Part shown: piece by piece, positions 1 to 64,000 of the stretch
How positions within the stretch are numbered: the stretch's first letter is position 1
How the letters are laid out: each line of letters begins with the position of its first letter
Assembly: GCA_965216255.1 (NCBI GenBank)
Contig: OZ244148.1
Location: 66,091 to 130,090, forward strand
DNA length: 64,000 nucleotides
Direction: 5' to 3'
Source: Rhodothermales bacterium
Lineage (GTDB): Bacteria > Bacteroidota > Rhodothermia > Rhodothermales > Bin80
Translations under genes and position numbers: made by a program
The notes under the pieces: generated by a model
Seen by the model: only the letters and a program-made list of their open reading frames with translations
Databases searched by the model: none
Told to the model about the DNA's origin: nothing

Positions 1-2010
1 GGGCCTTGCAGCACCACGTGGTGTGTCTGAGCCGTTTTCTGGTCCGGGTGCCGTGCAAGCATCTGGCCAGTCATGTACTGGGCCGTGTGCTGCAGCGGCT
101 GCCTATGGACATGGGAAGGCGCTACGGCTACCGTCCATGGGTGGTGGAGACCTATGTGGCACCGGATCAGGAGGGTACGTGCTTCAAGGCGGCCAACTTC
201 GTGCGTATCGGCCAGACGGCCGGTGGCAGGCCCGGCCCGGATGGAGAGCCGGAACCACCCAAGGCGCTGTATGTGTACGAGTTGGATCGCACATGGCGCA
301 GGCGTCTGGGCGTAGCCCGTGTGGAGGCATCTCCCGTGAGGTTGCCGCACGAGGGGATCTCGAGTGAGGCCTGGGCCGAGACAGAATTTGGAGGAGCCCC
401 CTTGGGAGATGTCCGCTTGTCGGCGCGCCTGGTAAAGAGTGCCTCCATGCTTGCCGACGTCACAGGCGGCTCTATCGTGGCCCATACGGCCCATGATGCG
501 GCCGCGGTGAAGGGTCATTACCGGCTGCTGGAGAGCAAAGAGGGCTCGGCGGTGACGCCGGAGAACATCCTGGCGCCGCACCGCGAGCGCACGATAGAGC
601 GCATGCGGAGCCAGAAGGTGGTGCTTTGCGTGCAGGATGGCACAAAGCTGAACTATGCTACGCGCCCGGCCTGTTCTGGATTGCAGGTCATAGGCAGCAA
701 TCAGACCAAGACAGAGACGCTCGGTGTGCCGCTTCATATGACGATGGCGATGACGGCGGACGGTTTGCCGCTGGGGGTGCTCCGGTGCAGCTACAAGAAG
801 CCGGACCCGGGCCCTGAAGCGCCCGGGACGCAGCAGTGGCTTAACGGGTATGCGGATGTGTGCGAGGCAAGAAAGGCGCTCTCGCGGAAGAGTTCAGTGG
901 TGTTGATCATGGACCGGGAGGCGGACAGTTTTGCGCTCTACGACCTGCAGCGCACAGCGCAGCAGGTACATGTGCTGGTGCGTGCCAAAGGTGAGCGTCT
1001 GCTGGTCGGAGGCCAGAAGCTGATTGCGAGCTTGAAGAGTGTTTCCCGGGCCGAGACGATCTCGATCGAGATCTCGCGTGTGACAGCGCGTCCGAAAGCC
1101 TCGCGCCGCAAGGTACGTGCTGCACGGCAGCTACCGGATGGCTAATGCGGAGGTTCGCTACAAGCGGGTGGAGCTTCCGGATCCGCGAGGCAAGGCCGCT
1201 GCTTTAAGCCTGTACGGCGTGCATGTGCGCGAGACGAATCCGCCTGGGGGTCAGAATCCGCTGGAGTGGGTGCTGCTCACGAGCATCAAGCTGCACACGG
1301 CAGAGGATGCGGTCCGGATGCTGGACTATTACCCGAAGAGGTGGCGCATTGAAGACTTCTTCCGGGTACTGAAGAGCGGCTGCAAGGTAGAGAGCATGGC
1401 GCTGCGCACGGCGCTGCGCCTGGAGCGGGGGATCACGATCTGGTGTGTTGTTGCCTGGCGCATCATGGTGTTGACCCTGCTCGGCCGCACGGTGCCGGAA
1501 TTGGATGCGGAGGTGTTCTTTACGGAGATGGAGCTGCGCTTTCTTTCCGGCTATGCCACGCGGGTGAAGCTGCCGCCGCCTCGCACGCTGCAGCAGGCCA
1601 TCCTGGCGGTAGCCGTCCTTGGGGGCTACCAGAACCGCAGCCGCGATGGCCCCCCGGGCCACCAGATCATGTGGCGCGGCATGGACCGGCTAAGCCTTAC
1701 CACCCTGGGATACGAGGTCAGGGACGCGCAGCATTGATGGAATTGCCTGTTCTGCGGGCAAGTCCGGGCAACAATATCCACCCGCTCTGGCGCCCAACAG
1801 ACGGCGCGCATCCTGAAAGACATCCTGTGTACATTCTTGTGCGCATGCCGTAGAAACCGGCCGCAAAGCCCAACATCAGGCCCAACAGCCACCGAAAAGA
1901 CCCGGCACAAGGCACAGATTCCCCATTGAACGGACACATTCACTTGGACTCTTCAGACCCATTAGGCTTACAAAATCGTTTGTCCTAAAAGCCTTATGGG
2001 CAAACGGTAG
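1..2010 (+). mobile_element. IS4-family element (DUF4338-transposase fusion), left part outside window
   Basis: Transposase ORFs 6-1737. Right end TTATGGGCAAACGGTAG at 1994-2010 resembles the end TTGTGGGTAAACGGCAG at 29374-29390; both abut gNCTAGCC. Confidence 0.8.
6..1737 (+). pseudogene. IS4 (IS50/Tn5-like) transposase with N-terminal DUF4338 (DruA-like) domain, frameshifted near 1130
   Basis: DUF4338 motifs LSRFL..LASHVL..YGYRPWVVETYV..CFKAANF; Tn5-like motifs LGDVRL, QDGT, MDREAD, WVLLT, YPKRWRIEDFFRVLKSGC. Split between ORFs 6-1145 and 1117-1737 by a +1 shift. Confidence 0.85.
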
Positions 2011-2697
2011 GCCTAGCCTCCGAAAGCCTGCGGAAATTCTTGCGACGACGCTTCGGCCGCACCGGCGCCGGAAGCCGGCTTCGGTAGTAGCTGGTACGCG
2101 AGAGCCCCACATGCCGGCAGACCGCTTTCGTGCCCATGATCGGACGCAGTAGCGTCACTATCTCCTTCATGGCTGCCCGGCCTTGGTCTCGCTGCTGCTG
2201 CCAAACAGCCTACAGACTTTTTTTGGACCTCTATGACGGCCTTGGCCTGCTCCAGCCGCTGCCGGGACTGCTTCATCTCCTTGCGCAGCCGCGTGATCTC
2301 CTTGTCCTTGGCAAGCAACTCCTTGCCGGCCCGGGTCGAATCGTAGAGCGTTCCTTGATCATGCTGACGGCGTCACTGCGTCAGATGCGACGAGTAAAGG
2401 CCTTCCCGTCGCAAGAGCGCGCCGATCTCTCCGGGCTAGATGCAGGCCTCCGCTTCGTTCAGTATGCGCATTTTGTAACTGGCGCTGAACCGGCAACGCT
2501 TGGCCTTGGGAACCACTTCCGTCGGCGGGACCTCCCCGACTCCATTGGTGTACGAAGGGTTGGATTTGTCCATAGTGCGTAGGGGTATGATGATGGATTG
2601 ATCAGGCTGGACTACCTGACCAGTCCAGCCGCATGAACCCCGCCGCGGCTACAACTCTAATGTACAACCGTGTCTCACTTTATGTTGGTACGGAAGG
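2011..2697 (-). pseudogene. IS3-family remnant (orfA with in-frame stops, start of orfB), cut by the IS4 element
   Basis: Minus strand from 2573 reads TEVVPKAKRCRFSASYKMRILNEAEAC..GEIGALLRREGLYSSHL with stops, then LEQAKAVIEVQKK. End-like sequence near 2671-2697. Confidence 0.7.
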
Positions 2698-2762
2698 CCG
2701 CTGAGAATCGTGGAATTCGGTCAACCACTAGTTATACATGGAAGAAAGAAGAAATCTGATTC

Positions 2763-5700
2763 GTGGCATTAGCTCATGCACATAAAGGGTATGAGTACCA
2801 GGACCTGCTGGTCGCTGTACGGCTGATTGACCGAATGCTTGGGTCAATCGTGGATGTTTGTGTCGACAAGAGACTGGGGCCGGAGGACATTTTTGATGAC
2901 TTAACCACCGTAGATGACACGGGTCGCCGGGAGCGCATCCAGATCAAGCACACTGGCAAGACTAACCAGGCTTTGACGCTGGCGACTTTCACTCAGAAAA
3001 CACGCGGGCTCCGCTTGGATCGTGTCATTTCAGCAGCTCTCGCAGATCGAGATAGACACGGTGGGAGAGCCAGGGAGGTTTTGTACCGAATAGTAATGCG
3101 GGATAAACCTCCGGCTGACTCAGGCCTGTGCTCTGTTCTTCAGCCAGCTATTCCTGACCCTGGCCCTTTCTTGCGTGGAATGAACAGCGTGCGATTGCGC
3201 TTCTGCACTAACTCTCTGCACGACTACTTCAGCAACGTGATAGCTGGATTAACCATTGATGAAGCAGATCTAGAGTGGGTATGTAAGCACCTCATTGTTG
3301 AGCTTGATGCACCAGATGCGAGCTTTGATTTACTCAGCCCAGGTCCAGCCGAAGAACTACTGCTGAAACGCGTCCAGAACGAGGTAGGTGCGGGAGTTTA
3401 TCCCAATACACACCGCTCGGTTATTGATGTTGCGGAGGCCCTTATCCGTTCCGCCCGTGCAGCACGACAGGATTTGGTTACACTTTCTAGTGCGGAGCTG
3501 CTACGTCGGGCTCAGTTGTGTAGCGACTTCGGTGCAGTTGCCCGTGCCCATCCGGTTGACCTGGCCATAGAGGTAAAACGCAATACGGTTGTGACGAATA
3601 TGGTTCACCAGATTACGGCAGCAGCCGACAAGGGTGAATTCGTCCTTTTAGTAGGGCCACCTGGTCAAGGGAAGACTTGGATTTGCCAGCAGGTTGTAAA
3701 TGGTCTCTCAGAGAATGAATGGCTCGTTGCAGAGCATTACTGTTATCTCGGAGATGCAGACGGGGAGCGGTTTTCTCGCGTACGCACGGAGTCAGTATTC
3801 GGAAGCCTCCTCAAACAAATCGCCCAGTCTGACCCAGATCTCGTGTCCAAGCAGCGGCCGAGGTTCGCGGCCAGTAAACAGGCGCTCGAAGACGCTGTTT
3901 GCAAAGCGCTTGAGAAGCAGTCTGGTCGCCGTGTTGCCCTTGTGATTGATGGGATAGACCATGTGACTCGCGTTATCGGAAGATCGTCTGCAACTGACCC
4001 GTCCTTTTCAATGGCCGAGGCACTTGCTGCCCTTGAGCTACCGCGCGGCAGCGCGTTGATCGTTCTGAGCCAGCCCGGTAGTCACCTGGAGGCTCTTAAG
4101 GCAGTCGGGAGCGTTACGATATGCGTTCCGAGCCTAACTGATGGCGAATTACGGCAACTCGCCTTTAGGCTTGGCATACTTGGTGCCCCTCCAGATAACA
4201 CCGATTATTCAAATGACACACCCCTGCTCACCGATCAGAGGCGTGTCGACAAATTCGTAGCTACCCTATCAGACCGGTCCAAGGGTAACGCGTTATATGC
4301 TACATACCTGTGCAAAGAGGCTCTAAGTCCGACAACGATGGCAACGCCATCAGAGGCCGTAAGCCGTCTGCCCCAATTTGACGAATCCCTCTCCAGCTAC
4401 TATCGCCATATCTATACCTCGCTTGGAGAAAAAGGAGATTGGGTGGCTGATGTCCTTGCCCTGCTTGATTTTCCTGTTTCCCGTAGCGAGTTGAAGGCTA
4501 TTCGCCCCGATAACGCTCACAGGGTGGATGAAGCAATCGCAATACTTCGGCCAGTTCTATTGGAACGTGCCACACAAGCTGGTATCCGCATTTACCATGA
4601 ATCGTTTGCGCGTTTTTTAAGACAGCCGTTTCAAGAAGATGAGAACGCGAGAACTGGACTGCTGGACAGAATCATTGAATGGCTTGAAAAAAGGGGCATA
4701 TTTGAAGATTCACGTGCATATCGTCACCTCTTGCCGATTCTGTTCGAGGCCAATTACCAGAATAGAATAGTCGATCTGGTTGGTCGCGACTTTGTTGTCG
4801 AGTCCATAGCTGCTGGATTTCCTAAGTCAGCTATCATTAGGAACTTAGCCACAGCTGTGCGCAGTGCCGCCTACATTGAGAATTGGCCTGCTGTCGTCCG
4901 CTACGTGGAGATGAGTCGCTCCGCTGAAGCATACCAAGAGGAGCGATTTCAGTCTCTGATAGTGAGCTATGTAGACGTAATAGCGTCTCTGCTGGGCTCA
5001 GATAGTTTGGCAGAAAAACTGTTGCACGATGGGCGTCCCACAATGGACGCTCAGTCGGGCCTTCAAATGTGTGCGGCACTTGACGCATTCGGCGCCGTTC
5101 CGCCGTGGCAGGAATACATGCGAGCATACATCCGGCAACATAAGGATGATCACTCGGAACACCGAGCGTCTTCCGTTAGGCCGGCAAATACAGATTGGCT
5201 GCGCGGTCGACTACGCTTGGCAGCCAATAGGGAAATACAGCAGCGAATATCCAACGACGCTTCTACGTCGGGAAATAGTCCCGAGGATAGCGACTCTGAC
5301 CTCTACTCCCCATTGAACTGGCGGTTGCTGGCATGGCAGATTGATGAGAACCAACTTTCCCAAGGCAGCGTGGTTGAGACAATTCTTGACACACTCGGAG
5401 AGCGTGCTTTAGTTGAGTTTATTGAGAAGCTCACTCATCCCGGTCTGGCTTGTCTTGAGTTTGCCGAGGCCATAGCCGCAGGGAAGGCTTCGGAATCGAC
5501 TGGAAATGCTTCCGACTGGGCCAGGCGGGCAGCAGAATGTGATCTTCCACATGGTCAGGCTTGGCGTTTGATGGCACTTGGAGTGGACAGTGACCAAATC
5601 AGTCGTCAGCCTGTGCAGAAGGCCAGGAATGATCTATTGGATCTAACAAGGAGAGTACAAGATTATTCTGCATTATCAGAGAATGGGGTACTTGGAGAAT

Positions 5701-8700
5701 GGATGGATGCTTGCTCAGTCGCGGCAGTAAATGACCCGCTTGGATTGGCTTCAGCGGAGGCTTTGCTCAAAGATCCCGGATGGTATATCTGCTGGCTACA
5801 ATTCACTATTGCTCTAGTGTCTGCCGAGGCAGCCTCCAACTCGAAGCAGTCGCAATTGGGATTGTCGGCGCTTCATATCCTCACCAGAAGTCAGGAGCCT
5901 TTGGCTGACAAACCAAGGGTGGTCGACCTTTATCGAATTCGCTTTCTGATTTATGACACTTTGAAGCGGGCAGTTGCCTTGCTTGATGACCCCGCTTGGG
6001 AAGAGGCGATATTGATTCTTGTCGATGTTTGCGATGCGAATTTTACGGGATTGAGCAGTCCAATTAGTCGCAGTAGATTGCTAAATCTAGTTGTAGAGAC
6101 TGCAACTCCGACGCGGGGGGTAACAGCCCTCGCTTTTGTTCATGGTGAAATCGAGAATGGCCGAGGGAGTAAGTTTTACTCAGACTTGGCGGAATTGCGG
6201 CTGATCGCTGCGCGGCTCGCATTGAAGACCAATGATCCAAGTGAGGCTCGGCGGCATTGGACTGACGTCTGTCGACTGCTCATCGGGTACGGATGGCACA
6301 AGGATACCACAATATTTGAATTACTAGATCCGCTCCACGCTTTGATCGATGTCGATTCTGCTCGCGGTCGAAAGGCTGTCGCTGAAATACGGCCGTTATG
6401 CGAACGGGTTCTGCAACACACAGATGGAGATGGGACGTATCGTGCGCAGAGCCAATGGTGGCAGCTGCTCGCGAAAGCGGACCCTTGTGCACTTGCCCGA
6501 TTAGTTCAACCAAGATTATTGGCTTCGTGCAATGATCCAAACAGGCTGTTGCATAGTGCTCGGTCTGATTTATGGCGTGCATGGCACCACAGAGCTAATC
6601 CTATTGTTGCCGGTGTTCTGCGGCTGACGTTACAGGAGCCATTGGACATGAAAGACCGACAGGCATTGAGGCTGCTCGCAAATATCTGCGATGGGACAGG
6701 CAATGACCAGCCCTCACGACTGATGATTGCATTGATGGCGCGTGCAGACGAACGGCCAGTCAAGTACGGCGATAGCAATAGCAACGAGCTTTTGGATCTG
6801 GATAATAAGCTCGTAGACGATCTAAACTCCATTGCAGGACATGTGTGCGTACCGAGAATTGCTTCATTACCTACGACTGAATTGGTCGTCGAAGAGTCAG
6901 CCGCATTTAGTCGCCCCCCGAGGCATCGAGCGGTACCTCGCCTAATCGGTCAGGTTTACGCAGTGTTTAAACCTGGGATGGATGGCATTGCCCAGGCAAT
7001 CCGTGATTGGCAAGGCCACCAGTGCGACGAGCCACTCCAAGGCCGGTCTGTGGATCGGTTTGCAAACATTCTTGGTTACCGAATCATCGAGCTCATTGAA
7101 GCGGGACGAGAAGGAGATGCTCAAACGGCTATTAGGTCAATTGCTAATGCTGGAAGGATTTTCGAAGAGCCGACGTTGCTGAAATCGCTCGCAGACGGAT
7201 TTGAACGTCAAGGAAAAGTTTGCCTTGCAGCCTTGGCGTATACTTTGGTGTGGACGCGTGCGCGGGGCCAAGGTGGATGGCTGAATTTCGGAGGTGAAAC
7301 AGAAATAGAATCCCTTCGGCACGCCGCAAAACTTGATCGAGCCCTCGTATTGAGTACCATCGCAGAGGAAATTGAACGGGGATTCTTTGAACCAGTGGGG
7401 ACATACGGGATCACTCAGGCACTCATTTACGGATTCGCAAAAGGCGGACTTGGCATTTCTGATTTAACTTGTTTCGATATCTGGTATGAGGGACTGGCTG
7501 TCATTGCCAGCCGATTACCGCGCGTTGGAGAGGCCGACAATCCTGGAGATGTCTATGTAGCGCCAGACCCCGATAGCGGGGCAGACCTGCTTGGAGATAT
7601 TGATATTGCATTCGCAGCAGCGACGGTCGCTGGGTTAGCTCATCCAGGTAGGGAACAGAAGAGGCGATCGCTGTTGGGAATTCAAGTGCTTATTAGTGAG
7701 CGCGCGTCTGTCGCAATAGCGCCCTTGGGGTCTGCACTGTCTTCATTATCTGATCCGGCTACACTAACTTGGCTACTTCGTGTGATCGAAATGGCGGATG
7801 AGAAAGCGGCACCCATAATTGCGCGATCTCGTAGCGTACTCATAAAATTGACCGAGCGTCCACACTTGACAGTCCGCGCACTTGCTCGGCGGATAATCTC
7901 TCGCGATAATGTCCCTCTGTGTCATCCTAACGAGCCAGATCCTGAACTTCTTGATTGTGATTCCACAGGTGCACTGCTTTTCGAGGAGACTAAAGGTGCT
8001 CAGGAGGCTACTACACCAATTGACGGGTTTATTGATTTGGTAGCAGGTGTACGTCTTTCACGAGCCGAGCGACTCCTTCCTGGCTTGGGAGACTCTGTGC
8101 GCAGAAGAGTGAAGGCACAGCTAGACGGTGAAACGCATAGGCGTCGGATTAGGGCACAACTCGACGCTTATGCGTACCGTGTGAGAGAACGTAGACCAGA
8201 CGCTTTCCTAGTGTCGGAAGAGACTGTCGAAAATGCCATGCAGCGAGCTGCAACCGGGATCCGTGGGGCTTGGCTAATGAATTATGGAACAGTATCGGAT
8301 CCCGTCAGACTGGAAGAGCGCCTCGCAAATGCATTACTAGACGACCCGGCGCTTCCCTTGGCCGTGGAACGGACGCGCCAGCCACGACCAGAGATTCCCC
8401 CACCACCATCAAAGGGTGATCCGTTATGGCACACGCTGATTGAACGTGCCGAAGGCGCATCCTATGTTGAAACGGGCATTGCCTCCGCTCGCCAGGACCG
8501 TGACCGACTTTTCGCCACTATGGACATTTCGAAAAATGAAATTGTGCCAACCATTGTTGACGGACCCTACAGCGGCTGGCGATTGGTGGCTGCGGTCGAG
8601 GAGCGGGTAATCTCCCAGCCCGACTCAATAAACAATGAGGATGATATCGCGAATCGTTTCAGGATCATTGAGTTACGCCTCGATGGGGATCGACGAGCGC

Positions 8701-9134
8701 TCACTCTTCCGCCAGTTGCAGAAGGAGATATCCAGACATGGAGGTCTACAGTTACGCCAGCCGTCTCTGAAAATCGACGAATTCGAAGTAGCCCTATTAT
8801 TGGCTTCGACTTCGACGTTCGTGCTGCTGGCGACGGTCATCTCGGGTTGGGCATCCAGAGAGGACTACTCACGCCGACCAAATTTCTTGTCGTGGCACTT
8901 GGTCTGAAAGAAAGTGCCTACTTCGTACTTGACGATGACATCGGACCAGCGCTCGCACTAATCACTTGGCGAACAGAGTACGATACCAGCGATTACTATC
9001 TTCCACTACCTCGGTTGCGCGGTGCAGGTTTGGTTCTCCGGAGCGATGTCTTCGATAGATTGGTTCGCACGGCTCAGGGGCAAATGATTTTTCGAGACTT
9101 TCTCTCGGCCCAAGTTTACCATTGTGCTTCATAA
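2763..9134 (+). CDS. Large STAND/NACHT NTPase with N-terminal PD-(D/E)xK nuclease (Avs-like antiviral protein)
   Basis: 2123 aa. GYEYQD..FDD..IQIKH nuclease motif, Walker A GPPGQGKT, Walker B LVIDGIDH, GNALY, long helical C-terminus with GYGWHKD. The last ~8 codons come from the IS1634 end. Confidence 0.8.
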   Translation: MALAHAHKGYEYQDLLVAVRLIDRMLGSIVDVCVDKRLGPEDIFDDLTTVDDTGRRERIQIKHTGKTNQALTLATFTQKTRGLRLDRVISAALADRDRHGGRAREVLYRIVMRDKPPADSGLCSVLQPAIPDPGPFLRGMNSVRLRFCTNSLHDYFSNVIAGLTIDEADLEWVCKHLIVELDAPDASFDLLSPGPAEELLLKRVQNEVGAGVYPNTHRSVIDVAEALIRSARAARQDLVTLSSAELLRRAQLCSDFGAVARAHPVDLAIEVKRNTVVTNMVHQITAAADKGEFVLLVGPPGQGKTWICQQVVNGLSENEWLVAEHYCYLGDADGERFSRVRTESVFGSLLKQIAQSDPDLVSKQRPRFAASKQALEDAVCKALEKQSGRRVALVIDGIDHVTRVIGRSSATDPSFSMAEALAALELPRGSALIVLSQPGSHLEALKAVGSVTICVPSLTDGELRQLAFRLGILGAPPDNTDYSNDTPLLTDQRRVDKFVATLSDRSKGNALYATYLCKEALSPTTMATPSEAVSRLPQFDESLSSYYRHIYTSLGEKGDWVADVLALLDFPVSRSELKAIRPDNAHRVDEAIAILRPVLLERATQAGIRIYHESFARFLRQPFQEDENARTGLLDRIIEWLEKRGIFEDSRAYRHLLPILFEANYQNRIVDLVGRDFVVESIAAGFPKSAIIRNLATAVRSAAYIENWPAVVRYVEMSRSAEAYQEERFQSLIVSYVDVIASLLGSDSLAEKLLHDGRPTMDAQSGLQMCAALDAFGAVPPWQEYMRAYIRQHKDDHSEHRASSVRPANTDWLRGRLRLAANREIQQRISNDASTSGNSPEDSDSDLYSPLNWRLLAWQIDENQLSQGSVVETILDTLGERALVEFIEKLTHPGLACLEFAEAIAAGKASESTGNASDWARRAAECDLPHGQAWRLMALGVDSDQISRQPVQKARNDLLDLTRRVQDYSALSENGVLGEWMDACSVAAVNDPLGLASAEALLKDPGWYICWLQFTIALVSAEAASNSKQSQLGLSALHILTRSQEPLADKPRVVDLYRIRFLIYDTLKRAVALLDDPAWEEAILILVDVCDANFTGLSSPISRSRLLNLVVETATPTRGVTALAFVHGEIENGRGSKFYSDLAELRLIAARLALKTNDPSEARRHWTDVCRLLIGYGWHKDTTIFELLDPLHALIDVDSARGRKAVAEIRPLCERVLQHTDGDGTYRAQSQWWQLLAKADPCALARLVQPRLLASCNDPNRLLHSARSDLWRAWHHRANPIVAGVLRLTLQEPLDMKDRQALRLLANICDGTGNDQPSRLMIALMARADERPVKYGDSNSNELLDLDNKLVDDLNSIAGHVCVPRIASLPTTELVVEESAAFSRPPRHRAVPRLIGQVYAVFKPGMDGIAQAIRDWQGHQCDEPLQGRSVDRFANILGYRIIELIEAGREGDAQTAIRSIANAGRIFEEPTLLKSLADGFERQGKVCLAALAYTLVWTRARGQGGWLNFGGETEIESLRHAAKLDRALVLSTIAEEIERGFFEPVGTYGITQALIYGFAKGGLGISDLTCFDIWYEGLAVIASRLPRVGEADNPGDVYVAPDPDSGADLLGDIDIAFAAATVAGLAHPGREQKRRSLLGIQVLISERASVAIAPLGSALSSLSDPATLTWLLRVIEMADEKAAPIIARSRSVLIKLTERPHLTVRALARRIISRDNVPLCHPNEPDPELLDCDSTGALLFEETKGAQEATTPIDGFIDLVAGVRLSRAERLLPGLGDSVRRRVKAQLDGETHRRRIRAQLDAYAYRVRERRPDAFLVSEETVENAMQRAATGIRGAWLMNYGTVSDPVRLEERLANALLDDPALPLAVERTRQPRPEIPPPPSKGDPLWHTLIERAEGASYVETGIASARQDRDRLFATMDISKNEIVPTIVDGPYSGWRLVAAVEERVISQPDSINNEDDIANRFRIIELRLDGDRRALTLPPVAEGDIQTWRSTVTPAVSENRRIRSSPIIGFDFDVRAAGDGHLGLGIQRGLLTPTKFLVVALGLKESAYFVLDDDIGPALALITWRTEYDTSDYYLPLPRLRGAGLVLRSDVFDRLVRTAQGQMIFRDFLSAQVYHCAS

Positions 9135-9534
9135 CAGGTTGTAAAGTAGAGACATGAGAATTGTTCTGGCACAACAAATGGCCGCCAAGTGAGGTTTTAT
9201 GCCTTAGGTCATATGATCGTCTTGTGCATGGCCAAGGGCAGTGGATCGATGCACAAGGCATCGTAAATGGCCCTTAGTTCCATATCCGGCTGCGAGCTGG
9301 TGCGGACATGGAGTGTGCGTGCCTCCTTGCGCTCGAAGATGCTGGTCGTGCGAACCTGACGACGAAGGATCCTCCTGAGTGTCGTCCAGCTGAAGCGTAG
9401 TCCTTTCTGGCGCAGAGTAAGCGTCCGGTGAAGTACAGGTCAGCGGCAGCTACAGGTGTGCCGATGGGTACAGGACGGCTGGAAGGCGGAGAGCAGGTGG
9501 GCTTGCCGGATCCGGCACACTCGGCGCTTGGCAG

Positions 9535-12500
9535 CTATGCCGCCTTGTTTTTGTCAGCTTGCCGTGCCTTCTGCCAATGATGAGGCAAGAGGTCAGCTAC
9601 GCGCCTGGCCGGATGCGTCGGGATGCGCTCGAACACGTCCGTGAGCCACTCCTGGGGATTGATACCGTGTAGCTTGCACGTGCCAAGTAGCGAATAGACC
9701 ACGGCTGCCCGCTGGGCCGCATCATGTGATCCCGCGAACAGGTAATTCTTGCGGCCGATAACCAACGGCCGCAGGGCATTTTCAATGAGGTTATTGTCCA
9801 GCTCCACGCGCCCCTCATCCAGGTATCGGGTCAGCCTTTTCCAAAGGCCGAGCGTATAGTTGATCGCCTGGCCCCAAGGACTCTTGGGCAACCCCCCGTT
9901 CGCCTCCAGCCAGGGCTTCAGCGCTTCCAGTACAGGCCGGGCCTCTTCCTGACGTACCTCGCGCCGACGTTCCGCACTGGCACCCTCCTCTCGCAGCCTG
10001 CGCTCTATGGCGTAGAGTCGCCTGATCTTTGTCAACACGTGCTCGGCCTTCTCCGGTTCGTAGCTACGACAGTCGTAGAACTTGCGTCTCGCATGCGCCA
10101 TGCATCCGTAGACCGTCATAGACGGATGCGCATCGAAGACGTTGTAGGCCACATACCCGTTCGTCTGCAACGTTCCCGCATACCCACCCAAGAACGCCAC
10201 CGGACCTGCACGGGCACGGCTCTTGCGATACTCCATCACAAACAGCTTCTGCTCCGGAGTGTGGTACACCCAGTAAAAACCCCGATGGGTCTTGCCCTTC
10301 TTCTTTCGATCCTGGACCTGGATACGCGTCTCATCCGCCTGCAGATACCCGCTTAAGAGCGCCTCCTGCTTGAGTGCATCATACAGCGGCCCAAGGTGCC
10401 ACGCCGACTGCGCTATCCAGCCTCCCAGCGTGGACTTGGCAATTTCAATGCCTTCCCGCCGGAAACGCTGCTGCTGCCGGTACAGGGGCAAGTGGTCACA
10501 GTACTTGTTAACCACCACATCGGCCAACAATCCCGGTCCGGCCATGCCCTTGTCCACCAGCCGCGGAGGCAACTCGGCGATGATGACGCCGCTGTCCTCA
10601 TCGGTCGGGTTCACGTACTTGGGGCGATGAATCTCGACCACCTTTATCATGCTGGGCACGATCTCCAGGTACTGCGTCTTCACCATGCCGATGCAAATGA
10701 GACCTGTCGTGTCCTCTTCAGGCTGGATTACGATCGTCTCGCGGGGCAGGTGATCCGGCAGATCCTCGAAGTCCAGACGCCGCTTGGCCTTGCGCCGCTT
10801 CCGCTTCGGCTGATCCGTCTCGGGCTCGGGCGGCAGGGGCACCTCGACCTCCATGTCGTCAAACAAGAGGCCCTGCTGCGCCTCCGGCCCCAGTACATAC
10901 CTTTCGCTCCTGGAGCCAAAGAGCAGGCGGAGGGCTTCAGCCAACTGTTTGTCCTTGCTCTCCAATTTCACCTGCAGCCGGCTGTTCTCTTCGCTCAGCT
11001 GATTGATTACCTCGGACAGGTAGAGTCGACGGGCGGCGCGTTACTCCCATTAGGAGCACGTTTCCGCCCGCCGCTCATCAAACCGGACGTGCAGAATTAC
11101 CGCATCCGGCTTTCAGACAAGATCATGTTTTCGCCCACGGAAGGCCCTTGGTCGTTGGCTCAAGGCATATCAAGCCATACTTCTTGTATAGCTCTTCGTG
11201 TGGGAAGCGCGCCCACCCCCCGGACTGAACCTTGTGCTTGCGACAGAGCCACTGGCGAATCCGCTTCTTCATGTGTGCATCTATGCCTGCATAGGCGGGA
11301 TTGACTTGTCCAAGTCGGAAGTAGTTGGCCCATCCGGTCGATAACCAGTTAAGGCGTGGTACCATCTCCTCTATGGACAGCAGTCCGTGCCTTGCCGCCG
11401 TTTGCTCACTGATCCTGCGGCATATGCTCTGGACACTCTTCTTGCTCGGGCGAGTCCCTATATAGGATCCTCTGCCGCCCGGACGAAAGTTGCGCCCAAT
11501 CCGGTACCCAAGGAACTCAAACGGTTCTTCGGGGCACCGGACGCATCGGGTCTTCCTTGCGTTGACCGGGAGTTTCAGCCGTTGCATTATGGTCTCCACC
11601 GCTTCCAGCATCGCTGTACCATCGGCCTTTCCGAGTACCACAAAATCATCGGCGTAGTTCACGATCGACGCTTGGAAGCGCCGGGCATAGCCCAGCAGCT
11701 TCCAGGCAATGAGAAAACGGCGCATGTAGATGTTGCTCAGCAAAGGAGAGATTGGCGCGCCTTGCGGCGTACCCTTTCCTTCCTTCCGAGCCCGGTTCGT
11801 CAGGCGTTTGCCTGCCTTACCGTCATCTTCCACTACCGGCATCACCAGCCATGACTTGATGAGTTCGAGCATCCGACCATCGCTGATGCGACGCGCCAGA
11901 GACTTCATCATCTTGTCATGCGGTATCTCACCAAAGTAGTTCGACAGGTCTGCATCAACCACTTCCCGGCGGCCCGTATTTACGAGCCTGTGGACGCGAT
12001 TGACCGCTTCCTGTGCGCCACGTCCCTTCCGATAGGCATATTGCTCCTCTTGTAAATCCGCTTCAAAGATCGGCTCCAGCACCAGCATGGCCGATGTCTG
12101 CGCGACCCTGTCACGAATACAGGGAATGCCTAACGGCCGGAACTTGCCTGGCTGCTTCTTCGGGATCAGTACCTGACGTACCGCACGCGGTTTGTACGTA
12201 CCCTCCCTTAGATCCCGCGCCAGTTCCCCCAGCCATCGATTTATGCCGTGCGCTTCAATGTCTCGAAAGGTCTCTCCATCCACACCGGCACTGCCGCCGT
12301 TACAGCGTACTTGTTGCCAGGCTGCGAACAAGAAATCCTTCCTCCACACTTTGTCACACAATGCATGGAAACGACGCTTGGGGTCTTCCTTCGCTTTGAC
12401 ATGTAATACGCGCTGGAGGTCCCGAACTGATTCTGATCCTGTTAGACTTGCGTCAGTAACCATTGCCTTTCCCCCTTTGCGTATTGCTCTTGAATGAGGG

Positions 12501-15500
12501 TCCCTTTCCTCGACGAGCATTACCCCGCGTCACAGGTACTACGGACCCATCCGCCACCCTGACGGCCCAATCTGTCCCTTGCGGGAAATCGGTTGGCTTA
12601 CGTGTGCCTCCGGCAGGGCTTCCCGTGTTGCTACTTTTCCCATCTTGCATGCATGCCAGTGCCACTACCCCGGCGGAAGTAATCTGGTGCTTGTGTCGTT
12701 CTCTTCCCAGACTACCGGCGGCCTTCCCCTTACCAACGGAGGGTCGGCTTCCGCATTGCATGTTTCGAGGCCTGCTCGGCATTCACTACGCGTTCCGGCC
12801 TGCATGCTCGCTGAATCGCCTAAGCGACCCTTTACCAAAGTGCTTCAGCTATCGCGGTAGGCCCCGGGTTTCCCCGGGGCCCCCGCACAGATCCGGACGT
12901 GCCCGCTAAGGCATCCGGCTCCTCCCTCAGGTCGCGCCGCCGCGCATGACGTTAATGGGCCGGCTAACCAACCCATAGCCGTAACCGAACCATCCCATGT
13001 GACACACGAAGTCCGGCTCTGCGTCCGTAGAGTCGGCGGGAGGCGCACCTGCCTTAGGATCCGGTGGCTTGTCCGTCGCTTTCGCTCCGGGCCGCAGTCC
13101 GGCTTCCCTAACCGTGTTTCCTCCCGCCGCTCACCGAACCGGGCGTGCGGCACTACCGCACCCGGCTCTCCAGGCGGATCATGCAACTCGCACTCGGACA
13201 ACGGCGTCGCCCCATGGAGCTTCTCCTGTTCAAAGACTTGCACGGTCCCTGTTTCCACTCCATGACTTGAGTCCGGTGATCATCAGGCCTGTTTACGCCC
13301 TGATAACACCCCGTGGCGTGCCTAGCATGCCACATGGCTCCTTCACTTTCGCATGTGATGCCGCCGAGGTCTCCGACCATTTACCGGTTTAGTAGGTCTC
13401 TGCCAATGCCGTGGCCTTTCCCTCTACGAACATCGCTCCGCACCTGCGGCCCCTTTCCTCCACGGGCATTACCCCATCTCTACGGTACTACGGGCCACTC
13501 CGCCACCCTCTCGGCCCGGCCTGACCCTTGCGGGCTTCCGGTTGGTGTGTGCTACACCGCCGTCAGGGCTTCCATCGATCGGGATAGGTGGGGGCCTCAC
13601 GGCCCCCACCCCCCCACACCACCGTGCGTACGGGTCCGTACACGGCGGTTCAATGGACTTGAGCAAACCGACTTGGGTGCCAGGGCCACCAGGCCGCTAC
13701 GTGCCGGGAGTTCGGATTCGGGTTGCGCCGTGCGAACTTCGGTCCCTTCCCCACGGGCACCGCCGGATTCACCGGGGCTGTCCCACGCAAAAGGCAGCGT
13801 TAGCTGGATTTTCTGCCGCATTGCTCGCATGAGCTTGCCGTCCTACTATCCCTGTCCATTGTTCGGGCCTTCGTCGGCTAAGCCGACTACTATGCCCTCT
13901 GCTGACTTCTGCGTTGCGGTCACGTGCCTTACGACACGTTCAGTCCGGCTTAGCCGGACACAACGCAGATCTCCCAGGGTAAGACCAACCGCCTTCCCCG
14001 CACACCTGCCGAATCTACCACCCCGACGCATAGATGACGCGGACTTTGCGATAACCGGCTCGCTCGTCCGATCGGGTAGGCCTCGTATTCGGTTCTTGTT
14101 CATCAGGTCGCGGGTTTGCTACACGCTTCCTTCAGACCCCGCCTCACGACGACGCCCTTGCGCTTCGCTAATCCTTCGCCGCCATCTGGCTGGATAGAGG
14201 ACTTGCACCTCCAAGCTGTTGATCATGCCTGGCACACCGGTAGGCCCCGGGTTTCCCCGGGCCCCCCGCACAGATCCGGACGTGCCCGTTAAGGCATCCG
14301 GCTCCTCCCTCAGGTCGCGCCGCCGCGCATGACGTTAATGGGCCGGCTAACCAACCCATAGCCGTAACCGAACCATCCCATGTGACACACGAAGTCCGGC
14401 TCTGCGTCCGGCGTGTGTTGGGTTGTCCGATTTCCCCTCGGGTGCGACGCTTCGCTCCACCAACTCCGCCGCACGATCCTCCGCGCTTTGTTCGCCGGCT
14501 TCATCGCTACTATCATCGCATCTGACTCCTCCTCGCCGTTCATCCTCCGCTCGGCAATGCCTTGGCTTTGGCGGCCCCGCCCTAAGCGCTGGGCAGCGAG
14601 GAGGCCTCCCAGGTCCCAACCTTGTACGTACATACGTGCCTGAGTTCTTGGACGCCGCGGAGCCCTCTTGAACCTCACCATATCGGTCCAATCAGTATTG
14701 CCTTCAGCCAACACGAGGACTTCGGCACTCCGAACAATGGTCCTTTCGGCGCTCATTAGCTCTGCCCATATGCACCCCTGCCGACGCTTCGCCCGTTCCC
14801 TCACGAGAACGACCGCACGGCTTGGGGAGAGATATGGATTGGTTATATCCTTTACCACAGAGGACTTACACCTCCTGTACTTGGCCAGTTAGCCTGGCGC
14901 ACCGTGTTGCCACTCCTTCCATCTTGCATGCATGCCAGTGCCAGTACCCCGGCGGAAATAGACCGGTGCACGTGTCGTTCTCTTCCCGGTCTACCAGCGG
15001 CCTTCCCCATGACACCGGAGGGTCGGCTTCCGCATTGCCCTTTTCGAGGCCTGCTCGGCATTCACTGCGCGTTCCGGCCTGCATGCTCGCTAAATCGCCT
15101 AAGCGATCCTTTTGCCAAAGTGCTTCAGTCCATGTTGTTACCTCCATAAACCGCCTTGGTCGCTACCAACTGAAACGACAGCTGTTGCGTGGGATTCGCA
15201 CCCACAAGGAAGAAGCGCCTTATCACGGCGCACGGTGTGTGTTGGGTTGTCCGATTTCCCCTCGGGTGCGACGCTTCGCTCCACCAACTCCGCCGCGCGG
15301 TCCTCCGCGCTTTGTTCGCCGGCTTCATCGCTACTATCATCGCATCTGACTCCTCCTCGCCGTTCATCCTCCGCTCGGCAATGCCTTGGCTTTGGCGGCC
15401 CCGCCCTAAGCGCTGGGCAGCGAGGAGGCCTCCCAGGTCCCAACCTTGTACGTACATACGTGCCTGAGTTCTTGGACGCCGCGGAGCCCTCTTGAACCTC

Positions 15501-16146
15501 ACCATAGCGGTCCAATCAGTTTTGCCTTCAGCCAACATGAGGACTTCGGCACTCCGAACAATGGTCCTTTCGGCGCTCATTAGCTCCGCCCATATGCGCC
15601 CCTGCCGACGCTTCGCCCGTTCCCTCACGAGAACGACCGCACGGCTTGGGGAGAGATATGGATTGGTTATATCCTTTACCACAGAGGACTTACACCTCCT
15701 GTACTTGGCCAGTTAGCCTGGCGCACCGTGTTGCTACTTTCCCCATCTTGCATGCATACCAGTGCCACTACCCCGGCGGAAGTAATCTGGTGCTTGTGTC
15801 GTTCTCTTCCCAGACTACCGGCGGCCTTCCCCTTACCAACGGAGGGTCGGCTTCCGCATTGCATGTTTCGAGGCCTGCTCGGCATTCACTACGCGTTCCG
15901 GCCTGCATGCTCGCTGAATCGCCTAAGCGACCCTTTACCAAAGTGCTTCAGCTCATGTTGTTACCTCCATAAACCGCTTTGGCCGCTACTAGCTGGAGCG
16001 ACAGTTACTAGGTGGGATTCGCACCCACTAGGGAAAAGCGCCTTATCACGGCGCACGCTGGCGTTCTGCTGAAGCACCGCGGCAAGCTGCGCACGGAAGG
16101 TCTCAACATCCGCAGAAGAGAGGGAGGAATGTGCTTCGGGCTGCAT
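9535..16146 (-). CDS. tnpC: IS66 TnpC transposase, exons 16146-16057 and 11019-9535, split by group II intron nest
   Basis: FGSRSE, HLPRE, KYCDHLPLYRQ, ADET, CMAHARRKF, DNNLIENALR. The joined exons are in frame (524 aa) and match the uninterrupted copy near 32050-32070. Confidence 0.9.
11123..12463 (-). CDS. ltrA: Group II intron reverse transcriptase/maturase, no endonuclease domain
   Basis: AGVDG, RPLGIPCIRDRVAQ, DADLSNYF, GTPQGAPISPLLSNIY, YADD, FEFLGY, GWANYF. Start at 12463 is inferred from a purine-rich RBS (track ORF starts at 12520). Confidence 0.95.
   Translation of the reverse strand: MVTDASLTGSESVRDLQRVLHVKAKEDPKRRFHALCDKVWRKDFLFAAWQQVRCNGGSAGVDGETFRDIEAHGINRWLGELARDLREGTYKPRAVRQVLIPKKQPGKFRPLGIPCIRDRVAQTSAMLVLEPIFEADLQEEQYAYRKGRGAQEAVNRVHRLVNTGRREVVDADLSNYFGEIPHDKMMKSLARRISDGRMLELIKSWLVMPVVEDDGKAGKRLTNRARKEGKGTPQGAPISPLLSNIYMRRFLIAWKLLGYARRFQASIVNYADDFVVLGKADGTAMLEAVETIMQRLKLPVNARKTRCVRCPEEPFEFLGYRIGRNFRPGGRGSYIGTRPSKKSVQSICRRISEQTAARHGLLSIEEMVPRLNWLSTGWANYFRLGQVNPAYAGIDAHMKKRIRQWLCRKHKVQSGGWARFPHEELYKKYGLICLEPTTKGLPWAKT
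12624..12850. repeat. 227-nt direct duplication of intron A1 domain I (second copy 15727-15953)
   Basis: Direct comparison shows about 2 mismatches; the copies flank intron B1. Confidence 0.9.
13574..14902 (-). mobile_element. ORF-less group II intron B2 (pieces 14902-14238 and 13577-13574; 669 nt), nested in A2
   Basis: Near-identical to B1. Flanks GCAACACG|GGAAGCCC rejoin as in the uninterrupted A3 near 22350. Confidence 0.88.
13578..14237 (-). mobile_element. ORF-less class C (IIC) group II intron, 660 nt, innermost
   Basis: 5' GTGTGCCAGGCATG; short IIC-type DV GAACCGCCGTGTACGGACCCGTACGCACGGTGG; 3' CTATCCCGAT. Lies just after a GC-rich hairpin. Confidence 0.85.
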
Positions 16147-16209
16147 GATTGTTCAACAACGTCTGCACATGCATTGTTCCCCGTTTCCACATACTATTTA
16201 TCCCGATTT

Positions 16210-16545
16210 TCAGCTCTTAACCGCATACCGGCGCCGGTATTTTACGGACTTCAGCGACACTCCCTCCAGTAACATCACCATCTGCGTCCACGTCGGCATA
16301 TCCTCTTTCGGCAACTCAAACGTACCCGCTTCAAGCCTTTTGTAAAACAAGGCGAAGCCGTTTCGGTCCCACGAAAGCGCCTTCAGATGGCTCCGCCTCC
16401 TGTTGACGAACACAAAGATGTCCCCCGACATGGGATCCCGCTTCATGCCGCTTTTCACCAAGGCGCACAGGCCGTCAAAGCTCTTGCGCATGTCGGCCGG
16501 CGGCCGGTAAAAGAAATACCGGTGCGAAGGCCCCAGTCCGATCAT
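16210..16545 (-). CDS. tnpB: IS66 TnpB accessory protein
   Basis: DMRKSFDGL..FVFVNRRR..WDRNGF..YKRLEAGTF. Confidence 0.95.
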   Translation of the reverse strand: MIGLGPSHRYFFYRPPADMRKSFDGLCALVKSGMKRDPMSGDIFVFVNRRRSHLKALSWDRNGFALFYKRLEAGTFELPKEDMPTWTQMVMLLEGVSLKSVKYRRRYAVKS

Positions 16546-16841
16546 GACTGCACCAGCTGCGCCAGGTACGAGGCAGATACCGGCGCCAAGAGGCGCACGC
16601 GTATCCCGCCCGGGTACATGATCTCCACTTGCGCCTCTTCACCTCCCACGGGTCTGCCAATCTCCACAAAGGCGCCGCTGTCCACTGCCGCAGCCTCCAG
16701 GCGATACTTCCGACGCCAGTAAAACAGCTGCCCATACGAGATGCCGCGCTCGGCACAGAACGCTGCAGCGGTCTGGCTGCTTTCTTCATACTGTTCCATG
16801 AGCGGAAATATTTCTTCCGCCGTACGTCTGGGCTGTCTCAT
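16542..16841 (-). CDS. tnpA: IS66 TnpA (HTH)
   Basis: AAFCAERGISYGQLFYWRRK; ATGA overlap with tnpB. Confidence 0.9.
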   Translation of the reverse strand: MRQPRRTAEEIFPLMEQYEESSQTAAAFCAERGISYGQLFYWRRKYRLEAAAVDSGAFVEIGRPVGGEEAQVEIMYPGGIRVRLLAPVSASYLAQLVQS

Positions 16842-17489
16842 GCCATCCAGGCTTTGAGTCCTCGGGTCTATGAGTAATCTCCCGAGAAATCGTCACCTTA
16901 TCCAGATGGGTTTCACCGCACGCTTACGGCGCAGACGCGTACGAATCACCTGCACCAACTGGTAAGCCAGGACCGTGATGAATAGATGGCCCTCCGCGCG
17001 CCGGCCTGTGGAATGATAGATCGGTCGCAGTCCGAGTTCCGACTTCAGGGACCGGAACACCGCTTCCAGATCGGTCAGCATCACATACGTGCGCCAGAGC
17101 TCTTCCGCGGTGAACTCCATCTCGTTGCTGCGCAGGCAATAGACGCCCGGATCGGTCATCAACGCGGGTGCTTTCGGCGTCTTTGTCCACGTGATGGACT
17201 GGGCCCGCTTGCCGTCCTCATCCGTCTCCACTTCTATCTCGTAATGCTGTCCGATGCCGCTGAAGCTCTGCTTCAATCGGCCGATACGTTCCCTTATGAG
17301 GTCGATGCGCTTGTGCGTCTTCGGCCGGGCAAGCCCCTCGGAAAGCTTGCCGAGGGCCTCATCCCGGTAGCCCCCCGGGTTTTCCCCGGGGGCCCCGGAC
17401 AGATCCGGACGTGCGCGCTAACGCATCCGGCTCCTCCCTCGGGTCGCGTGCCACCGCATGACGTTAGAGAGTGGACAGGCCACTCCCAG

Positions 17490-18900
17490 GAGAAACTGCC
17501 ATATCTTGGGTCTGTAGAATGCCGCGGCGTATCTTTGTGGAGTACCCATCAATCGCCCTAGACGGGCATATCCGGACTACATCGTATGACAGACTCAACA
17601 GAATCCAACGTACACTCACTGGTTACCCGTGAGGAGGCACTCAGCACCCTGGATGACTTGGTGCGCAGCTCCGCCCGGCGCATGCTTCAGGCAGCGCTCG
17701 AGCGGGAAGCCGACGACTACGTGAATGCCCATGCACACCTGCGGAATGAGCACGGCCACCGAGTCGTCAAACGCAATGGCCACCATCCGCAGAGAGAAAT
17801 CCTCACGGGTGCGGGCCCGCTAGCGATCCAGCGGCCCCATATCCGTGACCCTCGAACAGGGCATACCTTCACCAGCGCCATACTGCCGCGCTATATGCGC
17901 CGCAGTCCGTCGATAGATGCACTCATTCCGGCCTTGTACCTGCGGGGAGTTTCGACCAACGACTTTGCTCTGGCCCTGGAGGCCATACTTGGCCCGCAAG
18001 CTGGCAACCTATCGCCATCGTCAATCAGCCGACTCAAGGGGGCTTGGCTGGAGGAATACCGGCAATGGAATAAGCGGGACTTGACGGGCAAACGGTATGT
18101 TTACCTCTGGGCTGACGGGTTATACTTCAATGTCCGCATGGGAAACGAGCGTCCGTGTATGCTTGTTATTATTGGAGTTACGCCCGATGGAAGGAAAGAA
18201 CTCGTAGGACTTCTGGACGGAGAGCGGGAAAGCAGGCTGTCCTGGAAGGAGCTATTGTTGGATATCAAACAACGAGGCTTGGACGTAGCGCCTAAGGCTG
18301 CCACAGCAGACGGAGGCCTAGGCTTCTGGGCTGCGTTAGAAGAAGTATATCCCTCCACGCTACAACAGCGATGCTGGGTGCACAAGACAGCCAACGTGCT
18401 CAATAAGCTGCCCAAGAAGCTGCAGGGGTCTGCGAAAGAGAGGCTCCGTGGCATCTATACGGCACCGTCCAGGAAGGATGCCCTGAAGGCACTCGATACC
18501 TTCGAGAATCTCTTCGGAGGCGCCTACGAGAAGGCCGTCACCTGTCTGCGCAAGGATCAAGAGGAGCTCTTAACCTTCTACCAGTTCCCGCCCGAACACT
18601 GGGTTCATCTTCGGACTTCGAATCCCATTGAGTCCACGTTTGCGACCGTACGAAAACGTACACGGCAAACCAAGGGATGCGGCAGCCGGGACGCGACACT
18701 GATGATGGTTTACAAACTAACCCGGGAAGCGGAGAAACGCTGGCGGAGGCTGACTGGATCGCAGCTGCTCATCCGTGTGCTGGAAACAACCCCACAAGAG
18801 TACAGCGTAGAAGTAGACAAACAAGCCGCCTAATTCTAATTCCACAATTCCACAATCCCATGCCGCGGCATTCTACAGACCCAAGATATGGCAGTTTCTC
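17490..18900 (+). mobile_element. IS256-family element copy 1 (1411 bp)
   Basis: ~39-bp perfect TIR GAGAAACTGCCATATCTTGGGTCTGTAGAATGCCGCGGC; 9-bp TSD CACTCCCAG. Confidence 0.95.
17586..18833 (+). CDS. IS256-family transposase
   Basis: RNGH, LYLRGVST, YLWADG, ADGGLGF, QRCWVHK, RTSNPIES. Confidence 0.95.
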   Translation: MTDSTESNVHSLVTREEALSTLDDLVRSSARRMLQAALEREADDYVNAHAHLRNEHGHRVVKRNGHHPQREILTGAGPLAIQRPHIRDPRTGHTFTSAILPRYMRRSPSIDALIPALYLRGVSTNDFALALEAILGPQAGNLSPSSISRLKGAWLEEYRQWNKRDLTGKRYVYLWADGLYFNVRMGNERPCMLVIIGVTPDGRKELVGLLDGERESRLSWKELLLDIKQRGLDVAPKAATADGGLGFWAALEEVYPSTLQQRCWVHKTANVLNKLPKKLQGSAKERLRGIYTAPSRKDALKALDTFENLFGGAYEKAVTCLRKDQEELLTFYQFPPEHWVHLRTSNPIESTFATVRKRTRQTKGCGSRDATLMMVYKLTREAEKRWRRLTGSQLLIRVLETTPQEYSVEVDKQAA

Positions 18901-19374
18901 CACTCCCAGCCGTAACCGGTCCATCCCCTGTGACACGCAAAGCCCGGCCCTGTGTCCGGAACGTGCAGGGATCTGCGGTTTCCCCTTGGGTGCGGTCCTT
19001 CGCTCCACCAACTCCGCCATGTGGTCATCCACACTTTGTTCGTCGGCTTCACAGCTAATACTACCGCATCTGACTTCTCTCCGCCGTTCGTCCATTGATC
19101 GGCTACTGCCTTCGCTTTGGCGGCCCCGCCCTTGGCGCTGAGCAGCGGAGAGACCTCTCAGGTCCCAACCTCGTACGTACATGCGTGCGTGGGTTCTCGG
19201 ACGCCGCAGAGCCCTCCCGCACCTCACCAAAGCGGTGCAAGCAGTGTTGCCTTCAGCAATCGAGAATGCTTCGGCACTCTGAACCACGAATTTTTCGGCG
19301 CTCAATAGCCCTACCCACATGCGCCCCTGCCGACGCTTCGCCCATTCCCTCGCGGGAATGACCGCACGGCTCGG

Positions 19375-21536
19375 CCCAAGTTTACCATTGTGCTTCATAA
19401 CAGGTTGTAAAGTAGAGACTTGAAAATTGTTCTGGCACAACAAATGGCCACCAAGTGAGGTTTTATGCCTTAGGTCATATGATCGTCTTGTGCATGGCCA
19501 AGGGCAGTGGATCGATGCACAAGGCATCGTAAATGGCCCTTAGTTCCATATCCGGCTGCGAGCTGGTGCGGACATGGAGTGTGCGTGCGTCCTTGCGCTC
19601 GAAGATGCTGGTCGTGCGAACCTGACGACGAAGGATCCTCCTGAGTGTCGTCCAGCTGAAGCGTAGTCCTTTCTGGCGCAGACGCGTACGAATCACCTGC
19701 ACCAACTGGTAAGCCAGGACCGTGATGAATAGATGGCCCTCCGCGCGCCGGCCTGTGGAATGGTAGATCGGTCGCAGTCCGAGTTCCGACTTCAGGGACC
19801 GAAACACCGCTTCCAGATCGGTCAGCATCACATACGTGCGCCAGAGCTCTTCCGCGGTGAACTCCATCTCGTTGCTGCGCAGGCAATAGACGCCCGGATC
19901 GGTCATTATCGTGCCCGCTTTCGGCGTCTTTGTCCACGTGATAGACTGGGCCCGCTTGCCGTCCTCATCCGTCTCCACTTCTATCTCGTAATGCTGTCCG
20001 ATGCCGCTGAAGCTCTGCTTCAATCGGCCGATACGTTCCCTTATGAGGTCGATGCGCTTGTGCGTCTTCGGCCGGGCAAGCCCCTCGGAAAGCTTGCCGA
20101 GGGCCTCCTCGAATCTTTCCGCTTTCTGCTTCACCTTGGCCTCTTCCATCGCCATGCGGGACCGGGATCGGCAACAGAGCCGTACCTCGTCGTCTGCCTC
20201 CTCCCGGTACACCTCGACGTCACTGCCCGAGGCCGTCTGAAGAGCCTCGGCCTGCTGCTCATCAAAATGCTTCCTGCGCTCTCTTGATACCACGATGTAG
20301 CGGTAGCCCTCCTCTCGCAGCCAGTCTATGCGGTCCTGTGTGGCAATGCCCCGATCCATCACCACACGTGCGTTCTTGGGCGTCTCCAGGGACTCCAGCA
20401 TCTCCTTGAGCGTGGACGCTTCGTTTACGTTGCCCTTGAAGACTTGGCTACGACGCACGAACCCGCTGCCGTCCACTACAAGAGCCAGCGTGAGCAGCAC
20501 GCAGTCACTGCGACGCTCCTTCGAGCGTCCGTACTTGGCCTTGTCGATGCTCTTGCCACTGCCTTCCAGGAAGCTGTTGGTCAGATCATAGAGCGCGATC
20601 GTGGGCTCCAGATCAAACAGGTCCAGCGCCCGTGCAAAGAGGTGGTCCTCTATGGCCTTGCGGTGTTTGTGCAGCATGTCGCTGGCCCGGTACAGCTGCA
20701 TGTCGGCCATCTTCTCGAAGTTGCAGCCCAGAAACTCGTCCAGGCCACTGGCAGAGGCCAGCCAACGCTTCGTGGCATGTTCGCTGGCCGGCTCGGCCAG
20801 ACGGCCTATGATGGAGCCCGTGGCCGCATGCCGGAGGCCTCGCGTGATGCCAAGCTTCTCGAAGAGCTCATCCATGCCCAACTGCTCCATGGCCCAGAGC
20901 CCCACATGTTCTACACCCACCGTGCGGGGCCGGACCGTTTTGAGCGAGTGGACATCCACATGGTGCCATTCGCGCGGCGGCGTCTCGCCCTTGCCCTCGG
21001 TCACGGCTACCGCCTTGCGCGCACTCAAAAGTTCTGCAATGCGGTGGGCCTCCTCTTCCACGACGGCAGGAACGCCCATGGGTACGAGCTGGCCCTTGAG
21101 CAGTGCCTCAATCCGGTTGCAGAGCGCACGCCAGTAGCGTTTGTCGATGCGGAAGTGGGCACCGAGATTGAGCAGGGTCTTCTGCCGGACCTTGCCCTCT
21201 ATGCGTTCGCCGTGGCAGAGCCGAAAGGAATAGTAGCGTGTAGCGTTGTCGGTGGTATGGGTAAGCGATCGTCGGATATACATAGGGGGAAGATAGGGCC
21301 GGGAACCACTGCCCGCAATAGCCATCCATAATTTATGGCACAACATTCGTATTCCAGCTTCTGTGAATCTCAAAAATGGTGCGTTGGTGGGATCTTGTGG
21401 GGTTCTGGTGGGGCCAAGCACCAGAAATTCCGGCAAAACAGGCCTCAAGTGGGGGCTCATCCCTAAAAAGCTCTCGAAATAATTAACTGCGATTATTGCC
21501 GACCTTCAAATTCAGCCGCCAAATGGTAAAGATGGG
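19375..21536 (-). mobile_element. IS1634-family element copy 2 (2162 bp)
   Basis: TIRs CCCAAGTTTACC / GGTAAAGATGGG; 4-bp TSD TCGG. Confidence 0.92.
19475..21283 (-). CDS. IS1634-family transposase
   Basis: MYIRR start, RQKTLLNLG, LYDLTN, GRSKERRSD, VVMDRG, EAVFRSLKSELGLRPIYH. Confidence 0.92.
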   Translation of the reverse strand: MYIRRSLTHTTDNATRYYSFRLCHGERIEGKVRQKTLLNLGAHFRIDKRYWRALCNRIEALLKGQLVPMGVPAVVEEEAHRIAELLSARKAVAVTEGKGETPPREWHHVDVHSLKTVRPRTVGVEHVGLWAMEQLGMDELFEKLGITRGLRHAATGSIIGRLAEPASEHATKRWLASASGLDEFLGCNFEKMADMQLYRASDMLHKHRKAIEDHLFARALDLFDLEPTIALYDLTNSFLEGSGKSIDKAKYGRSKERRSDCVLLTLALVVDGSGFVRRSQVFKGNVNEASTLKEMLESLETPKNARVVMDRGIATQDRIDWLREEGYRYIVVSRERRKHFDEQQAEALQTASGSDVEVYREEADDEVRLCCRSRSRMAMEEAKVKQKAERFEEALGKLSEGLARPKTHKRIDLIRERIGRLKQSFSGIGQHYEIEVETDEDGKRAQSITWTKTPKAGTIMTDPGVYCLRSNEMEFTAEELWRTYVMLTDLEAVFRSLKSELGLRPIYHSTGRRAEGHLFITVLAYQLVQVIRTRLRQKGLRFSWTTLRRILRRQVRTTSIFERKDARTLHVRTSSQPDMELRAIYDALCIDPLPLAMHKTII

Positions 21537-22678
21537 TCGGGAAATGATGTGGATCGGTTACTTCCTTGATCATAGAGGACTTCCACCTCCTGTACTTGGC
21601 CAGTTGGCCTGACGCACCTCGAATCTTTCCGCTTTCTGCCTCACCTTGGCCTCTTCCATCGCCATGCGGGACCGGGATCGGCAACAGAGCCGCACCTCGT
21701 CGTCTGCCTCCTCCCGGTACACCTCTACGTCACTGCCCGAGGCCGTCTGAAGAGCCTCGGCCTGCTGCTCATCAAAATGCTTCCTGCGCTCTCTTGATAC
21801 CACAATGTAGCGGTAGCCCTCCTCTCGCAGCCAGTCTATGCGGTCCTGTGTGGCAATGCCCCGATCCATCACCACACGTGCGTTCTTGGGCGTCTCCAGG
21901 GACTCCAGCATCTCCTTGAGCGTGGACGCTTCGTTTACGTTGCCCTTGAAGATCTGGCTACGACGCACGAACCCGCTGCCGCGCGTTACAAGAGCCAGCG
22001 TGAGCAGCACGCAGTCACTGTGCGCCGTGGAAAGGCGCTTCTTCCTTGTGGGTGCGAATCCCACTCAATATCTGTCGTTCCAATTGGTAGCGGCCAAAGC
22101 GATTCATGGAGGTAACGATATGGATTGAAGCACTTTGGTAAAAGGATCACATTGGTGATTCAGCGAGCATGCAGGCCGGAACGCGCAGTGAATGCTGAGC
22201 AGGCCTCGAAACATGCAATGCGGAAGCCGACCCTCCGGTGACAAGGGGAAGGCCGCTGATAGTCCGGGAAGTGAACGACACGTGCACCGGGCTATTTCCG
22301 CCGGGGTACTGGCACTGGCATGCATGCAAGATGGAAGGGGTAGCAACACGGGAAGCCCTGTCGGCGGTGCAGCACACACCAACCGGAAGCCCGCAAGGGT
22401 CAGGCCGGACCGAGAGGGTGGCGGAGTGGCCCGTAGTACCGTAGAGACGGGGTAATGCCCGTGGAGGAAAGGGGCCGCAGGTGCGGAGCGATGTTCGTAG
22501 AGGGAAAGGCCACGGCATTGGCAGAGACCTACTAAACCGGTAAATGGTCGGAGACCTCGGCGGCATCACATGCGAAAGTGAAGGAGCCATGTGGCATGCC
22601 AGGCACGCCACGGGGTGCTATCAGGGCGTAAACAGGCCTGATGGCCAACGGACTCAAGGCATGGAGTGGAAACAGGGA

Positions 22679-24089
22679 GAGAAACTGCCATATCTTGGGT
22701 CTGTAGAATGCCGCGGCATGGGATTGTGGAATTGTGGAATTAGAATTAGGCGGCTTGTTTGTCTACTTCTACGCTGTACTCTTGTGGGGTTGTTTCCAGC
22801 ACACGGATGAGCAGCTGCGATCCAGTCAGCCTCCGCCAGCGTTTCTCCGCTTCCCGGGTTAGTTTGTAAACCATCATCAGTGTCGCGTCCCGGCTGCCGC
22901 ATCCCTTGGTTTGCCGTGTACGTTTTCGTACGGTCGCAAACGTGGACTCAATGGGATTCGAAGTCCGAAGATGAACCCAGTGTTCGGGCGGGAACTGGTA
23001 GAAGGTTAAGAGCTCCTCTTGATCCTTGCGCAGACAGGTGACGGCCTTCTCGTAGGCGCCTCCGAAGAGATTCTCGAAGGTATCGAGTGCCTTCAGGGCA
23101 TCCTTCCTGGACGGTGCCGTATAGATGCCACGGAGCCTCTCTTTCGCAGACCCCTGCAGCTTCTTGGGCAGCTTATTGAGCACGTTGGCTGTCTTGTGCA
23201 CCCAGCATCGCTGTTGTAGCGTGGAGGGATATACTTCTTCTAACGCAGCCCAGAAGCCTAGGCCTCCGTCTGCTGTGGCAGCCTTAGGCGCTACGTCCAA
23301 GCCTCGTTGTTTGATATCCAACAATAGCTCCTTCCAGGACAGCCTGCTTTCCCGCTCTCCGTCCAGAAGTCCTACGAGTTCTTTCCTTCCATCGGGCGTA
23401 ACTCCAATAATAACAAGCATACACGGGCGCTCGTTTCCCATGCGAACATGGAAGTATAACCCGTCAGCCCAGAGGTAAACATACCGTTTGCCCGTCAAGT
23501 CCCGCTTATTCCATTGCCGGTATTCCTCCAGCCAAGCCCCCTTGAGTCGGCTGATTGACGATGGCGATAGGTTGCCAGCTTGCGGGCCAAGTATGGCCTC
23601 CAGGGCCAGAGCAAAGTCGTTGGTCGAAACTCCCCGCAGGTACAAGGCCGGAATGAGTGCATCTATCGACGGACTGCGGCGCATATAGCGCGGCAGTATG
23701 GCGCTGGTGAAGGTATGCCCTGTTCGAGGGTCACGGATATGGGGCCGCTGGATCGCTAGCGGGCCCGCACCCGTGAGGATTTCTCTCTGCGGATGGTGGC
23801 CATTGCGTTTGACGACTCGGTGGCCGTGCTCATTCCGCAGGTGTGCATGGGCATTCACGTAGTCGTCGGCTTCCCGCTCGAGCGCTGCCTGAAGCATGCG
23901 CCGGGCGGAGCTGCGCACCAAGTCATCCAGGGTGCTGAGTGCCTCCTCACGGGTAACCAGTGAGTGTACGTTGGATTCTGTTGAGTCTGTCATACGATGT
24001 AGTCCGGATATGCCCGTCTAGGGCGATTGATGGGTACTCCACAAAGATACGCCGCGGCATTCTACAGACCCAAGATATGGCAGTTTCTC
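22679..24089 (-). mobile_element. IS256-family element copy 2 (1411 bp)
   Basis: Same TIR; 9-bp TSD AAACAGGGA. Confidence 0.95.
22746..23993 (-). CDS. IS256-family transposase
   Basis: One amino acid different from copy 1. Confidence 0.95.
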   Translation of the reverse strand: MTDSTESNVHSLVTREEALSTLDDLVRSSARRMLQAALEREADDYVNAHAHLRNEHGHRVVKRNGHHPQREILTGAGPLAIQRPHIRDPRTGHTFTSAILPRYMRRSPSIDALIPALYLRGVSTNDFALALEAILGPQAGNLSPSSISRLKGAWLEEYRQWNKRDLTGKRYVYLWADGLYFHVRMGNERPCMLVIIGVTPDGRKELVGLLDGERESRLSWKELLLDIKQRGLDVAPKAATADGGLGFWAALEEVYPSTLQQRCWVHKTANVLNKLPKKLQGSAKERLRGIYTAPSRKDALKALDTFENLFGGAYEKAVTCLRKDQEELLTFYQFPPEHWVHLRTSNPIESTFATVRKRTRQTKGCGSRDATLMMVYKLTREAEKRWRRLTGSQLLIRVLETTPQEYSVEVDKQAA

Positions 24090-24130
24090 AAACAGGGACC
24101 GTGCTAGTCTATGAACAGGAGAAGCTCCAT

Positions 24131-26300
24131 CCCAAGTTTACCATTGTGCTTCATAACAGGTTGTAAAATAGCAACTTACAAATTGTTCTGGCACAACAAA
24201 TAGCCACCAAGTGAGGTTTTATGCCTTAGGTCATATGATCGTCTTGTGCATGGCCAAGGGCAGTGGATCGATGCACAAGGCATCGTAAATGGCCCTTAGT
24301 TCCATATCCGGCTGCGAGCTGGTGCGGACATGGAGTGTGCGTGCGTCCTTACGCTCGAAGATGCTGGTCGTGCGAACCTGACGACGAAGGATCCTCCTGA
24401 GTGTCGTCCAGCTGAAGCGTAGTCCTTTCTGGCGCAGACGCGTACGAATCACCTGCACCAACTGGTAAGCCAGGACCGTGATGAATAGATGGCCCTCCGC
24501 GCGCCGGCCTGTGGAATGATAGATCGGTCGCAGTCCGAGTTCCGACTTCAGGGACCGGAACACCGCTTCCAGATCGGTCAGCATCACATACGTGCGCCAG
24601 AGCTCTTCCGCGGTGAACTCCATCTCGTTGCTGCGCAGGCAATAGACGCCCGGATCGGTCATTATCGTGCCCGCTTTCGGCGTCTTTGTCCACGTGATGG
24701 ACTGGGCCCGCTTGCCGTCCTCATCCGTCTCCACTTCTATCTCGTAATGCTGTCCGATGCCGCTGAAGCTCTGCTTCAATCGGCCGATACGTTCCCTTAT
24801 GAGGTCGATGCGCTTTTGCGTCTTCGGCCGGGCAAGCCCCTCGGAAAGCTTGCCGAGGGCCTCCTCGAATCTTTCCGCTTTCTGCTTCACCTTGGCCTCT
24901 TCCATCGCCATGCGGGACCGGGATCGGCAACAGAGCCGCACCTCGTCGTCTGCCTCCTCCCGGTACACCTCTACGTCACTGCCCGAGGCCGTCTGAAGAG
25001 CGAGTGCCCGCTGCTCATCAAAATGCTTCCTGCGCTCTCTTGATACCACAATGTAGCGGTAGCCCTCCTCTCGCAGCCAGTCTATGCGGTCCTGTGTGGC
25101 AATGCCCCGATCCATCACCACACGTGCGTTCTTGGGCGTCTCCAGGGACTCCAGCATCTCCTTGAGCGTGGACGCTTCGTTTACGTTGCCCTTGAAGATC
25201 TGGCTACGACGCACGAACCCGCTGCCGTCCACTACAAGAGCCAGCGTGAGCAGCACGCAGTCACTGCGACGCTCCTTCGAGCGTCCGTACTTGGCCTTGT
25301 CGATGCTCTTGCCACTGCCTTCCAGGAAGCTGTTGGTCAGATCATAGAGCGCGATCGTGGGCTCCAGATCAAACAGGTCCAGCGCCCGTGCAAAGAGGTG
25401 GTCCTCTATGGCCTTGCGGTGTTTGTGCAGCATGTCGCTGGCCCGGTACAGCTGCATGTCGGCCATCTTCTCGAAGTTGCAGCCCAGAAACTCGTCCAGG
25501 CCACTGGCAGAGGCCAGCCAACGCTTCGTGGCATGTTCGCTGGCCGGCTCGGCCAGACGGCCTATGATGGAGCCCGTGGCTGCATGCCGGAGGCCTCGTG
25601 TGATGCCAAGCTTCTCGAAGAGCTCATCCATGCCCAACTGCTCCATGGCCCAGAGCCCCACATGTTCTACACCCACCGTACGGGGCCGGACCGTTTTGAG
25701 CGAGTGGACATCCACATGGTGCCATTCGCGCGGCGGCGTCTCGCCCTTGCCCTCGGTCACGGCTACCGCCTTGCGCGCACTTAAAAGTTCTGCAATGCGG
25801 TGGGCCTCCTCTTCCACAACGGCAGGAACGCCCATGGGTACGAGTTCGAGCTGGCCCTTGAGCAGTGCCTCAATCCGGTTGCAGAGCGCACGCCAGTAGC
25901 GTTTGTCGATGCGGAAGTGGGCACCGAGATTGAGCAGGGTCTTCTGCCGGACCTTGCCCCCTATGCGTTCGCCGTGGCAGAGCCGAAAGGAATAGTAGCG
26001 TGTAGCGTTGTCGGTGGTATGGGTAAGCGATCGTCGGATATACATAGGGGGGAAGATAGGGCTGGGAACCGCTGCCCGCAATAGTCATCCATATTTTATG
26101 GCACAACATTCGTATTCCAGCTTCTGTGAATCTCAAAAATGGTGCGTTGGTGGGAGCTTGTGGGGACTCTGGTGGGGCCAAGCACCATAAATTCCGGTAA
26201 AACAGGCCTAAAGTGGGGGCTCATCCCTAAAAAGATCTCGAAATAAATAACTGCGATTATTGCCGACCTTCAGATTCAGCCGCCAAATGGTAAAGATGGG
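24131..26300 (-). mobile_element. IS1634-family element copy 3 (2170 bp)
   Basis: Same TIRs; 4-bp TSD CCAT. Confidence 0.92.
24231..26045 (-). CDS. IS1634-family transposase
   Basis: Near-identical to copy 2. Confidence 0.92.
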   Translation of the reverse strand: MYIRRSLTHTTDNATRYYSFRLCHGERIGGKVRQKTLLNLGAHFRIDKRYWRALCNRIEALLKGQLELVPMGVPAVVEEEAHRIAELLSARKAVAVTEGKGETPPREWHHVDVHSLKTVRPRTVGVEHVGLWAMEQLGMDELFEKLGITRGLRHAATGSIIGRLAEPASEHATKRWLASASGLDEFLGCNFEKMADMQLYRASDMLHKHRKAIEDHLFARALDLFDLEPTIALYDLTNSFLEGSGKSIDKAKYGRSKERRSDCVLLTLALVVDGSGFVRRSQIFKGNVNEASTLKEMLESLETPKNARVVMDRGIATQDRIDWLREEGYRYIVVSRERRKHFDEQRALALQTASGSDVEVYREEADDEVRLCCRSRSRMAMEEAKVKQKAERFEEALGKLSEGLARPKTQKRIDLIRERIGRLKQSFSGIGQHYEIEVETDEDGKRAQSITWTKTPKAGTIMTDPGVYCLRSNEMEFTAEELWRTYVMLTDLEAVFRSLKSELGLRPIYHSTGRRAEGHLFITVLAYQLVQVIRTRLRQKGLRFSWTTLRRILRRQVRTTSIFERKDARTLHVRTSSQPDMELRAIYDALCIDPLPLAMHKTII

Positions 26301-26659
26301 CCATGGGGCGACGCCGTTGTCCGAGTGCGAGTTGCATGATCCGCCTGGAGAGCCGGGTGCGGTAGTGCCGCACGCCCGGTTCGGTGAGCGGCGGGAGGAA
26401 ACACGGTTAGGGAAGCCGGACTGCGGCCCGGAGCGAAAGCGACGGACAAGCCACCGGATCCTAAGGCAGGTGCGCCTCCCGCCGACTCTACGCGACGCTC
26501 CTTCGAGCGTCCGTACTTGGCCTTGTCGATGCTCTTGCCACTGCCTTCCAGGAAGCTGTTGGTCAGATCATAGAGCGCGATCGTGGGCTCCAGATCAAAC
26601 AGGTCCAGCGCCCGTGCAAAGAGGTGGTCCTCTATGGCCTTGCGGTGTTTGTGCAGCAT

Positions 26660-27176
26660 ATGGTCCACCGAGGCACTTTACAGATACCAATCTGCATTGT
26701 CGGAAAGGTCTATAGACCCTGATCTATTACAAGAGTGCATGCTTCACGGATACTATTATGCTGGAGTCTCATTTATCGACAAGAAGCGATATGAACAGTT
26801 CTTTGGCTCGAGCATTGATCAGGCGAAAATATCGTATGAAAGAGAGCGGGATGCGTATGTCGCTGATCTGGAAAAAGTGTATGCCAAAGATGTTGACGAT
26901 GCCTTCAATGCAACACCAGATATTGAGAAACCTTTCTTTTCGGTCCAAATGGCGTGGACGCTAACTAGATCGTCGAGAGAAAAAGAGAAGGTAGCTAACG
27001 AGGGAAGAATTAAGGCGGAGGTGCAGGTTAGGACACTTGAATCAGAAAGGGATGAAGCGTGGCGAATTCGGAAAAAACGGACCGAAGACCAGGACGCTGC
27101 CGAGCTTAGGAATCTCCAAAATCCTAAACATGTGCGTAAACGTCGCAAACAAGCTAAGAGGCGCAAGAGAAAATGA
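26660..27176 (+). pseudogene. 3' fragment of an unknown gene with coiled-coil and basic tail
   Basis: Lower-GC open frame starting abruptly at the IS1634 truncation point and ending RKRRKQAKRRKRK. Confidence 0.6.
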
Positions 27177-27250
27177 CGTAAGGCTTGGGAGACAGGTTTC
27201 ACGGAATTGATGGTGGTGTGTATACCTGTGGGGGAATATTCCGACTTAGA

Positions 27251-28052
27251 GTAAGCGTCCGGTGACCCACACTATGCGCATGCGTCGTGGGCTTTGATCC
27301 TCGGGTCAAGCAACGTCGGGTAGCCCGGGGGAATTTCACCCCCAGGCTCCCACAGAACCGTACGTGAGACTCTCGCCTCATACGGCTCTTCTCGGCCCAC
27401 CCGGCTACCAATCCAGCCAGCAGCCAGGCCCTTGTTTCTTGAGCGAGGTCCTCCCGCTTTGCGGTTGCCCCGCTCCTTCCACCAACCGAGTCGGCCCCTT
27501 CGCTCCAGTACCATTACAGAACCTTCATCACTACTACGAGCCGATCCGCCCCCGTGGAGCGCATTGGTACTCAATCGCTCGCGGGTTCTCCGCTTGCGAG
27601 TCTCCCTTAGCATCGCCCCGACAGGTTCCCACGTTCCGCATTTAGGCCCAGACCATATTCTCGCCGCCTGTATGCCGGATGCCGATCGGGCCATAAACAG
27701 GCACCTCCCGATCTTGTCCCGGAGCAGAGATGAGACCCCGGTTTTGACATCGTCCATGCACTTCCGACACTTCGTCAGCGGTTCACTTGCGTTCGACTCT
27801 ATGGCCCATACCTGACAGAGTCCTTGCTCCGCCTTTTCCGGGCTCGCTCACTACCGAACCCTTAAAGTCAAGCAGCAGCCGGTGGTTTGCAGCCTCCGCC
27901 TGTACGACGGCTGCGGGGGGCCTTCCCCCATCCTAAATGCAGTCACGCAACACTCAAGCTATGTTAAAGAACAACACCTGCGTGCCACTCGTGGCACACA
28001 ATCTCCTGACCAGCCCTTCACTCACGCACGGTGTGGGTCACCGGACGCTTAC
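27251..28052. mobile_element. IS66-type MITE (117 bp net) interrupted by a group II intron
   Basis: 22-bp perfect TIR GTAAGCGTCCGGTGACCCACAC; no ORF; flanks lack a matching TSD. Confidence 0.8.
27315..27999 (-). mobile_element. ORF-less group II intron D (class D-like, 685 nt)
   Basis: 5' GTGTGCCACG; DV GAGCCGTATGAGGCGAGAGTCTCACGTACGGTTC; DVI ending CTACCCGAC. Confidence 0.85.
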
Positions 28053-28180
28053 CCCCTGCCGACGCTTCGCCCATCTCCTCACGAGGATGACCGCACGGCT
28101 TGGGGAATGATATGGAGCGGTTACTTCCTTCATCACAGAGGAATTCCACCCCCTGTACTTGGCCAATTAGTCTGGCGCAC
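28053..28180 (-). mobile_element. 5' fragment of B-type group II intron (B4), truncated by the MITE
   Basis: GTGCGCCAGACTAATTGGCCAAGTACAGG, homologous to B1-B3; inserted just after IS66 tnpB. Confidence 0.8.
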
Positions 28181-28929
28181 CACATGCATTTCCCCCCGTT
28201 TCCACATACTATCTATCCCGATTTCCGGCTCTTAACCGCATACCGGCGCCCGTACGGACTTCAGCGACACTCCCTTCAGTAACATCACCATCTGCGGCCA
28301 CGTCGGCATATCCTCTTTCGGCAGCTCGAACGTACCCGCTTCAGGCCTTTTGTAAAACAAGGCGAAGCCGTTTCGGTCCCACGAAAGCGCCTTCAGATGG
28401 CTCCGCCTCCTGTTGATGAACACAAAGGCGGCCCCGACATGGGATCCCGCTTCATGCCGCTTTTCACTAAGGCGCACAGGCCGTCAAAGCTCTTGCGCAT
28501 GTCGGCCGGCGGCCGGTAAAAGAAATACCGGCGCGAAGGCCCCAGTCCGATCATGACTGCACCAGCTGCGCCAGGTACGAGGCAGATACCGGCGCCAAGA
28601 GGCGCACGCGTATCCCGCCCGGGTACATGATCTCCACTTGCGCCTCTTCACCTGCCACGGGTCGGCCAATCTCCACAAAGGCGCCACTGCCGCAGCCTCC
28701 AGGCGATACTTCCGACGCCAGTAAAACAGCTGCCCATACGAGATGCCGCGCTCGGCACAGAACGCTGCAGCGGTCTGGCTGCTTTCTTCATACTGTTCCA
28801 CCAGCGGAAACATTTCTTCCGCCGTACGTCTGGGCTGTCTCATGCCATCCAGGCTTTGAGTCCTCGGGTCTATGAGTAATCTCCCGAGAAATCGTCACCT
28901 TATCCAGATGGGTTTCACCGCACGCTTAC
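28181..28929 (-). pseudogene. Degenerate IS66 left part (frameshifted tnpA, tnpB)
   Basis: Homologous to about 16166-16927 with small deletions; left TIR at 28929. Confidence 0.85.
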
Positions 28930-29129
28930 GATTCAGCGAGCATGCAGGCCGGAACGCGTAGTGAATGCCGAGCAGGCCTCGAAACGTGCAATGCGGAAAA
29001 GGGCCGGAGCGAAAGCGACGGACGAGCCACCGGATCCTAAGGGCTGGCGCGCCAGGCCCCGACCCTACTGACGAGCGGCGGGCGGAAACGTGCTCCTAAT
29101 GGGAGTAACGCGCCGCCCGTCGACTCTAC
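28930..29129 (+). mobile_element. Remnants of nested A-type group II introns (domain I piece, DVI ending 29068, second DVI ending 29129)
   Basis: 28930-28998 matches A1 domain I; CCGACCCTAC at 29068; 29069-29129 matches the A1 3' end. Confidence 0.75.
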
Positions 29130-29390
29130 CGTGCGCCTCCAGCCTGGAGAGCGCCTTTGCACACGTGGCCACCTGCGTCTTTCCCAGCACATCGAAAAAG
29201 CCGAAGCGCTCACACACATGATGCGCTATGGCCGTACGATTGTCCAGACTCCGGTCGCTGAGCACCTGTCCCAATGCACCTCGGGAAGAAGGCGCGCTCA
29301 GCGTACGCAAAATCTGGTTCTGCTGGAACATGCCGTGAAACTACACAGCAAAATTCCGAATGTTAATAGTCGGTTGTGGGTAAACGGCAG
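29130..29390 (-). pseudogene. Left end and N-terminus of a DUF4338-IS4 element
   Basis: QILRTLS..NRTAIAHHVCERFGFFDVLGKTQVATCAKALSRLE; TIR similar to the 2010 end. Confidence 0.7.
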
Positions 29391-29443
29391 GGCTAGCCCA
29401 CTCCGCTCCAGAGTCCTTGTAAGCGAGAAAACGATTGAGGCCG

Positions 29444-31552
29444 TCATTCATGCATTGCCCCCCCGTTGCCCATTTGATTTTCGAACGCCTGGCGCACGAG
29501 ACCCATCACGTAGGGCAATTCGTCTTGCTTTCTTATGCCTATTTCTGCATTACCATTGCCCAAGCTGCCGATATTGGTGATGTCCCGTGTGGCCTTCCTG
29601 GGGTCATAAAGTTCATGAAAATGAAGATTCAGGATCAAGCTCAAGCAGTTCTTTTGCGGCACCACGTTAACGAAATTGGTCTCGGCCTTGTAGGCGACGT
29701 AGTACTTGAGGATCTTCTCGCTGACGCAAGGATCAAGGGCCATGACCTCTTTTCGCAACGTGTCGAATAGCGGCCGCATGGGACTGTACTCTGCAAGGTG
29801 CCGATGGTCAGCCAAGGTGTAGCCGGCTGGCTGCTTGGCCTTCGAGCGATATGTCTCCAATACGTCGGCGGTTAGCACAGGTCGTGCCCACACCTTCGCA
29901 GCCTGCCTTGCAAGTTGCTCCGCGCGTGCACAGATAGCGGCCTCGTCCCATGTGTTAAGAGAACGTAAATGCTTGTTCAGCTTTAGCGGGCTCTCCCGGA
30001 AGCCACCTGACATGGTGCATTTTTCATAGAACGGCCGGTCACGGTACTCGGCGTTGTAGCCGGTGAGCGTCAGGTTGCCGAGGGTGTGCAGCCACGTCTC
30101 CTGCACGTCGCGCCAATTGGGGCCAAGCGCATTCCGCCATTCCGCCGAGAGGTTTTCGTTCTGCGGAAGGATGTGCTCAATGGTGTATTCGTCCACGGGC
30201 ACGCGTTCCTTGCGCTCATGGTTCTCTAAACGGCGGAGACAATAGCTGCGCCGGGGAAAATTGTAGAGGTCGCGGGCCTTGAGTTCGCGCTTGAACTCCT
30301 CATCGCTCGGAAAACGGCGGTAGGACGGCATGGTCAGAAAATGTGCCTGAATGCTCTCCAGATAGCGATCCTTCGTGAGAGTCTGTCCGAACGTGGAAAA
30401 CGTTTTGTTCAGTGAGTTGGTTGGTATGGCGCACACGGCTCGTCGAAATACGTATGCCTCTACCAGACGCACGGCCCGGACAAAATCGTCCTTCTTGAGG
30501 CGGTCCTCGGCGTAGTCGTGGTAAAGCTCGAGGAGAAATGGAAAAGCTACATCAACCTTGAGTTCACGCAGGTCACGAAAGGCCAGCGCCAGTTCCATAT
30601 CTGACTCCTGATCGAGCGCCATCGCGCAGTAGTAGCGGGCGAAGGCATGAATCTCCATCACCAATTTCTCCACACCAGCCGCCGCGATTCTTGGTGACTT
30701 GGCGTAAGCTTTAAAGGCTTCATAGACGGCCTTGATTTTGGGGATCTCCCCAGTCTGGAGCGTCAGGTAGTGCCGCATAAAGCCGTCAAAATACTTGCCG
30801 TACGCTTCCTGTCCGAACGCGATTTCCATTGGACGCCAATGCTCCTTGTACAGCGGTGCCTGCTGGTCCGGCTCCAAACCCATGAGAATGAAGTTGCGGA
30901 TCAAGTCAGCTTGGCTCAGCTCACGACCGGTGGAGTTCATGCTCTCGAAAATGAGTTGCGGGTTGTCTTGGTCACGGCTGAGTGCAAGGTCGACAACCAT
31001 GAGCTTGGCGAGTCCATGACACAGCGGAGCGAGATCGTCACCGAGTGCCTTTACTTGCTCGTTAAAGAACGCGAAGTTCTGGGTGATGCGCAGTGACGAT
31101 TCGGCTGGCCGGGGTTTCTGCTCTAGCAGCGCAAGCAGGCTCTGCTTGTCCGTCTGCGTGAGCAGGAGCTTGAAGAAGAGCTCGCCTTTTTCGAGAGGAT
31201 TGAGCAGGTAGTAATGGCGGAGCTTCGGTGCCGAGAAACCATCCACCGACTCAGAATCGCCCAAGCACCGGGCCAACGCTTCAAGAATGAGCATCACCGT
31301 GGTGAGGCGCTGCTGGCCGTCAATCACTAGGAGCGACGACTGGCTGGAGACATGGTAGAGGCCCTTCTCGATATAGACGATGGAACCAATGAAGTGCGCA
31401 GAGATGGCGTCGTCACGGCCCGTGCGTAGGATATCATCCCACATTTGGCGGCATTCCCGCTCTGTCCAACTGTACGTTCGCTGGTAGATCGGAATGACAA
31501 ACTGCGGTGATTTCTTCAGGAATTTGAGGAGATTGGCCTCGGTCGCCTTCAT
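29444..31552 (-). CDS. GmrSD-like type IV restriction endonuclease (DUF262 + DUF1524/HNH + C-terminal DUF5655-like domain)
   Basis: IPIYQRTYSW, IDGQQRLTT, IFESMNSTG, EHILPQ..LGNLTL..N. Start MKATE overlaps the hsdM stop. Confidence 0.9.
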   Translation of the reverse strand: MKATEANLLKFLKKSPQFVIPIYQRTYSWTERECRQMWDDILRTGRDDAISAHFIGSIVYIEKGLYHVSSQSSLLVIDGQQRLTTVMLILEALARCLGDSESVDGFSAPKLRHYYLLNPLEKGELFFKLLLTQTDKQSLLALLEQKPRPAESSLRITQNFAFFNEQVKALGDDLAPLCHGLAKLMVVDLALSRDQDNPQLIFESMNSTGRELSQADLIRNFILMGLEPDQQAPLYKEHWRPMEIAFGQEAYGKYFDGFMRHYLTLQTGEIPKIKAVYEAFKAYAKSPRIAAAGVEKLVMEIHAFARYYCAMALDQESDMELALAFRDLRELKVDVAFPFLLELYHDYAEDRLKKDDFVRAVRLVEAYVFRRAVCAIPTNSLNKTFSTFGQTLTKDRYLESIQAHFLTMPSYRRFPSDEEFKRELKARDLYNFPRRSYCLRRLENHERKERVPVDEYTIEHILPQNENLSAEWRNALGPNWRDVQETWLHTLGNLTLTGYNAEYRDRPFYEKCTMSGGFRESPLKLNKHLRSLNTWDEAAICARAEQLARQAAKVWARPVLTADVLETYRSKAKQPAGYTLADHRHLAEYSPMRPLFDTLRKEVMALDPCVSEKILKYYVAYKAETNFVNVVPQKNCLSLILNLHFHELYDPRKATRDITNIGSLGNGNAEIGIRKQDELPYVMGLVRQAFENQMGNGGAMHE

Positions 31553-31968
31553 GGTCGAATCCCCTTGATGATCTCGTAGAGCATGCCCTCGGTTTCCGTC
31601 TCCAATGCCAGGATATCGGCATGGGTCTCCTGCAACGAACGCAGCGGCTCTGGCCTGTAGAAAAAGCGCGTAAAGCTGATCTCGTAGCAGATCTTCACTG
31701 CGTTCGGCTGGTACCAAGAGTCGGGGCATACGGCAGCACCTCGCGTCGCAGGAAAGCTTCGAATCCGCCCCCCCTCCAGAAGCGGAATCTGCTCGGCGTC
31801 GCGCAAATTGGCGTGCGGTTCGTATTCGGTCACGGCAGGCCATCCGTCAATGGTGACCGCGAAAGGGCCGCTCAGCGGATCGGCTTCCGTGCCCGGCTTA
31901 TAGATCTTTCTGATGACTGGAGGCGCGTTCTCACTTCGCTTGCCGCTTCCCTTCGCCCTAAGTCTGCC
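31549..31968 (-). pseudogene. hsdM: C-terminal remnant of type I R-M modification subunit
   Basis: EYEPHANLRDAEQIPL..KICYEISFTRFFYRPEPLRSL..ILALE; fused to an IS66 tnpC stub. Confidence 0.75.
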
Positions 31969-32925
31969 GCGGAGGGCTTCAGCCAACTGTTTGTCCTTGC
32001 GCTCCAATTTCGCCTGCAGCCGGCTGTTCTCTTCGCTCAACTGATTGTTCTCCTCGGACAGGCTGACGTTCTGCTGAAGCACCGCGGCAAGCTGCGCACG
32101 GGAGGTCTCAACATCCGCAGAAGAGAGGTAGGAATGTGCTTCGGGCTGCATGATTGTTGAACAAGGCCTGCACATGCATTGTTCCCCGTTTCCACATACT
32201 ATTTATCCCGATTTTCAGCTCTTAACCGCATACCGGCGCCGGTATTTTACGGACTTCAGCGACACTCCCTCCAGTAACATCACCATCTGCGTCCACGTCG
32301 GCATGTCCTCTTTCGGCAGCTCAAACGTACCCGCTTCCAGCCTTTTGTAAAACAAGGCAAAGCCGTTTCGGTCCCACGAAAGCGCCTTCAGATGGCTCCG
32401 CCTCCTGTTGACGAACACAAAGATGTCCCCCGACATGGGATCCCGCTTCATGCCGCTTTTCACCAAGGCGCACAGGCCGTCAAAGCTCTTTCGCATGTCG
32501 GCCGGTAAAAGAAATACCGGCGCGAAGGCCCCAGTCCGATCATGACTGCACCAGCTGCGCCACGTACGAGGCAGATACCGGCGCCAAGAGGCGCACGCGT
32601 ATCCCGCCCGGGTACATGATCTCCACTTGCGCCTCTTCACCTGCCGTGGGTCTGCCAATCTCCACAAAGGCGCCGCTGTCCACTGCCACAGCCTCCAGGC
32701 GATACTTCCGACGCCAGTAAAGCAGCTGCCCATACGAGATGCCGCGCTCGGCACAGAACGCTGCAGCGGTCTGGCTGCTTTCTTCATACTGTTCCACCAG
32801 CGGAAACATTTCTTCCGCCGTTCGTCAGGGCTGTCTCATGCCATCCAGGCTTTGAGTCCTCGGGGCTATGAGTAATCTCCCGAGAAATCGTCACCTTCTC
32901 CAGATGGGTTTCACCGCACGCTTAC
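31969..32925 (-). mobile_element. Truncated IS66 copy (tnpA, tnpB with small deletion, tnpC 5' stub)
   Basis: Homology to the 9417-16927 element; left TIR at 32925. Confidence 0.88.
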
Positions 32926-33303
32926 GCACCAGCTGCGCCAGGTACGAGGCAGATACCGGCGCCAAGAGGCGCACGCGTATCCCGCCCGGGTACATGATCT
33001 CCACTTGCGCCTCTCCAGCTACCACGAGTCTGCCAATCTCCACCAAGGCGCCGCTGTCGACTGCCGCAGCCTCCAGGCAATACTTCCGACGCCAGTAAAA
33101 CAGCTGCCCATACGAGATGCCGCGCTCGGCACAGAACGCTGCAGCAGTCTGGCTGCTTTCTTCATACTGTTCCACCAGCTGAAACATTTCTTCCGCCGTA
33201 CGTCCGGGCTGTCTCATGCCATCCAGGCTTTGAGTCCTCGGGTCTATCAGTAATCTCCCGAGAAATCGTCACCTTATCCAGATGGGTTTCACCGCACGCT
33301 TAC
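32926..33303 (-). mobile_element. IS66 left-end fragment (tnpA) interrupted by the adjacent IS66
   Basis: tnpA homology; left TIR at 33303. Confidence 0.85.
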
Positions 33304-33664
33304 TCTCGTGTTGCGAATCTGACGCGGCCTTAATCGTGCGCAGCATGGCAATAACAACTTGACTCACAAGGACCAAGGTAGGCCTGTCTATCAAGTCGTA
33401 TGCGCCCTCGCGTGGGGAATAGTCTATCACGTATTCTCCGGGATCTTCGGCATACTCGCGCAGATGCCACACCCAGCTTCCTGCTGTAAAGCGGGTAAAC
33501 AGGTCCTCTAGGACGGCTTTAGCAGTCTTGACGAATTCCTCTTCCTCCTGGTCATAGGCCACTGGCGGGCTGGTGTATACGGGACTATTGTCCATTGGCT
33601 GCATTCCGTACATCCCATTTAGCCGTGCTTCCAATCGAGAAAGCCTACGTTCTATGTCTGTCAT
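33304..33664 (-). pseudogene. Hypothetical protein truncated by IS66
   Basis: ORF MTDIERRLSRLEARL.. runs into the IS66 TIR. Confidence 0.5.
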
Positions 33665-33941
33665 GATTTCGTGGTGCGTTGTGAAGGGGCGCTGATACTT
33701 GATCTTGAATGTCGTGTTCCGTAGCGTCCTGGTGCTGTCAACAAGCCGGGCGACTACCCACTCGTCGGGTTGCCCGCCAAATAAAACAGCCTATACCTTG
33801 AGGACTTGCTATCCGCAACGGCAAATAGGCAGAAGCGTCGCATGCGCCTGTCCGTGCGGGCTGTCTATTCCATTGAAATATTCCACCGATTCCAGACGAT
33901 GAGTACCAATTGGGCTGTCTGAACGAGGCTTGGAGAGTTAC

Positions 33942-36107
33942 CCCATCTTTACCTTTTCACTCAAGAAAGCCCGGCAGAATAGGCAAATATGAATCCTTCG
34001 GTCACTACAATGGGCTGCAAGGTGAGTTTCGCAGTTGCTCAGAAGGTCGTCTTGTGCATGGGAAGAGGCACCGGATTGATGCCAAGTGCTTCGCAGATTT
34101 CCCGTTGGTCAGCATCTGGATAGGAGGTCGTGCGGACATGGAGCGTGTAGCCGCTCCGGGCTTCGAAGACGCTGGTCGTGCGCACCTGGCGCCGAAGGAT
34201 CCTCCGGAGCGTTGTCCAGCTTGAGCGCAGTCCGACCACGCGCAAACGCTTCCGGATCACCTGCACCAGTTGGTAGGCCAGCACCGTGATGAACAGATGG
34301 CCTTCTGCGCGCCGGCCCGTGGAGTGGTAGATCGGCCTGAGGCCCAGCTCCGACTTCAGGGACCGGAACACCGCCTCCAGGTCGGTCAGCATCACGTACG
34401 TGCGCCAGAGCTCTTCCGCGGAGAGGTCCATCTCGTTGCTGCGTAGGCAATAGACGCCCGGATCGCTCAGCATGGTGCCCGCCTTCGGCGTCTGTTTCCA
34501 TGTGATTGACTTCGCCCGCTTGCCCTTTTTATCCGGCTCCACTTTGATCTCGTAATGCTGTCCGATGCCGCCGAAGCATTGCTTCAGACGAGCGATGCGC
34601 TCCCTTATGAGGTCCAGGCGCTTGTGCGTCTTCGGCCGGGAAAGCCCCTCGGAAAGCTTGCCGAGGGCCTCCTCGAATCGTTCCGCTTTCTGCTTCATCA
34701 TGGCCTCTTCCTTCGCTATGCGGGCCCCGCTGCGACAGTAGAGCCGCACCTCGTCGTCTGCCTCCTCCCGGTATATCTCTACGTCGCTGCCCGAGGACGT
34801 CTGAAGGGACTCTGCCTTCTGCTCGTCAAAAGGCTTCCTGCGCTCTCTTGACACGACGATGTAGCCATAGCCCTCCTTGCGCAGCCAGTCTATGCGGTCC
34901 TTCGTGGCTACGCCCCGGTCCATCACCACGCGTGCGCCCTTGGGCGCCTTGAGCGACTCAAGCATCTTCTTGAGCGTGGACGCTTCGTTTACATTGCCCT
35001 TGAAGAGCCGACTGCGACGCACGAACCCGCTGCCGTCTACTACCAGAGCCAGCGTAAGCAGCACGCAGCCATGACGCCGCTTTTTCGAGTGTCCGTGCTT
35101 CGCCTTGTCGATCCCCTTGCCACTGCCTTCCAGGAAACTGCCCTTCAGGTCATAAAGCGCGATCGTAGGCTCCAGATCAAACAGATCCATGGCTCGTGCA
35201 AAGAGGTGGTCCTCTATGACCTTGCGGTGCTTGTATAGCATGTCGCTGGCCCGGTAGAGCTGCATGTCGGCCATCTTCTCGAAGTTGCAGCCCAGAAACT
35301 CGTCCAGTCCGCTGGCAGAGGCCAGCCACTGCTTCGTGGCATGTTCGCTGGCCGGCTCGGCCAGACGGCCTATGATGGAGCCCGTGGCAGCATGCCGCAG
35401 ACCTCGCGCCATCTCAAGCTTCTCGAAGAGCTCAGGCAGGCCCAACTGTTCCATGGCCCAGAGCCCTACATGCTCCACGCCCACCGTGCGGGGCCGGAGC
35501 GTCTTGAGCGAATGGACGTCCACATGGTGCCACTCGCGCGGCGGCCTGCCGCTGGCGTCTCGTTCCACGGTCTGAGAGCGGCGTGCGCTTACGAGTAAGG
35601 CAATGCGCCGAGCCTCCTCTTCTACGGAGGCGGGCAGCTCTTCGGGAACCAGTTCCAGCTGCCCGTTCAGCAGGGCCTCGATGCGCCGGCACAAGGGGCG
35701 CCAGTAGCGTTCTTCGACGCTGAAGTGGGCGCCGAGATTGAGGAGGGTCTGGCGCAGCACCTTCTTGTCCCGGCGCTTGGACTGGCAGAGGCTGAAGGTA
35801 TAGTAGCGCGTGCTGTCGGAGGACTTACGGGTGAGGGAGCGGCAGATGAACATGCAGACAAGATAGGGGGAATGGGATCCGGCCGCAAGCCCTTCCGACA
35901 TAATATGTCACTACATTCATGAACAACCAACATATAAATCCTGAAATGGGGAAGCCGGGTGCGATGGACGATCAAACCAAGCCAGAAAAGCACCACGGGT
36001 GGGGACTCATCCCTAAAAAACGTCTAGAATTCCTAAAAATACTTCGAATTCCTAAAGGCGGCTATCGCCTATCTTCCATATTTTACGCCTCAAAAGGTAA
36101 AGATGGG
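33942..36107 (-). mobile_element. Divergent IS1634-family element (2166 bp)
   Basis: TIR CCCATCTTTACCTTTT / AAAAGGTAAAGATGGG; 4-bp TSD TTAC. Confidence 0.92.
34039..35853 (-). CDS. IS1634-family transposase (divergent isoform)
   Basis: Collinear with copies 2 and 3, many substitutions. Confidence 0.9.
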   Translation of the reverse strand: MFICRSLTRKSSDSTRYYTFSLCQSKRRDKKVLRQTLLNLGAHFSVEERYWRPLCRRIEALLNGQLELVPEELPASVEEEARRIALLVSARRSQTVERDASGRPPREWHHVDVHSLKTLRPRTVGVEHVGLWAMEQLGLPELFEKLEMARGLRHAATGSIIGRLAEPASEHATKQWLASASGLDEFLGCNFEKMADMQLYRASDMLYKHRKVIEDHLFARAMDLFDLEPTIALYDLKGSFLEGSGKGIDKAKHGHSKKRRHGCVLLTLALVVDGSGFVRRSRLFKGNVNEASTLKKMLESLKAPKGARVVMDRGVATKDRIDWLRKEGYGYIVVSRERRKPFDEQKAESLQTSSGSDVEIYREEADDEVRLYCRSGARIAKEEAMMKQKAERFEEALGKLSEGLSRPKTHKRLDLIRERIARLKQCFGGIGQHYEIKVEPDKKGKRAKSITWKQTPKAGTMLSDPGVYCLRSNEMDLSAEELWRTYVMLTDLEAVFRSLKSELGLRPIYHSTGRRAEGHLFITVLAYQLVQVIRKRLRVVGLRSSWTTLRRILRRQVRTTSVFEARSGYTLHVRTTSYPDADQREICEALGINPVPLPMHKTTF

Positions 36108-36967
36108 TTACGAGGTCATGTAGTAGTCTTGATGGGTCGTTGCTGACAGATTGGCAGCGTTGAAGCGTGAACAGGGAGTCCACCAGACTGAACAATGCGT
36201 GCCCTCCGGGAAGTTCCAGACGCGTAGCCAAATCGGACGATTGTAAGAAGTAGGTGCCTGTAAGGATCCGACTTGGTCCATTGGAGGCTTCACGCGTGCC
36301 GCTCTCGCGGCCTTCGCCGCATGATTCGTCCGGAGACGATTTGCACGCTGTGAGAGGCAGTCGACCGTGTATTGGAGTTTCCCGGAAAGGATACGGGACA
36401 TCCCGGTGTCTGCTTGATCTCATGTGCGGATGAATGGCCCTTCCGGTTCGGCTGTAAGGCAGACGTTGGTGTATCGCGATAAAGTTGCCCCGCTATTCTG
36501 ATGGATGGGAGCCGGTTCGTGCGCTTGCCAGGTGCCGGGTTGACTCGATGCTCTTCAGGGCCAAGCCGAACGGCAGTGCATGCTGAGTTGATGCAAGACG
36601 CCCGGCTGCTTTGCCACCGGCTTGTGCATGGATGCTTCTCGGCACAGGATACGGTGCATGGGCCACATTGCACGTGGCCGGTCCGGGCCAGTCCGAAAGC
36701 GTGCGCACTGCGGCTGACAGGCCGTTGATGGCACGCGGCCAAATCGGCCTTTTGCAATTCCTGTACGGCCCCATTCCGACCCGTTGCGAGCTCCTGACGT
36801 GGCGCTCAGGTAGCCTTTGTCGCACAAAGAATACGTGCAGGCGCAATTTGCACGAAATCAGCGGCGGCCGAGAGGTCGTTTGCCGCAGATGCCGGGCAAT
36901 GAACCGGAGTACTTGCCCGAGATCGGATACAGATGCATGGCCGCAGCGGCATCCGTCTGTGCCGGGA

Positions 36968-38370
36968 GAGAAACTGTCATATCTTGGGTCTGCAGAATGC
37001 CGCGGCGTATCTTTGTGGAGTACCCATCAATCGCCCTAGACGGGCACATCCGGACTACATCGTATGACAGACTCAACAGAATCCAACGTACACTCACTGG
37101 TTACCCGTGAGGAGGCACTCAGCACCCTGGATGACCTGGTGCGCAGCTCCGCCCGGCGTATGCTGCAGGTAGCGCTCGAGCGGGAAGCCGACGACTACGT
37201 GAAGGCCCATGCACACCTGCGGAATGAGCACGGCCACCGAGTCGTCAAACGCAATGGTCACCATCCGCAGAGAGAAATCCTCACGGGTGCGGGCCCGCTA
37301 GCGATCCAGCGGCCCCATATCCGTGACCCTCGAGAAGGGCATACCTTCACCAGCGCCATACTGCCGCGCTATATGCGCCGCAGTCCGTCGATAGACGCAC
37401 TCATTCCGGCCTTGTACCTGCGGGGAGTTTCGACCAACGACTTTGCTCTGGCCCTGGAGGCCATACTCGGGCCACAAGCTGGCAACCTATCGCCATCGTC
37501 GATCAGCCGACTCAAGGGGGCTTGGCTGGAGGAATACCGGCAATGGAACAAGCGGGACCCCGCGGGCAAACGGTATGTTTACCTCTGGGCTGACGGGTTA
37601 TACTTCAATGTCCGCATGGGAAACGAGCGCCCGTGTATGCTTGTTATTATTGGAGTTACACCCGATGGAAGGAAAGAACTCGTAGGACTTCTGGACGGAG
37701 AGCGGGAAAGCAGGCTGTCCTGGAAGGAGCTATTGTTGGATATCAAACAACGAGGCTTGGACGTAGCGCCTAAGGCGGCCACAGCAGACGGAGGCCTAGG
37801 CTTCTGGGCTGCGTTGGAAGAAGTATATCCCTCCACGCTACAACAGCGATGCTGGGTGCACAAGACGGCCAACGTGCCGGGTAAGCTGCCCAAGAAGCTG
37901 CAGGGGGCTGCGAAAGAGAGGCTCCGTGGCATCTATACGGCACCGTCCAGGAAGGATGCCCTGAAAGCACTCGATACCTTCGAGAATCTCTTCGGAGGCG
38001 CCTACGAGAAGGCCGTCACCTGTCTGCGCAAGGATCAAGAGGAGCTCTTAACCTTCTACCAGTTCCCGCCCGAACACTGGGTTCACCTTCGGACTTCGAA
38101 TCCCATTGAGTCCACGTTTGCGACCGCAGGGAAACGTACACGGCAAACCAAGGGATGCGGCAGCCGGGACGCGACACTGATGATGGTTTACAAGCTAACC
38201 CGGGAAGCGCAGAAACGCTGGCGGAGGCTGACTGGATCGCAGCTGCTCATCCGTGTGCTGGAAACAACCCCACAAGAGTACAGCGTAGAAGTAGACAAAC
38301 AAGCCGCCTAATTCTAATTCCACAATCCCATGCCGCAGCATTCTACAGACCCAAGATATGACAGTTTCTC
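36968..38370 (+). mobile_element. IS256-family element copy 3 (1403 bp), no matching TSD
   Basis: TIR GAGAAACTGTCATATCTTGGGTCTG; lacks the 8-bp ATTCCACA duplication of copies 1 and 2. Confidence 0.93.
37064..38311 (+). CDS. IS256-family transposase
   Basis: About 9 amino acids differ from copy 1. Confidence 0.93.
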   Translation: MTDSTESNVHSLVTREEALSTLDDLVRSSARRMLQVALEREADDYVKAHAHLRNEHGHRVVKRNGHHPQREILTGAGPLAIQRPHIRDPREGHTFTSAILPRYMRRSPSIDALIPALYLRGVSTNDFALALEAILGPQAGNLSPSSISRLKGAWLEEYRQWNKRDPAGKRYVYLWADGLYFNVRMGNERPCMLVIIGVTPDGRKELVGLLDGERESRLSWKELLLDIKQRGLDVAPKAATADGGLGFWAALEEVYPSTLQQRCWVHKTANVPGKLPKKLQGAAKERLRGIYTAPSRKDALKALDTFENLFGGAYEKAVTCLRKDQEELLTFYQFPPEHWVHLRTSNPIESTFATAGKRTRQTKGCGSRDATLMMVYKLTREAQKRWRRLTGSQLLIRVLETTPQEYSVEVDKQAA

Positions 38371-38475
38371 GCCAATTGGCAAGATATAACCGATTGTGTC
38401 TTTAAGATTTGAAGTATTTTCGTACAAGCACTAGATATTGGGGAGTTGTACCCTTCGATTGTACAGAACCGCAAG

Positions 38476-39099
38476 TTACGAAATTCCACCCGTAGCCATT
38501 TGGTCGTAGGCATGTAGCACAAGCCGTTTGGTTCGATATTCACCAAATCGGTTGAGCTCGTCCTTCTTCAAGACATTGAAGGACACACTTGGCAGGCATG
38601 GATCCAGTATCCAGTCGAGCTCATCTCTTTCCAGACCATACATATGGGCATAGATAGCATCCAATTCGGATTTCAGTTTGTGGCGTCTACTATCAATCCA
38701 AGTAAACGGCTCCCCAAAGTAGCCGAGCCTTTGAGCAAGTCCAGCTAGTTCAGACGATGTATATATAAGCTCCAATACGAGTGGCGCGATTACTTCCGCA
38801 AACGTACGGTAACGGCTTGGGCAACTCTCCAGGTAGGCCTCGGGTCTGAGTACGGGAAGCTGCTTTACGATAAAGAAACTTACGTTTGTACCGCCCACCG
38901 AGCAGCGTGCTACCCAATCAAGCGGGACACTATTCAGATTCGCCATTACGAGTACAGAAGCAACTGCGCTAGGCTGGCAGTAACCAATTCCCGTCGCACT
39001 ATCGCTCAAGCCGCTCACGGGCACTGTTCCTGCTACAGTGGTTCTAGCATCCGTCGCCCTTGAGATTCGGCGCAGAGCATTAACCCACGCTTCCGACAT
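38476..39099 (-). CDS. Separately encoded C-terminal (target-recognition) part of the DrmMI-like methyltransferase
   Basis: WVNALRRISRATDART..ANLNSVPLDWVARCSVGGT..KQLPVL..ELDAIYAHMYGL..FGEYRTKRLVL, typical of the DrmMI C-terminus. AGGA lies upstream of the ATG. Confidence 0.75.
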   Translation of the reverse strand: MSEAWVNALRRISRATDARTTVAGTVPVSGLSDSATGIGYCQPSAVASVLVMANLNSVPLDWVARCSVGGTNVSFFIVKQLPVLRPEAYLESCPSRYRTFAEVIAPLVLELIYTSSELAGLAQRLGYFGEPFTWIDSRRHKLKSELDAIYAHMYGLERDELDWILDPCLPSVSFNVLKKDELNRFGEYRTKRLVLHAYDQMATGGIS

Positions 39100-39198
39100 T
39101 TATCCTAAGTATTGGAGCTTTGTTATTGATGGCAGCCAGTGGGACTGCGGCAACGATTACGGTGCGCCTATCGGTTGGTCTTGCAATGTCTCGGAATA

Positions 39199-42100
39199 CT
39201 ATGAACCAAGAGCTACAATGGTCCCGGAATGGCTCAAGCCTACCAACGGAATCGCGGTGCAAATGATCGTTCGATGATCGGTAGCGCGAGTTATGTTTCT
39301 AATCGCAAGTGCCGTCCCAATTCTGCGATGGATGCATGGAACAATTCGTGTAAGTGCGGTATAACCATTTGCTCTGCTTTGCTCTGCTTTGCTCTGCTTT
39401 GCTCTGCTTTGCTCTGCTTTGCTCTGCTTTGCTCTGCTTTGCTCTGCTTTGCTGCCTATTTTGTCGGCTATAGCCTGTTCGGGGACCCAATATCTCGGAA
39501 GCACTACTTGATTGGGATCGCGTTTTTCCACTGCCGCCAACTCTTGTGCATTCATATTCTTAGGATTACTTTCGCTCGCGCCCTCGTACGTCGCAAAACG
39601 GTGATCGTACTGATGAAATAGCTTAGCTTCGTATAGTGGCAGGTAGCGCTCGTCTCCGAAAACGAACGCGTTGCCTTTGAGCTCCCAGCCGTCGTCTTCA
39701 AGTTGGACGCGAGTTCGGAATACGCCTGAATCATTGGCCATGTCAAACATTCTAGAGAATCTCACGCCCCACGGATTCTCGTCCGACTCCTTCCCCCGCC
39801 CCTCTCGCCAAAGCACTCCAGCCCGTTGGTACATCTTGCGGACAATCTCCATATCTCGGCGCGTCCGAAAAATTGGACAGGTCAGGGTATTGGGGTTGAA
39901 GAGCCGAAAGTCAGCTTCCGACATATGAAAGCTGCGCTCCCTGTCACGGAGATGCTCAGTTCTATGGAGGTAGAAGGCGAACTCGGGGGCCTCACACGGA
40001 TGTTTGATCCCTGTCAATGTCATAAGTGAGAATTTCATGCGACTGTCTACGGCGGGAAACAATTTTTGCCGATTCTCAAAATCATAGAAGCTGACGAGGC
40101 GCTTGTTCGTTACGATATCAGCAAAGAAATCTTTTGTTGTGTCATCTGTGGCGATGCCACTAGGGACGAGCATGCCAGCGCGCCCGCGTTCATTAAGCAG
40201 TTGGAGAAAGGTTTCAGCAAACAACGCATAGGTATTGATGTCGCCTTTGCCCGTAAGAGGAAACCTGCCCCCACACCGAACGAATTGACTTGTTTTCTCG
40301 GCGCGGCTCTTGGCCATCTCGTAGGCGACAAGAAGCTGCCTATCGGCCGGTGATGCGGCAGGAGCGCCTAGCTTTTTTATGAGTTCAGCGCGCGCCGCCT
40401 TGTTTGGCGCGTTGGCAATCTCCTCAGACCTGGACGCGAAGAACTCCTTCTCCTGCAGTTTTATCTTCTCCCACGGGGGATTTCCCAACACGACGTCGAA
40501 GCCTCCGCCATACATAATGTCTGCGAACGCCGTATTCCAATGAAAAAACCGGTTTTCTTTTGCCAGCACGGTGACATTGGTGCTTACTGCGCTCTCAATT
40601 AACTGGTCGCTCTCCACACCAGACCCTGGACGAGCTATTCGAAGCAGATGTGCCGTAGTCGGCACACTAAGACTTGAATCTTGTGCCTTCTTAGCAAAGA
40701 AAGCGCCCACAAACAAATTGCCCCGAAGATTTGCCACCTGCCTTTCCGGGTTTCGCCGCGCGCGCATGTCGGCTTCCTCCTTCCGTCGCACATCATCGAG
40801 GCTTTGATCTCCCATCTGGTTCACGCCAGCCGATTCATGCGCAACGAACGCCCCTTGGTTTTCGAAACCAAGCTCCAGTTGATTCGTGTTAGCTACCTTC
40901 TTGTTTCGTTTCTTGAGATCCGCGCAGACGCTCTTGGCGTCTCCGGTCTTGGGATCGTATGCCTTTGAGGGAATTCCTCTCTTCGTGATGGTTTCATCGA
41001 CAAGACCTAGGAGGCTGTCACCGCACTTAACGTGGTGATCCAGGTAGGACAGCGGCTTGCCGGGCTCCAGGGCCTCCATCCACAGGGCGGTCTTGCAAAG
41101 CTCCACGGCGAGCGGGTTACGATCTATTCCGTAGATGCATTTGCCAAGAACGTCTCTCAGCGTGCGCTGCAGATACGATTCGCTCACATCATCGGGTGAC
41201 GCAACACGAACCACCTCCGCAGCAATGCGACGGGCAGCGGCAAGAAGAAAATGGCCTGAGCCGCAGGCAGGATCCACGACCTTAAGCTTCAGAAGAGCCC
41301 TTCTCGGATCAGCCGGATTGTTCCGAATAGTGTCTTCGAGCACCGGAACAAGTGCGGATTTTATGATCTCATCTACCAGTGTAGGCGGCGTGTAATAGGA
41401 ACCACTGAGCTTCCGAGCCGAACCCTTCACTTTGGCGCCGTCACCGATGAAGCCGAAAGACCACGGCATAGTTTCCGTTTTCAGCCAGGGCTGCAATTCC
41501 AGCAGGCTTTCGTAAACGGAACCGAGTTCCTCCGTGCCCATGTCACGGTAATTTATTCTGGTCAGCCCAGTATTTGAGTCAAAAAAACTGAGTGCCCTTA
41601 TGGTCGACAGAAGCCAGGAGTTACGGATATGAGCGGTATCCAGGGCCGGGCACTGCTTTTTTGCAAAGAGTCCTCCGAGCCCAGATATCCCCAACGCTGG
41701 CTGCCCGACACGCAAGGCCTTAAACGCAACCAGGACACCTAGCCAGAGGTCATGCTGTTGATCGTAATGTCTATTCCGTCGAGACCGTTCAACTAGGCGA
41801 GCAATCGAGTAGCCTTCCTGATACATTTGACTCTCGGCTGTCAAGGTATTCGGATCATGCAGCAGACTCCGAGCTTCGGCTGCAAGCAGAAACAGGAAGC
41901 GGTAGACGAGTCGCAGCAACTGCTCATAGTAATTGTAGGTCGTGAGCCTCCCATCCCTAAGCATCTCGCGCAGGTCTATATTCGCCGGGTGCTCCAGGAA
42001 TCCATTTCCAAGCTGACGCAAGGCCTCTGTCACACCCAAGCGCAGCTTGCCCCGCACCCTTTCGCCCGTTTCGTGAGCCTTTTCTCGCCACATCTCGAAC

Positions 42101-42777
42101 CTGCAACTAGACGGACGGTCCGTCTTCGGACTAAGGCGACTGGCATGGACGGTGAGCCAGAGCATTCTGAACTCCGGATAGCGTTCCTCCTCGAAAATTG
42201 TCTCCAGATCCGCTTCCAGAAAGGACGGACGAGTAAGGCTCGGGTTGTCGCGCAGTAGGCGAAGAGCCTTCCCGTTGGATGCCATTCCCCACAGACACGC
42301 GTCCTCTGCATTCAGGAATTCTTGCGTTACGCCGTGAGGAGAATCTCGTCTTCCATCCGTTCCAAACAGCTGGTTCGCCTTATCCAACCTGAATTCCATC
42401 GGTGCAAGCACAATAGGCACAGAGCCGCCACATGCGCGGTGTGTAAGTTTGAACTCGCGCTCTCCCACGGTAGCAGGTGCGCACTTCTTCAGGTCCTGAT
42501 ACCCAAGCACATCCCGGAGAAGGGGCTCGAGCCATTCATCAACCACCACGTGCTCGGAAATCCCATGCCTGACTCTCAAGGAATCGTACAAATCACAGGC
42601 AATGCGCCAGTACCGCCCGATCTCTTCCTTCAGCATGAGCGATTTCGAGAGACCGTAATCCGCGCTGGACTGCTCCGGTGCTTTTAGTGCATTCACGTCC
42701 TCCAGGAATTCGGACGGCAGGATGCCACCTTCGACCCGTACGGCACTGTACCCCGAATGACTACTCCGATACTGCAT
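39199..42777 (-). CDS. DISARM DrmMI-like N6-adenine methyltransferase (Eco57I/type IIG-like)
   Basis: EELGSVYESLL, GSYYTP, DPACGSGHFL, GNPPW, FENRQKLF, LPLYEAK, PRYWV. Confidence 0.88.
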   Translation of the reverse strand: MQYRSSHSGYSAVRVEGGILPSEFLEDVNALKAPEQSSADYGLSKSLMLKEEIGRYWRIACDLYDSLRVRHGISEHVVVDEWLEPLLRDVLGYQDLKKCAPATVGEREFKLTHRACGGSVPIVLAPMEFRLDKANQLFGTDGRRDSPHGVTQEFLNAEDACLWGMASNGKALRLLRDNPSLTRPSFLEADLETIFEEERYPEFRMLWLTVHASRLSPKTDRPSSCRFEMWREKAHETGERVRGKLRLGVTEALRQLGNGFLEHPANIDLREMLRDGRLTTYNYYEQLLRLVYRFLFLLAAEARSLLHDPNTLTAESQMYQEGYSIARLVERSRRNRHYDQQHDLWLGVLVAFKALRVGQPALGISGLGGLFAKKQCPALDTAHIRNSWLLSTIRALSFFDSNTGLTRINYRDMGTEELGSVYESLLELQPWLKTETMPWSFGFIGDGAKVKGSARKLSGSYYTPPTLVDEIIKSALVPVLEDTIRNNPADPRRALLKLKVVDPACGSGHFLLAAARRIAAEVVRVASPDDVSESYLQRTLRDVLGKCIYGIDRNPLAVELCKTALWMEALEPGKPLSYLDHHVKCGDSLLGLVDETITKRGIPSKAYDPKTGDAKSVCADLKKRNKKVANTNQLELGFENQGAFVAHESAGVNQMGDQSLDDVRRKEEADMRARRNPERQVANLRGNLFVGAFFAKKAQDSSLSVPTTAHLLRIARPGSGVESDQLIESAVSTNVTVLAKENRFFHWNTAFADIMYGGGFDVVLGNPPWEKIKLQEKEFFASRSEEIANAPNKAARAELIKKLGAPAASPADRQLLVAYEMAKSRAEKTSQFVRCGGRFPLTGKGDINTYALFAETFLQLLNERGRAGMLVPSGIATDDTTKDFFADIVTNKRLVSFYDFENRQKLFPAVDSRMKFSLMTLTGIKHPCEAPEFAFYLHRTEHLRDRERSFHMSEADFRLFNPNTLTCPIFRTRRDMEIVRKMYQRAGVLWREGRGKESDENPWGVRFSRMFDMANDSGVFRTRVQLEDDGWELKGNAFVFGDERYLPLYEAKLFHQYDHRFATYEGASESNPKNMNAQELAAVEKRDPNQVVLPRYWVPEQAIADKIGSKAEQSRAKQSKAEQSRAKQSKAEQSRANGYTALTRIVPCIHRRIGTALAIRNITRATDHRTIICTAIPLVGLSHSGTIVALGS
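39371..39450. repeat. Simple sequence repeat (GCTCTGCTTT)x8 inside the MTase ORF
   Basis: Eight exact 10-bp units, read as AEQSRAKQSK on the minus strand. Confidence 0.97.
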
Positions 42778-42780
42778 CCC

Positions 42781-45627
42781 TTACTCTATTGACGGCACGA
42801 CCACAAGGATACCAATCAGGTCAACCGATTGCGCTGGCTCCACATCGTACTTAACTCCCTGGGCTCGACCGGCATCCCGAATACGTCTATGATCCTCCAG
42901 TAATTCAGTGGCCCTTGCTTTGGCAATACTACGAAACTCATCTTTCAGCATGTCGAATCGCCGAAGCGCCTTCCTTAGCTCGTAGCTTTGCTGCGCTTTC
43001 GCCATATTGCGGGTGGGTACGTGGGCGAGCATTTTCTGGGCCTGGTCTTCGCTCATGAGCTTTGGCAGAGCATTTCCCATAACTCCGGTCGCAACACATT
43101 CCTCCACCACATGCGTTCGGTCCGCACCGAATCTGCCATCCTCGTTGCGGCGAGAGCGAGTAAGTAAATGCCGCAGCCGCAGCAAGTACACCGTCGTTCG
43201 TGTAATAACCCCAGCAGTGAACATTGCGCTCGCCCGCGCTCCTATTCCTTCACTTGCGGAATCCAGCATCTTTTCAGCGACATAATCAGCCATTGCGGTA
43301 ACCAGCGGATGGGTCCGATGGATAAACACTTCACCGGGCCTCAACTCAGATCTAGAGAATGAAAGCGGCGTCAATTCAGTCAACCCTGAAGAAGCCAGAG
43401 CATCTCGTAGCACGCTGGGCAAGTGCTCGATCGACAGCCGAAAACTACCGCCCTTCTTATCCATTGGTGCACCCAATTGAATGGTCGCACGCCGAACAAA
43501 CTGTTCAACATTACGCTCTCCACCCAATACGGAAATAGTCTTTTTCCATTCAGGTAGGACATCGGTCGGCTTGAGCTTTCTTTGGGCAAAGACGGTACGC
43601 GTCATTTTTTCACCAGCCGTTCTCCACGCACTGTCAACCGGGTCCCCTGCATAACCCAGGTTCAGCACGGCTTGGCGACCGTCTGATCGAAGCAACACGG
43701 ATGCCATTATCGCTTCAATGACGTCTCTACTTTCTCCAGGCAATGGCACTGCTACGCCAAGTGCCTTACGAATCCGTTCCGCTTTGCGAACAATTACTTG
43801 GAGCACCGCACCGTCGACAGGATTGTTCCTGCCATAGAGCATAACCGTGCGAACGGTTCTAGACCTCTGACCGAACCGATCCGCTCGTCCTTCACGCTGT
43901 TCATGCCGCGTGGGATTCCACGACAAGTCGTAATGAACCACGGAATTAAAAAAATCCTGGAGATTGATCCCTTCCGAAAGGCAATCCGTGGCAACGAGAA
44001 CCGGTACTTTGCCGTTTGCAAGCTCTACGCCGAGGTCGTGCACGGATTCCTCCCTCCTAGCGGACGTCTGCTCACCCGTAACCACAGCAACAGCCACTAC
44101 GTTTCTCTGGAGATGCACTCTGAGCGCTTCCCCGACATAATGAGCGGTAGCAATGTAGCGGCAGAAAACGACCGGACGAAAACTCTCGGAGACCAATTCC
44201 TTTATGCTCTTAATGAGCGCTTTCAGCTTCGGGTCACTGGTCGGTCCACGAAGCACCTCGGCCCGCTGCTGCAACGATCGCAATGCTTCCATATCGTGCA
44301 GCCCGATCCCGCCTCCCGGCTCCCGTTCGCTTTGTGATAACAGATCTTCGCCTACGTCGTCGGTCACCATTCCCCGGATCGCATCTTCAAGTTTGTTGGC
44401 GTTGAATTCACCGTTTTCACAAGCCGTAGATTTGATGCGCGTGCTTAGTGCAATTACTGCCGCGGCAGGACTGGAGGAGATGCACCTCAGTAACGCAAGC
44501 GCAGCCCACCAAGACATGCGCTGTTCCCTTTTGGTGCCACCACTGGCCCGATCTACTAGCGCCCGCGCATAGCGCAGTACATGATTGAAGAGTTCCATCC
44601 ATGCTCCCGTCCACTCGAACGTCGTCTCACGGCTTTCACGAACAGGGAATATAGTTTCGTCTTGCCATTCGGCAATGTCGCCTCTTCGCCGCTGCACTAA
44701 ATGCATTCTCAACTGCTCTTGGATATACCTTCTTTGCGATTCATTCTCTGTACGTCCAATTTCGCCGAATTCCGGCCTCAATAACCCTAGTAGATTGTAA
44801 AATGCAGTGTCATTGCCCGAATGCGGTGTAGCAGTAAGAAACAGCATTCCCCGAGAACGCGCAGCCTCCGCTAGGCCCTTCACCAACTGATAACGCTGGT
44901 GCCTCGTTCTCGAATTGAAGCGCACGCATGTGTGCGCCTCATCAACGATCACGAATTCCGGGCAGACCCGTAGGAATTCATCACGCCGTCGATCCTGCTT
45001 GATATAGTCCAGAGAGACCACCGTAAATGGATAGGCCTCAAAAATGGATTCGCCCGGCCTAAGCCCACGTTCTAGACGTGAGGCCGTGGTAGTTCGAATA
45101 ACTTCACTTCGAATATTGAACTTTTGAGCCATCTCATGCTGCCACTGATCGCAAAGGTGGGGCGGGCAAATTACACTCAAACGTACGATTTCGCCGCGAT
45201 CTATAAGCTCGCGCGCAATCAGTCCAGCCTCGATGGTCTTGCCAACGCCAACATCATCCGCAATAAGCAACCGTACCGGCTCAAGCTTGAGCGCCATGAG
45301 GAGTGGCACCAGCTGATACGCTCGAGGCTCAAAATTCAGGCTGCCGAAACTCCTAAAGGGGCCCGCACCTGAGCGCAACTTCAGCCGTAGCGCATCCCAC
45401 GTTAACAGGAGCTCATCTTTCGTGCCTAGCTGCTCCGGATCTGGCAGGTCGAATTGCGCAGGCTTTGGCTTCTCGGGCTCAATGGGCAGATATACGACCG
45501 TAGCGTCTTCATCCCTCCCTGCCAGCGGCCTGAGTCTAAGTACACCTTTGCGGTGCTCCGGAAGGACAATCCATTCGCGGCCTCGCAGCGTGACCAAATC
45601 ACCGGGCCTGTAGTCGACCTGCATCAC
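42781..45627 (-). CDS. DrmD-like SNF2 helicase
   Basis: EPRAYQL, ADDVGVGKT, DEAH, TATPH, SEGINLQ, WNPTRHEQREGR. Confidence 0.9.
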   Translation of the reverse strand: MMQVDYRPGDLVTLRGREWIVLPEHRKGVLRLRPLAGRDEDATVVYLPIEPEKPKPAQFDLPDPEQLGTKDELLLTWDALRLKLRSGAGPFRSFGSLNFEPRAYQLVPLLMALKLEPVRLLIADDVGVGKTIEAGLIARELIDRGEIVRLSVICPPHLCDQWQHEMAQKFNIRSEVIRTTTASRLERGLRPGESIFEAYPFTVVSLDYIKQDRRRDEFLRVCPEFVIVDEAHTCVRFNSRTRHQRYQLVKGLAEAARSRGMLFLTATPHSGNDTAFYNLLGLLRPEFGEIGRTENESQRRYIQEQLRMHLVQRRRGDIAEWQDETIFPVRESRETTFEWTGAWMELFNHVLRYARALVDRASGGTKREQRMSWWAALALLRCISSSPAAAVIALSTRIKSTACENGEFNANKLEDAIRGMVTDDVGEDLLSQSEREPGGGIGLHDMEALRSLQQRAEVLRGPTSDPKLKALIKSIKELVSESFRPVVFCRYIATAHYVGEALRVHLQRNVVAVAVVTGEQTSARREESVHDLGVELANGKVPVLVATDCLSEGINLQDFFNSVVHYDLSWNPTRHEQREGRADRFGQRSRTVRTVMLYGRNNPVDGAVLQVIVRKAERIRKALGVAVPLPGESRDVIEAIMASVLLRSDGRQAVLNLGYAGDPVDSAWRTAGEKMTRTVFAQRKLKPTDVLPEWKKTISVLGGERNVEQFVRRATIQLGAPMDKKGGSFRLSIEHLPSVLRDALASSGLTELTPLSFSRSELRPGEVFIHRTHPLVTAMADYVAEKMLDSASEGIGARASAMFTAGVITRTTVYLLRLRHLLTRSRRNEDGRFGADRTHVVEECVATGVMGNALPKLMSEDQAQKMLAHVPTRNMAKAQQSYELRKALRRFDMLKDEFRSIAKARATELLEDHRRIRDAGRAQGVKYDVEPAQSVDLIGILVVVPSIE

Positions 45628-48600
45628 TCTTTGGTCCGCCTACTGGTCGCACCGAAAACCCAAGGATATGCGCGAATTACGTCCAACCATCTCGCTCTGT
45701 TCAGGGAAAATCGAATCACTACAAACCCCGCGGACTCCAATTCTGCCGTAAGCCTGGCATCTACGGTATGCTGTTCCCGCGTTAAGTGGTGTGGCCCGTC
45801 AATATAAATCAGTGCCTGAGCTTCCTCATAGTAAAAGTCTGCCCGTGTCCGGGGAAGATTCACTAAATGTTGAGCTGAACTCGGCAGGCGGAGATGGTTC
45901 TCCAACATGAACTGCAGCCAGTCCTTCTCCAAGCTGGAGCCTGAGGCATTTAACAGCTCCTCCATGCTGTCCCGCGCTGGGGAGGTATTCCGCAGTCGCC
46001 TCGATCCGACGAGCCGACAAAGCAAGTCCATTGCGGCATCATCTTTTCGATCGATGGCGCCGTGATCAAGTTGGTTGTAGTAGCTGAGGAGGCATCGATA
46101 GCAGCCAGCTTCACAGTCCGCATTGATATCTTCCAGATCCGCCGCACTTATCGACGGTGCCGACTCAAGACGATAGTGACAGACTTGCAGGGCTCTTTGG
46201 GCCACGGCCTGAATACTACCATGCTCATGCACAAGGTGGGACAGCACGCCCGCACCGCCCTCAGACGACTCGAAAAGCAAGATTGCATTCCGAAGATCCC
46301 GATTCGGCAGAGGCTCCACCGCGAGCTCATTCTCTTCCAACTGGTAGAGCTGCTCGATGCCTCTCTTGAGTGCGTATTGCACTGTCACCAAGGATAAATC
46401 ATCGCAGTCAGACAGGGGCCGGACAATAAGCACGTTCCGTGTATCACGAACGAACGGTGTAATGCGTTGGAGCGGTGTGGATTCACCAGAGAATTCTTCA
46501 TCAGGGTCATCTGGATTCTCCGTGCCCTTCGCCCACCTGCCATTCCTGGCGTCAATATGGAAACCATGTATAGACTTCACCTTGCGGCGGCGCCATCCCA
46601 GATTAATCCGCCAAAGCGTTGCAGCTGGAGCATAACTCAGTTCCAGAAGATCCCCTTTGTCATCTCCGAGCACTGCGGTCTCAACCCGTTGTCGCCCATC
46701 GGATTGAGAGAATCTAACCGTCGTGACGATATCGTACCCCAACCGGCGTCGCTCCTCTTCATCCGACGTTATACGCGTAATCCTGCGAGTGGACACTTGT
46801 TCTATACAGTACAAGCGCTCAACCAAGAGTCCGTCGCCAAGGAGTGCATCGCAATGTACGCAACGCTCGAAATCCTGCTGGTCCACAAAGTGTCCATACC
46901 CACACGAGAGACAAATGCGCGCTCGAGTAACCGGTAGCGTGTGGAAAGGCACGTTGGACGCATCCTGACGGCGACTGAGAATGGCTCGCTCGACTCGGTA
47001 TGTGCTGCCTTCGTGATAAATGATGGACCCGGGGCCGAATTCGGAGAGACCAAGAAACCGCGGACGGCTGAGAAAAGACTCTTTCACAGATTTCTCCAAC
47101 CGCCCGGGGATATACGCCAGTAGCGGCAGCCGTGGGAAATTGTAGCCCGGTAGGAAGCCCTCTGAAGCAAGGTACCGGTAAGAATAAAAGTCGGAGCTTA
47201 CGGTAGCTCGTGAGTACAGCAGCAAATTCTGCTGTCTTTGCGCCTCGTCGAATCGAGTCTTTGCTTCCTTTCGCTCACGCTCGCTAGCAGCAAAGTTGTC
47301 GAGAATTTCGAGTGCCAGTTTCTTCTGGCTAACCGTGGCCCGGAAAAGAGTCCTCCAGCGGTCGAAGGCCTCATCCAGCCGCCGCTGCGCGCGTCTGACT
47401 TGATTATCCACCCAAGTATCGGCATACCAAGAGGCCATCCCTTCACCGAATTCCGGCACAATCGTTTCCATGATCCGCCGTACCCTAAGTATTGCACGCT
47501 CAGCGGCTTGCGGTCTACGAAGTTGATCGTCTATTTCAGATGTTATTGGCAGTTCATCGGCCTGTGAGACATCTAGCACTTCGGCAACCGAATGGCTTAG
47601 CATTACGCCAGTTTCCGAGAGCCATACGGCCTGAATGTGGCTTCGGACAAGATCCTCGTTGGTAACATCGATCGCTGGGGGCGATACAATGCCGGCTACA
47701 ACGCGGGCGGGATTCGAAAAAAAATATTGGTCGTGCGGAGATCGGGCCGCGCAGTACGTGACAACCAACGCGGGCTGCCCGCTTCGCCCGGCACGACCGC
47801 TGCGCTGGGCATAGTTGGCCGGTGTTGGGGGTACATTACGCATGTATACGGCATTGAGCGACGCAATATCCACGCCCAACTCCATGGTCGGAGTACAGAA
47901 CATAATTGGCAGCCCTTCTTCGCTATTTTTCCTTGCCAGCCCGCTGCGAAATCGCCTTTCTCTTTCCTGGCGCACATCACTATCCACTTGAGCTGTGTGC
48001 TCTCGGGCCTCTAGCTGATGCAGCAAACGCTCCTCTTGGTCAAGTAATTTGGCGACATTGCGGTAGAGCTCGCAAAAGAAGGTATTTATGGGGCCCTTTT
48101 GCGTCCGGCCATCTTCTTCGGTACCCAAGCGCCATTCCAGTACTGACGCGTTGACATAGTATCCTGTGCGCCCACATTTCAAGTCCGTAGGTTCGATGAT
48201 CCCATAATCGCGCAGAACACGTAGTAAATCGTCCACGACGGTGTTGTAGAACGATTCGTCCCGCTTTGTGGGCAAGTACGGATTATCGTCGCCCCACGTG
48301 CTCGTGCGACGTACCATGGCGCCAAATGTGGATCTATACGAAACATGATGCCGTCTTTCTCGATCCGCTTCCTCCTGGTAGCGAGGGCGTGGTACCATGA
48401 CGGAAAACGACGTGACTTGGTCGTCTTCGGCCAAGGCCCACGGTTCTTTCAGCAGCGTATAGCTCCTACGCTTCAATTTCTCCAATTCCTGATAGTCGAG
48501 AAATGACGACTTGATGCACAATTCCTTCAGCATCCGATCCAGCAACTCGCGCGCAATGGCCATTCTGCCGTCTGGAGAAAGTGCACGAAAGACTGGATGG

Positions 48601-50828
48601 GTATCTGCCCAAGCTGCAACATCGCCGCAGCATGCTTCTAGGTCGGCATAGGTTATGTGGAGCAGGTTAAGCTGCTCCAAATTGGGATTGTTGACCCGCC
48701 AGCCCCGCCTTAAGTCGACATATAGGCGGTGACCAATGATTCCAGTCAACGTGTCCTGAGCCTTACGTGCTGCCCTCCCCCCTGCCCTAGGACTTACGGA
48801 GTAGTCCGCAGGGTCAAGCCGCAACTGGGCTGTAACACACTGGGCCACCACATCATCTGTGAGGTATCCAGCCGGCGCGTGCTGTATTGCGGACAGCAGA
48901 GCACCTCGCAGCAGAAGAATTTGGACGAAATCGTTGAAGTGTCCCGCCTGAAAGCTTGCATCCTGTCTGTTGTCCGTAAACCCCAATAGTTTTTTCGCAC
49001 TGGGGTCCAGATCGGACCCAATGAGATACTTTAGCGCTGACAGCACAAGAACGGTCGTCGCAGACGAGCGCCCCTCCCCAGAGAGTCCGGAAAGTTTTGC
49101 AATGTCGCTGCGCTTACGCGGCGAATGTTGCGTAAGACACTTCAAACAAAAGCGAAAGGACCGTGGCACGTACCACGCATCCATACCACTCGGCACCACT
49201 TTGCCTGAGCTATCCACAGCCAGCCGGATAGGAGCATACTTCCGATAGTGTGACTTGATGCGCACCAGACCACGTTTGGACTCTAGCCACTCCTCCGGGC
49301 ACATGTCCTCTAGCGAGCCCTCCGCACTATCCCCAGGCATGAGATACCCAATCTGCTCATCTTCGTCGTCAGTGGATCGCTCGAATAGATCTCTTCGACT
49401 GAACTCGATCGGCTTTCCAGCCCCCAGCGTTGTCCATACAGGAAAATATTCTTGTCCACATTCACGACAGAAACTAAGACAGAACAGGGGGCTTGTGCGA
49501 TCTCCGGGTTTGAATTGCTGACCCTCGAGCGTTATATAACGCCCGCCTGGCGGGTCCAAACTAGCATAGACATTCCAGGCACCGCTGATGAATTGGTGCA
49601 GTCGGAAGGCAAAGAGACTCCTGCCCGCTTGGTCGCGACACTGATAAGCAGCCAGCAGAAACCCCACTAGATAATCCCGACAAACATCTACGTCGAGCTT
49701 GGTATCCTGCGCAAGCCGCACTACAGCCTGCATTACAGTCAGCGGATTCCTTGTGCGAACCTTCTTCCCATCTAGATCCTCCAGCCCTAGTCTTAATTCC
49801 ACCCAAATAGCAACTGGATGCCTCGATGGCGCAGTGTACGTATATCCCAATGAATGTCCTTGCAAAACCGACTGGCGCAATTTTGCCTTATCAACGTCTC
49901 CAACGGTTACTCTATCCAAGGACTCAGTAACCACGCTCGCCAGCGTGACCCGGGCGCCAAACACGGTAGAGGCCACGTCAGCTACGGCACCGTTACCGTC
50001 GCCGTCCGAAGTTTCGGAAGCCATTGTCGCAGAAGTGCCGATGCATAATAAGCCGGCGTTAAAACGCTCCCGGACTCTCCGCACTAGCATTGCTATATCC
50101 GCACCCTGCCGTCCACGATAGGAATGCAGCTCATCAAGCACGAGAAAGCGCAAGCCCTGTGCATGGCTGCGAACAGCCTTGTCCGTTTCGATAAATCGCG
50201 TCATGATCAACTCAAGCATGACGTAGTTGGTCAGCAAAATATCGGGCGGATTCTTGGCAATTCTTGCCCGATCTTCTTCCGACTCCTGCCCGGTGTAACG
50301 AGCGAATGTCACGGGAGCCTTGCCGCTGGGGTAGCCTCGGCGTAGATACTTCTCAAGTTCTTCTGTCTGGCTGTTGCATAGGGCATTCATCGGATAAACC
50401 ACAATGGCCGCAATGCCTTTGCTTCCCCTACGTAGCACGCTGTCAACAATAGGAATAAAGTATCCGAGCGATTTTCCAGACCCGGTTCCCGTAATTATCA
50501 CAAAACTCTCGCCGCGTTGCGCAATCTCGATGGCATCGGCTTGGTGCTGGTAAAGCGTTAGAGCCTCTCCTATCGGATCCTTTTGAGTCTTGAGTCTGAA
50601 AATATTCTTGCACTCTGGGTGAAGCTTGCCATTGGAAACCATCTGATCTATGCTGGGACCTGCCCTAAAATTCGGATTCAGTTGAACGATGGGATCCGGC
50701 CAATACCGCCCGGCAGAATAGGCAGCATCGACCTTAGCCTTTATGTCGCTGGCATTGATTTTAGTGAAGCTTCTTGAGAAGGCTCCATACTCCTTCACTA
50801 GGGTATCACGAAACTCAAATACGTTCAT
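45624..50828 (-). CDS. DEAD/DEAH helicase with DUF1998 and C-terminal DUF559/Vsr-like nuclease (DrmAB-like fusion)
   Basis: TGTGSGKS, DELH, SAT, TMELGVD, QRSGRAGR, CEAGCYRCLLSYYNQ, ADFYY..IDGPHH. Confidence 0.88.
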   Translation of the reverse strand: MNVFEFRDTLVKEYGAFSRSFTKINASDIKAKVDAAYSAGRYWPDPIVQLNPNFRAGPSIDQMVSNGKLHPECKNIFRLKTQKDPIGEALTLYQHQADAIEIAQRGESFVIITGTGSGKSLGYFIPIVDSVLRRGSKGIAAIVVYPMNALCNSQTEELEKYLRRGYPSGKAPVTFARYTGQESEEDRARIAKNPPDILLTNYVMLELIMTRFIETDKAVRSHAQGLRFLVLDELHSYRGRQGADIAMLVRRVRERFNAGLLCIGTSATMASETSDGDGNGAVADVASTVFGARVTLASVVTESLDRVTVGDVDKAKLRQSVLQGHSLGYTYTAPSRHPVAIWVELRLGLEDLDGKKVRTRNPLTVMQAVVRLAQDTKLDVDVCRDYLVGFLLAAYQCRDQAGRSLFAFRLHQFISGAWNVYASLDPPGGRYITLEGQQFKPGDRTSPLFCLSFCRECGQEYFPVWTTLGAGKPIEFSRRDLFERSTDDEDEQIGYLMPGDSAEGSLEDMCPEEWLESKRGLVRIKSHYRKYAPIRLAVDSSGKVVPSGMDAWYVPRSFRFCLKCLTQHSPRKRSDIAKLSGLSGEGRSSATTVLVLSALKYLIGSDLDPSAKKLLGFTDNRQDASFQAGHFNDFVQILLLRGALLSAIQHAPAGYLTDDVVAQCVTAQLRLDPADYSVSPRAGGRAARKAQDTLTGIIGHRLYVDLRRGWRVNNPNLEQLNLLHITYADLEACCGDVAAWADTHPVFRALSPDGRMAIARELLDRMLKELCIKSSFLDYQELEKLKRRSYTLLKEPWALAEDDQVTSFSVMVPRPRYQEEADRERRHHVSYRSTFGAMVRRTSTWGDDNPYLPTKRDESFYNTVVDDLLRVLRDYGIIEPTDLKCGRTGYYVNASVLEWRLGTEEDGRTQKGPINTFFCELYRNVAKLLDQEERLLHQLEAREHTAQVDSDVRQERERRFRSGLARKNSEEGLPIMFCTPTMELGVDIASLNAVYMRNVPPTPANYAQRSGRAGRSGQPALVVTYCAARSPHDQYFFSNPARVVAGIVSPPAIDVTNEDLVRSHIQAVWLSETGVMLSHSVAEVLDVSQADELPITSEIDDQLRRPQAAERAILRVRRIMETIVPEFGEGMASWYADTWVDNQVRRAQRRLDEAFDRWRTLFRATVSQKKLALEILDNFAASERERKEAKTRFDEAQRQQNLLLYSRATVSSDFYSYRYLASEGFLPGYNFPRLPLLAYIPGRLEKSVKESFLSRPRFLGLSEFGPGSIIYHEGSTYRVERAILSRRQDASNVPFHTLPVTRARICLSCGYGHFVDQQDFERCVHCDALLGDGLLVERLYCIEQVSTRRITRITSDEEERRRLGYDIVTTVRFSQSDGRQRVETAVLGDDKGDLLELSYAPAATLWRINLGWRRRKVKSIHGFHIDARNGRWAKGTENPDDPDEEFSGESTPLQRITPFVRDTRNVLIVRPLSDCDDLSLVTVQYALKRGIEQLYQLEENELAVEPLPNRDLRNAILLFESSEGGAGVLSHLVHEHGSIQAVAQRALQVCHYRLESAPSISAADLEDINADCEAGCYRCLLSYYNQLDHGAIDRKDDAAMDLLCRLVGSRRLRNTSPARDSMEELLNASGSSLEKDWLQFMLENHLRLPSSAQHLVNLPRTRADFYYEEAQALIYIDGPHHLTREQHTVDARLTAELESAGFVVIRFSLNRARWLDVIRAYPWVFGATSRRTKE

Positions 50829-51490
50829 ATCCGTGCTAAGGGGAGTTGAGGGCGGCTTGCAGGGTTTAGCTGCCAGCTATCGGAAGGCGTTACGTGCCAA
50901 GTAAAATGAGACAAGGTCGCCGCGGATTTAGTTAGTGATTGCCCGAAAACGATTTGAGTGATCTGTAGGCCACAAGTCTGGATAAATTTCCCCGGAGGAA
51001 GACCTGTTCAATTAACGCAATTTCAGGCACTTCAACATGTCCCGCCATCACCCACAACCCTCGCTGTTCTCTATCTTAAATTAGGTGAAATTCTGTCCAA
51101 CGATTGGGGGACACCCCACAACGCCCCAGGAAATACAGAGCGAAAGCTCCCGATGGCTCTCACATCTAGTTGGTATGCACCGTAACTTCGTCCTGGGACT
51201 GACCAACGAAGTGGGACCACATCATCCGCCGTACTAAAGCCTCTGGAGTCGCCCTGCCTTGGCACACCTCCTTCGTTGGGCCCTATAGTAAGGTGTCCGT
51301 GAATGAGCAGCAACTCCAGAACGTCATGGGTAGTTTACATTCAGTGTGCCAGAATCAAGACTAATTAGGAGATTTTACCATCCGGTGCCCATCGCGGAAT
51401 TCAGTGGCCTTTCCGTCCGGGGTCGCTGATGCGGCCCTTTCGGCAAGACTCCATGCCGACATCGAGCTGCGAGAAACCGAAGGGAGGATC

Positions 51491-53152
51491 ATGACCGCCG
51501 CCGATCTCTCACCCCCTCAGAGCAACGACCTGTCCGGCATAAATCGCCGCCGTCTGCTCGGGGTCTACTACACTCCTGATGACTTGGCAACGACGCTGGT
51601 GCGGTGGGCATTGAACGGTGGAATCGGGCCGGTTCTGGACCCGAGCTACGGAGGTTGCGCGTTTCTCGAGGCCGCGGTGCGGATCCTGTCAGAGAAGGAT
51701 GCTTCAAGAGCGAAAACGTGGGTCTATGGAGTCGACATCGACCCTAGTTGCGCCTACACGGTGCGGCAGAGCCAGCGGTTGCACGAGGCCAACTGCATTG
51801 AACGTGATTTCCTTACCATTTCGCCAAGCGATTTGCCCGGTAGTCCTTACGCCGCAATTGTCGGCAACCCACCCTACGTGCGACACCATTGGATTAAGGG
51901 TGAGCAGCGCGATTCGGCCCGAGCCGTTGCGGCCGACTCGTCCGTTTCGCTCTCTGCGACCGCTAGCCTCTGGGCATACTTCCTCCTCCATTCCCTAAAG
52001 TTTCTGTCCCGTGGCGGCCGACTCGCGATGCTGTTGCCAGTGGCCGTTCTGCAAACGGACTACGCGGCCCCTCTCCGTGGGATGCTTGCCAACAAGTTCG
52101 GGGGCACCAGGCTGATCCATGTTCGCGACCGCTTGTTCGCCCACACCGATGAAGCGGTGGTCGTAGCGGCTTGCTCCGATTTTGGCGGCAACGGTGATGT
52201 CCAGATGTTGGCCGTTGAGTCCGCGGGGGATGTCTACTCTGTGCTGACGGATTCCAACGGACGCCCGCCTCGCTCCTTTTGCTTTCCCCCTTGTGTGAAC
52301 GACAAAGGATCCGAGGCGGTTGCCTTGCTGAATCGAATCACTGGAAGGCCCGAACTGAAGCGTCTCGGCGATGTGGCGGCCATCAGAGTCGGGGTGGTCA
52401 CCGGTGCCAATCAGCATTTCATCCGCAGCAGGAAAGATCTGGACGGCCTTGGGCTTCCGGGCAGCGTTCGGCACCGCATCGTGTCGCGGACGAGATGGCT
52501 AAGAGGCCTCGAATTCACTGAAGGTGACCACAACGCTTTCGTGGATGGAGAAGAGGCCGCGTTTCTAGTGCGGCCTGAGAGTGCCGAAGAAGACCGGCTC
52601 GTTCAGACTTGGATTAGCGCAGGAGTCGAGGAGGGCATCGACGGCAGATACAAGTGCTCCCTCCGGGAAAACTGGTTTCGTGTTGAGATTCCGAACGCAT
52701 CCGACGGCTTCGCGACCTGTGCTCGCGCTGGGTCGCCTCTGCTTGTCCTCAATCGCGCAAAGTGCCAAAACAGCAACGCTATCCACAGTGTTATTTGGAA
52801 CCCCGACTTTATGGGCAAGGTCGAAGCTGTGGCTGTTGGTTTTCTGACGAGTGCGGTTTCGGCTTGGGCCGAACTCCGGGGTCGCCGCTACGGCGGGGGT
52901 GTGCTCAAGATTGAACCTGGTACCTTAAAGATGGCCCCGGTACCTATCGTCAAAGGCGCAGAAGACGCATTTGAAGACCTGGATCGCATGCTGCGGGAAG
53001 GGCGAGAAGAGGATGCCAGACGCGTCGCCGACGACCGTGTTCTTCGTCACGGTCTGGGCTTGGATGACCAAGAGGTCGAGAGTTTGCAACACGTGCGCTC
53101 TCAGCTTATGGAGTGGCGCCGACCTACCCGTCGGGACAATATTCATGGCTAG
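51491..53152 (+). CDS. Gamma-class N6-adenine DNA methyltransferase
   Basis: GVYYTP, VLDPSYGGCAFL, GNPPY, GRRYGGGVLKIEP; RBS GGGAGG before ATG 51491. Confidence 0.9.
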   Translation: MTAADLSPPQSNDLSGINRRRLLGVYYTPDDLATTLVRWALNGGIGPVLDPSYGGCAFLEAAVRILSEKDASRAKTWVYGVDIDPSCAYTVRQSQRLHEANCIERDFLTISPSDLPGSPYAAIVGNPPYVRHHWIKGEQRDSARAVAADSSVSLSATASLWAYFLLHSLKFLSRGGRLAMLLPVAVLQTDYAAPLRGMLANKFGGTRLIHVRDRLFAHTDEAVVVAACSDFGGNGDVQMLAVESAGDVYSVLTDSNGRPPRSFCFPPCVNDKGSEAVALLNRITGRPELKRLGDVAAIRVGVVTGANQHFIRSRKDLDGLGLPGSVRHRIVSRTRWLRGLEFTEGDHNAFVDGEEAAFLVRPESAEEDRLVQTWISAGVEEGIDGRYKCSLRENWFRVEIPNASDGFATCARAGSPLLVLNRAKCQNSNAIHSVIWNPDFMGKVEAVAVGFLTSAVSAWAELRGRRYGGGVLKIEPGTLKMAPVPIVKGAEDAFEDLDRMLREGREEDARRVADDRVLRHGLGLDDQEVESLQHVRSQLMEWRRPTRRDNIHG

Positions 53153-55478
53153 GTTCACAGTCGATACCCACCTGTTTCGCGAGCTGGGAGAACTGCTCGT
53201 TGGCCGCGATTCTACGGCGTTGATCGAGTTGGTCAAGAATTCGTATGACGCAGACGCCACCGAAGTGATCGTTCACGGTGAGAACCTCGACGATCAGCAG
53301 CGAGGACGCATCGTGATCCTGGACAACGGGACCGGGATGACGCGAGAGCAATTCGTCTCGGGCTTCCTGCGTATCGCATCACGCTTGAAGGACCAAGGAA
53401 CGAGGCGGTCTACAGTATTTGGGCGTCGGTACACTGGTTTCAAAGGCATTGGTCGGCTGGCAGCCCACAAGTTGGCGCGGCGTTTGGAAGTTGTCAGCAT
53501 TCATCGCAACGAGTCCGGTAGTACATCGGCGACGGAAGTCAAGGCCATTCTGGACTGGGACGCCATAGAGGCGTTCGAGACGCTGGACGATGTGCCCGAT
53601 GATGTTGTGTCGGTCGCTGAAAATCACATCAGTGGAGATTTCATACAGGGTACTCAGTTGACCCTGTCTAGCCTCAGGCGGCCGTGGACTCCCAAGGAAC
53701 GACTTCGATTCTTCGCCGAAGTTCAGGCATTTCAGATCCCGGATTTCATCAAGCAACCATTGCCGTCGGGGGTGATTTCGGGGCCTGTGTTATTCGAGCA
53801 ACCAATCCTGAGAGATATCGACGGCGCTTCGCCGGAATCGGAGGATAGTGGCTTCGACGTGCTTTTTGAGGGCGAGCTCGATGCTGGGGAACAGTATTGG
53901 GGCGTCATCGCCGAAATGGCCGCATGGGTGATTGAGATTCGTGCGGAGACTGACAAGGCTCAGGTTCAATTCGCCATCTCCCCTACCTGCCGCACTCAGG
54001 CACAGAATCCCGATGCCAGAGCGTTTGCGACAACCATTGCACATCCGGATCCCGAACGCGGTCCTTCATTTGACGCCCGGATTCTCGTTCGAGAGGGACG
54101 TCCTAGTATGGGCAAAGGAGCGCGAGACCGCCGGACTTGGGCAGCCAAGGCGAGCGGAATTCGCGTCTACTTGGAAGGATTCCGTGTCCTGCCCTATGGC
54201 GAGGACGACTGGTTGTCGATCGATGCCACGTATGCCAGGCGTACTCGCCAGCTTGAGATGCTACGAGACTTCCCGCTAGTTGCTGAATTGGGCGACGCAG
54301 ACCCAAACGAAGGTCTAACCCGTCTGCCTCACAACAGCTATTTTGGTGGCGTCCTCCTTACCCAAGAGCGCGCGCCCACGCTCAGGGTGCTGGTGAACCG
54401 GGAAGGCTTCGTGCCGGAGGCCGCATTCGACACACTTGTTAGCTTGGTTCGCACAGGAGTGGACCTGTGCACCCGCTTACGCGCCGCCAGCAACCTGAGG
54501 CTCCGGCGGCGACGGAGGCAGGATCGCTTGGAGACTCCAAAGCAGAAGTCGGGGGCCAGCGCCGACGCCCCGTCGCCGGCGGATGGCCCCGACGGTCAGC
54601 AGCCCAAGTCTCTACCTGATCTCATCGCTGCCGCGGGTGCGTCCCTCAGCGAAGCTCGGCTGCTTGTCGGCCAAAGCAACGCCGAGGCAGCCCGGCCGAA
54701 AATGTGGGCAGCCGTACAAGCTATGGAGGAGGCCAAAGAGCGAGCCGATAGCGTGATCTCCGAAGGGGCCCTCTTCCGTGTATTGGCTTCGGTCGGGACT
54801 CAAATGGCCGCTTTTGTCCACGAGATGAATGCACTGTTGGGGGCCGCGCAGACTTTGCACCAAGGGCTCAAAGAAATCCTTCGCGACCCGTCCCTTTCCC
54901 CAAACCATCGGCACCGGGTCAGACTTGCGTGGGCAGTTGCCGTCGACTTGGCTCAGTGGATTGAGCGCCATGCCTCCTACTTGGTGGATGTGGTCACCCC
55001 GGACGCTCGAAGGCGCCGCTCCCGCCAGTGTCTGGCCGACAGATTCGACTCGGCGGTTCGTTTGGTGAGGCATTCCGCCGAGCGGAGGCAGGTCGGCATT
55101 GTGAACCGGATACCGAAGGAGCTAAAGTCGCTCCCTATGTTTCCGGCAGAGTTGACGATTGTGTTCGCCAATATGCTGACCAATGCTGTAAAGGGCGCAC
55201 GTGAAAACGGAGGAATTGAGGCCTCGGCTGTCAACGAGGGAGGCGTCCTGCGTATTCGCGTGCAGAACACGGGAGTTGCAGTCGACCTCGATGAGGCAGA
55301 GCGCTGGTTCCAGCCATTCGAATCCACGACTGAGGAAATCAACCCTGTTCTTGGTCAAGGCATGGGTCTTGGCCTCACCATTACGAGAAGCATACTCGAC
55401 TATTACGGAATAGTGATCGGGTTCGCCACACCCGACGCACCCTACGCCACTGCAATTGAAATGACCCTTCAAGAATGA
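53145..55478 (+). CDS. GHKL (MORC/MutL-like) ATPase fused to a histidine kinase
   Basis: ELVKNSYDADA, DNGTGM, GFKGIGRLA; C-terminal FVHEMN, NMLTNAVK, GMGLGL; overlaps the MTase stop. Confidence 0.88.
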   Translation: MARFTVDTHLFRELGELLVGRDSTALIELVKNSYDADATEVIVHGENLDDQQRGRIVILDNGTGMTREQFVSGFLRIASRLKDQGTRRSTVFGRRYTGFKGIGRLAAHKLARRLEVVSIHRNESGSTSATEVKAILDWDAIEAFETLDDVPDDVVSVAENHISGDFIQGTQLTLSSLRRPWTPKERLRFFAEVQAFQIPDFIKQPLPSGVISGPVLFEQPILRDIDGASPESEDSGFDVLFEGELDAGEQYWGVIAEMAAWVIEIRAETDKAQVQFAISPTCRTQAQNPDARAFATTIAHPDPERGPSFDARILVREGRPSMGKGARDRRTWAAKASGIRVYLEGFRVLPYGEDDWLSIDATYARRTRQLEMLRDFPLVAELGDADPNEGLTRLPHNSYFGGVLLTQERAPTLRVLVNREGFVPEAAFDTLVSLVRTGVDLCTRLRAASNLRLRRRRRQDRLETPKQKSGASADAPSPADGPDGQQPKSLPDLIAAAGASLSEARLLVGQSNAEAARPKMWAAVQAMEEAKERADSVISEGALFRVLASVGTQMAAFVHEMNALLGAAQTLHQGLKEILRDPSLSPNHRHRVRLAWAVAVDLAQWIERHASYLVDVVTPDARRRRSRQCLADRFDSAVRLVRHSAERRQVGIVNRIPKELKSLPMFPAELTIVFANMLTNAVKGARENGGIEASAVNEGGVLRIRVQNTGVAVDLDEAERWFQPFESTTEEINPVLGQGMGLGLTITRSILDYYGIVIGFATPDAPYATAIEMTLQE

Positions 55479-56635
55479 ATTTCGAGCGTGCCGCAAGACC
55501 GGTGATCCTCGTGGTTGACGATGAACCCGACAAACTTCGCTCTTCACTCAAGCTCGCGTGGGAGAACCAAGCAAGAGTAACGGTCCGGCATCCATCGGAC
55601 ATCGAGGATAACGATCTAGAACAAGCACACCTGATACTCATGGACTACCGGCTGGACCTATGGCCGGAACGCGATACTCAGCCCACCGCTTTTTACGTCC
55701 GAACAGGTATGGCCCTTGCCACGATCCTACGGGAGGCCACCGACGAAATTAAGCCAGATCGATTCACCGCTGTGGCACTCTATACAGCCCATCTCCACGA
55801 GGCCAGCGGCCGGATTCGGCCACCAATTTCCAGGCATGTAGTGGCGCGGCTAAACAATCTGGAGTGGGTCTTCGAAAAGACTGATGAGAAGAGATTCGAC
55901 CAGATCGTTTTGATGGCAAGAGCCGCACAGCATCTTGATAGCTACTGGCCTGCCGATTCAGACGCATCCGAGGCCCGCGCACGCGAATTGCTGAACATTG
56001 ACGCCGAGGTCGAGTGGTTCGCGCGGAGTTGGCGGGAGGTTCGGGAATGCCAGCCTCCCATCTATCAATTGGCTACTAGCGCGGGTGGCCACCGTGTAAC
56101 AGGTAGTTCACACGGCGCTTTCTTCTTTCGCTGGCTCCTCCAGCACATCTTTCCGTATCCGTGTTTCCTGTGGGACGTGAACTGGGTGGCCGCACGGCTC
56201 CGGATCCAGGTGAACGATCTCGAGCGGCTGATAGCCTCGGACTGCATTTTGGCACGCGATTTGGACCAGTTGAGGTATACTGGCTTACTTGCGGAGTTCT
56301 TGGGACCTCGCTGGTGGCGAACCGCGATTGAGGATTATGTTTGGAAGGTCGGAGGCCAGTCGTCGGGCCACTTTGGGGAGTTCGAAGACCGGCTCCGGGA
56401 GAAGGCCGGGGAGCATCTCGAGATGGTAGTCCCGCGCGATCCGGTAGTTTGCTTGGACAAGGACTTCCAGCCAAACGGAGTCGCGTCTCCACAGGACGCA
56501 ATAAGGTTACGACCGGACTACTGGCCGCCATTCGCAGATGCGGCGTGGATGAGGATCGAGACGGTAAGGGAGGACCACGAACTCAGCGCAATGGTCGACC
56601 CTCTGGATCAGTACAGGGTCGACGCGGATGAGTAG
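55475..56635 (+). CDS. Receiver-domain protein with unknown C-terminal domain
   Basis: ILVVDDEP, LILMDYRL; ATGA overlap with the kinase. Confidence 0.8.
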   Translation: MNFERAARPVILVVDDEPDKLRSSLKLAWENQARVTVRHPSDIEDNDLEQAHLILMDYRLDLWPERDTQPTAFYVRTGMALATILREATDEIKPDRFTAVALYTAHLHEASGRIRPPISRHVVARLNNLEWVFEKTDEKRFDQIVLMARAAQHLDSYWPADSDASEARARELLNIDAEVEWFARSWREVRECQPPIYQLATSAGGHRVTGSSHGAFFFRWLLQHIFPYPCFLWDVNWVAARLRIQVNDLERLIASDCILARDLDQLRYTGLLAEFLGPRWWRTAIEDYVWKVGGQSSGHFGEFEDRLREKAGEHLEMVVPRDPVVCLDKDFQPNGVASPQDAIRLRPDYWPPFADAAWMRIETVREDHELSAMVDPLDQYRVDADE

Positions 56636-57386
56636 TAAGCGGGTATCCGGACTTCAGTTCTCTTGTAAGGAACTGGTCGATGAGATAGCAGCCCTAATGA
56701 AAATGGCTGAACATTTCCTTTATTTGAACGGCGAACTTGCTGCTTTCAAGAACGATTTGGAGCGAATCGGCGAAAGGCCAGCTGGGTGCGATATGCAGCT
56801 CAATCTGCGATCACTTTGCACTAGGCCGACTCGCAACTACGAGCCCGGATCGAGGTCCGGTGGTCTGGAGGTCTACGCCCGAATTATGGGAAAATGGCAA
56901 GTGCGACCTGTCGGAACGAACCACCGCAACCGCAAGATTGCATTCACTGGTTCGGCTTCCGCCGTCGTTGAGTTGTGGCCTAAATGCTCGCTATGGCGTG
57001 AAGAGAACGACCAATCAAGCCGTCTGGCGATGTGGCGAATTGAACTCGGTTCCTACGACTCCCCGGGCTGTTATTTTCACTCTCAGATTCTCGGTGACTG
57101 CGTCCACCCTCCGTTCCCAAAGAGCGTCCCGATCCCGCGGTTGCCCAGCCCATTTGTCACGCCCATGGCGGTGGTAGAATTCGTGCTCGGAGAACTATTT
57201 CAAGACGTGTGGTCGCAGGCGGCAAGCGAGACCCGCCATCACCATCAGCGTTGGCGGTCGATTCAGCGCCAGCGTTGGTCAAGTTTGCTGGATTGGCAGC
57301 GTAACACCCTTGATCGGGGTGTTTCATCCCCCTGGATCAACCTGAAGGAAGCGAAGCCACCGGACAACCTCTTCCTGTCTTCGTGA
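56628..57386 (+). CDS. Hypothetical protein, possible effector (weak DUF2290-like HxQ..IPR motif)
   Basis: 252-aa ORF overlapping the upstream stop; PGCYFHSQILG..PIPRLP..EFVLGELF. Confidence 0.65.
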   Translation: MSSKRVSGLQFSCKELVDEIAALMKMAEHFLYLNGELAAFKNDLERIGERPAGCDMQLNLRSLCTRPTRNYEPGSRSGGLEVYARIMGKWQVRPVGTNHRNRKIAFTGSASAVVELWPKCSLWREENDQSSRLAMWRIELGSYDSPGCYFHSQILGDCVHPPFPKSVPIPRLPSPFVTPMAVVEFVLGELFQDVWSQAASETRHHHQRWRSIQRQRWSSLLDWQRNTLDRGVSSPWINLKEAKPPDNLFLSS

Positions 57387-58429
57387 ATGAGTTTTGTAGT
57401 GTAAGGTAGTTCCGGTTTTTGGACAGGTCGTTGCGCCGGATTCTAGGTCGGAAGAAGAGGCACCGAGATGGCCACGAAGAGAGGACCCTGCATGGACCTG
57501 TTCGCTTTCCTGCTCGAATGGCATCTGCATCAATCGAAATACCCGTTCACGATCGATCGGATTGGGAGTTCAGCTTCGATCGGAATACCCGTTCAACATC
57601 CGTCGGATTATCCACCTAACTCTCGGAACTATGCCGCATCGATTAGCGGCATGTTCGGAGAGCACCCGAACCCTCGAATGCTGAGTGCACCGCAGTCGCG
57701 TGCGCATCTTGAACTCGTCCTGCCCGATGCGCGTCAACCCTGTTGGACGGAGACATCACTCGGCGTGCACACATTATTCGGAAATCTCAATGCTCGGGGC
57801 GAGGCGCAGTTGGCCAGTTGATGAATGTCAATAGTCTGCGCCAATTGAAGGTACCGGTTCTTGAAGGATAAGGAGGGGACGCGAGTCTGGGACCAGCCGA
57901 GCGTGAGTGCATCTGCTGCTGGTCGCCAGTGACACATGCCCGATGATTTCCTTAACCTCGTGGGCCGACGCTCCGTGATCCAGTGCCGGGGATGAGGGCA
58001 TGACGCGGGGCTAACGGCGCTCAATTCTTTCCCCCGACGTGTTATTATCGGAAATGTTTTAGGCCTCAAAAAACGGCAATGAACGACCGGTGGGGCACCC
58101 CGCACAGCGCCTGAGATCGTCGCACGCATACCGCAAATTGGAGCACGTCAACTACGCAGCTCTCTCCGCAGTGGCTCTGCGAGACACATCGAATGGAAGT
58201 CCATTTGCACTGCGGCGTGTGCCACCCTTTATTGGGTGCGCCTACGGCGTGGAGAAGTGCGAAACTCTTGCGGGGCTAGCCAAATGATATCCCTATCGTT
58301 GAGATCGTGGGATGGGTTGTCACTCTTGCCGCCAATGGCCTCAAAAAGAGCCAGCCCACAGCGACAGCCAGCTTCCTCCCCAGCGACGCAACGTCGGCGT
58401 CGTCACTCCCAACTGAGGCATCGGGGGGG

Positions 58430-61400
58430 CTACTTCAGAATGGTCATCTGGCTCATTCGGACCTCGATCCCGGCAGCGGTGGCAGCATGCACGCGGTAGG
58501 AATACGTCCCGGAAGCCAACTGCGCAACGTCCATCCTGATGGCTCGCAGGCTGCCAGCCTCCAACTCTACGGGCACGCTGCGCAGGACCGTGCGTCCCAG
58601 CACGTCAAACACCTCTACCGTGACCGCCGCAGACATGGGCAAATCCACCAGAATGGTCGTATATGGATTGAATGGGTTGGGATAGTTGCCGTGGAGCACA
58701 AAACGCTCCGGCAGCTCTGTCTGATCGCCAATCCTTGTAACGCCGGAAGGAAAAAATACCGTCCCGTCTGCCTGCACGCCGATCATGGTAAGGCCTTCCC
58801 TGGCCGACGTGCCGGAGCCGGAGAGACTCAGCACAAAAGCTTGCCGGGAAAGGCCACTCAGATCAAACTCAAACCGGTTGATCAGGCGTTGGTCTGCGGC
58901 AGCCACCACTTCTATCTCGTGCGACCCTGGCGACACCGCCACGTAGCTGCCGACGGCGCCGTAGGCTGCATCGTCAAGGAGTACCACAGCCGCGCCTCCC
59001 GGCTGCAGCAGGCGCACGTCCACCGCCGCCAGATCTCTGGCTCCATGCGTCATGTAGAAGGCTGCTTGGTCGTCCACATCATGGCTCCGTCGCACATCAT
59101 CCGCCAACGCGAGGTCCACGTCCTCACCTTTGCCGTATGCAATCACATGGTAATCGGTGCCCGTGCCAACGCTTATCGATTGTGAGCGCAGCGGTTGGGC
59201 ATTGTCGCCATCCCCCCCTCTAACCACGTCGATGGTATGCTCCCCCTGGGAGAGCACATCGAATGCCGAGGCTGACTGGAACGTCCAGTCGTCAAAGATG
59301 CGCTGGTCATCAACGTATACGTCGAGCGGCGACCCATCAACGTTTTGAATGAACTGGGCCGTCGGTGCCTGCTGCAAGGTGCTTTCCCACAGCGCCTTGG
59401 CTTTGTCCGCATTCTGGAACAGATCCTCCCTGCTTCGTCCGGTTACCACCGCAAAAGCCACCTGGACTTCCTGGCCCGGAGCTATCGTGAACGGGCCCAG
59501 CCCTGACACTTGTGTCCAGTCATTGGCTTCGGATCCAGGGCTCTGAATGCCGCCAGTCAAGTATGACCATTTCATCTGGTCCGTCAGTGGTTCCCCGTAG
59601 CGAAGGGCACGAAAATGCACGGGCACATTCGCTGAGAGCGGCATGGTGCCAACCACCACTGTAGGATTGGAGGCCGCATCCTGCTGATAGCCGAGATTCC
59701 TGGTCCCGTCGAATAAGGAATAGTCCTGCAACCAGGTAAGATTCAACTGCCAGTTGAACATCAGGCCTATATGAATATTGGCCAATTCGACTCCGGTCTG
59801 ATTGGCCATAGTGTATCGCAAAATGACAAAGTCCTCGTTCTCCTGTGCAGTATCGGCAAAGCTCTCCTGGAGTACCTCTACGCCAAGGGGGTTGGGGGCA
59901 CCGCCATCCACCAACTCCATCCGCCCTTCCTGCGCCACCAGATTCCCGGGGTCCTGTATCTCAAGGCTGGCCCCCCGCTGCGGAATCCAGTCCATGTGTT
60001 GACTTGCAATTTGGGGCCGCAATTCGTCACTGTTCAGGCAGTCGGAAACCGCATCTGGTCCACTGGCCACGAGCAAGCCGCCCTCGTGTATGATGGACCG
60101 CCTCCTGCCGTTCGTGTCGTAGACCCACACACCTTCACTTAGTTGGCGAAAGCGGTTGTCCAAAAAGCCAAAGTTTCCTTCTGTGGTAATGGTGAAGCCC
60201 ATTCCGCCAGTGACGTGCTCTAGCGTTTCACCCTCGTTGGCCATCAGCCGCACGACATCAGGGGCATCGTCGTAGGATCCATCCCGTACTCGGGGAGAAA
60301 CCAATATGCGCGAACGATACGGCGTATCCTCAGTCAAACGGAACTTGGTCGTGACGGACGTGCTATCTCCGGTCCCCAATCTGCCAACACTGACTGGGCC
60401 GGTATCAAATTGGACGAAATCGCCGTCCGCAAACCACTCGATTGTCAGGTTCTGAGTATCTGTCAGATAGTTGACCAGCGTTGCAGTGATTTCTGCGGAT
60501 TCGCCGCTTTGGAGCACCCGCTCCCCACCCGTTAGTTGCGCCCTGGTCATGCGGATAGCTGGGAACCCGCTCTCCGTTACGGCGCGGTAGGCATTGACGC
60601 GCCCGCGACCCAAGAGGCCCGCCAGCGAGGCATCGTTGGCAGCATCGATGTTGTCAGCTGTAAGGCGCACCTGTTCGCGCACCTGGTGCGGCGAATAACC
60701 AGGGTGCGCCGTCTTGACCAGCGCCGCTATGCCCGCTACCAGCGGCGAGGCAAAAGACGTGCCGTTGTCTCTGCCATACGCATCGCCCGGACGTGGTACG
60801 ATTACGTCCCGCCCTGCGGCATACACATTTACGCTCCTGCCGTAATTGTAGTAGTTCACATCGGACTCTGACAGCGTGCCGCCGACGCTGAGTTCGATGC
60901 CGTAATTGGCGGGGTATGTGGGGTTGTAGTCAGAGTTTATACGTGCGTTTCCGGCCGCAGCCACCACCAGCGCCCCTTCGTCCAGGGCCGAGTGCATGAC
61001 CTGCATCTCGGTTTGGGAGTAGCCGAATCCGCCGAAACTTGCGTTGATGATATCAGCCCCATTTAGTGCCGCATACATAATGCCTATGCCATTGTCATGG
61101 CCTGCCACCGGCATGAGCTTGGCATTCCAACTTGTCCCGGCCAATCCAATGCTGTTGTTGGCCTCCGCCGAGGCGGCGCCGGCCACCGCTATGCCATGGA
61201 TTACGTCGTCATCATTAGCGGAACCCGAGGCTATGGGCAAATCCGTATTGAAATCCCAGCCGTGCACGTCATCCACGAAGCCGTTCCCATCGTCGTCAGT
61301 GCCGTTGTTCGAAACCTCACCCAGATTGGTCCACAGTGTGCCTCGAAGATCTTCATGGCCCAGGTCCATGGCCAACTCCACTACAGCAATCACGACATCA

Positions 61401-61933
61401 CCCTGCTCGCCCTTTACCACATCCCAGGCATCGGCCATGCGCAGCCGCTGCATGTACGACGCTTGGGAGGAGAATAGCGGGTCATTGGGCGTGTCAGGCA
61501 GCGCATGTGTGCCCGCCTCCGCAGAGGCTGAATCCCAGGTCGGCGCGCGGACGAACCTCGGTTCTGCGAAGACTACGTTCGGATCCCGCGCCAGGGCGGT
61601 GGCTACCCGTCCGGAGTCAAAGGACTCGTCGTGACGCACGGCATAGATGCGTTGCAACTTCCTGGTGCTTGCAGCCAGCTCTCGCGTCTGGGCCACGAGG
61701 TCTATGAAGGGAAAGGCCTTTACGACTTCGAAGACGCCAAACTGAGCAGCCTCCTGGTCGAAGACTGCAAGTCCGGTCTTGCCGGCACCAGGAGAAACCG
61801 TAACCCCCTCTGCGAATTGCACCCAGACAAATCCTGGGCTATAGGGCGCCATAGGGTTGGTGGGCTGGGCAGCTGCGACGGCACTCAGCAACAGTGCGAG
61901 GCCTACCAGACAGGTAAGGTGGTTCCTAACCAT
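58430..61933 (-). CDS. Secreted S8 subtilase with DUF4397-like domain and T9SS C-terminal sorting domain
   Basis: Signal peptide; DDDGNGFVDDVHGWDF, HGIAVAG, AAAGN, GTSFASP; LHGNYPNPFNP..VFDVLGR..LASGTY. Confidence 0.9.
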   Translation of the reverse strand: MVRNHLTCLVGLALLLSAVAAAQPTNPMAPYSPGFVWVQFAEGVTVSPGAGKTGLAVFDQEAAQFGVFEVVKAFPFIDLVAQTRELAASTRKLQRIYAVRHDESFDSGRVATALARDPNVVFAEPRFVRAPTWDSASAEAGTHALPDTPNDPLFSSQASYMQRLRMADAWDVVKGEQGDVVIAVVELAMDLGHEDLRGTLWTNLGEVSNNGTDDDGNGFVDDVHGWDFNTDLPIASGSANDDDVIHGIAVAGAASAEANNSIGLAGTSWNAKLMPVAGHDNGIGIMYAALNGADIINASFGGFGYSQTEMQVMHSALDEGALVVAAAGNARINSDYNPTYPANYGIELSVGGTLSESDVNYYNYGRSVNVYAAGRDVIVPRPGDAYGRDNGTSFASPLVAGIAALVKTAHPGYSPHQVREQVRLTADNIDAANDASLAGLLGRGRVNAYRAVTESGFPAIRMTRAQLTGGERVLQSGESAEITATLVNYLTDTQNLTIEWFADGDFVQFDTGPVSVGRLGTGDSTSVTTKFRLTEDTPYRSRILVSPRVRDGSYDDAPDVVRLMANEGETLEHVTGGMGFTITTEGNFGFLDNRFRQLSEGVWVYDTNGRRRSIIHEGGLLVASGPDAVSDCLNSDELRPQIASQHMDWIPQRGASLEIQDPGNLVAQEGRMELVDGGAPNPLGVEVLQESFADTAQENEDFVILRYTMANQTGVELANIHIGLMFNWQLNLTWLQDYSLFDGTRNLGYQQDAASNPTVVVGTMPLSANVPVHFRALRYGEPLTDQMKWSYLTGGIQSPGSEANDWTQVSGLGPFTIAPGQEVQVAFAVVTGRSREDLFQNADKAKALWESTLQQAPTAQFIQNVDGSPLDVYVDDQRIFDDWTFQSASAFDVLSQGEHTIDVVRGGDGDNAQPLRSQSISVGTGTDYHVIAYGKGEDVDLALADDVRRSHDVDDQAAFYMTHGARDLAAVDVRLLQPGGAAVVLLDDAAYGAVGSYVAVSPGSHEIEVVAAADQRLINRFEFDLSGLSRQAFVLSLSGSGTSAREGLTMIGVQADGTVFFPSGVTRIGDQTELPERFVLHGNYPNPFNPYTTILVDLPMSAAVTVEVFDVLGRTVLRSVPVELEAGSLRAIRMDVAQLASGTYSYRVHAATAAGIEVRMSQMTILK

Positions 61934-62258
61934 AATGACGTGTGCTTAAGATTGCCATTTACACATGAATTCATACGGTGGGATGCGACTGCCGGCCGAC
62001 GACTTCCCGTCCGCTGGCACAAGTGCTGGCAATGAATCTGGACCGCTTTTATGGCCTGTTACGGCTAGGGGCGCGGCCTGCCACCTGAGTCTTCGCCGTG
62101 CAGGCTGGTGCACATGCCTGCGGCAGTGTCAAGGACGCGCGCCGAATATTCAGGAACTTCACATCTTCGCGCTGCTTTCAGGGAGATACTGACAAAGGCG
62201 GCCCAATAGACCGAGGCAGCCGCCCTCGGCCTGATCATTTCAAACCACATCGGTCCCC

Positions 62259-63516
62259 ATGAAGATCCTCGCGGCACTCACAGTTTTCTGCCTTACTTAG
62301 GCACACATCTCGCGTCCCCTCAGGATGTGGAGAAGACGTGGATCTTGCTCACCGACAAGCTGGACGGCACCGGCAAAACCACGCAGGTTGAGGCCGGATA
62401 CATCAGCGACAGAGCCGCGGAACGACGCCAGCGGCGTGGCAGCAACTGGACGCCAGCGCATGATGCCCCCATCTCGCCCCTGTATTTGAACACTTTGGCG
62501 GCAGAGGGTGTGGAGGTTGTTCGTCGCAGTTGATGGCTGAATGCGGTCTCGGCCTATCTCGATGCTAGCCAGCGCCATGCAGTGAGTTAACTGCCGTTTG
62601 TCCGCAAGCTGCAGCCGGTGGCGGGACTTGCCACGAACATTTCACCACCGATTCCAGTGCCGCCAGTTATTGCCACCCCTTATCCAGGCGGCTTGACTGC
62701 GGACCATCCTGTGGGCAACTGCAGCTCGTGAACGCAATCACACCGCTTGACAATAGTATCAACGGACAAGGCATCATCGTGGGATTCGTCGACACGCGCT
62801 TCGACTACAACGGCGTGCAGCTCGGACACCCTGCAACGGCCCATCTCACCAATGCCAACAGAGTGAAATATCGCAACTTTACAGCCGACGACCCCGGCGT
62901 CGGCACGCAGCAGGATTTTAGCTTTCACGGTTTGAACACCAGTTCAGTGACCTTTGGCAACGCTCCCAATCAGCTGATAGGTCCTTGTTACGGAGCCGAC
63001 ACCGTATATGTCGCGCACACCGAGTGGGCCCCACAAGAACGGAATGTGGAAGAAGACAATTTTGTTGCCGCGGTCGAATGGATGGAAGCCTCTGGGGTAG
63101 ACGTCATTAACTCTTCTCTTGGATTCTCGACCTTTGACCCCGGCGAATCTGAATACGAGACCTCCGACATGGACGGAGATACCGGGATAACCACCATTGC
63201 CTTTGACCTTGCTGCCCAAAAAGGCGTAGTCCCGGTATCCTCAGCGGGCAACGAAGGCGACCGGTCTTGGCGTGTTATCACCACGCCCTCAGATGGCGAT
63301 TCTGTCATCGTGGTGGGAGCCGTTTACCTGGACAGCACAAAGGTTGGTTTCAGCAGTGTGGGCCCCACAGCTGACGGCCGCACTAAGCCCGACGTTTCTG
63401 CACAAGGGGCCCTTGTGCGCGTTGCCTATTCCTCTCCATCAATACCTTTTGGCCCTTCCAGCGGAACCTCGTTTTCTGCTCCCATGATTACGGGGATCGT
63501 ATCCCAGATACTCCAG
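62259..63516 (+). pseudogene. S8 peptidase pseudogene truncated by IS30
   Basis: Signal peptide with a stop, RRS*WLNAVS, FVDT, HG, SAGN, GTSFSAP; C-terminus replaced by the IS end. Confidence 0.8.
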
Positions 63517-64000
63517 CGCCAATTAAAGTCCGAAGTGCAACAACTGTAGACAATGTAGTATGCCCCTGAGTAGAGACAGAAGATAGCACAGGCAACGCGG
63601 AAAACGAGCTTCTTCGGAGGGAGGGCGGAGCCCGACCGGAGAAGAAGCTGCTTGCTGGCCGAAGAAATTCGCGCTCCTTGACCTTTGAGGCAGCCAATGC
63701 CGACGGGCGAGCATGGCTCTTCCCCTGCGTGTAGGCACGCATGATGTCACCCGAACATGGTACAATGGTCTATGGGTCTTTCTGGCGACGACCCGACTCA
63801 GACCATGGACGCGGAGGCTGCCACGCCCTCTAGTGCAGGAAGGAAAACCTCCGCCGGCGTGCGGTAGGCCAAGCATCGGCGCGGACGGTTGTTCAATTGC
63901 GCTTGCACCCGCCTCACCGCTGCCGGTTCAACCGTGTGAAAGTTGGTTGCCTTCGGGAAGTACTCTCGCACCAGGCCGTTGGTGTGCTCGTTCAGACCAC
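63517..64000 (-). mobile_element. IS30-family element, 3' part (transposase C-terminus 63798-64000)
   Basis: GLNEHTNGLVREYFPK..LNNRPRRCLAYRTP; end motif GTTGCACTTCGGACTT near 63525-63543. Confidence 0.88.

Follow-up and report, generated by a model that had tools for sequence, protein, structure and literature searches.

Among the closest described counterparts of the introns reported here is the TeI3/TeI4 group of Thermosynechococcus elongatus, in which 28 introns trace to one IIB1 ancestor, use EBS1, EBS2 and EBS3, and were demonstrated by assay to be mobilised in trans (Mohr, Ghanem and Lambowitz 2010, PMC2882425). Methanosarcina acetivorans carries both ORF-less and RT-encoding introns in nests of up to five (Dai and Zimmerly 2003, as related in PMC4424553 and PMC2882425), and these nests are attributed to repeated site-specific homing into group II introns, offset by deletions through homologous recombination (PMC4424553, PMC2882425). 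RmInt1 of Sinorhizobium meliloti prefers the lagging-strand template (PMC8914252). The EcKTE56.groEL intron forms head-to-tail tandems, in which the second copy enters upstream and takes the first G of the resident as IBS3 (PMC12584367, 2025).

We analysed a window of 64,000 nt from a Rhodothermales bacterium (contig OZ244148.1, positions 66,091 to 130,090), together with the rest of its genome, and compare its introns with these systems as the cited accounts portray them. As in T. elongatus, ORF-less derivatives are more numerous than the RT-bearing introns they descend from, each family is set apart by its own EBS sequences, which fit its flanks (a likeness to Thermosynechococcus that the sequence-only reading of the window had pointed out), insertions lie in IS elements and in introns (twintrons) with near-identical inner and diverged outer copies, and targets are recognised chiefly through RNA base pairing (PMC2882425). 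Unlike that system, this genome has no fewer than 139 full-length copies of four RNA types with different Rfam D1-D4 models, shows no detected EBS2 pairing, encodes RTs without an endonuclease domain, contains deeper nests, and has two families without an intact cognate RT; the case for movement in trans comes from sequence here and from assay there. The resemblance to M. acetivorans lies in ORF-less and RT-encoding introns nested through repeated homing, with recombination acting on the nests. That organism is an archaeon with few copies, whereas the present host is a bacterium that carries tandem arrays as well and shows reciprocal homing of unrelated families: A and B enter each other (B at two sites in A), C enters domain VI of B, BRT enters A, a B type has entered the BRT ORF, and D inserts into D. 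With RmInt1 the introns share an IEP lacking an endonuclease domain, location in the lagging-strand template, a homing site in an insertion sequence and target specificity that has diverged among related introns; unlike them, RmInt1 moves autonomously and relies on EBS1, EBS2 and EBS3 (PMC8914252, PMC4181065). Tandem head-to-tail integration is common to EcKTE56.groEL, which was studied at one site in an E. coli over-expression assay, unlike the arrays found here, which formed naturally and comprise up to four B copies, as well as A-A pairs. Each mechanism has precedent (PMC2882425, PMC4424553, PMC12584367), and the scale here is unusually large; the largest per-genome intron count given in one survey is 101 (PMC8919778). 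A literature search, made without the organism name, found no published description of this intron swarm. We consider it very likely that the region consists of nested group II intron retroelements that lack an endonuclease and spread by retargeted reverse splicing.

Between positions 11020 and 28181 the window contains a single group II intron with an RT (A1), together with eight complete or fragmentary ORF-less copies belonging to four families of 878 nt (A), 669 nt (B), 660 nt (C) and 685 nt (D), with junctions derived from minus-strand reading and de-nesting (Table 1). The lengths given in the sequence-only reading were reproduced, with 878 nt for A2 and A3 and, within the 669-671 nt that it gave for B copies, 669 nt for B1 and B2. 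All hosts in the window are IS66, IS1634, a small element with terminal inverted repeats, or another intron. The nest is flanked by a STAND-like NTPase gene and GmrSD.

Table 1. Intron copies, their host elements and later insertions in the window, with EBS1 loops where assigned.
Feature	Position	Strand	EBS1 loop	Description
A1	11020..16056	-	GUUGGU, 15840-15835	RT-bearing, ART family; 1934 nt if uninterrupted; in IS66 tnpC after GCCAGC
A1 RT/maturase ORF	11123..12520	-		465 aa; RVT_1 and GIIM, without endonuclease domain
B1	12851..15726	-	CAUGUU, 15539-15534	ORF-less B, 669 nt; pieces 15726-15234 and 13026-12851
A2	13027..15233	-	GGUGUC, 15016-15011	ORF-less A, 878 nt; pieces 15233-14903 and 13573-13027; within B1 after ACACC
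B2	13574..14902	-	CGUGUU, 14715-14710	ORF-less B, 669 nt; pieces 14902-14238 and 13577-13574; within A2 after AACACG; Rfam RF02005 alignment
C	13578..14237	-	UGGUAG (candidate), 14020-14015	ORF-less, 660 nt; within domain VI of B2, between CCUACCG and CGAU; RF02001, RF01998, RF00029
B3	17361..21617	-	CUCGAU, 19264-19259	Diverged B-type (670-nt type, about 80% to B); sense in IS1634 after UUCGAG
A3	22020..26491	+	GGUGAC, 22237-22242	ORF-less A; after GUCACU, antisense in the IS1634 copy that also hosts B3
D	27315..27999	-	CAUCUC, 27732-27727	ORF-less, 685 nt; after GGAGAUU; RF01999, RF00029
D host element	27251..28052	-		117 nt, 22-nt terminal inverted repeats
B-type intron 5' fragment	28053..28181	-		129 nt, in second IS66 copy after AUGCAUGUG; partial RF02005; truncated by the element with terminal inverted repeats
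IS66 tnpC 3' part	9535..11019	-		Downstream of A1, DDE_Tnp_IS66; 5' part, tnpB and tnpA at 16057-16930
IS256-like element	17490..18900	+		Mutator-family transposase, inside B3
IS1634-type element	19375..21540	-		DDE_Tnp_1, 661 aa, inside B3
A/ART intron fragments	28923..29129	+		A positions 129-206 and 811-878; ART positions 1874-1934

Later insertions and recombination have reworked these copies. B3 is interrupted by one IS1634 and one IS256-like copy, and A3 contains an inverted IS256-like copy (22679-24089; 1411 nt, 100% identical) and a second IS1634-type copy (24131-26300), returning to 878 nt once both are taken out along with the 9- and 4-nt duplications that flank them. The invaded IS1634 host survives as pieces 16928-17360, 21618-22019 and 26492-26660, while about 20 further genome copies of the D host match its first 93 nt uninterrupted. 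The pieces proper to A1, 16056-15727 and 12850-11020, match ART positions 1-330 and 93-1934, and the stretch covering intron positions 104-330 occurs in two copies (15953-15727 and 12850-12624); because of this internal duplication A1 did not resolve by de-nesting. The junction of B1 is recombinant, since its 5' side lies at A1 position 330 (AACACG) and its 3' side at A1 position 104. Its loop makes one A.C mismatch with AACACG at the 5' junction, and on the 3' side it is flanked by the A sequence found after AACAUG, in keeping with the earlier proposal that this loop fits the site at the 3' junction.

Families A, B, C, D, ART and BRT are group II introns. Rfam group II D1-D4 and D5/D6 models gave 12 window matches at the gathering score, confined to 13578-28146, with sub-threshold D5 matches at 11020-11114, 12851-12923, 13027-13170, 14234-14306, 17361-17435 and 26348-26491. 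Each type exceeds the gathering score with its own D1-D4 models (A, RF02003; B, RF02005; C, RF02001 and RF01998; D, RF01999). RF00029, with a cut-off of 40 bits, lies above gathering in C and D and just below it in A1 (39.5), A2 and A3 (38.1 each) and the B copies (30.5-35). All six families begin with GUGYG (GUGCG or GUGUG) and have conserved 3' ends of ..CUAC, ..CGAU or ..CGAC.

De-nesting of the genome, in which both termini of each copy were checked, returned at least 139 full-length copies (A 27, ART 10, B 63, BRT 6, C 24, D 9), with 123 ORF-less and 16 RT-bearing, so that nine in ten are ORF-less; relatives of the B family extend across a bacterial family. All copy counts are lower bounds because recombinant nests, that of A1 in the window included, did not resolve. 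Intron 5' ends number about 170 and 3' ends 202, and the six families together match 154,642 nt, or 2.86% of the genome. Nesting recurs at the same places: position 494 of B has received A in 17 copies, positions 103 and 329 of A have each received 15 copies of B, domain VI of B or BRT harbours 21 of the 24 C copies, and A carries 5 or 6 of the 6 BRT copies near position 813, besides a B type within the BRT ORF and D within D. It extends to four levels of containment and five rounds of excision. The longest natural tandem array has four B copies (1,242,989-1,246,325), and A-A pairs also occur. A composite of C and the element ISx1 travelling as a unit proved an unnecessary assumption: all 18 ISx1 copies share a ..AG|GGCAT target, and identity among the 8 that lie in C is just 97.5%.

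Most copies lie in other introns (91 of 139), with 34 in IS or other multi-copy DNA and 14 in single-copy DNA. The sequence-only reading, which placed every intron in another mobile element, therefore holds for the window and fails genome-wide, where 14 of 46 distinct sites are single-copy; the target enrichment that it predicted is nonetheless present, with 32 of 46 sites in repeats vs about 26.5% expected (binomial p = 1.3e-9). Part of this enrichment may reflect the purging of harmful insertions rather than targeting. Retention for the benefit of the host, by throttling IS66, IS1634 or IS630 transposase or by shaping the defence island that holds the nest, would fit the position between the STAND-like NTPase gene and GmrSD and the sense orientation of A1 and B3 in transposase genes, where splicing would therefore be required for transposase synthesis. 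We regard this as the least credible of the alternatives, since A3 is antisense, several single-copy insertions run antisense in long open frames, most copies reside in other introns and not in IS genes, the IS hosts of the window are themselves broken, and intron presence was linked to no advantage.

The sequence-only reading had proposed that a domain-I loop differs from copy to copy and pairs with the insertion site of each, and the junctions of A1, A2, A3, B1, B2, B3 and D reproduced this. The loops fold as EBS1 should, at the tip of a hairpin in domain I (by the Rfam consensus structure for B and by local folds for A, B, C and D), and the B stem shows compensatory changes between subfamilies. 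An unbiased genome-wide scan in which all intron hexamers were scored against exon positions -6..-1 ranked the EBS1 loop first, with at least 5 of 6 pairs at 19/20 distinct A flanks, 23/26 for B and 5/6 for D. EBS1 covaries with the insertion site. Over distinct combinations the mean number of EBS1/IBS1 pairs out of 6 was 5.25 in A vs 4.23 after shuffling and 5.19 in B vs 3.49, values reached in 0/10000 shuffles each; D alone gave a non-significant difference (5.43 vs 4.87, 917/10000). Its loop leaves position -1 unpaired, the terminal mismatch noted earlier. For C, distinct combinations offered no EBS1/IBS1 variation to shuffle, and the scan did not single out its loop, three equally complementary windows tying; because the C target is invariant, the candidate is indistinguishable from the other two. 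The C loop, earlier given as CGGU, reads UGGUAG and pairs with CUACCG through a U.G wobble. Among B copies at least 90% alike, EBS1 ranks third in variability of 673 windows, and four EBS1 variants in A and 11 in B match their own flanks. B-like copies in five other genomes of the same family (n=61) added nine EBS1 variants and gave a mean of 4.76 pairs vs 3.28 shuffled (0/10000).

Retargeting by EBS1, as first proposed, is borne out by covariation, and those refuting conditions of the sequence-only reading that could be checked on sequence all turned out in its favour. EBS1 does not act alone: an EBS3 base varies with the target as well and a fixed upstream exon motif is retained, two features that the earlier reading had overlooked. 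EBS3 covaries with exon +1, forming a Watson-Crick pair at 30/31 B sites (with three letters in use), 7/7 D sites and 39/42 sites in the five related genomes; the A count is 18/19, yet it is confounded with the A/ART split. Upstream, B targets share a purine tract at -16..-11 and A targets C-A-x-C at -15..-12. Hexamer and pentamer scans against exon windows to -20 found no EBS2 partner, positions -7..-20 pairing with no window above background. A hypervariable internal loop 5' of EBS1 was rejected for this role, scoring 4.61 with its own exons vs 4.75 with shuffled ones (1773/2000 shuffles reach its own value). In the de-nested genome 587 AACACG|G, 599 AACAUG|G and 1192 CUACCG|C sites match EBS1 and EBS3 perfectly and are still empty, and because hundreds of perfect matches are unfilled, EBS1 and EBS3 pairing alone is insufficient for site choice.

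A presence/absence polymorphism points to recent mobility. A 13,276-nt contig from another study's DNA run spans both flanks of the B copy at 953330-953998, in single-copy DNA, and omits exactly 669 nt. This bears on the idea that ORF-less copies are immobile, surviving by splicing only or as dead remnants whose loops merely record an ancestral insertion. Introns without an IEP are described as generally lacking retromobility, and ORF-less introns as rare in bacteria (PMC4424553), and many copies here are IS-broken or truncated. Nevertheless we judge the idea highly improbable in view of the empty site, the excess of ORF-less over RT-bearing copies, the position of EBS1 among the most variable windows of otherwise near-identical B copies, and identities within families of 99.3-100% (A), about 98.5-99.7% (core B) and 98.5-100% (C) across many different sites. 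RNA data were searched as well. Contigs of RNA runs showed no exon-exon joint at a single-copy site, and metatranscriptome contigs cover the intron without flanks, as DNA carry-over from a multi-copy element would likewise do. RNA circles were dismissed as the source of a head-to-tail joint: the joint also occurs in a DNA run and so fits tandem DNA copies.

A proteinaceous partner for these RNAs would come from other copies. Of the 34 RVT_1 matches in the genome, none falls in a copy catalogued as A, B, C or D; their hosts are ART, BRT, a third RT intron of A-like type, and the broken RT introns of C and D type. ART has four to five open frames of 456-468 aa and BRT four of 546 aa, and the RTs carry RVT_1 and GIIM, none with an HNH or endonuclease domain. 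ART is 83% alike to A over positions 1-457, and BRT resembles B at about 70% over 1-550 and at 85% in the final 100 nt. Of the 12 related genomes having B-like DNA, 11 contain BRT-like RTs alongside B-like introns. The search for cognate RTs suggested in the sequence-only reading succeeded for B and yielded only broken cognate genes for C and D, one gene having an in-frame TAG and a missing 5' half and the other a frameshift. From these relationships we infer that ORF-less copies are mobilised in trans. With the origin placed by GC skew (minimum at 2.82 Mb) and dnaA (2.88 Mb), 67 of 74 merged intron loci have leading-strand polarity and are therefore located in the lagging-strand template. Splicing activity, the choice of RNA by each RT and the use of replication forks are likewise inferred.

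Copying at the DNA level accounts for some of the pattern. Most copies might have ridden IS66 and IS1634 or arisen by segmental duplication, unequal recombination or gene conversion after a few old retrohomings, leaving EBS1/IBS1 matches as relics. Sites do recur in multi-copy hosts (IS66 three times, IS1634 five times). For B in A, the divergence of inner copies is correlated with that of the outer ones (r = 0.44, p = 0.005), and besides the A:330/A:104 junction of B1, the B copies at 529895 and 1517021 combine an A-type 3' flank with the 5' flank also seen at 4826037; because of this correlation and these recombinant junctions, we conclude that some copies spread as DNA. As the origin of most copies, however, this is unlikely. 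The copies occupy 46 distinct sites with loops that fit their own flanks, the same covariation is found in five other genomes, the strand bias follows replication, and the empty site is precise and single-copy. Inner copies are also far more alike than their hosts (2.6 vs 15.7 differences for A in B, 5.0 vs 25.4 for C in B), with divergences uncorrelated (Mantel r = 0.05 and 0.11).

Under retargeted reverse splicing, the four ORF-less families and their RT-bearing relatives would spread by reverse splicing into DNA, most likely entering single-stranded lagging-strand template at replication forks, after which an RT/maturase from other intron copies would copy the inserted RNA. Targets would be read in three parts, by a domain-I loop of 5-7 nt (EBS1) with exon -1..-6, by the EBS3 base with exon +1, and through the upstream exon motif, which would remain constant between lineages while changes in EBS1 and EBS3 redirected them to new sites. 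The most successful sites would be those within introns and IS elements, where insertion would carry no cost to the cell and where the target makes further copies of itself. The mosaic would have arisen through repeated homing and tandem re-insertion, with IS elements striking later and copies recombining unequally with one another.

The genome offers a natural system for studying how introns proliferate once freed of their own protein gene, how they are redirected by changes of one or two bases, and how far one RT reaches over foreign introns. Its more than 20 natural EBS1/EBS3 variants tabulate the rules by which introns of an endonuclease-less type are retargeted. A more speculative extension, which we put forward tentatively as possible rather than probable, is that the introns mainly parasitise one another, that retargeting is modular with a fixed anchor and evolvable EBS1 and EBS3, and that at least two lineages, C and D, lack a functional RT of their own and are moved by the generalist RT of another intron class. 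If true, this would be a bacterial instance of a splicing and mobility apparatus shared by unrelated introns, a step often postulated toward spliceosomal introns.

Minus-strand reading with stepwise excision of complete elements bore out all the lengths and junctions proposed for the intron nest in the sequence-only reading, in which A, B, C and D are ORF-less group II intron families and numbers mark their copies. Twelve group II intron matches at the Rfam gathering score are confined to 13578-28146 of the window, and six weaker Rfam domain V matches fall within 11020-26491. B3 and A3 were each later struck by one IS256-like and one IS1634 copy, and the 117-nt host element of D interrupts one more B-type fragment, which lies in another IS66 copy. 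The duplication within A1 fits an unequal exchange between B copies at A positions 103 and 329; chimeric junctions resembling it also occur at 529895 and 1517021. The nest sits in a defence island, with neighbouring genes for a STAND-like NTPase (2123 aa) and a GmrSD-type restriction enzyme and a further cluster (Eco57I-like methylase, SNF2 helicase and DEAD helicase with MZB domain) that may be DISARM-like. In line with the claim that no intron lies in the defence genes, no Rfam intron model matches them.

Introns of the nest and associated features, in window coordinates
Feature	Position or size	Strand	Description
A1	16056..11020	-	1.9-kb-type intron splitting IS66 tnpC after ..GCCAGC
A1 RT/maturase gene	465 aa		open; RVT_1 + GIIM, without endonuclease domain
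A1 positions 104-330, duplicated	12624-12850 and 15727-15953		either side of B1 nest
B1	669 nt		within A1
A2	878 nt		within B1
B2	669 nt		within A2
C	660 nt		within domain VI of B2
B3		sense	in IS1634 copy neighbouring A1's IS66
A3		antisense	same IS1634 copy as B3
D	685 nt		in 117-nt element with 22-nt inverted ends
Defence island	2763-9134, 29444-31843, 39199-50828		surrounds the nest

Each copy had been proposed to carry in one loop the guide EBS1, which pairs with IBS1 in the 5' exon. When all hexamer windows across the intron alignments were scored against exon -6..-1 of the copy itself (-1 being the last 5' exon base), with one row per distinct 10-nt flank, this loop was the top window in A, B and D, making at least 5 of 6 pairs in 19/20, 23/26 and 5/6 flanks, respectively; in C three windows tie, because its target never varies. 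A scan at any exon offset, which left out seven tandem-junction copies, returned the same loop, with 4.95/5 pairs in A (z = 6.1) and 4.78/5 in B (z = 5.4). Exons were also permuted 10000 times among distinct EBS1/IBS1 combinations, with tandem junctions kept in, which lowers the observed means. Mean pairs were 5.25 against 4.23 shuffled in A (4 variants) and 5.19 against 3.49 in B (11 variants), values reached by 0/10000 shuffles in both families, and 5.43 against 4.87 in D (3 variants), reached by 917/10000. In the Rfam consensus structure, B's CUCGUGUU lies in the loop that caps a domain-I hairpin, a position that the A, C and D loops also take in local folds, and the B stem carries compensatory pairs across subfamilies (AGUC/GGCU, GACU/GGUC, AGCA/UGCU, GAUU/GAUC, GGCU/AGUC). 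These predicted structures support the assignment of the loop as EBS1, and with the covariation in A and B the original claim stands. When the comparison is limited to B copies with 90% or more identity, EBS1 ranks 3rd of 673 windows for variability. An internal loop of B about 25 nt 5' of EBS1 (14741-14728 in B2) is equally variable, and no exon pairing was found for it when tested.

A further guide base, which the sequence-only reading had not noticed, lies at N in GGCGUC[N]AAGAAC, directly after the helix closing that part of domain I. With tandem copies dropped, it is Watson-Crick with the first 3' exon base in 30/31 distinct B sites, with three letters represented; the corresponding column pairs in 7/7 D sites, and a candidate in A pairs in 18/19, confounded with the split between A and its RT-bearing relatives (ART, the family of A1). 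The covarying base and exon +1 are the EBS3-IBS3 pair of IIB-type introns. Upstream exon motifs had likewise gone unnoticed: B targets share a purine tract at -16..-11 (fractions 0.88, 1.00, 0.82, 0.94, 0.94, 0.76; n = 17) and A/ART targets share C at -15, A at -14 and C at -12 (0.73, 0.87, 0.67; n = 15); pairing scans of intron windows found no intron partner for these motifs. In the de-nested genome (the genome after stepwise excision of catalogued elements), each lineage leaves between 546 and 2641 words with a perfect EBS1+EBS3 match empty, so that an additional determinant of this sort must contribute to target choice.

Complete copies were catalogued genome-wide by repeated BLAST and excision, with four IS families catalogued as helpers. 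This yielded at least 139 introns, 123 of them ORF-less: 27 A, 10 ART, 63 B (including subfamilies 74-90% alike), 6 BRT (the RT-bearing relatives of B), 24 C and 9 D. These counts are lower bounds, because excision does not disentangle recombinant nests, A1 among them; intron end counts suggest a total of about 170-200. The six families match 2.86% of the genome, and an Rfam domain V search that scored 150/577 candidates gave at least 110 matches with E no higher than 0.01.

Of the 139 copies, 91 lie in other introns, 10 in the helper IS families, 24 in other DNA at three or more copies and 14 in single-copy DNA, some of these last antisense within long open frames. The idea that all insertions lie in mobile elements therefore holds for the window and fails genome-wide. 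The proposed enrichment in such targets was upheld: 32/46 distinct sites lie within repeats, against about 26.5% expected after adding back excised elements (binomial p = 1.3e-9); two sites scored as intron are really IS or other repeats with a tandem or recombinant intron 3' flank, which leaves the 32 unaffected. Scored in the same way, 229 of 1000 positions drawn at random from the de-nested genome fall in sequence with at least three copies, which makes this chromosome unusually repeat-rich for a bacterium. The families form a reciprocal homing network. A inserts into B at position 494, and B into A at two positions, 103 (AACAUG; loop CAUGUU) and 329 (AACACG; loop CGUGUU). Domain VI of B or BRT holds 21/24 C copies, BRT inserts into A close to position 813, the BRT ORF is the target of a B subfamily, and D inserts into D; containment reaches four levels. 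A 1.5-kb IS, ISx1, has 18 full copies genome-wide, every one at the target ..AG|GGCAT(A), and eight copies occupy one C position (~nt 340, domain IV region), all of them oriented as C is (e.g., G000:C1:527106-528606 and 759234-760732 of this genome); this IS therefore specifically parasitises intron C.

Several patterns bear on mobility. The cumulative GC skew minimum lies at 2.82 Mb and dnaA at 2.88 Mb; among 74 merged intron loci, the minus strand carries 42/49 of those to the left of 2.75 Mb and the plus strand 25/25 of those to its right. The sense strand of the introns thus has leading-strand polarity, which argues that the RNA entered the lagging-strand template, described as a habit of endonuclease-less RmInt1 (PMC8914252). 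Where A sits in B, or C in B, the inner copies differ far less from one another than the host introns do, and the two divergences are uncorrelated, as expected if older introns were recently invaded in separate events. For B in A, inner and outer divergences are correlated (r = 0.44), and some composites therefore spread as DNA. The genome's own head-to-tail arrays, one of four B copies and others of paired A copies, fit the tandem re-insertion reported experimentally in 2025, with the resident intron's first G serving as IBS3 (PMC12584367). A precise empty site was found in a 13,276-nt contig from another study's DNA run, about 1.5% diverged, which spans both single-copy flanks of a B copy and skips exactly 669 nt. 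Contigs from RNA runs give coverage of the intron only, no proof of transcription. At one locus (L146, 1530-2198), contigs in public runs X7 (RNA) and X5 (DNA) join the intron 3' end to the 5' end; RNA circles are a possible source, and tandem copies explain the joint, because it is also in the DNA run.

All RT genes found encode RT and maturase without an endonuclease domain. Open frames comprise four of 465 aa and one shorter in ART, four of 546 aa in BRT and one in a third A-like intron. Open RT genes in relatives were thus found for A and B. For C and D only broken genes were found: the sole C-type RT has an in-frame TAG between its RT and maturase domains, in an intron without its 5' half, and the sole D-type RT is frameshifted. 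A D copy lies immediately upstream of the C-type gene (L002, G000:C1:1698390-1700662). RTs related to that of A1 (64-73% identity) are present many times over in metagenome-assembled genomes from several phyla, under the labels Longimicrobiales, Bryobacterales, Terriglobia, Paracoccaceae and Dehalococcoidia, a range that suggests that this RT lineage has spread horizontally.

B-like ORF-less elements (640-700 nt, 68-78% alike) were present in 12/18 other genomes of the same taxonomic family, which are kin rather than independent samples, and in 0/12 genomes from other families of the order. From 60 loci in five of these genomes, 61 copies with a match reaching both ends were kept. They add 9 EBS1 variants, with a mean pairing of 4.76 against 3.28 shuffled (0/10000); EBS3 pairs at 39/42 sites, A-T pairs now included, and the purine tract is shared (0.78-0.93 at -15..-11 in 40 flanks, with tandem junctions removed). 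Tandem B pairs were seen in these relatives too, as was a C-type intron within domain VI of B. Of the 12 genomes with B-like DNA, 11 have BRT-like RT genes. In three of them nearly all such genes have the same in-frame TAA stops (one per gene in G001 and G013, two in G009), although their length is otherwise complete; such genes may be recoded, or may be dead and have been multiplied in trans.

Every element of this mechanism is already in print. Thermosynechococcus elongatus has EBS-defined families, ORF-less copies moved by the RTs of other copies, twintrons and IS targets (PMC2882425); Methanosarcina acetivorans is described with five-deep nests from homing into other introns, trimmed by recombination (PMC4424553); and RmInt1 relatives diverge in target specificity and home into mobile DNA (PMC4181065). 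Unlike these cases, the present genome combines four unrelated ORF-less RNA types, two of them without an intact RT of their own, and its at least 139 introns compare with a maximum of 101 per genome given in a 2022 survey (PMC8919778). One ORF-less lineage spans a bacterial family, whereas ORF-less derivatives are expected in one review to be rare and short-lived (PMC4424553). The initial observation is confirmed and its reading, with trans-mobilisation as the putative part, is supported; EBS3, the fixed motif in the upstream exon, the strand bias and the empty site extend it. The swarm in this genome is a very large example of already known intron behaviour.

Follow-up and report, generated by a model that had tools for sequence, protein, structure and literature searches.

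The locus described here is probably a partly decayed member of a family of large defence methyltransferase genes in which a simple sequence repeat drives a three-way choice of C-terminus. It lies in a 64,000-nt stretch of contig OZ244148.1 from a Rhodothermales bacterium (the window). In the mechanism we propose, a hypermutable repeat with a non-triplet unit would sit in a surface helix or loop of a TaqI-like recognition domain, and the next element of that domain, a unit of about 38 aa with four beta-strands, would have been multiplied into different reading frames behind the repeat. Slipped-strand mispairing at the repeat would change the frame and thereby pick the C-terminus: frame X would give a short enzyme whose end is copy 1; frame Y would read copy 1 out of frame and give a long enzyme with copies 2 and 3 and a helical C-terminal module of about 170 aa; and frame Z would give a truncated product that lacks the element. 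There would also be a second layout, with a separate copy closing each of the three frames. In the window, a TAG and a one-base insertion would have closed frame Y, leaving the repeat, now of 8.6 units, in frame X. The comparisons below establish how the arrangement is built and that it recurs, that both overlapping frames are under selection, and that every state occurs as a natural allele. We infer that methylation or defence activity differs from state to state, as a matter of specificity or as a series of full, altered and off forms, and a change of specificity between states is plausible.

The gene is best explained as the N6-adenine methyltransferase of a three-gene DISARM-like defence operon, the other two members being a DEAD/DUF1998/nuclease protein and an SNF2 helicase. 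Its product, P0001, matches Pfam Eco57I (3.2e-21), N6_Mtase and MmeI_Mtase as well as the PADLOC DrmMI model (1.6e-70, over a span limited to residues 451-773), and none of the NCBIfam families reached its own cut-off with it. The sequence contains the motifs DPACGSGHF and NPPW (as GNPPW), and these SAM/NPPW motifs, together with a fold match spanning the catalytic and recognition domains, identify P0001 as a TaqI-like (gamma-class) N6-adenine methyltransferase. In 146 of 160 loci, the methyltransferase has a homologue of the SNF2 helicase upstream; the window's helicase matches the PADLOC models DpdE (4e-191) and DrmD (2e-85), and its 328 bits against NCBIfam DISARM_DrmD are under the cut-off of 610. 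For the 1734-aa protein at the head of the operon, the best PADLOC model was DruE (1.4e-89), with weak matches to DrmA (1e-11). No PLD domain (DrmC) was found in the three operon proteins or the scanned neighbours; the helicase protein ends in DUF559 instead. A tblastn search with P0001 and P0002 over the genome found this locus and no paralogue, which rules out a genomic paralogue as cassette donor. The end of an IS256-type element lies about 40 nt behind the methyltransferase gene, contig depth shows multi-copy IS ends at 38400-38437, and the island is rich in IS copies.

The 10-bp repeat that the preliminary description placed after PRYWV was recovered by TRF as a single array at 39368-39453 (period 10, 8.6 copies, 100% matches, score 172), which starts 45 nt (15 codons) past the first base of the PRYWV codons and has the unit GCAGAGCAAA on the gene strand. 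It has two marks of a phase-variable locus, being a perfect intragenic repeat with a unit that is not a multiple of three and one in which a one-unit change alters the product. The 5.41-Mb genome holds five perfect repeats of at least 30 bp and at least four copies, and this array is the only one with a non-triplet unit. Its peptide is modelled as a helix extension (H371-404 in the short-isoform C-half model), and 55, 24 or 22 codons are left after it depending on the frame, with stops at 39199, 39291 and 39299, respectively. The k-mer contigs of four runs from one study end at 39397 and resume at 39418/39424, none bridging the repeat. Short-read contigs from two samples of one study show 0 differences over 38400-39397; the frame relations in the window are thus not assembly errors.

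Table 1. Features of the methyltransferase locus and its operon, in window positions.
Feature	Position	Strand	Description
P0002, small ORF	38476..39099	-	207 aa; copy 3 plus C-terminal module (ANLNSVPLDW ... FGEYRT)
Copy 3 (WVNALRRISRATDART...)	38968..39087	-	Start of small ORF, after ATG 39097-39099; HMM score 19.0
Copy 2 (WFIVFRDIARPTDRRT...)	39083..39208	-	Frame Y (-1), overlaps copy 1 stop; HMM score 44.4
Junction AGGATAAATG	39097..39106	-	Longer by one base than the 120-nt spacing in relatives (insertion located to this junction, not to a single base); copy 3 pushed out of frame Y
Copy 1 (TALAIRNITRATDHRT...)	39202..39315	-	Four-strand element of about 38 aa in the methyltransferase frame (frame X); short-isoform C-terminus; HMM score 37.6
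Third-frame stop	39291..39293	-	Frame Z, null state; three-frame translation
TAG in long-isoform frame	39299..39301	-	Frame Y; arises from copy-1 codons ATT AGA
Simple sequence repeat, (GCAGAGCAAA) x 8.6	39368..39453	-	Frame-shifting; TRF; KAEQSRAKQS... in current frame
P0001, large ORF	39199..42777	-	1192 aa; DrmMI-like / Eco57I-family N6-adenine DNA methyltransferase, short isoform ending in copy 1
SNF2-family helicase	42781..45627	-	948 aa; DrmD/DpdE-like; directly upstream of the methyltransferase; Pfam, PADLOC
DEAD/Helicase_C + MZB (DUF1998-type) + DUF559 protein	45624..50828	-	1734 aa; first gene of the operon; Pfam

The earlier observations on the region behind the repeat stood in full. 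A profile HMM of the element recovered the three diverged copies of about 38 aa in different frames, their starts 107 and 121 nt apart, and three-frame translation agreed that copy 1 is in frame up to a stop at 39199-39201, that copy 2 lies in the -1 frame over this stop, and that copy 3 has its own ATG at 39099 and is continuous with the conserved C-terminus in a 207-aa ORF. Likewise, gaining or losing a repeat unit does end translation at 39299 or 39291, as these two non-methyltransferase frames stop 22 and 24 codons past the repeat, ahead of any complete copy. Copy 2 is shut in by stops on both sides (39299-39301 and 39080-39082). The codons from which the upstream TAG is formed keep copy 1 conservative (L to I), and the junction before copy 3 contains the ATG of the small ORF with an AGGA 3 nt upstream. 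Because the TAG and the one extra base break the long frame, the repeat toggles only the short enzyme here; no repeat length in the window yields a product with copy 2 or copy 3, and the outcomes are only the 1192-aa short form and two truncated forms. The window's gene is probably a derived, partly decayed member of the family in which a complete copy remains in frame X alone.

The suggestion that copy 2 is a reserve reached by recombination or frameshifting did not hold. In 14 relatives, copy 2 shares a frame with copy 3 at a spacing of 120 or 123 nt, and both belong to one long isoform. The window's copy 2 is therefore not a reserve cassette but a part of that isoform cut off by mutations. 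Compared with other loci, it has a mean identity of 0.47 to copy 2, against 0.30 to copy 1 and 0.35 to copy 3. The three window copies all agree at only 32 of 115 aligned DNA positions, making recombination between them unlikely, and copies from the same locus are no more alike than copies from different loci; on these two grounds, recent gene conversion among the three copies was ruled out.

Repeat and multi-copy array recur together in homologues, an outcome on which the preliminary description had made its reading depend. A non-triplet repeat between PRYWV and the first copy was present in 0 of 109 single-copy loci, and a repeat of this kind at the same site in 19 of the 22 loci with more than one HMM match; the exceptions (L054, L133 and L154) were judged spurious, the second match being weak (10-26 bits) and at least 600 nt away. 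With the window's own taxonomic family included, all 26 unique multi-copy loci (27 rows, L173 being the same as L021) carry the repeat, with units of 1, 4, 5, 7, 8 or 10 nt; long tracts among them include C x 29 and 5 nt x 38. The copies start 107 and 120 nt apart in 11 loci, 113 and 113 nt apart in four and 107 and 121 nt apart in the window. All five loci of the second layout end each of the three frames in its own copy. The long frame is reachable in 22 of the 26 loci, the window being joined by L010, L033 and L177 in having it broken. As assembled, five of the 26 stand in the long, 11 in the short and 10 in the null state, these being consensus sequences of different organisms, not populations. 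A scan of metagenome contigs gave 80 loci, among which L087 alone belongs to the multi-copy branch. Genome titles place the switchable methyltransferase in Rhodothermales, Arenicellales, Alphaproteobacteria, Bryobacterales, Acidimicrobiia, Dehalococcoidia, Verrucomicrobiae and Longimicrobiales. The C-terminal module is missing from the ends of 85 of the 119 database homologues, a warning for annotation, since these are called truncated although they are switch states.

Over copy 1 in 11 loci, frame X has an identity of 0.43, a BLOSUM score of 1.95, no stops and site entropies of 1.03, 0.64 and 1.37 at the three codon positions, and frame Y has an identity of 0.24, a BLOSUM score of 0.50 and no stops in 374 codons (34 x 11); frame Z over the same stretch has 29 stops. 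These patterns show that copy 1 evolves as protein in frame X and that the overlapping frame Y stays free of stops. The copy classes also hold across phyla, with identities of 0.42-0.52 within classes as against 0.30-0.36 between them.

Natural alleles show the switch in different positions. The proteins P0045, P0288 and P0289 share 100% identity across the 1087 aa that precede PRYWV, and their genes differ in repeat count, giving short, long and null ends; P0116, P0298 and P0299 (99.7-100% identical) likewise have different repeat counts and ends. Repeat number, whose variation the preliminary description had proposed to look for, thus varies between near-identical genes of the family, and the C-terminus changes with it. 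The family has the features of C-terminal phase variation, with frames X and Y open, X conserved and, in the second layout, copies in three frames. Because the arrangement recurs, maps to the recognition domain and has alleles that change the C-terminus, the family's repeat exceeds an ON/OFF switch. The earlier idea of more than ON/OFF therefore stands for the family, with its alternative C-termini, and is not supported for the window, where the short enzyme alone is toggled.

In the model of the long-isoform C-half (pLDDT 86.4), copy 3 and the C-terminal module are confident, and the linker and copy 2 are below pLDDT 50, leaving copy 2 without a confident placement; the window's copy 3 corresponds to the confidently folded copy (strands 470-505). 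In the model of the short form's C-half (pLDDT 89.3), residues 426-461 form the four strands of copy 1, with strand-block pLDDT values of 70, 69, 90 and 93. A PDB sequence search with a long homologue gave 0 matches at E <= 0.01, and a fold search was used instead. In the VIA alignments, the long form matched M.BseCI (Z 15.3, rmsd 3.7, 364 aligned), CamA (Z 14.9) and M.TaqI (Z 13.8, rmsd 4.1, 316 aligned, model 3-555 to TaqI 73-410), the short form matched M.TaqI (Z 13.1, rmsd 4.2, 265 aligned, model 9-463 to TaqI 73-362), and PglX/BrxX appeared as a structural relative (Z 12.2-12.5). Judged from the two TaqI alignments, copy 1 would therefore occupy the position within the recognition domain that is taken by copy 3 in the long form. 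The models thus place the element inside a TaqI/CamA-like DNA-recognition domain, in agreement with the original view of the segments as parts of such a domain.

P0002 shares 49-59% identity with stand-alone modules and with the C-terminal ends of long homologues, and ORFs of 223-256 codons made of a copy and the C-terminal module, with possible starts, stand alone behind L177, L179, L180 and L182. The genomes of 40 relatives held no close orthologue, the best being 58% identical to P0002. A promoter and terminator scan of 38300-39500 found one promoter-like site (1.4 expected), not upstream of P0002, and no terminators, and supports neither presence nor absence of separate P0002 expression. 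As for the proposal that the small ORF is a partner of the large subunit, modelling of P0001(730-1192) with P0002 predicts docking, with an ipSAE of 0.90 compared with 0.00 for the best control; among solved complexes, 58 of 80 attained this mark, and among mismatched pairs, 2 of 110 did. At least 79% of contacts were common to the runs, the partner's pLDDT was at least 86, and the predicted dock site is residues 936-1164 of P0001. Since P0001 and P0002 are the halves of a split gene, this result may simply reflect the domain packing of fused relatives. The C-terminal module persists in this 207-aa ORF, whose translation and assembly in trans may or may not take place.

The first reading of the locus was that repeat length chooses between copy 1 of the large subunit and copy 3 of the small one, shifting the motif, with copy 2 as a silent reserve. 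It draws on P0002 being intact, conserved and predicted to dock, on the stand-alone module ORFs behind four other loci and on the position of the element within the recognition domain. We nevertheless consider it rather unlikely: the other repeat states end the large subunit just past the repeat and lose copy 1, the stump so formed would have to be stable and to accept P0002, the ribosome-binding context of the small ORF is weak, copy 2 has its orthologue in the in-frame copy 2 of the relatives' long isoform and was cut off by mutations, and the low number of shared DNA positions makes recombination unlikely. Less easily set aside, though also on the unlikely side, is plain decay, in which a once switchable gene would have become a pseudogene remnant with a leftover repeat and neither the 1192-aa nor the 207-aa product would work. 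The whole locus could indeed be heading for loss, as the long frame is dead, an IS256-type element adjoins it and the island is IS-rich; the two lesions in the long frame, the likewise broken frames of L010, L033 and L177, the flanking IS elements and the HMM score of copy 3, the lowest of its class, all fit this. However, the 1192-codon and 207-codon frames remain open, both upstream helicase genes are intact, the TAG stems from codons that preserve copy 1, and the repeat is perfect where an unselected one would be expected to gain interruptions.

A simple ON/OFF switch, in which only the long isoform would work and copies 1 and 2 would be inert remains of a tandem duplication, would agree with the rule described for repeat switching in Type III mod, Type I and Type IIG genes and pglX (PMC4365076, PMC4889913) and with the lack of a confident placement for copy 2. 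We find it improbable, as copy 1 has protein-coding substitutions in its own frame, class signatures are kept across phyla, and many homologues end without the C-terminal module; moreover, the second layout has a copy in all three frames and so has no OFF state. It is also conceivable that RNA polymerase or ribosome slippage on the repeat makes a mixture of isoforms in each cell, with the DNA state being minor, as the long homopolymer and short-unit tracts of the family are of the slippage-prone kind and frameshift suppression at a mod repeat is described in a report (10.64898/2026.04.01.715767). Near-identical genes, however, carry DNA alleles that differ in repeat number and frame. The window's 10-nt unit would also be a poor substrate for transcriptional slippage, and we regard this explanation as very improbable.

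To our knowledge, almost all described phase-variable methyltransferases come from host-adapted pathogens, and almost all act as ON/OFF systems; the repeat-switch principle is now seen in a large defence methyltransferase across several bacterial groups. The layout, with the element once per reading frame and the frames overlapping, was clearly built by selection. If the three-way switch is true, these frames would represent rare selected triple coding in bacteria, and if its states differ in specificity, it would be a compact, recombinase-free way to diversify defence and self-marking. Only tentatively do we suggest that the switch is heritable and changes either recognition or the partner module (fused, trans-acting stand-alone or none), with a lineage cycling through different specificities of defence and methylation and thus going beyond on and off.

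DISARM class 1 consists of DrmD, DrmMI, DrmA, DrmB and DrmC, of which DrmC is dispensable in the systems studied. Like it, the window's operon holds an SNF2 helicase, a large Eco57I-type N6-adenine methyltransferase and a DUF1998/MZB helicase. Unlike it, the window fuses the helicase and DUF1998 parts in a 1734-aa protein ending in DUF559, has no PLD protein in the operon, has an SNF2 protein below the curated NCBIfam DrmD cut-off, and is assigned DruE and DpdE models above DrmA and DrmD by PADLOC.

Among phase-variable methyltransferases, repeats are described in Type III mod and Type I hsdM/hsdS (PMC5909438, PMC7383803), in the Type IIG enzyme Cj0031 (PMC4889913) and, as a G tract, in pglX of the Pgl/BREX-2 system (PMC4365076). 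As in the present family, an intragenic repeat shifts the frame of a methyltransferase serving restriction or defence. In contrast to this family, these switches are described as ON/OFF, and they are not reported to include duplicated recognition-domain elements in alternative frames; here, the repeat lies inside the recognition domain, about 300 codons before the end of the long form. The literature searched contained no description of such duplicated elements and no paper joining DrmMI/DISARM with simple sequence repeats, although the supplementary tables of PMC5909438 and PMC7383803 might list related genes. The NgoAV system is close to the family in that a repeat frameshift truncates the specificity-determining part. 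In work attributed to Adamczyk-Poplawska et al. in 2011, a poly-G frameshift in NgoAV hsdS reportedly truncates the specificity part and gives a shorter product with another specificity. NgoAV drops its whole second TRD, whereas here the truncated form has a dedicated copy of a sub-domain element; a change of specificity is reported for NgoAV and would be plausible for this family.

The closest parallel is C-terminal phase variation, which Snyder et al. are said to have described in Helicobacter canadensis in 2010. In Neisseria gonorrhoeae, a repeat towards the 3' end is described as switching the C-terminus among three frames, and in some of these genes, one frame fuses to a downstream coding sequence (PMC5320596). 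The family shares with these cases a repeat towards the 3' end that switches the C-terminus between frames. In the known cases, single genes switch between tails that are unrelated to one another; here, in contrast, the switch acts on a defence methyltransferase, its tails are paralogues derived from one recognition-domain element and coded in overlapping frames (dual or triple coding), and the design is common to genomes of many phyla.

The site lies at the 3' end of a minus-strand operon of three genes, in which a large helicase and a SNF2 helicase precede the methyltransferase P0001, whose top PADLOC match is DrmMI (1.6e-70). The small ORF that follows, P0002, consists of the third copy described below plus a C-terminal module and matched no family model in Pfam, PADLOC or NCBIfam. 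With a SNF2 gene upstream of the methyltransferase in 146 of 160 homologous loci, this pairing is a trait of the family. The operon resembles class 1 DISARM yet is not a clean member, given that its SNF2 protein scores 328 bits against a curated DrmD cut-off of 610, that its helicase and DUF1998 parts are fused, and that no PLD gene was found in the operon or its scanned neighbours. The surroundings form a defence island rich in IS copies, and the IS genes near the locus comprise two of IS256 type (Transposase_mut), three of DDE_Tnp_1 and one that is IS66 Orf2-like. Contig depth is 150-377 at 38400-38437, compared with about 8 over the gene, and loose ends are numerous at 38433-38437, which indicates the end of a multi-copy IS about 40 nt past the stop of the small ORF.

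Features of the window at and around the methyltransferase locus
Feature	Position (nt)	Strand
DEAD / Helicase_C / MZB (DUF1998-type) / DUF559 protein, 1734 aa	45624-50828	-
SNF2 helicase, 948 aa	42781-45627	-
Methyltransferase P0001, 1192 aa (Pfam Eco57I, N6_Mtase, MmeI_Mtase)	39199-42777	-
Small ORF P0002, 207 aa, after P0001	38476-39099	-
IS256-type transposase gene, just past P0002	37064-38311	+
Remaining IS genes	22746-23993, 34039-35901, 24231-26081, 19475-21460, 32215-32787	- (all)
GmrSD-type (Type IV, modification-dependent) restriction enzyme, 799 aa, with an extra DUF5655 domain	29444-31843	-
Possible second defence module: 582-aa Eco57I-type methyltransferase with M_Eco57I_C domain; 835-aa protein bearing two domains of HATPase_c type; two ORFs of 386 and 252 aa with no match in Pfam	51404-57386	+
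Subtilase, 1167 aa, with DUF4397 and Por_Secre_tail (type IX secretion sorting) domains	58430-61933	-

TRF detected a single array, at 39368-39453 (period 10, 8.6 copies, 100% matches). Scanning the whole 5.41-Mb genome showed five perfect tandem repeats with four or more copies and a length of 30 bp or more, among which this array is the sole one with a non-triplet unit. Behind it lie three diverged copies of an element of about 38 aa and four strands. Three-frame translation placed copy 1 in the frame of the methyltransferase with a stop at 39199-39201, copy 2 one frame off and overlapping that stop, and copy 3 behind an ATG at 39097-39099 and running on into the conserved C-terminus. The profile of the element put the copy starts 107 and 121 nt apart, and the other two post-repeat frames stop at 39299-39301 and 39291-39293. 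The repeat, copies, spacings and stops reported in the preliminary description were thus all borne out. Short-read contigs from two samples cover 38400-39397 with zero differences, so the frame relations are real, and the copies are old, since all three share only 32 of 115 aligned bases.

We searched with the C-terminal third of P0001 and obtained 6662 relatives at E <= 1e-3 among 8000 scored. Among the best 119 relatives with the PRYWV motif, 85 end without the C-terminal module and 58 carry a short peptide repeat about 20 residues past the motif. These peptide repeats, including AEQSR, AEPSR, TGQDR and DPTRP, are translated 5-nt units, e.g., GCAGA, GCCGA and ACAGG. We then applied an HMM of the element to all three frames of 160 homologous loci, to which further loci from genomes in the window's own taxonomic family were added. 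Exactly one copy, in the methyltransferase frame, is present in 111 of 137 anchorable loci; a single in-frame copy is the ancestral state, which agrees with the earlier expectation of one segment as the normal condition. A non-triplet repeat between PRYWV and the first copy occurs in 0 of 109 single-copy loci and in 19 of the 22 loci that gave two or more HMM matches; the three repeat-less loci were rejected as true multi-copy loci because their second match is weak and distant and was judged spurious. With the extra loci of the window's family included, such a repeat is found in all 26 unique multi-copy loci (27 rows, one a duplicate), as against none of the 109, and repeat plus multi-copy arrays therefore recur among homologues. 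Some loci carry two handles, L009 being the same as L168 (genome G006) and L021 the same as L173 (genome G012). The repeats are homopolymers of 9-29 or have units of 4, 5, 7, 8 or 10 nt, and the unit sequence varies by locus while the position is constant. The tetranucleotide array of locus L014 has an internal run translating as X/N (masked or unresolved bases), so its repeat count is uncertain. At least one C-terminal module was found in 15 of 24 genomes of the window's family, some with 4-6 matches.

Two layouts of the copies were apparent. In the alpha layout, the spacing between copy starts is exactly 107/120 nt in 11 loci and 110/120, 107/123 or 113/120 nt in a few more. Here, frame X reads copy 1 and then stops, giving the short isoform; frame Y crosses the copy-1 DNA out of frame, reads copies 2 and 3 in frame and ends with a C-terminal module of about 170 aa, giving long proteins of about 1400-1450 aa; and frame Z, the null frame, meets a stop within the copy-1 DNA. 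In the beta layout, seen at spacings of 113/113 nt in loci L011, L017, L066 and L170 and at the close value of 113/110 in L178, every frame carries a copy of its own (5/5 loci), two frames yielding short products and one a long product. Three loci have two copies, with 107 nt between them.

Over the copy-1 stretch of the 11 gap-free alpha loci, frame X has a pair identity of 0.43, a BLOSUM62 score of 1.95 and no stop, and its site entropy by codon position (1.03 / 0.64 / 1.37) bears the usual mark of a translated frame. Frame Y over the same stretch has weak protein conservation (0.24; 0.50) and 0 stops in 374 codons, and frame Z is interrupted by 29 stops. In copies 2 and 3, it is frame Y that bears the translated-frame signature. 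Copies of the same class are 0.42-0.52 alike across loci, as against 0.30-0.36 for different classes within one locus. Taken together, these frame signatures and the class-wise likeness argue that selection keeps both the copy-1 short product and the long product.

The frame now joined to the methyltransferase in the 26 loci is long in 5, short in 11 and null in 10. Switching was also looked at in protein clusters at 90% identity. All 1087 residues preceding PRYWV are shared without a difference by the homologous proteins P0045 (1206 aa), P0288 (1420 aa) and P0289 (1200 aa), which differ in repeat number and have short, long and null ends, respectively. Likewise, P0116, P0298 and P0299 (99.7-100% identical) comprise two long alleles three units apart and one short allele. 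Such near-identical genes with differing repeat numbers show that switching occurs in nature and that the repeat selects among alternative C-termini in the family, in line with the earlier proposal of more than an ON/OFF switch. The states may differ in specificity, or just as full, altered and off forms of the enzyme.

When the C-terminal 677 residues of the long relative L008 were modelled with AlphaFold (pLDDT 86.4), copy 3 folded as four strands, followed by helices at high confidence, and the linker and copy 2 (residues 374-465) scored below 50. Its best structural matches span the catalytic half and the recognition domain, and include M.BseCI (Z 15.3, rmsd 3.7, 364 aligned), CamA (Z 14.9), M.TaqI (Z 13.8, rmsd 4.1, 316 aligned, model 3-555 on TaqI 73-410), BrxX/PglX (Z 12.2-12.5) and MmeI (Z 10.0). 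For the window's short isoform, a model of residues 730-1192 (pLDDT 89.3) has copy 1 forming the same four strands at 426-461 (block pLDDT 70-93), and the alignment to M.TaqI reaches the last residue (model 9-463 on TaqI 73-362, Z 13.1), as does that to CamA (15-463 on 149-482, Z 13.7). The long and short alignments place the element within the recognition domain, where the preliminary description had put it, and the short-form model and alignments indicate that copy 1 stands in for copy 3 there. Missing from the modelled short form are a counterpart of the last part of the recognition domain and the additional module of helices. The model renders the repeat peptide as a lengthened helix, in which length changes would be tolerated.

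In the window itself, copies 1 and 2 are 107 nt apart, the distance seen in relatives, and copies 2 and 3 are separated by 121 nt as against 120. The extra base, near 39097-39106, shifts both copy 3 and the module away from frame Y and gives ...AGGATAAATG..., the start of P0002. Additionally, the frame-Y stop at 39299-39301 is a TAG formed by the copy-1 codons ATT AGA, so with both lesions no repeat length gives a protein with copy 2 or 3. As such, the window copy is a broken alpha layout whose repeat would now toggle just between the 1192-aa short form and two stumps. The suggestion that copy 2 is a reserve and copy 3 an alternative supplied by the small subunit does not fit, as the long frame is lost here. 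Of the 26 loci, 22 can still reach the long frame, and L009, L015 and L036 are examples in which it is intact. It is closed in L010 by an insertion and in L033 by a stop within copy 2, and is likewise out of reach in L177 and in the window; the long isoform may have been lost repeatedly. The L010 insertion adds about 410 bases between copies 2 and 3 (nt 6589-7121), and the L033 stop is at the beginning of copy 2 (nt 6437).

Whether P0002 is in use is evenly balanced. In favour, P0002 is intact and shares 49-59% identity with stand-alone modules and with the C-termini of long relatives, and downstream of other family members there are stand-alone "copy + module" ORFs that span 223-256 codons and have candidate starts. 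The predicted complex of P0001(730-1192) with P0002 also scored ipSAE 0.90, 0.90 and 0.88 (best of three controls, 0.00), with at least 79% of contacts shared between runs and a partner pLDDT of at least 86; 58 of 80 solved complexes attain the ipSAE mark used, as do 2 of 110 mismatched pairs, but because P0001 and P0002 are halves of a split gene, the score may reflect no more than the way the domains pack in fused relatives. Against use, the ribosome-binding context of P0002 is weak, and a promoter scan found no promoter-like site upstream. Stand-alone modules lie behind a complete methyltransferase gene at L177 (genome G001) and L179 (G013), about 11 kb downstream of one at L180 (G009), and at a contig start at L182 (G012), and some of these are in tandem after a first fused or degenerate module. 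Such ORFs could serve as specificity subunits acting in trans or as spare cassettes.

The arrangement was not described in the literature searched. It works like C-terminal phase variation (PMC5320596), the repeat-controlled methyltransferases of Pgl/BREX-2 (PMC4365076) and those of Type I, III and IIG systems. Unlike in these systems, the alternative tails here are paralogous copies of one recognition-domain element and are written in overlapping frames.
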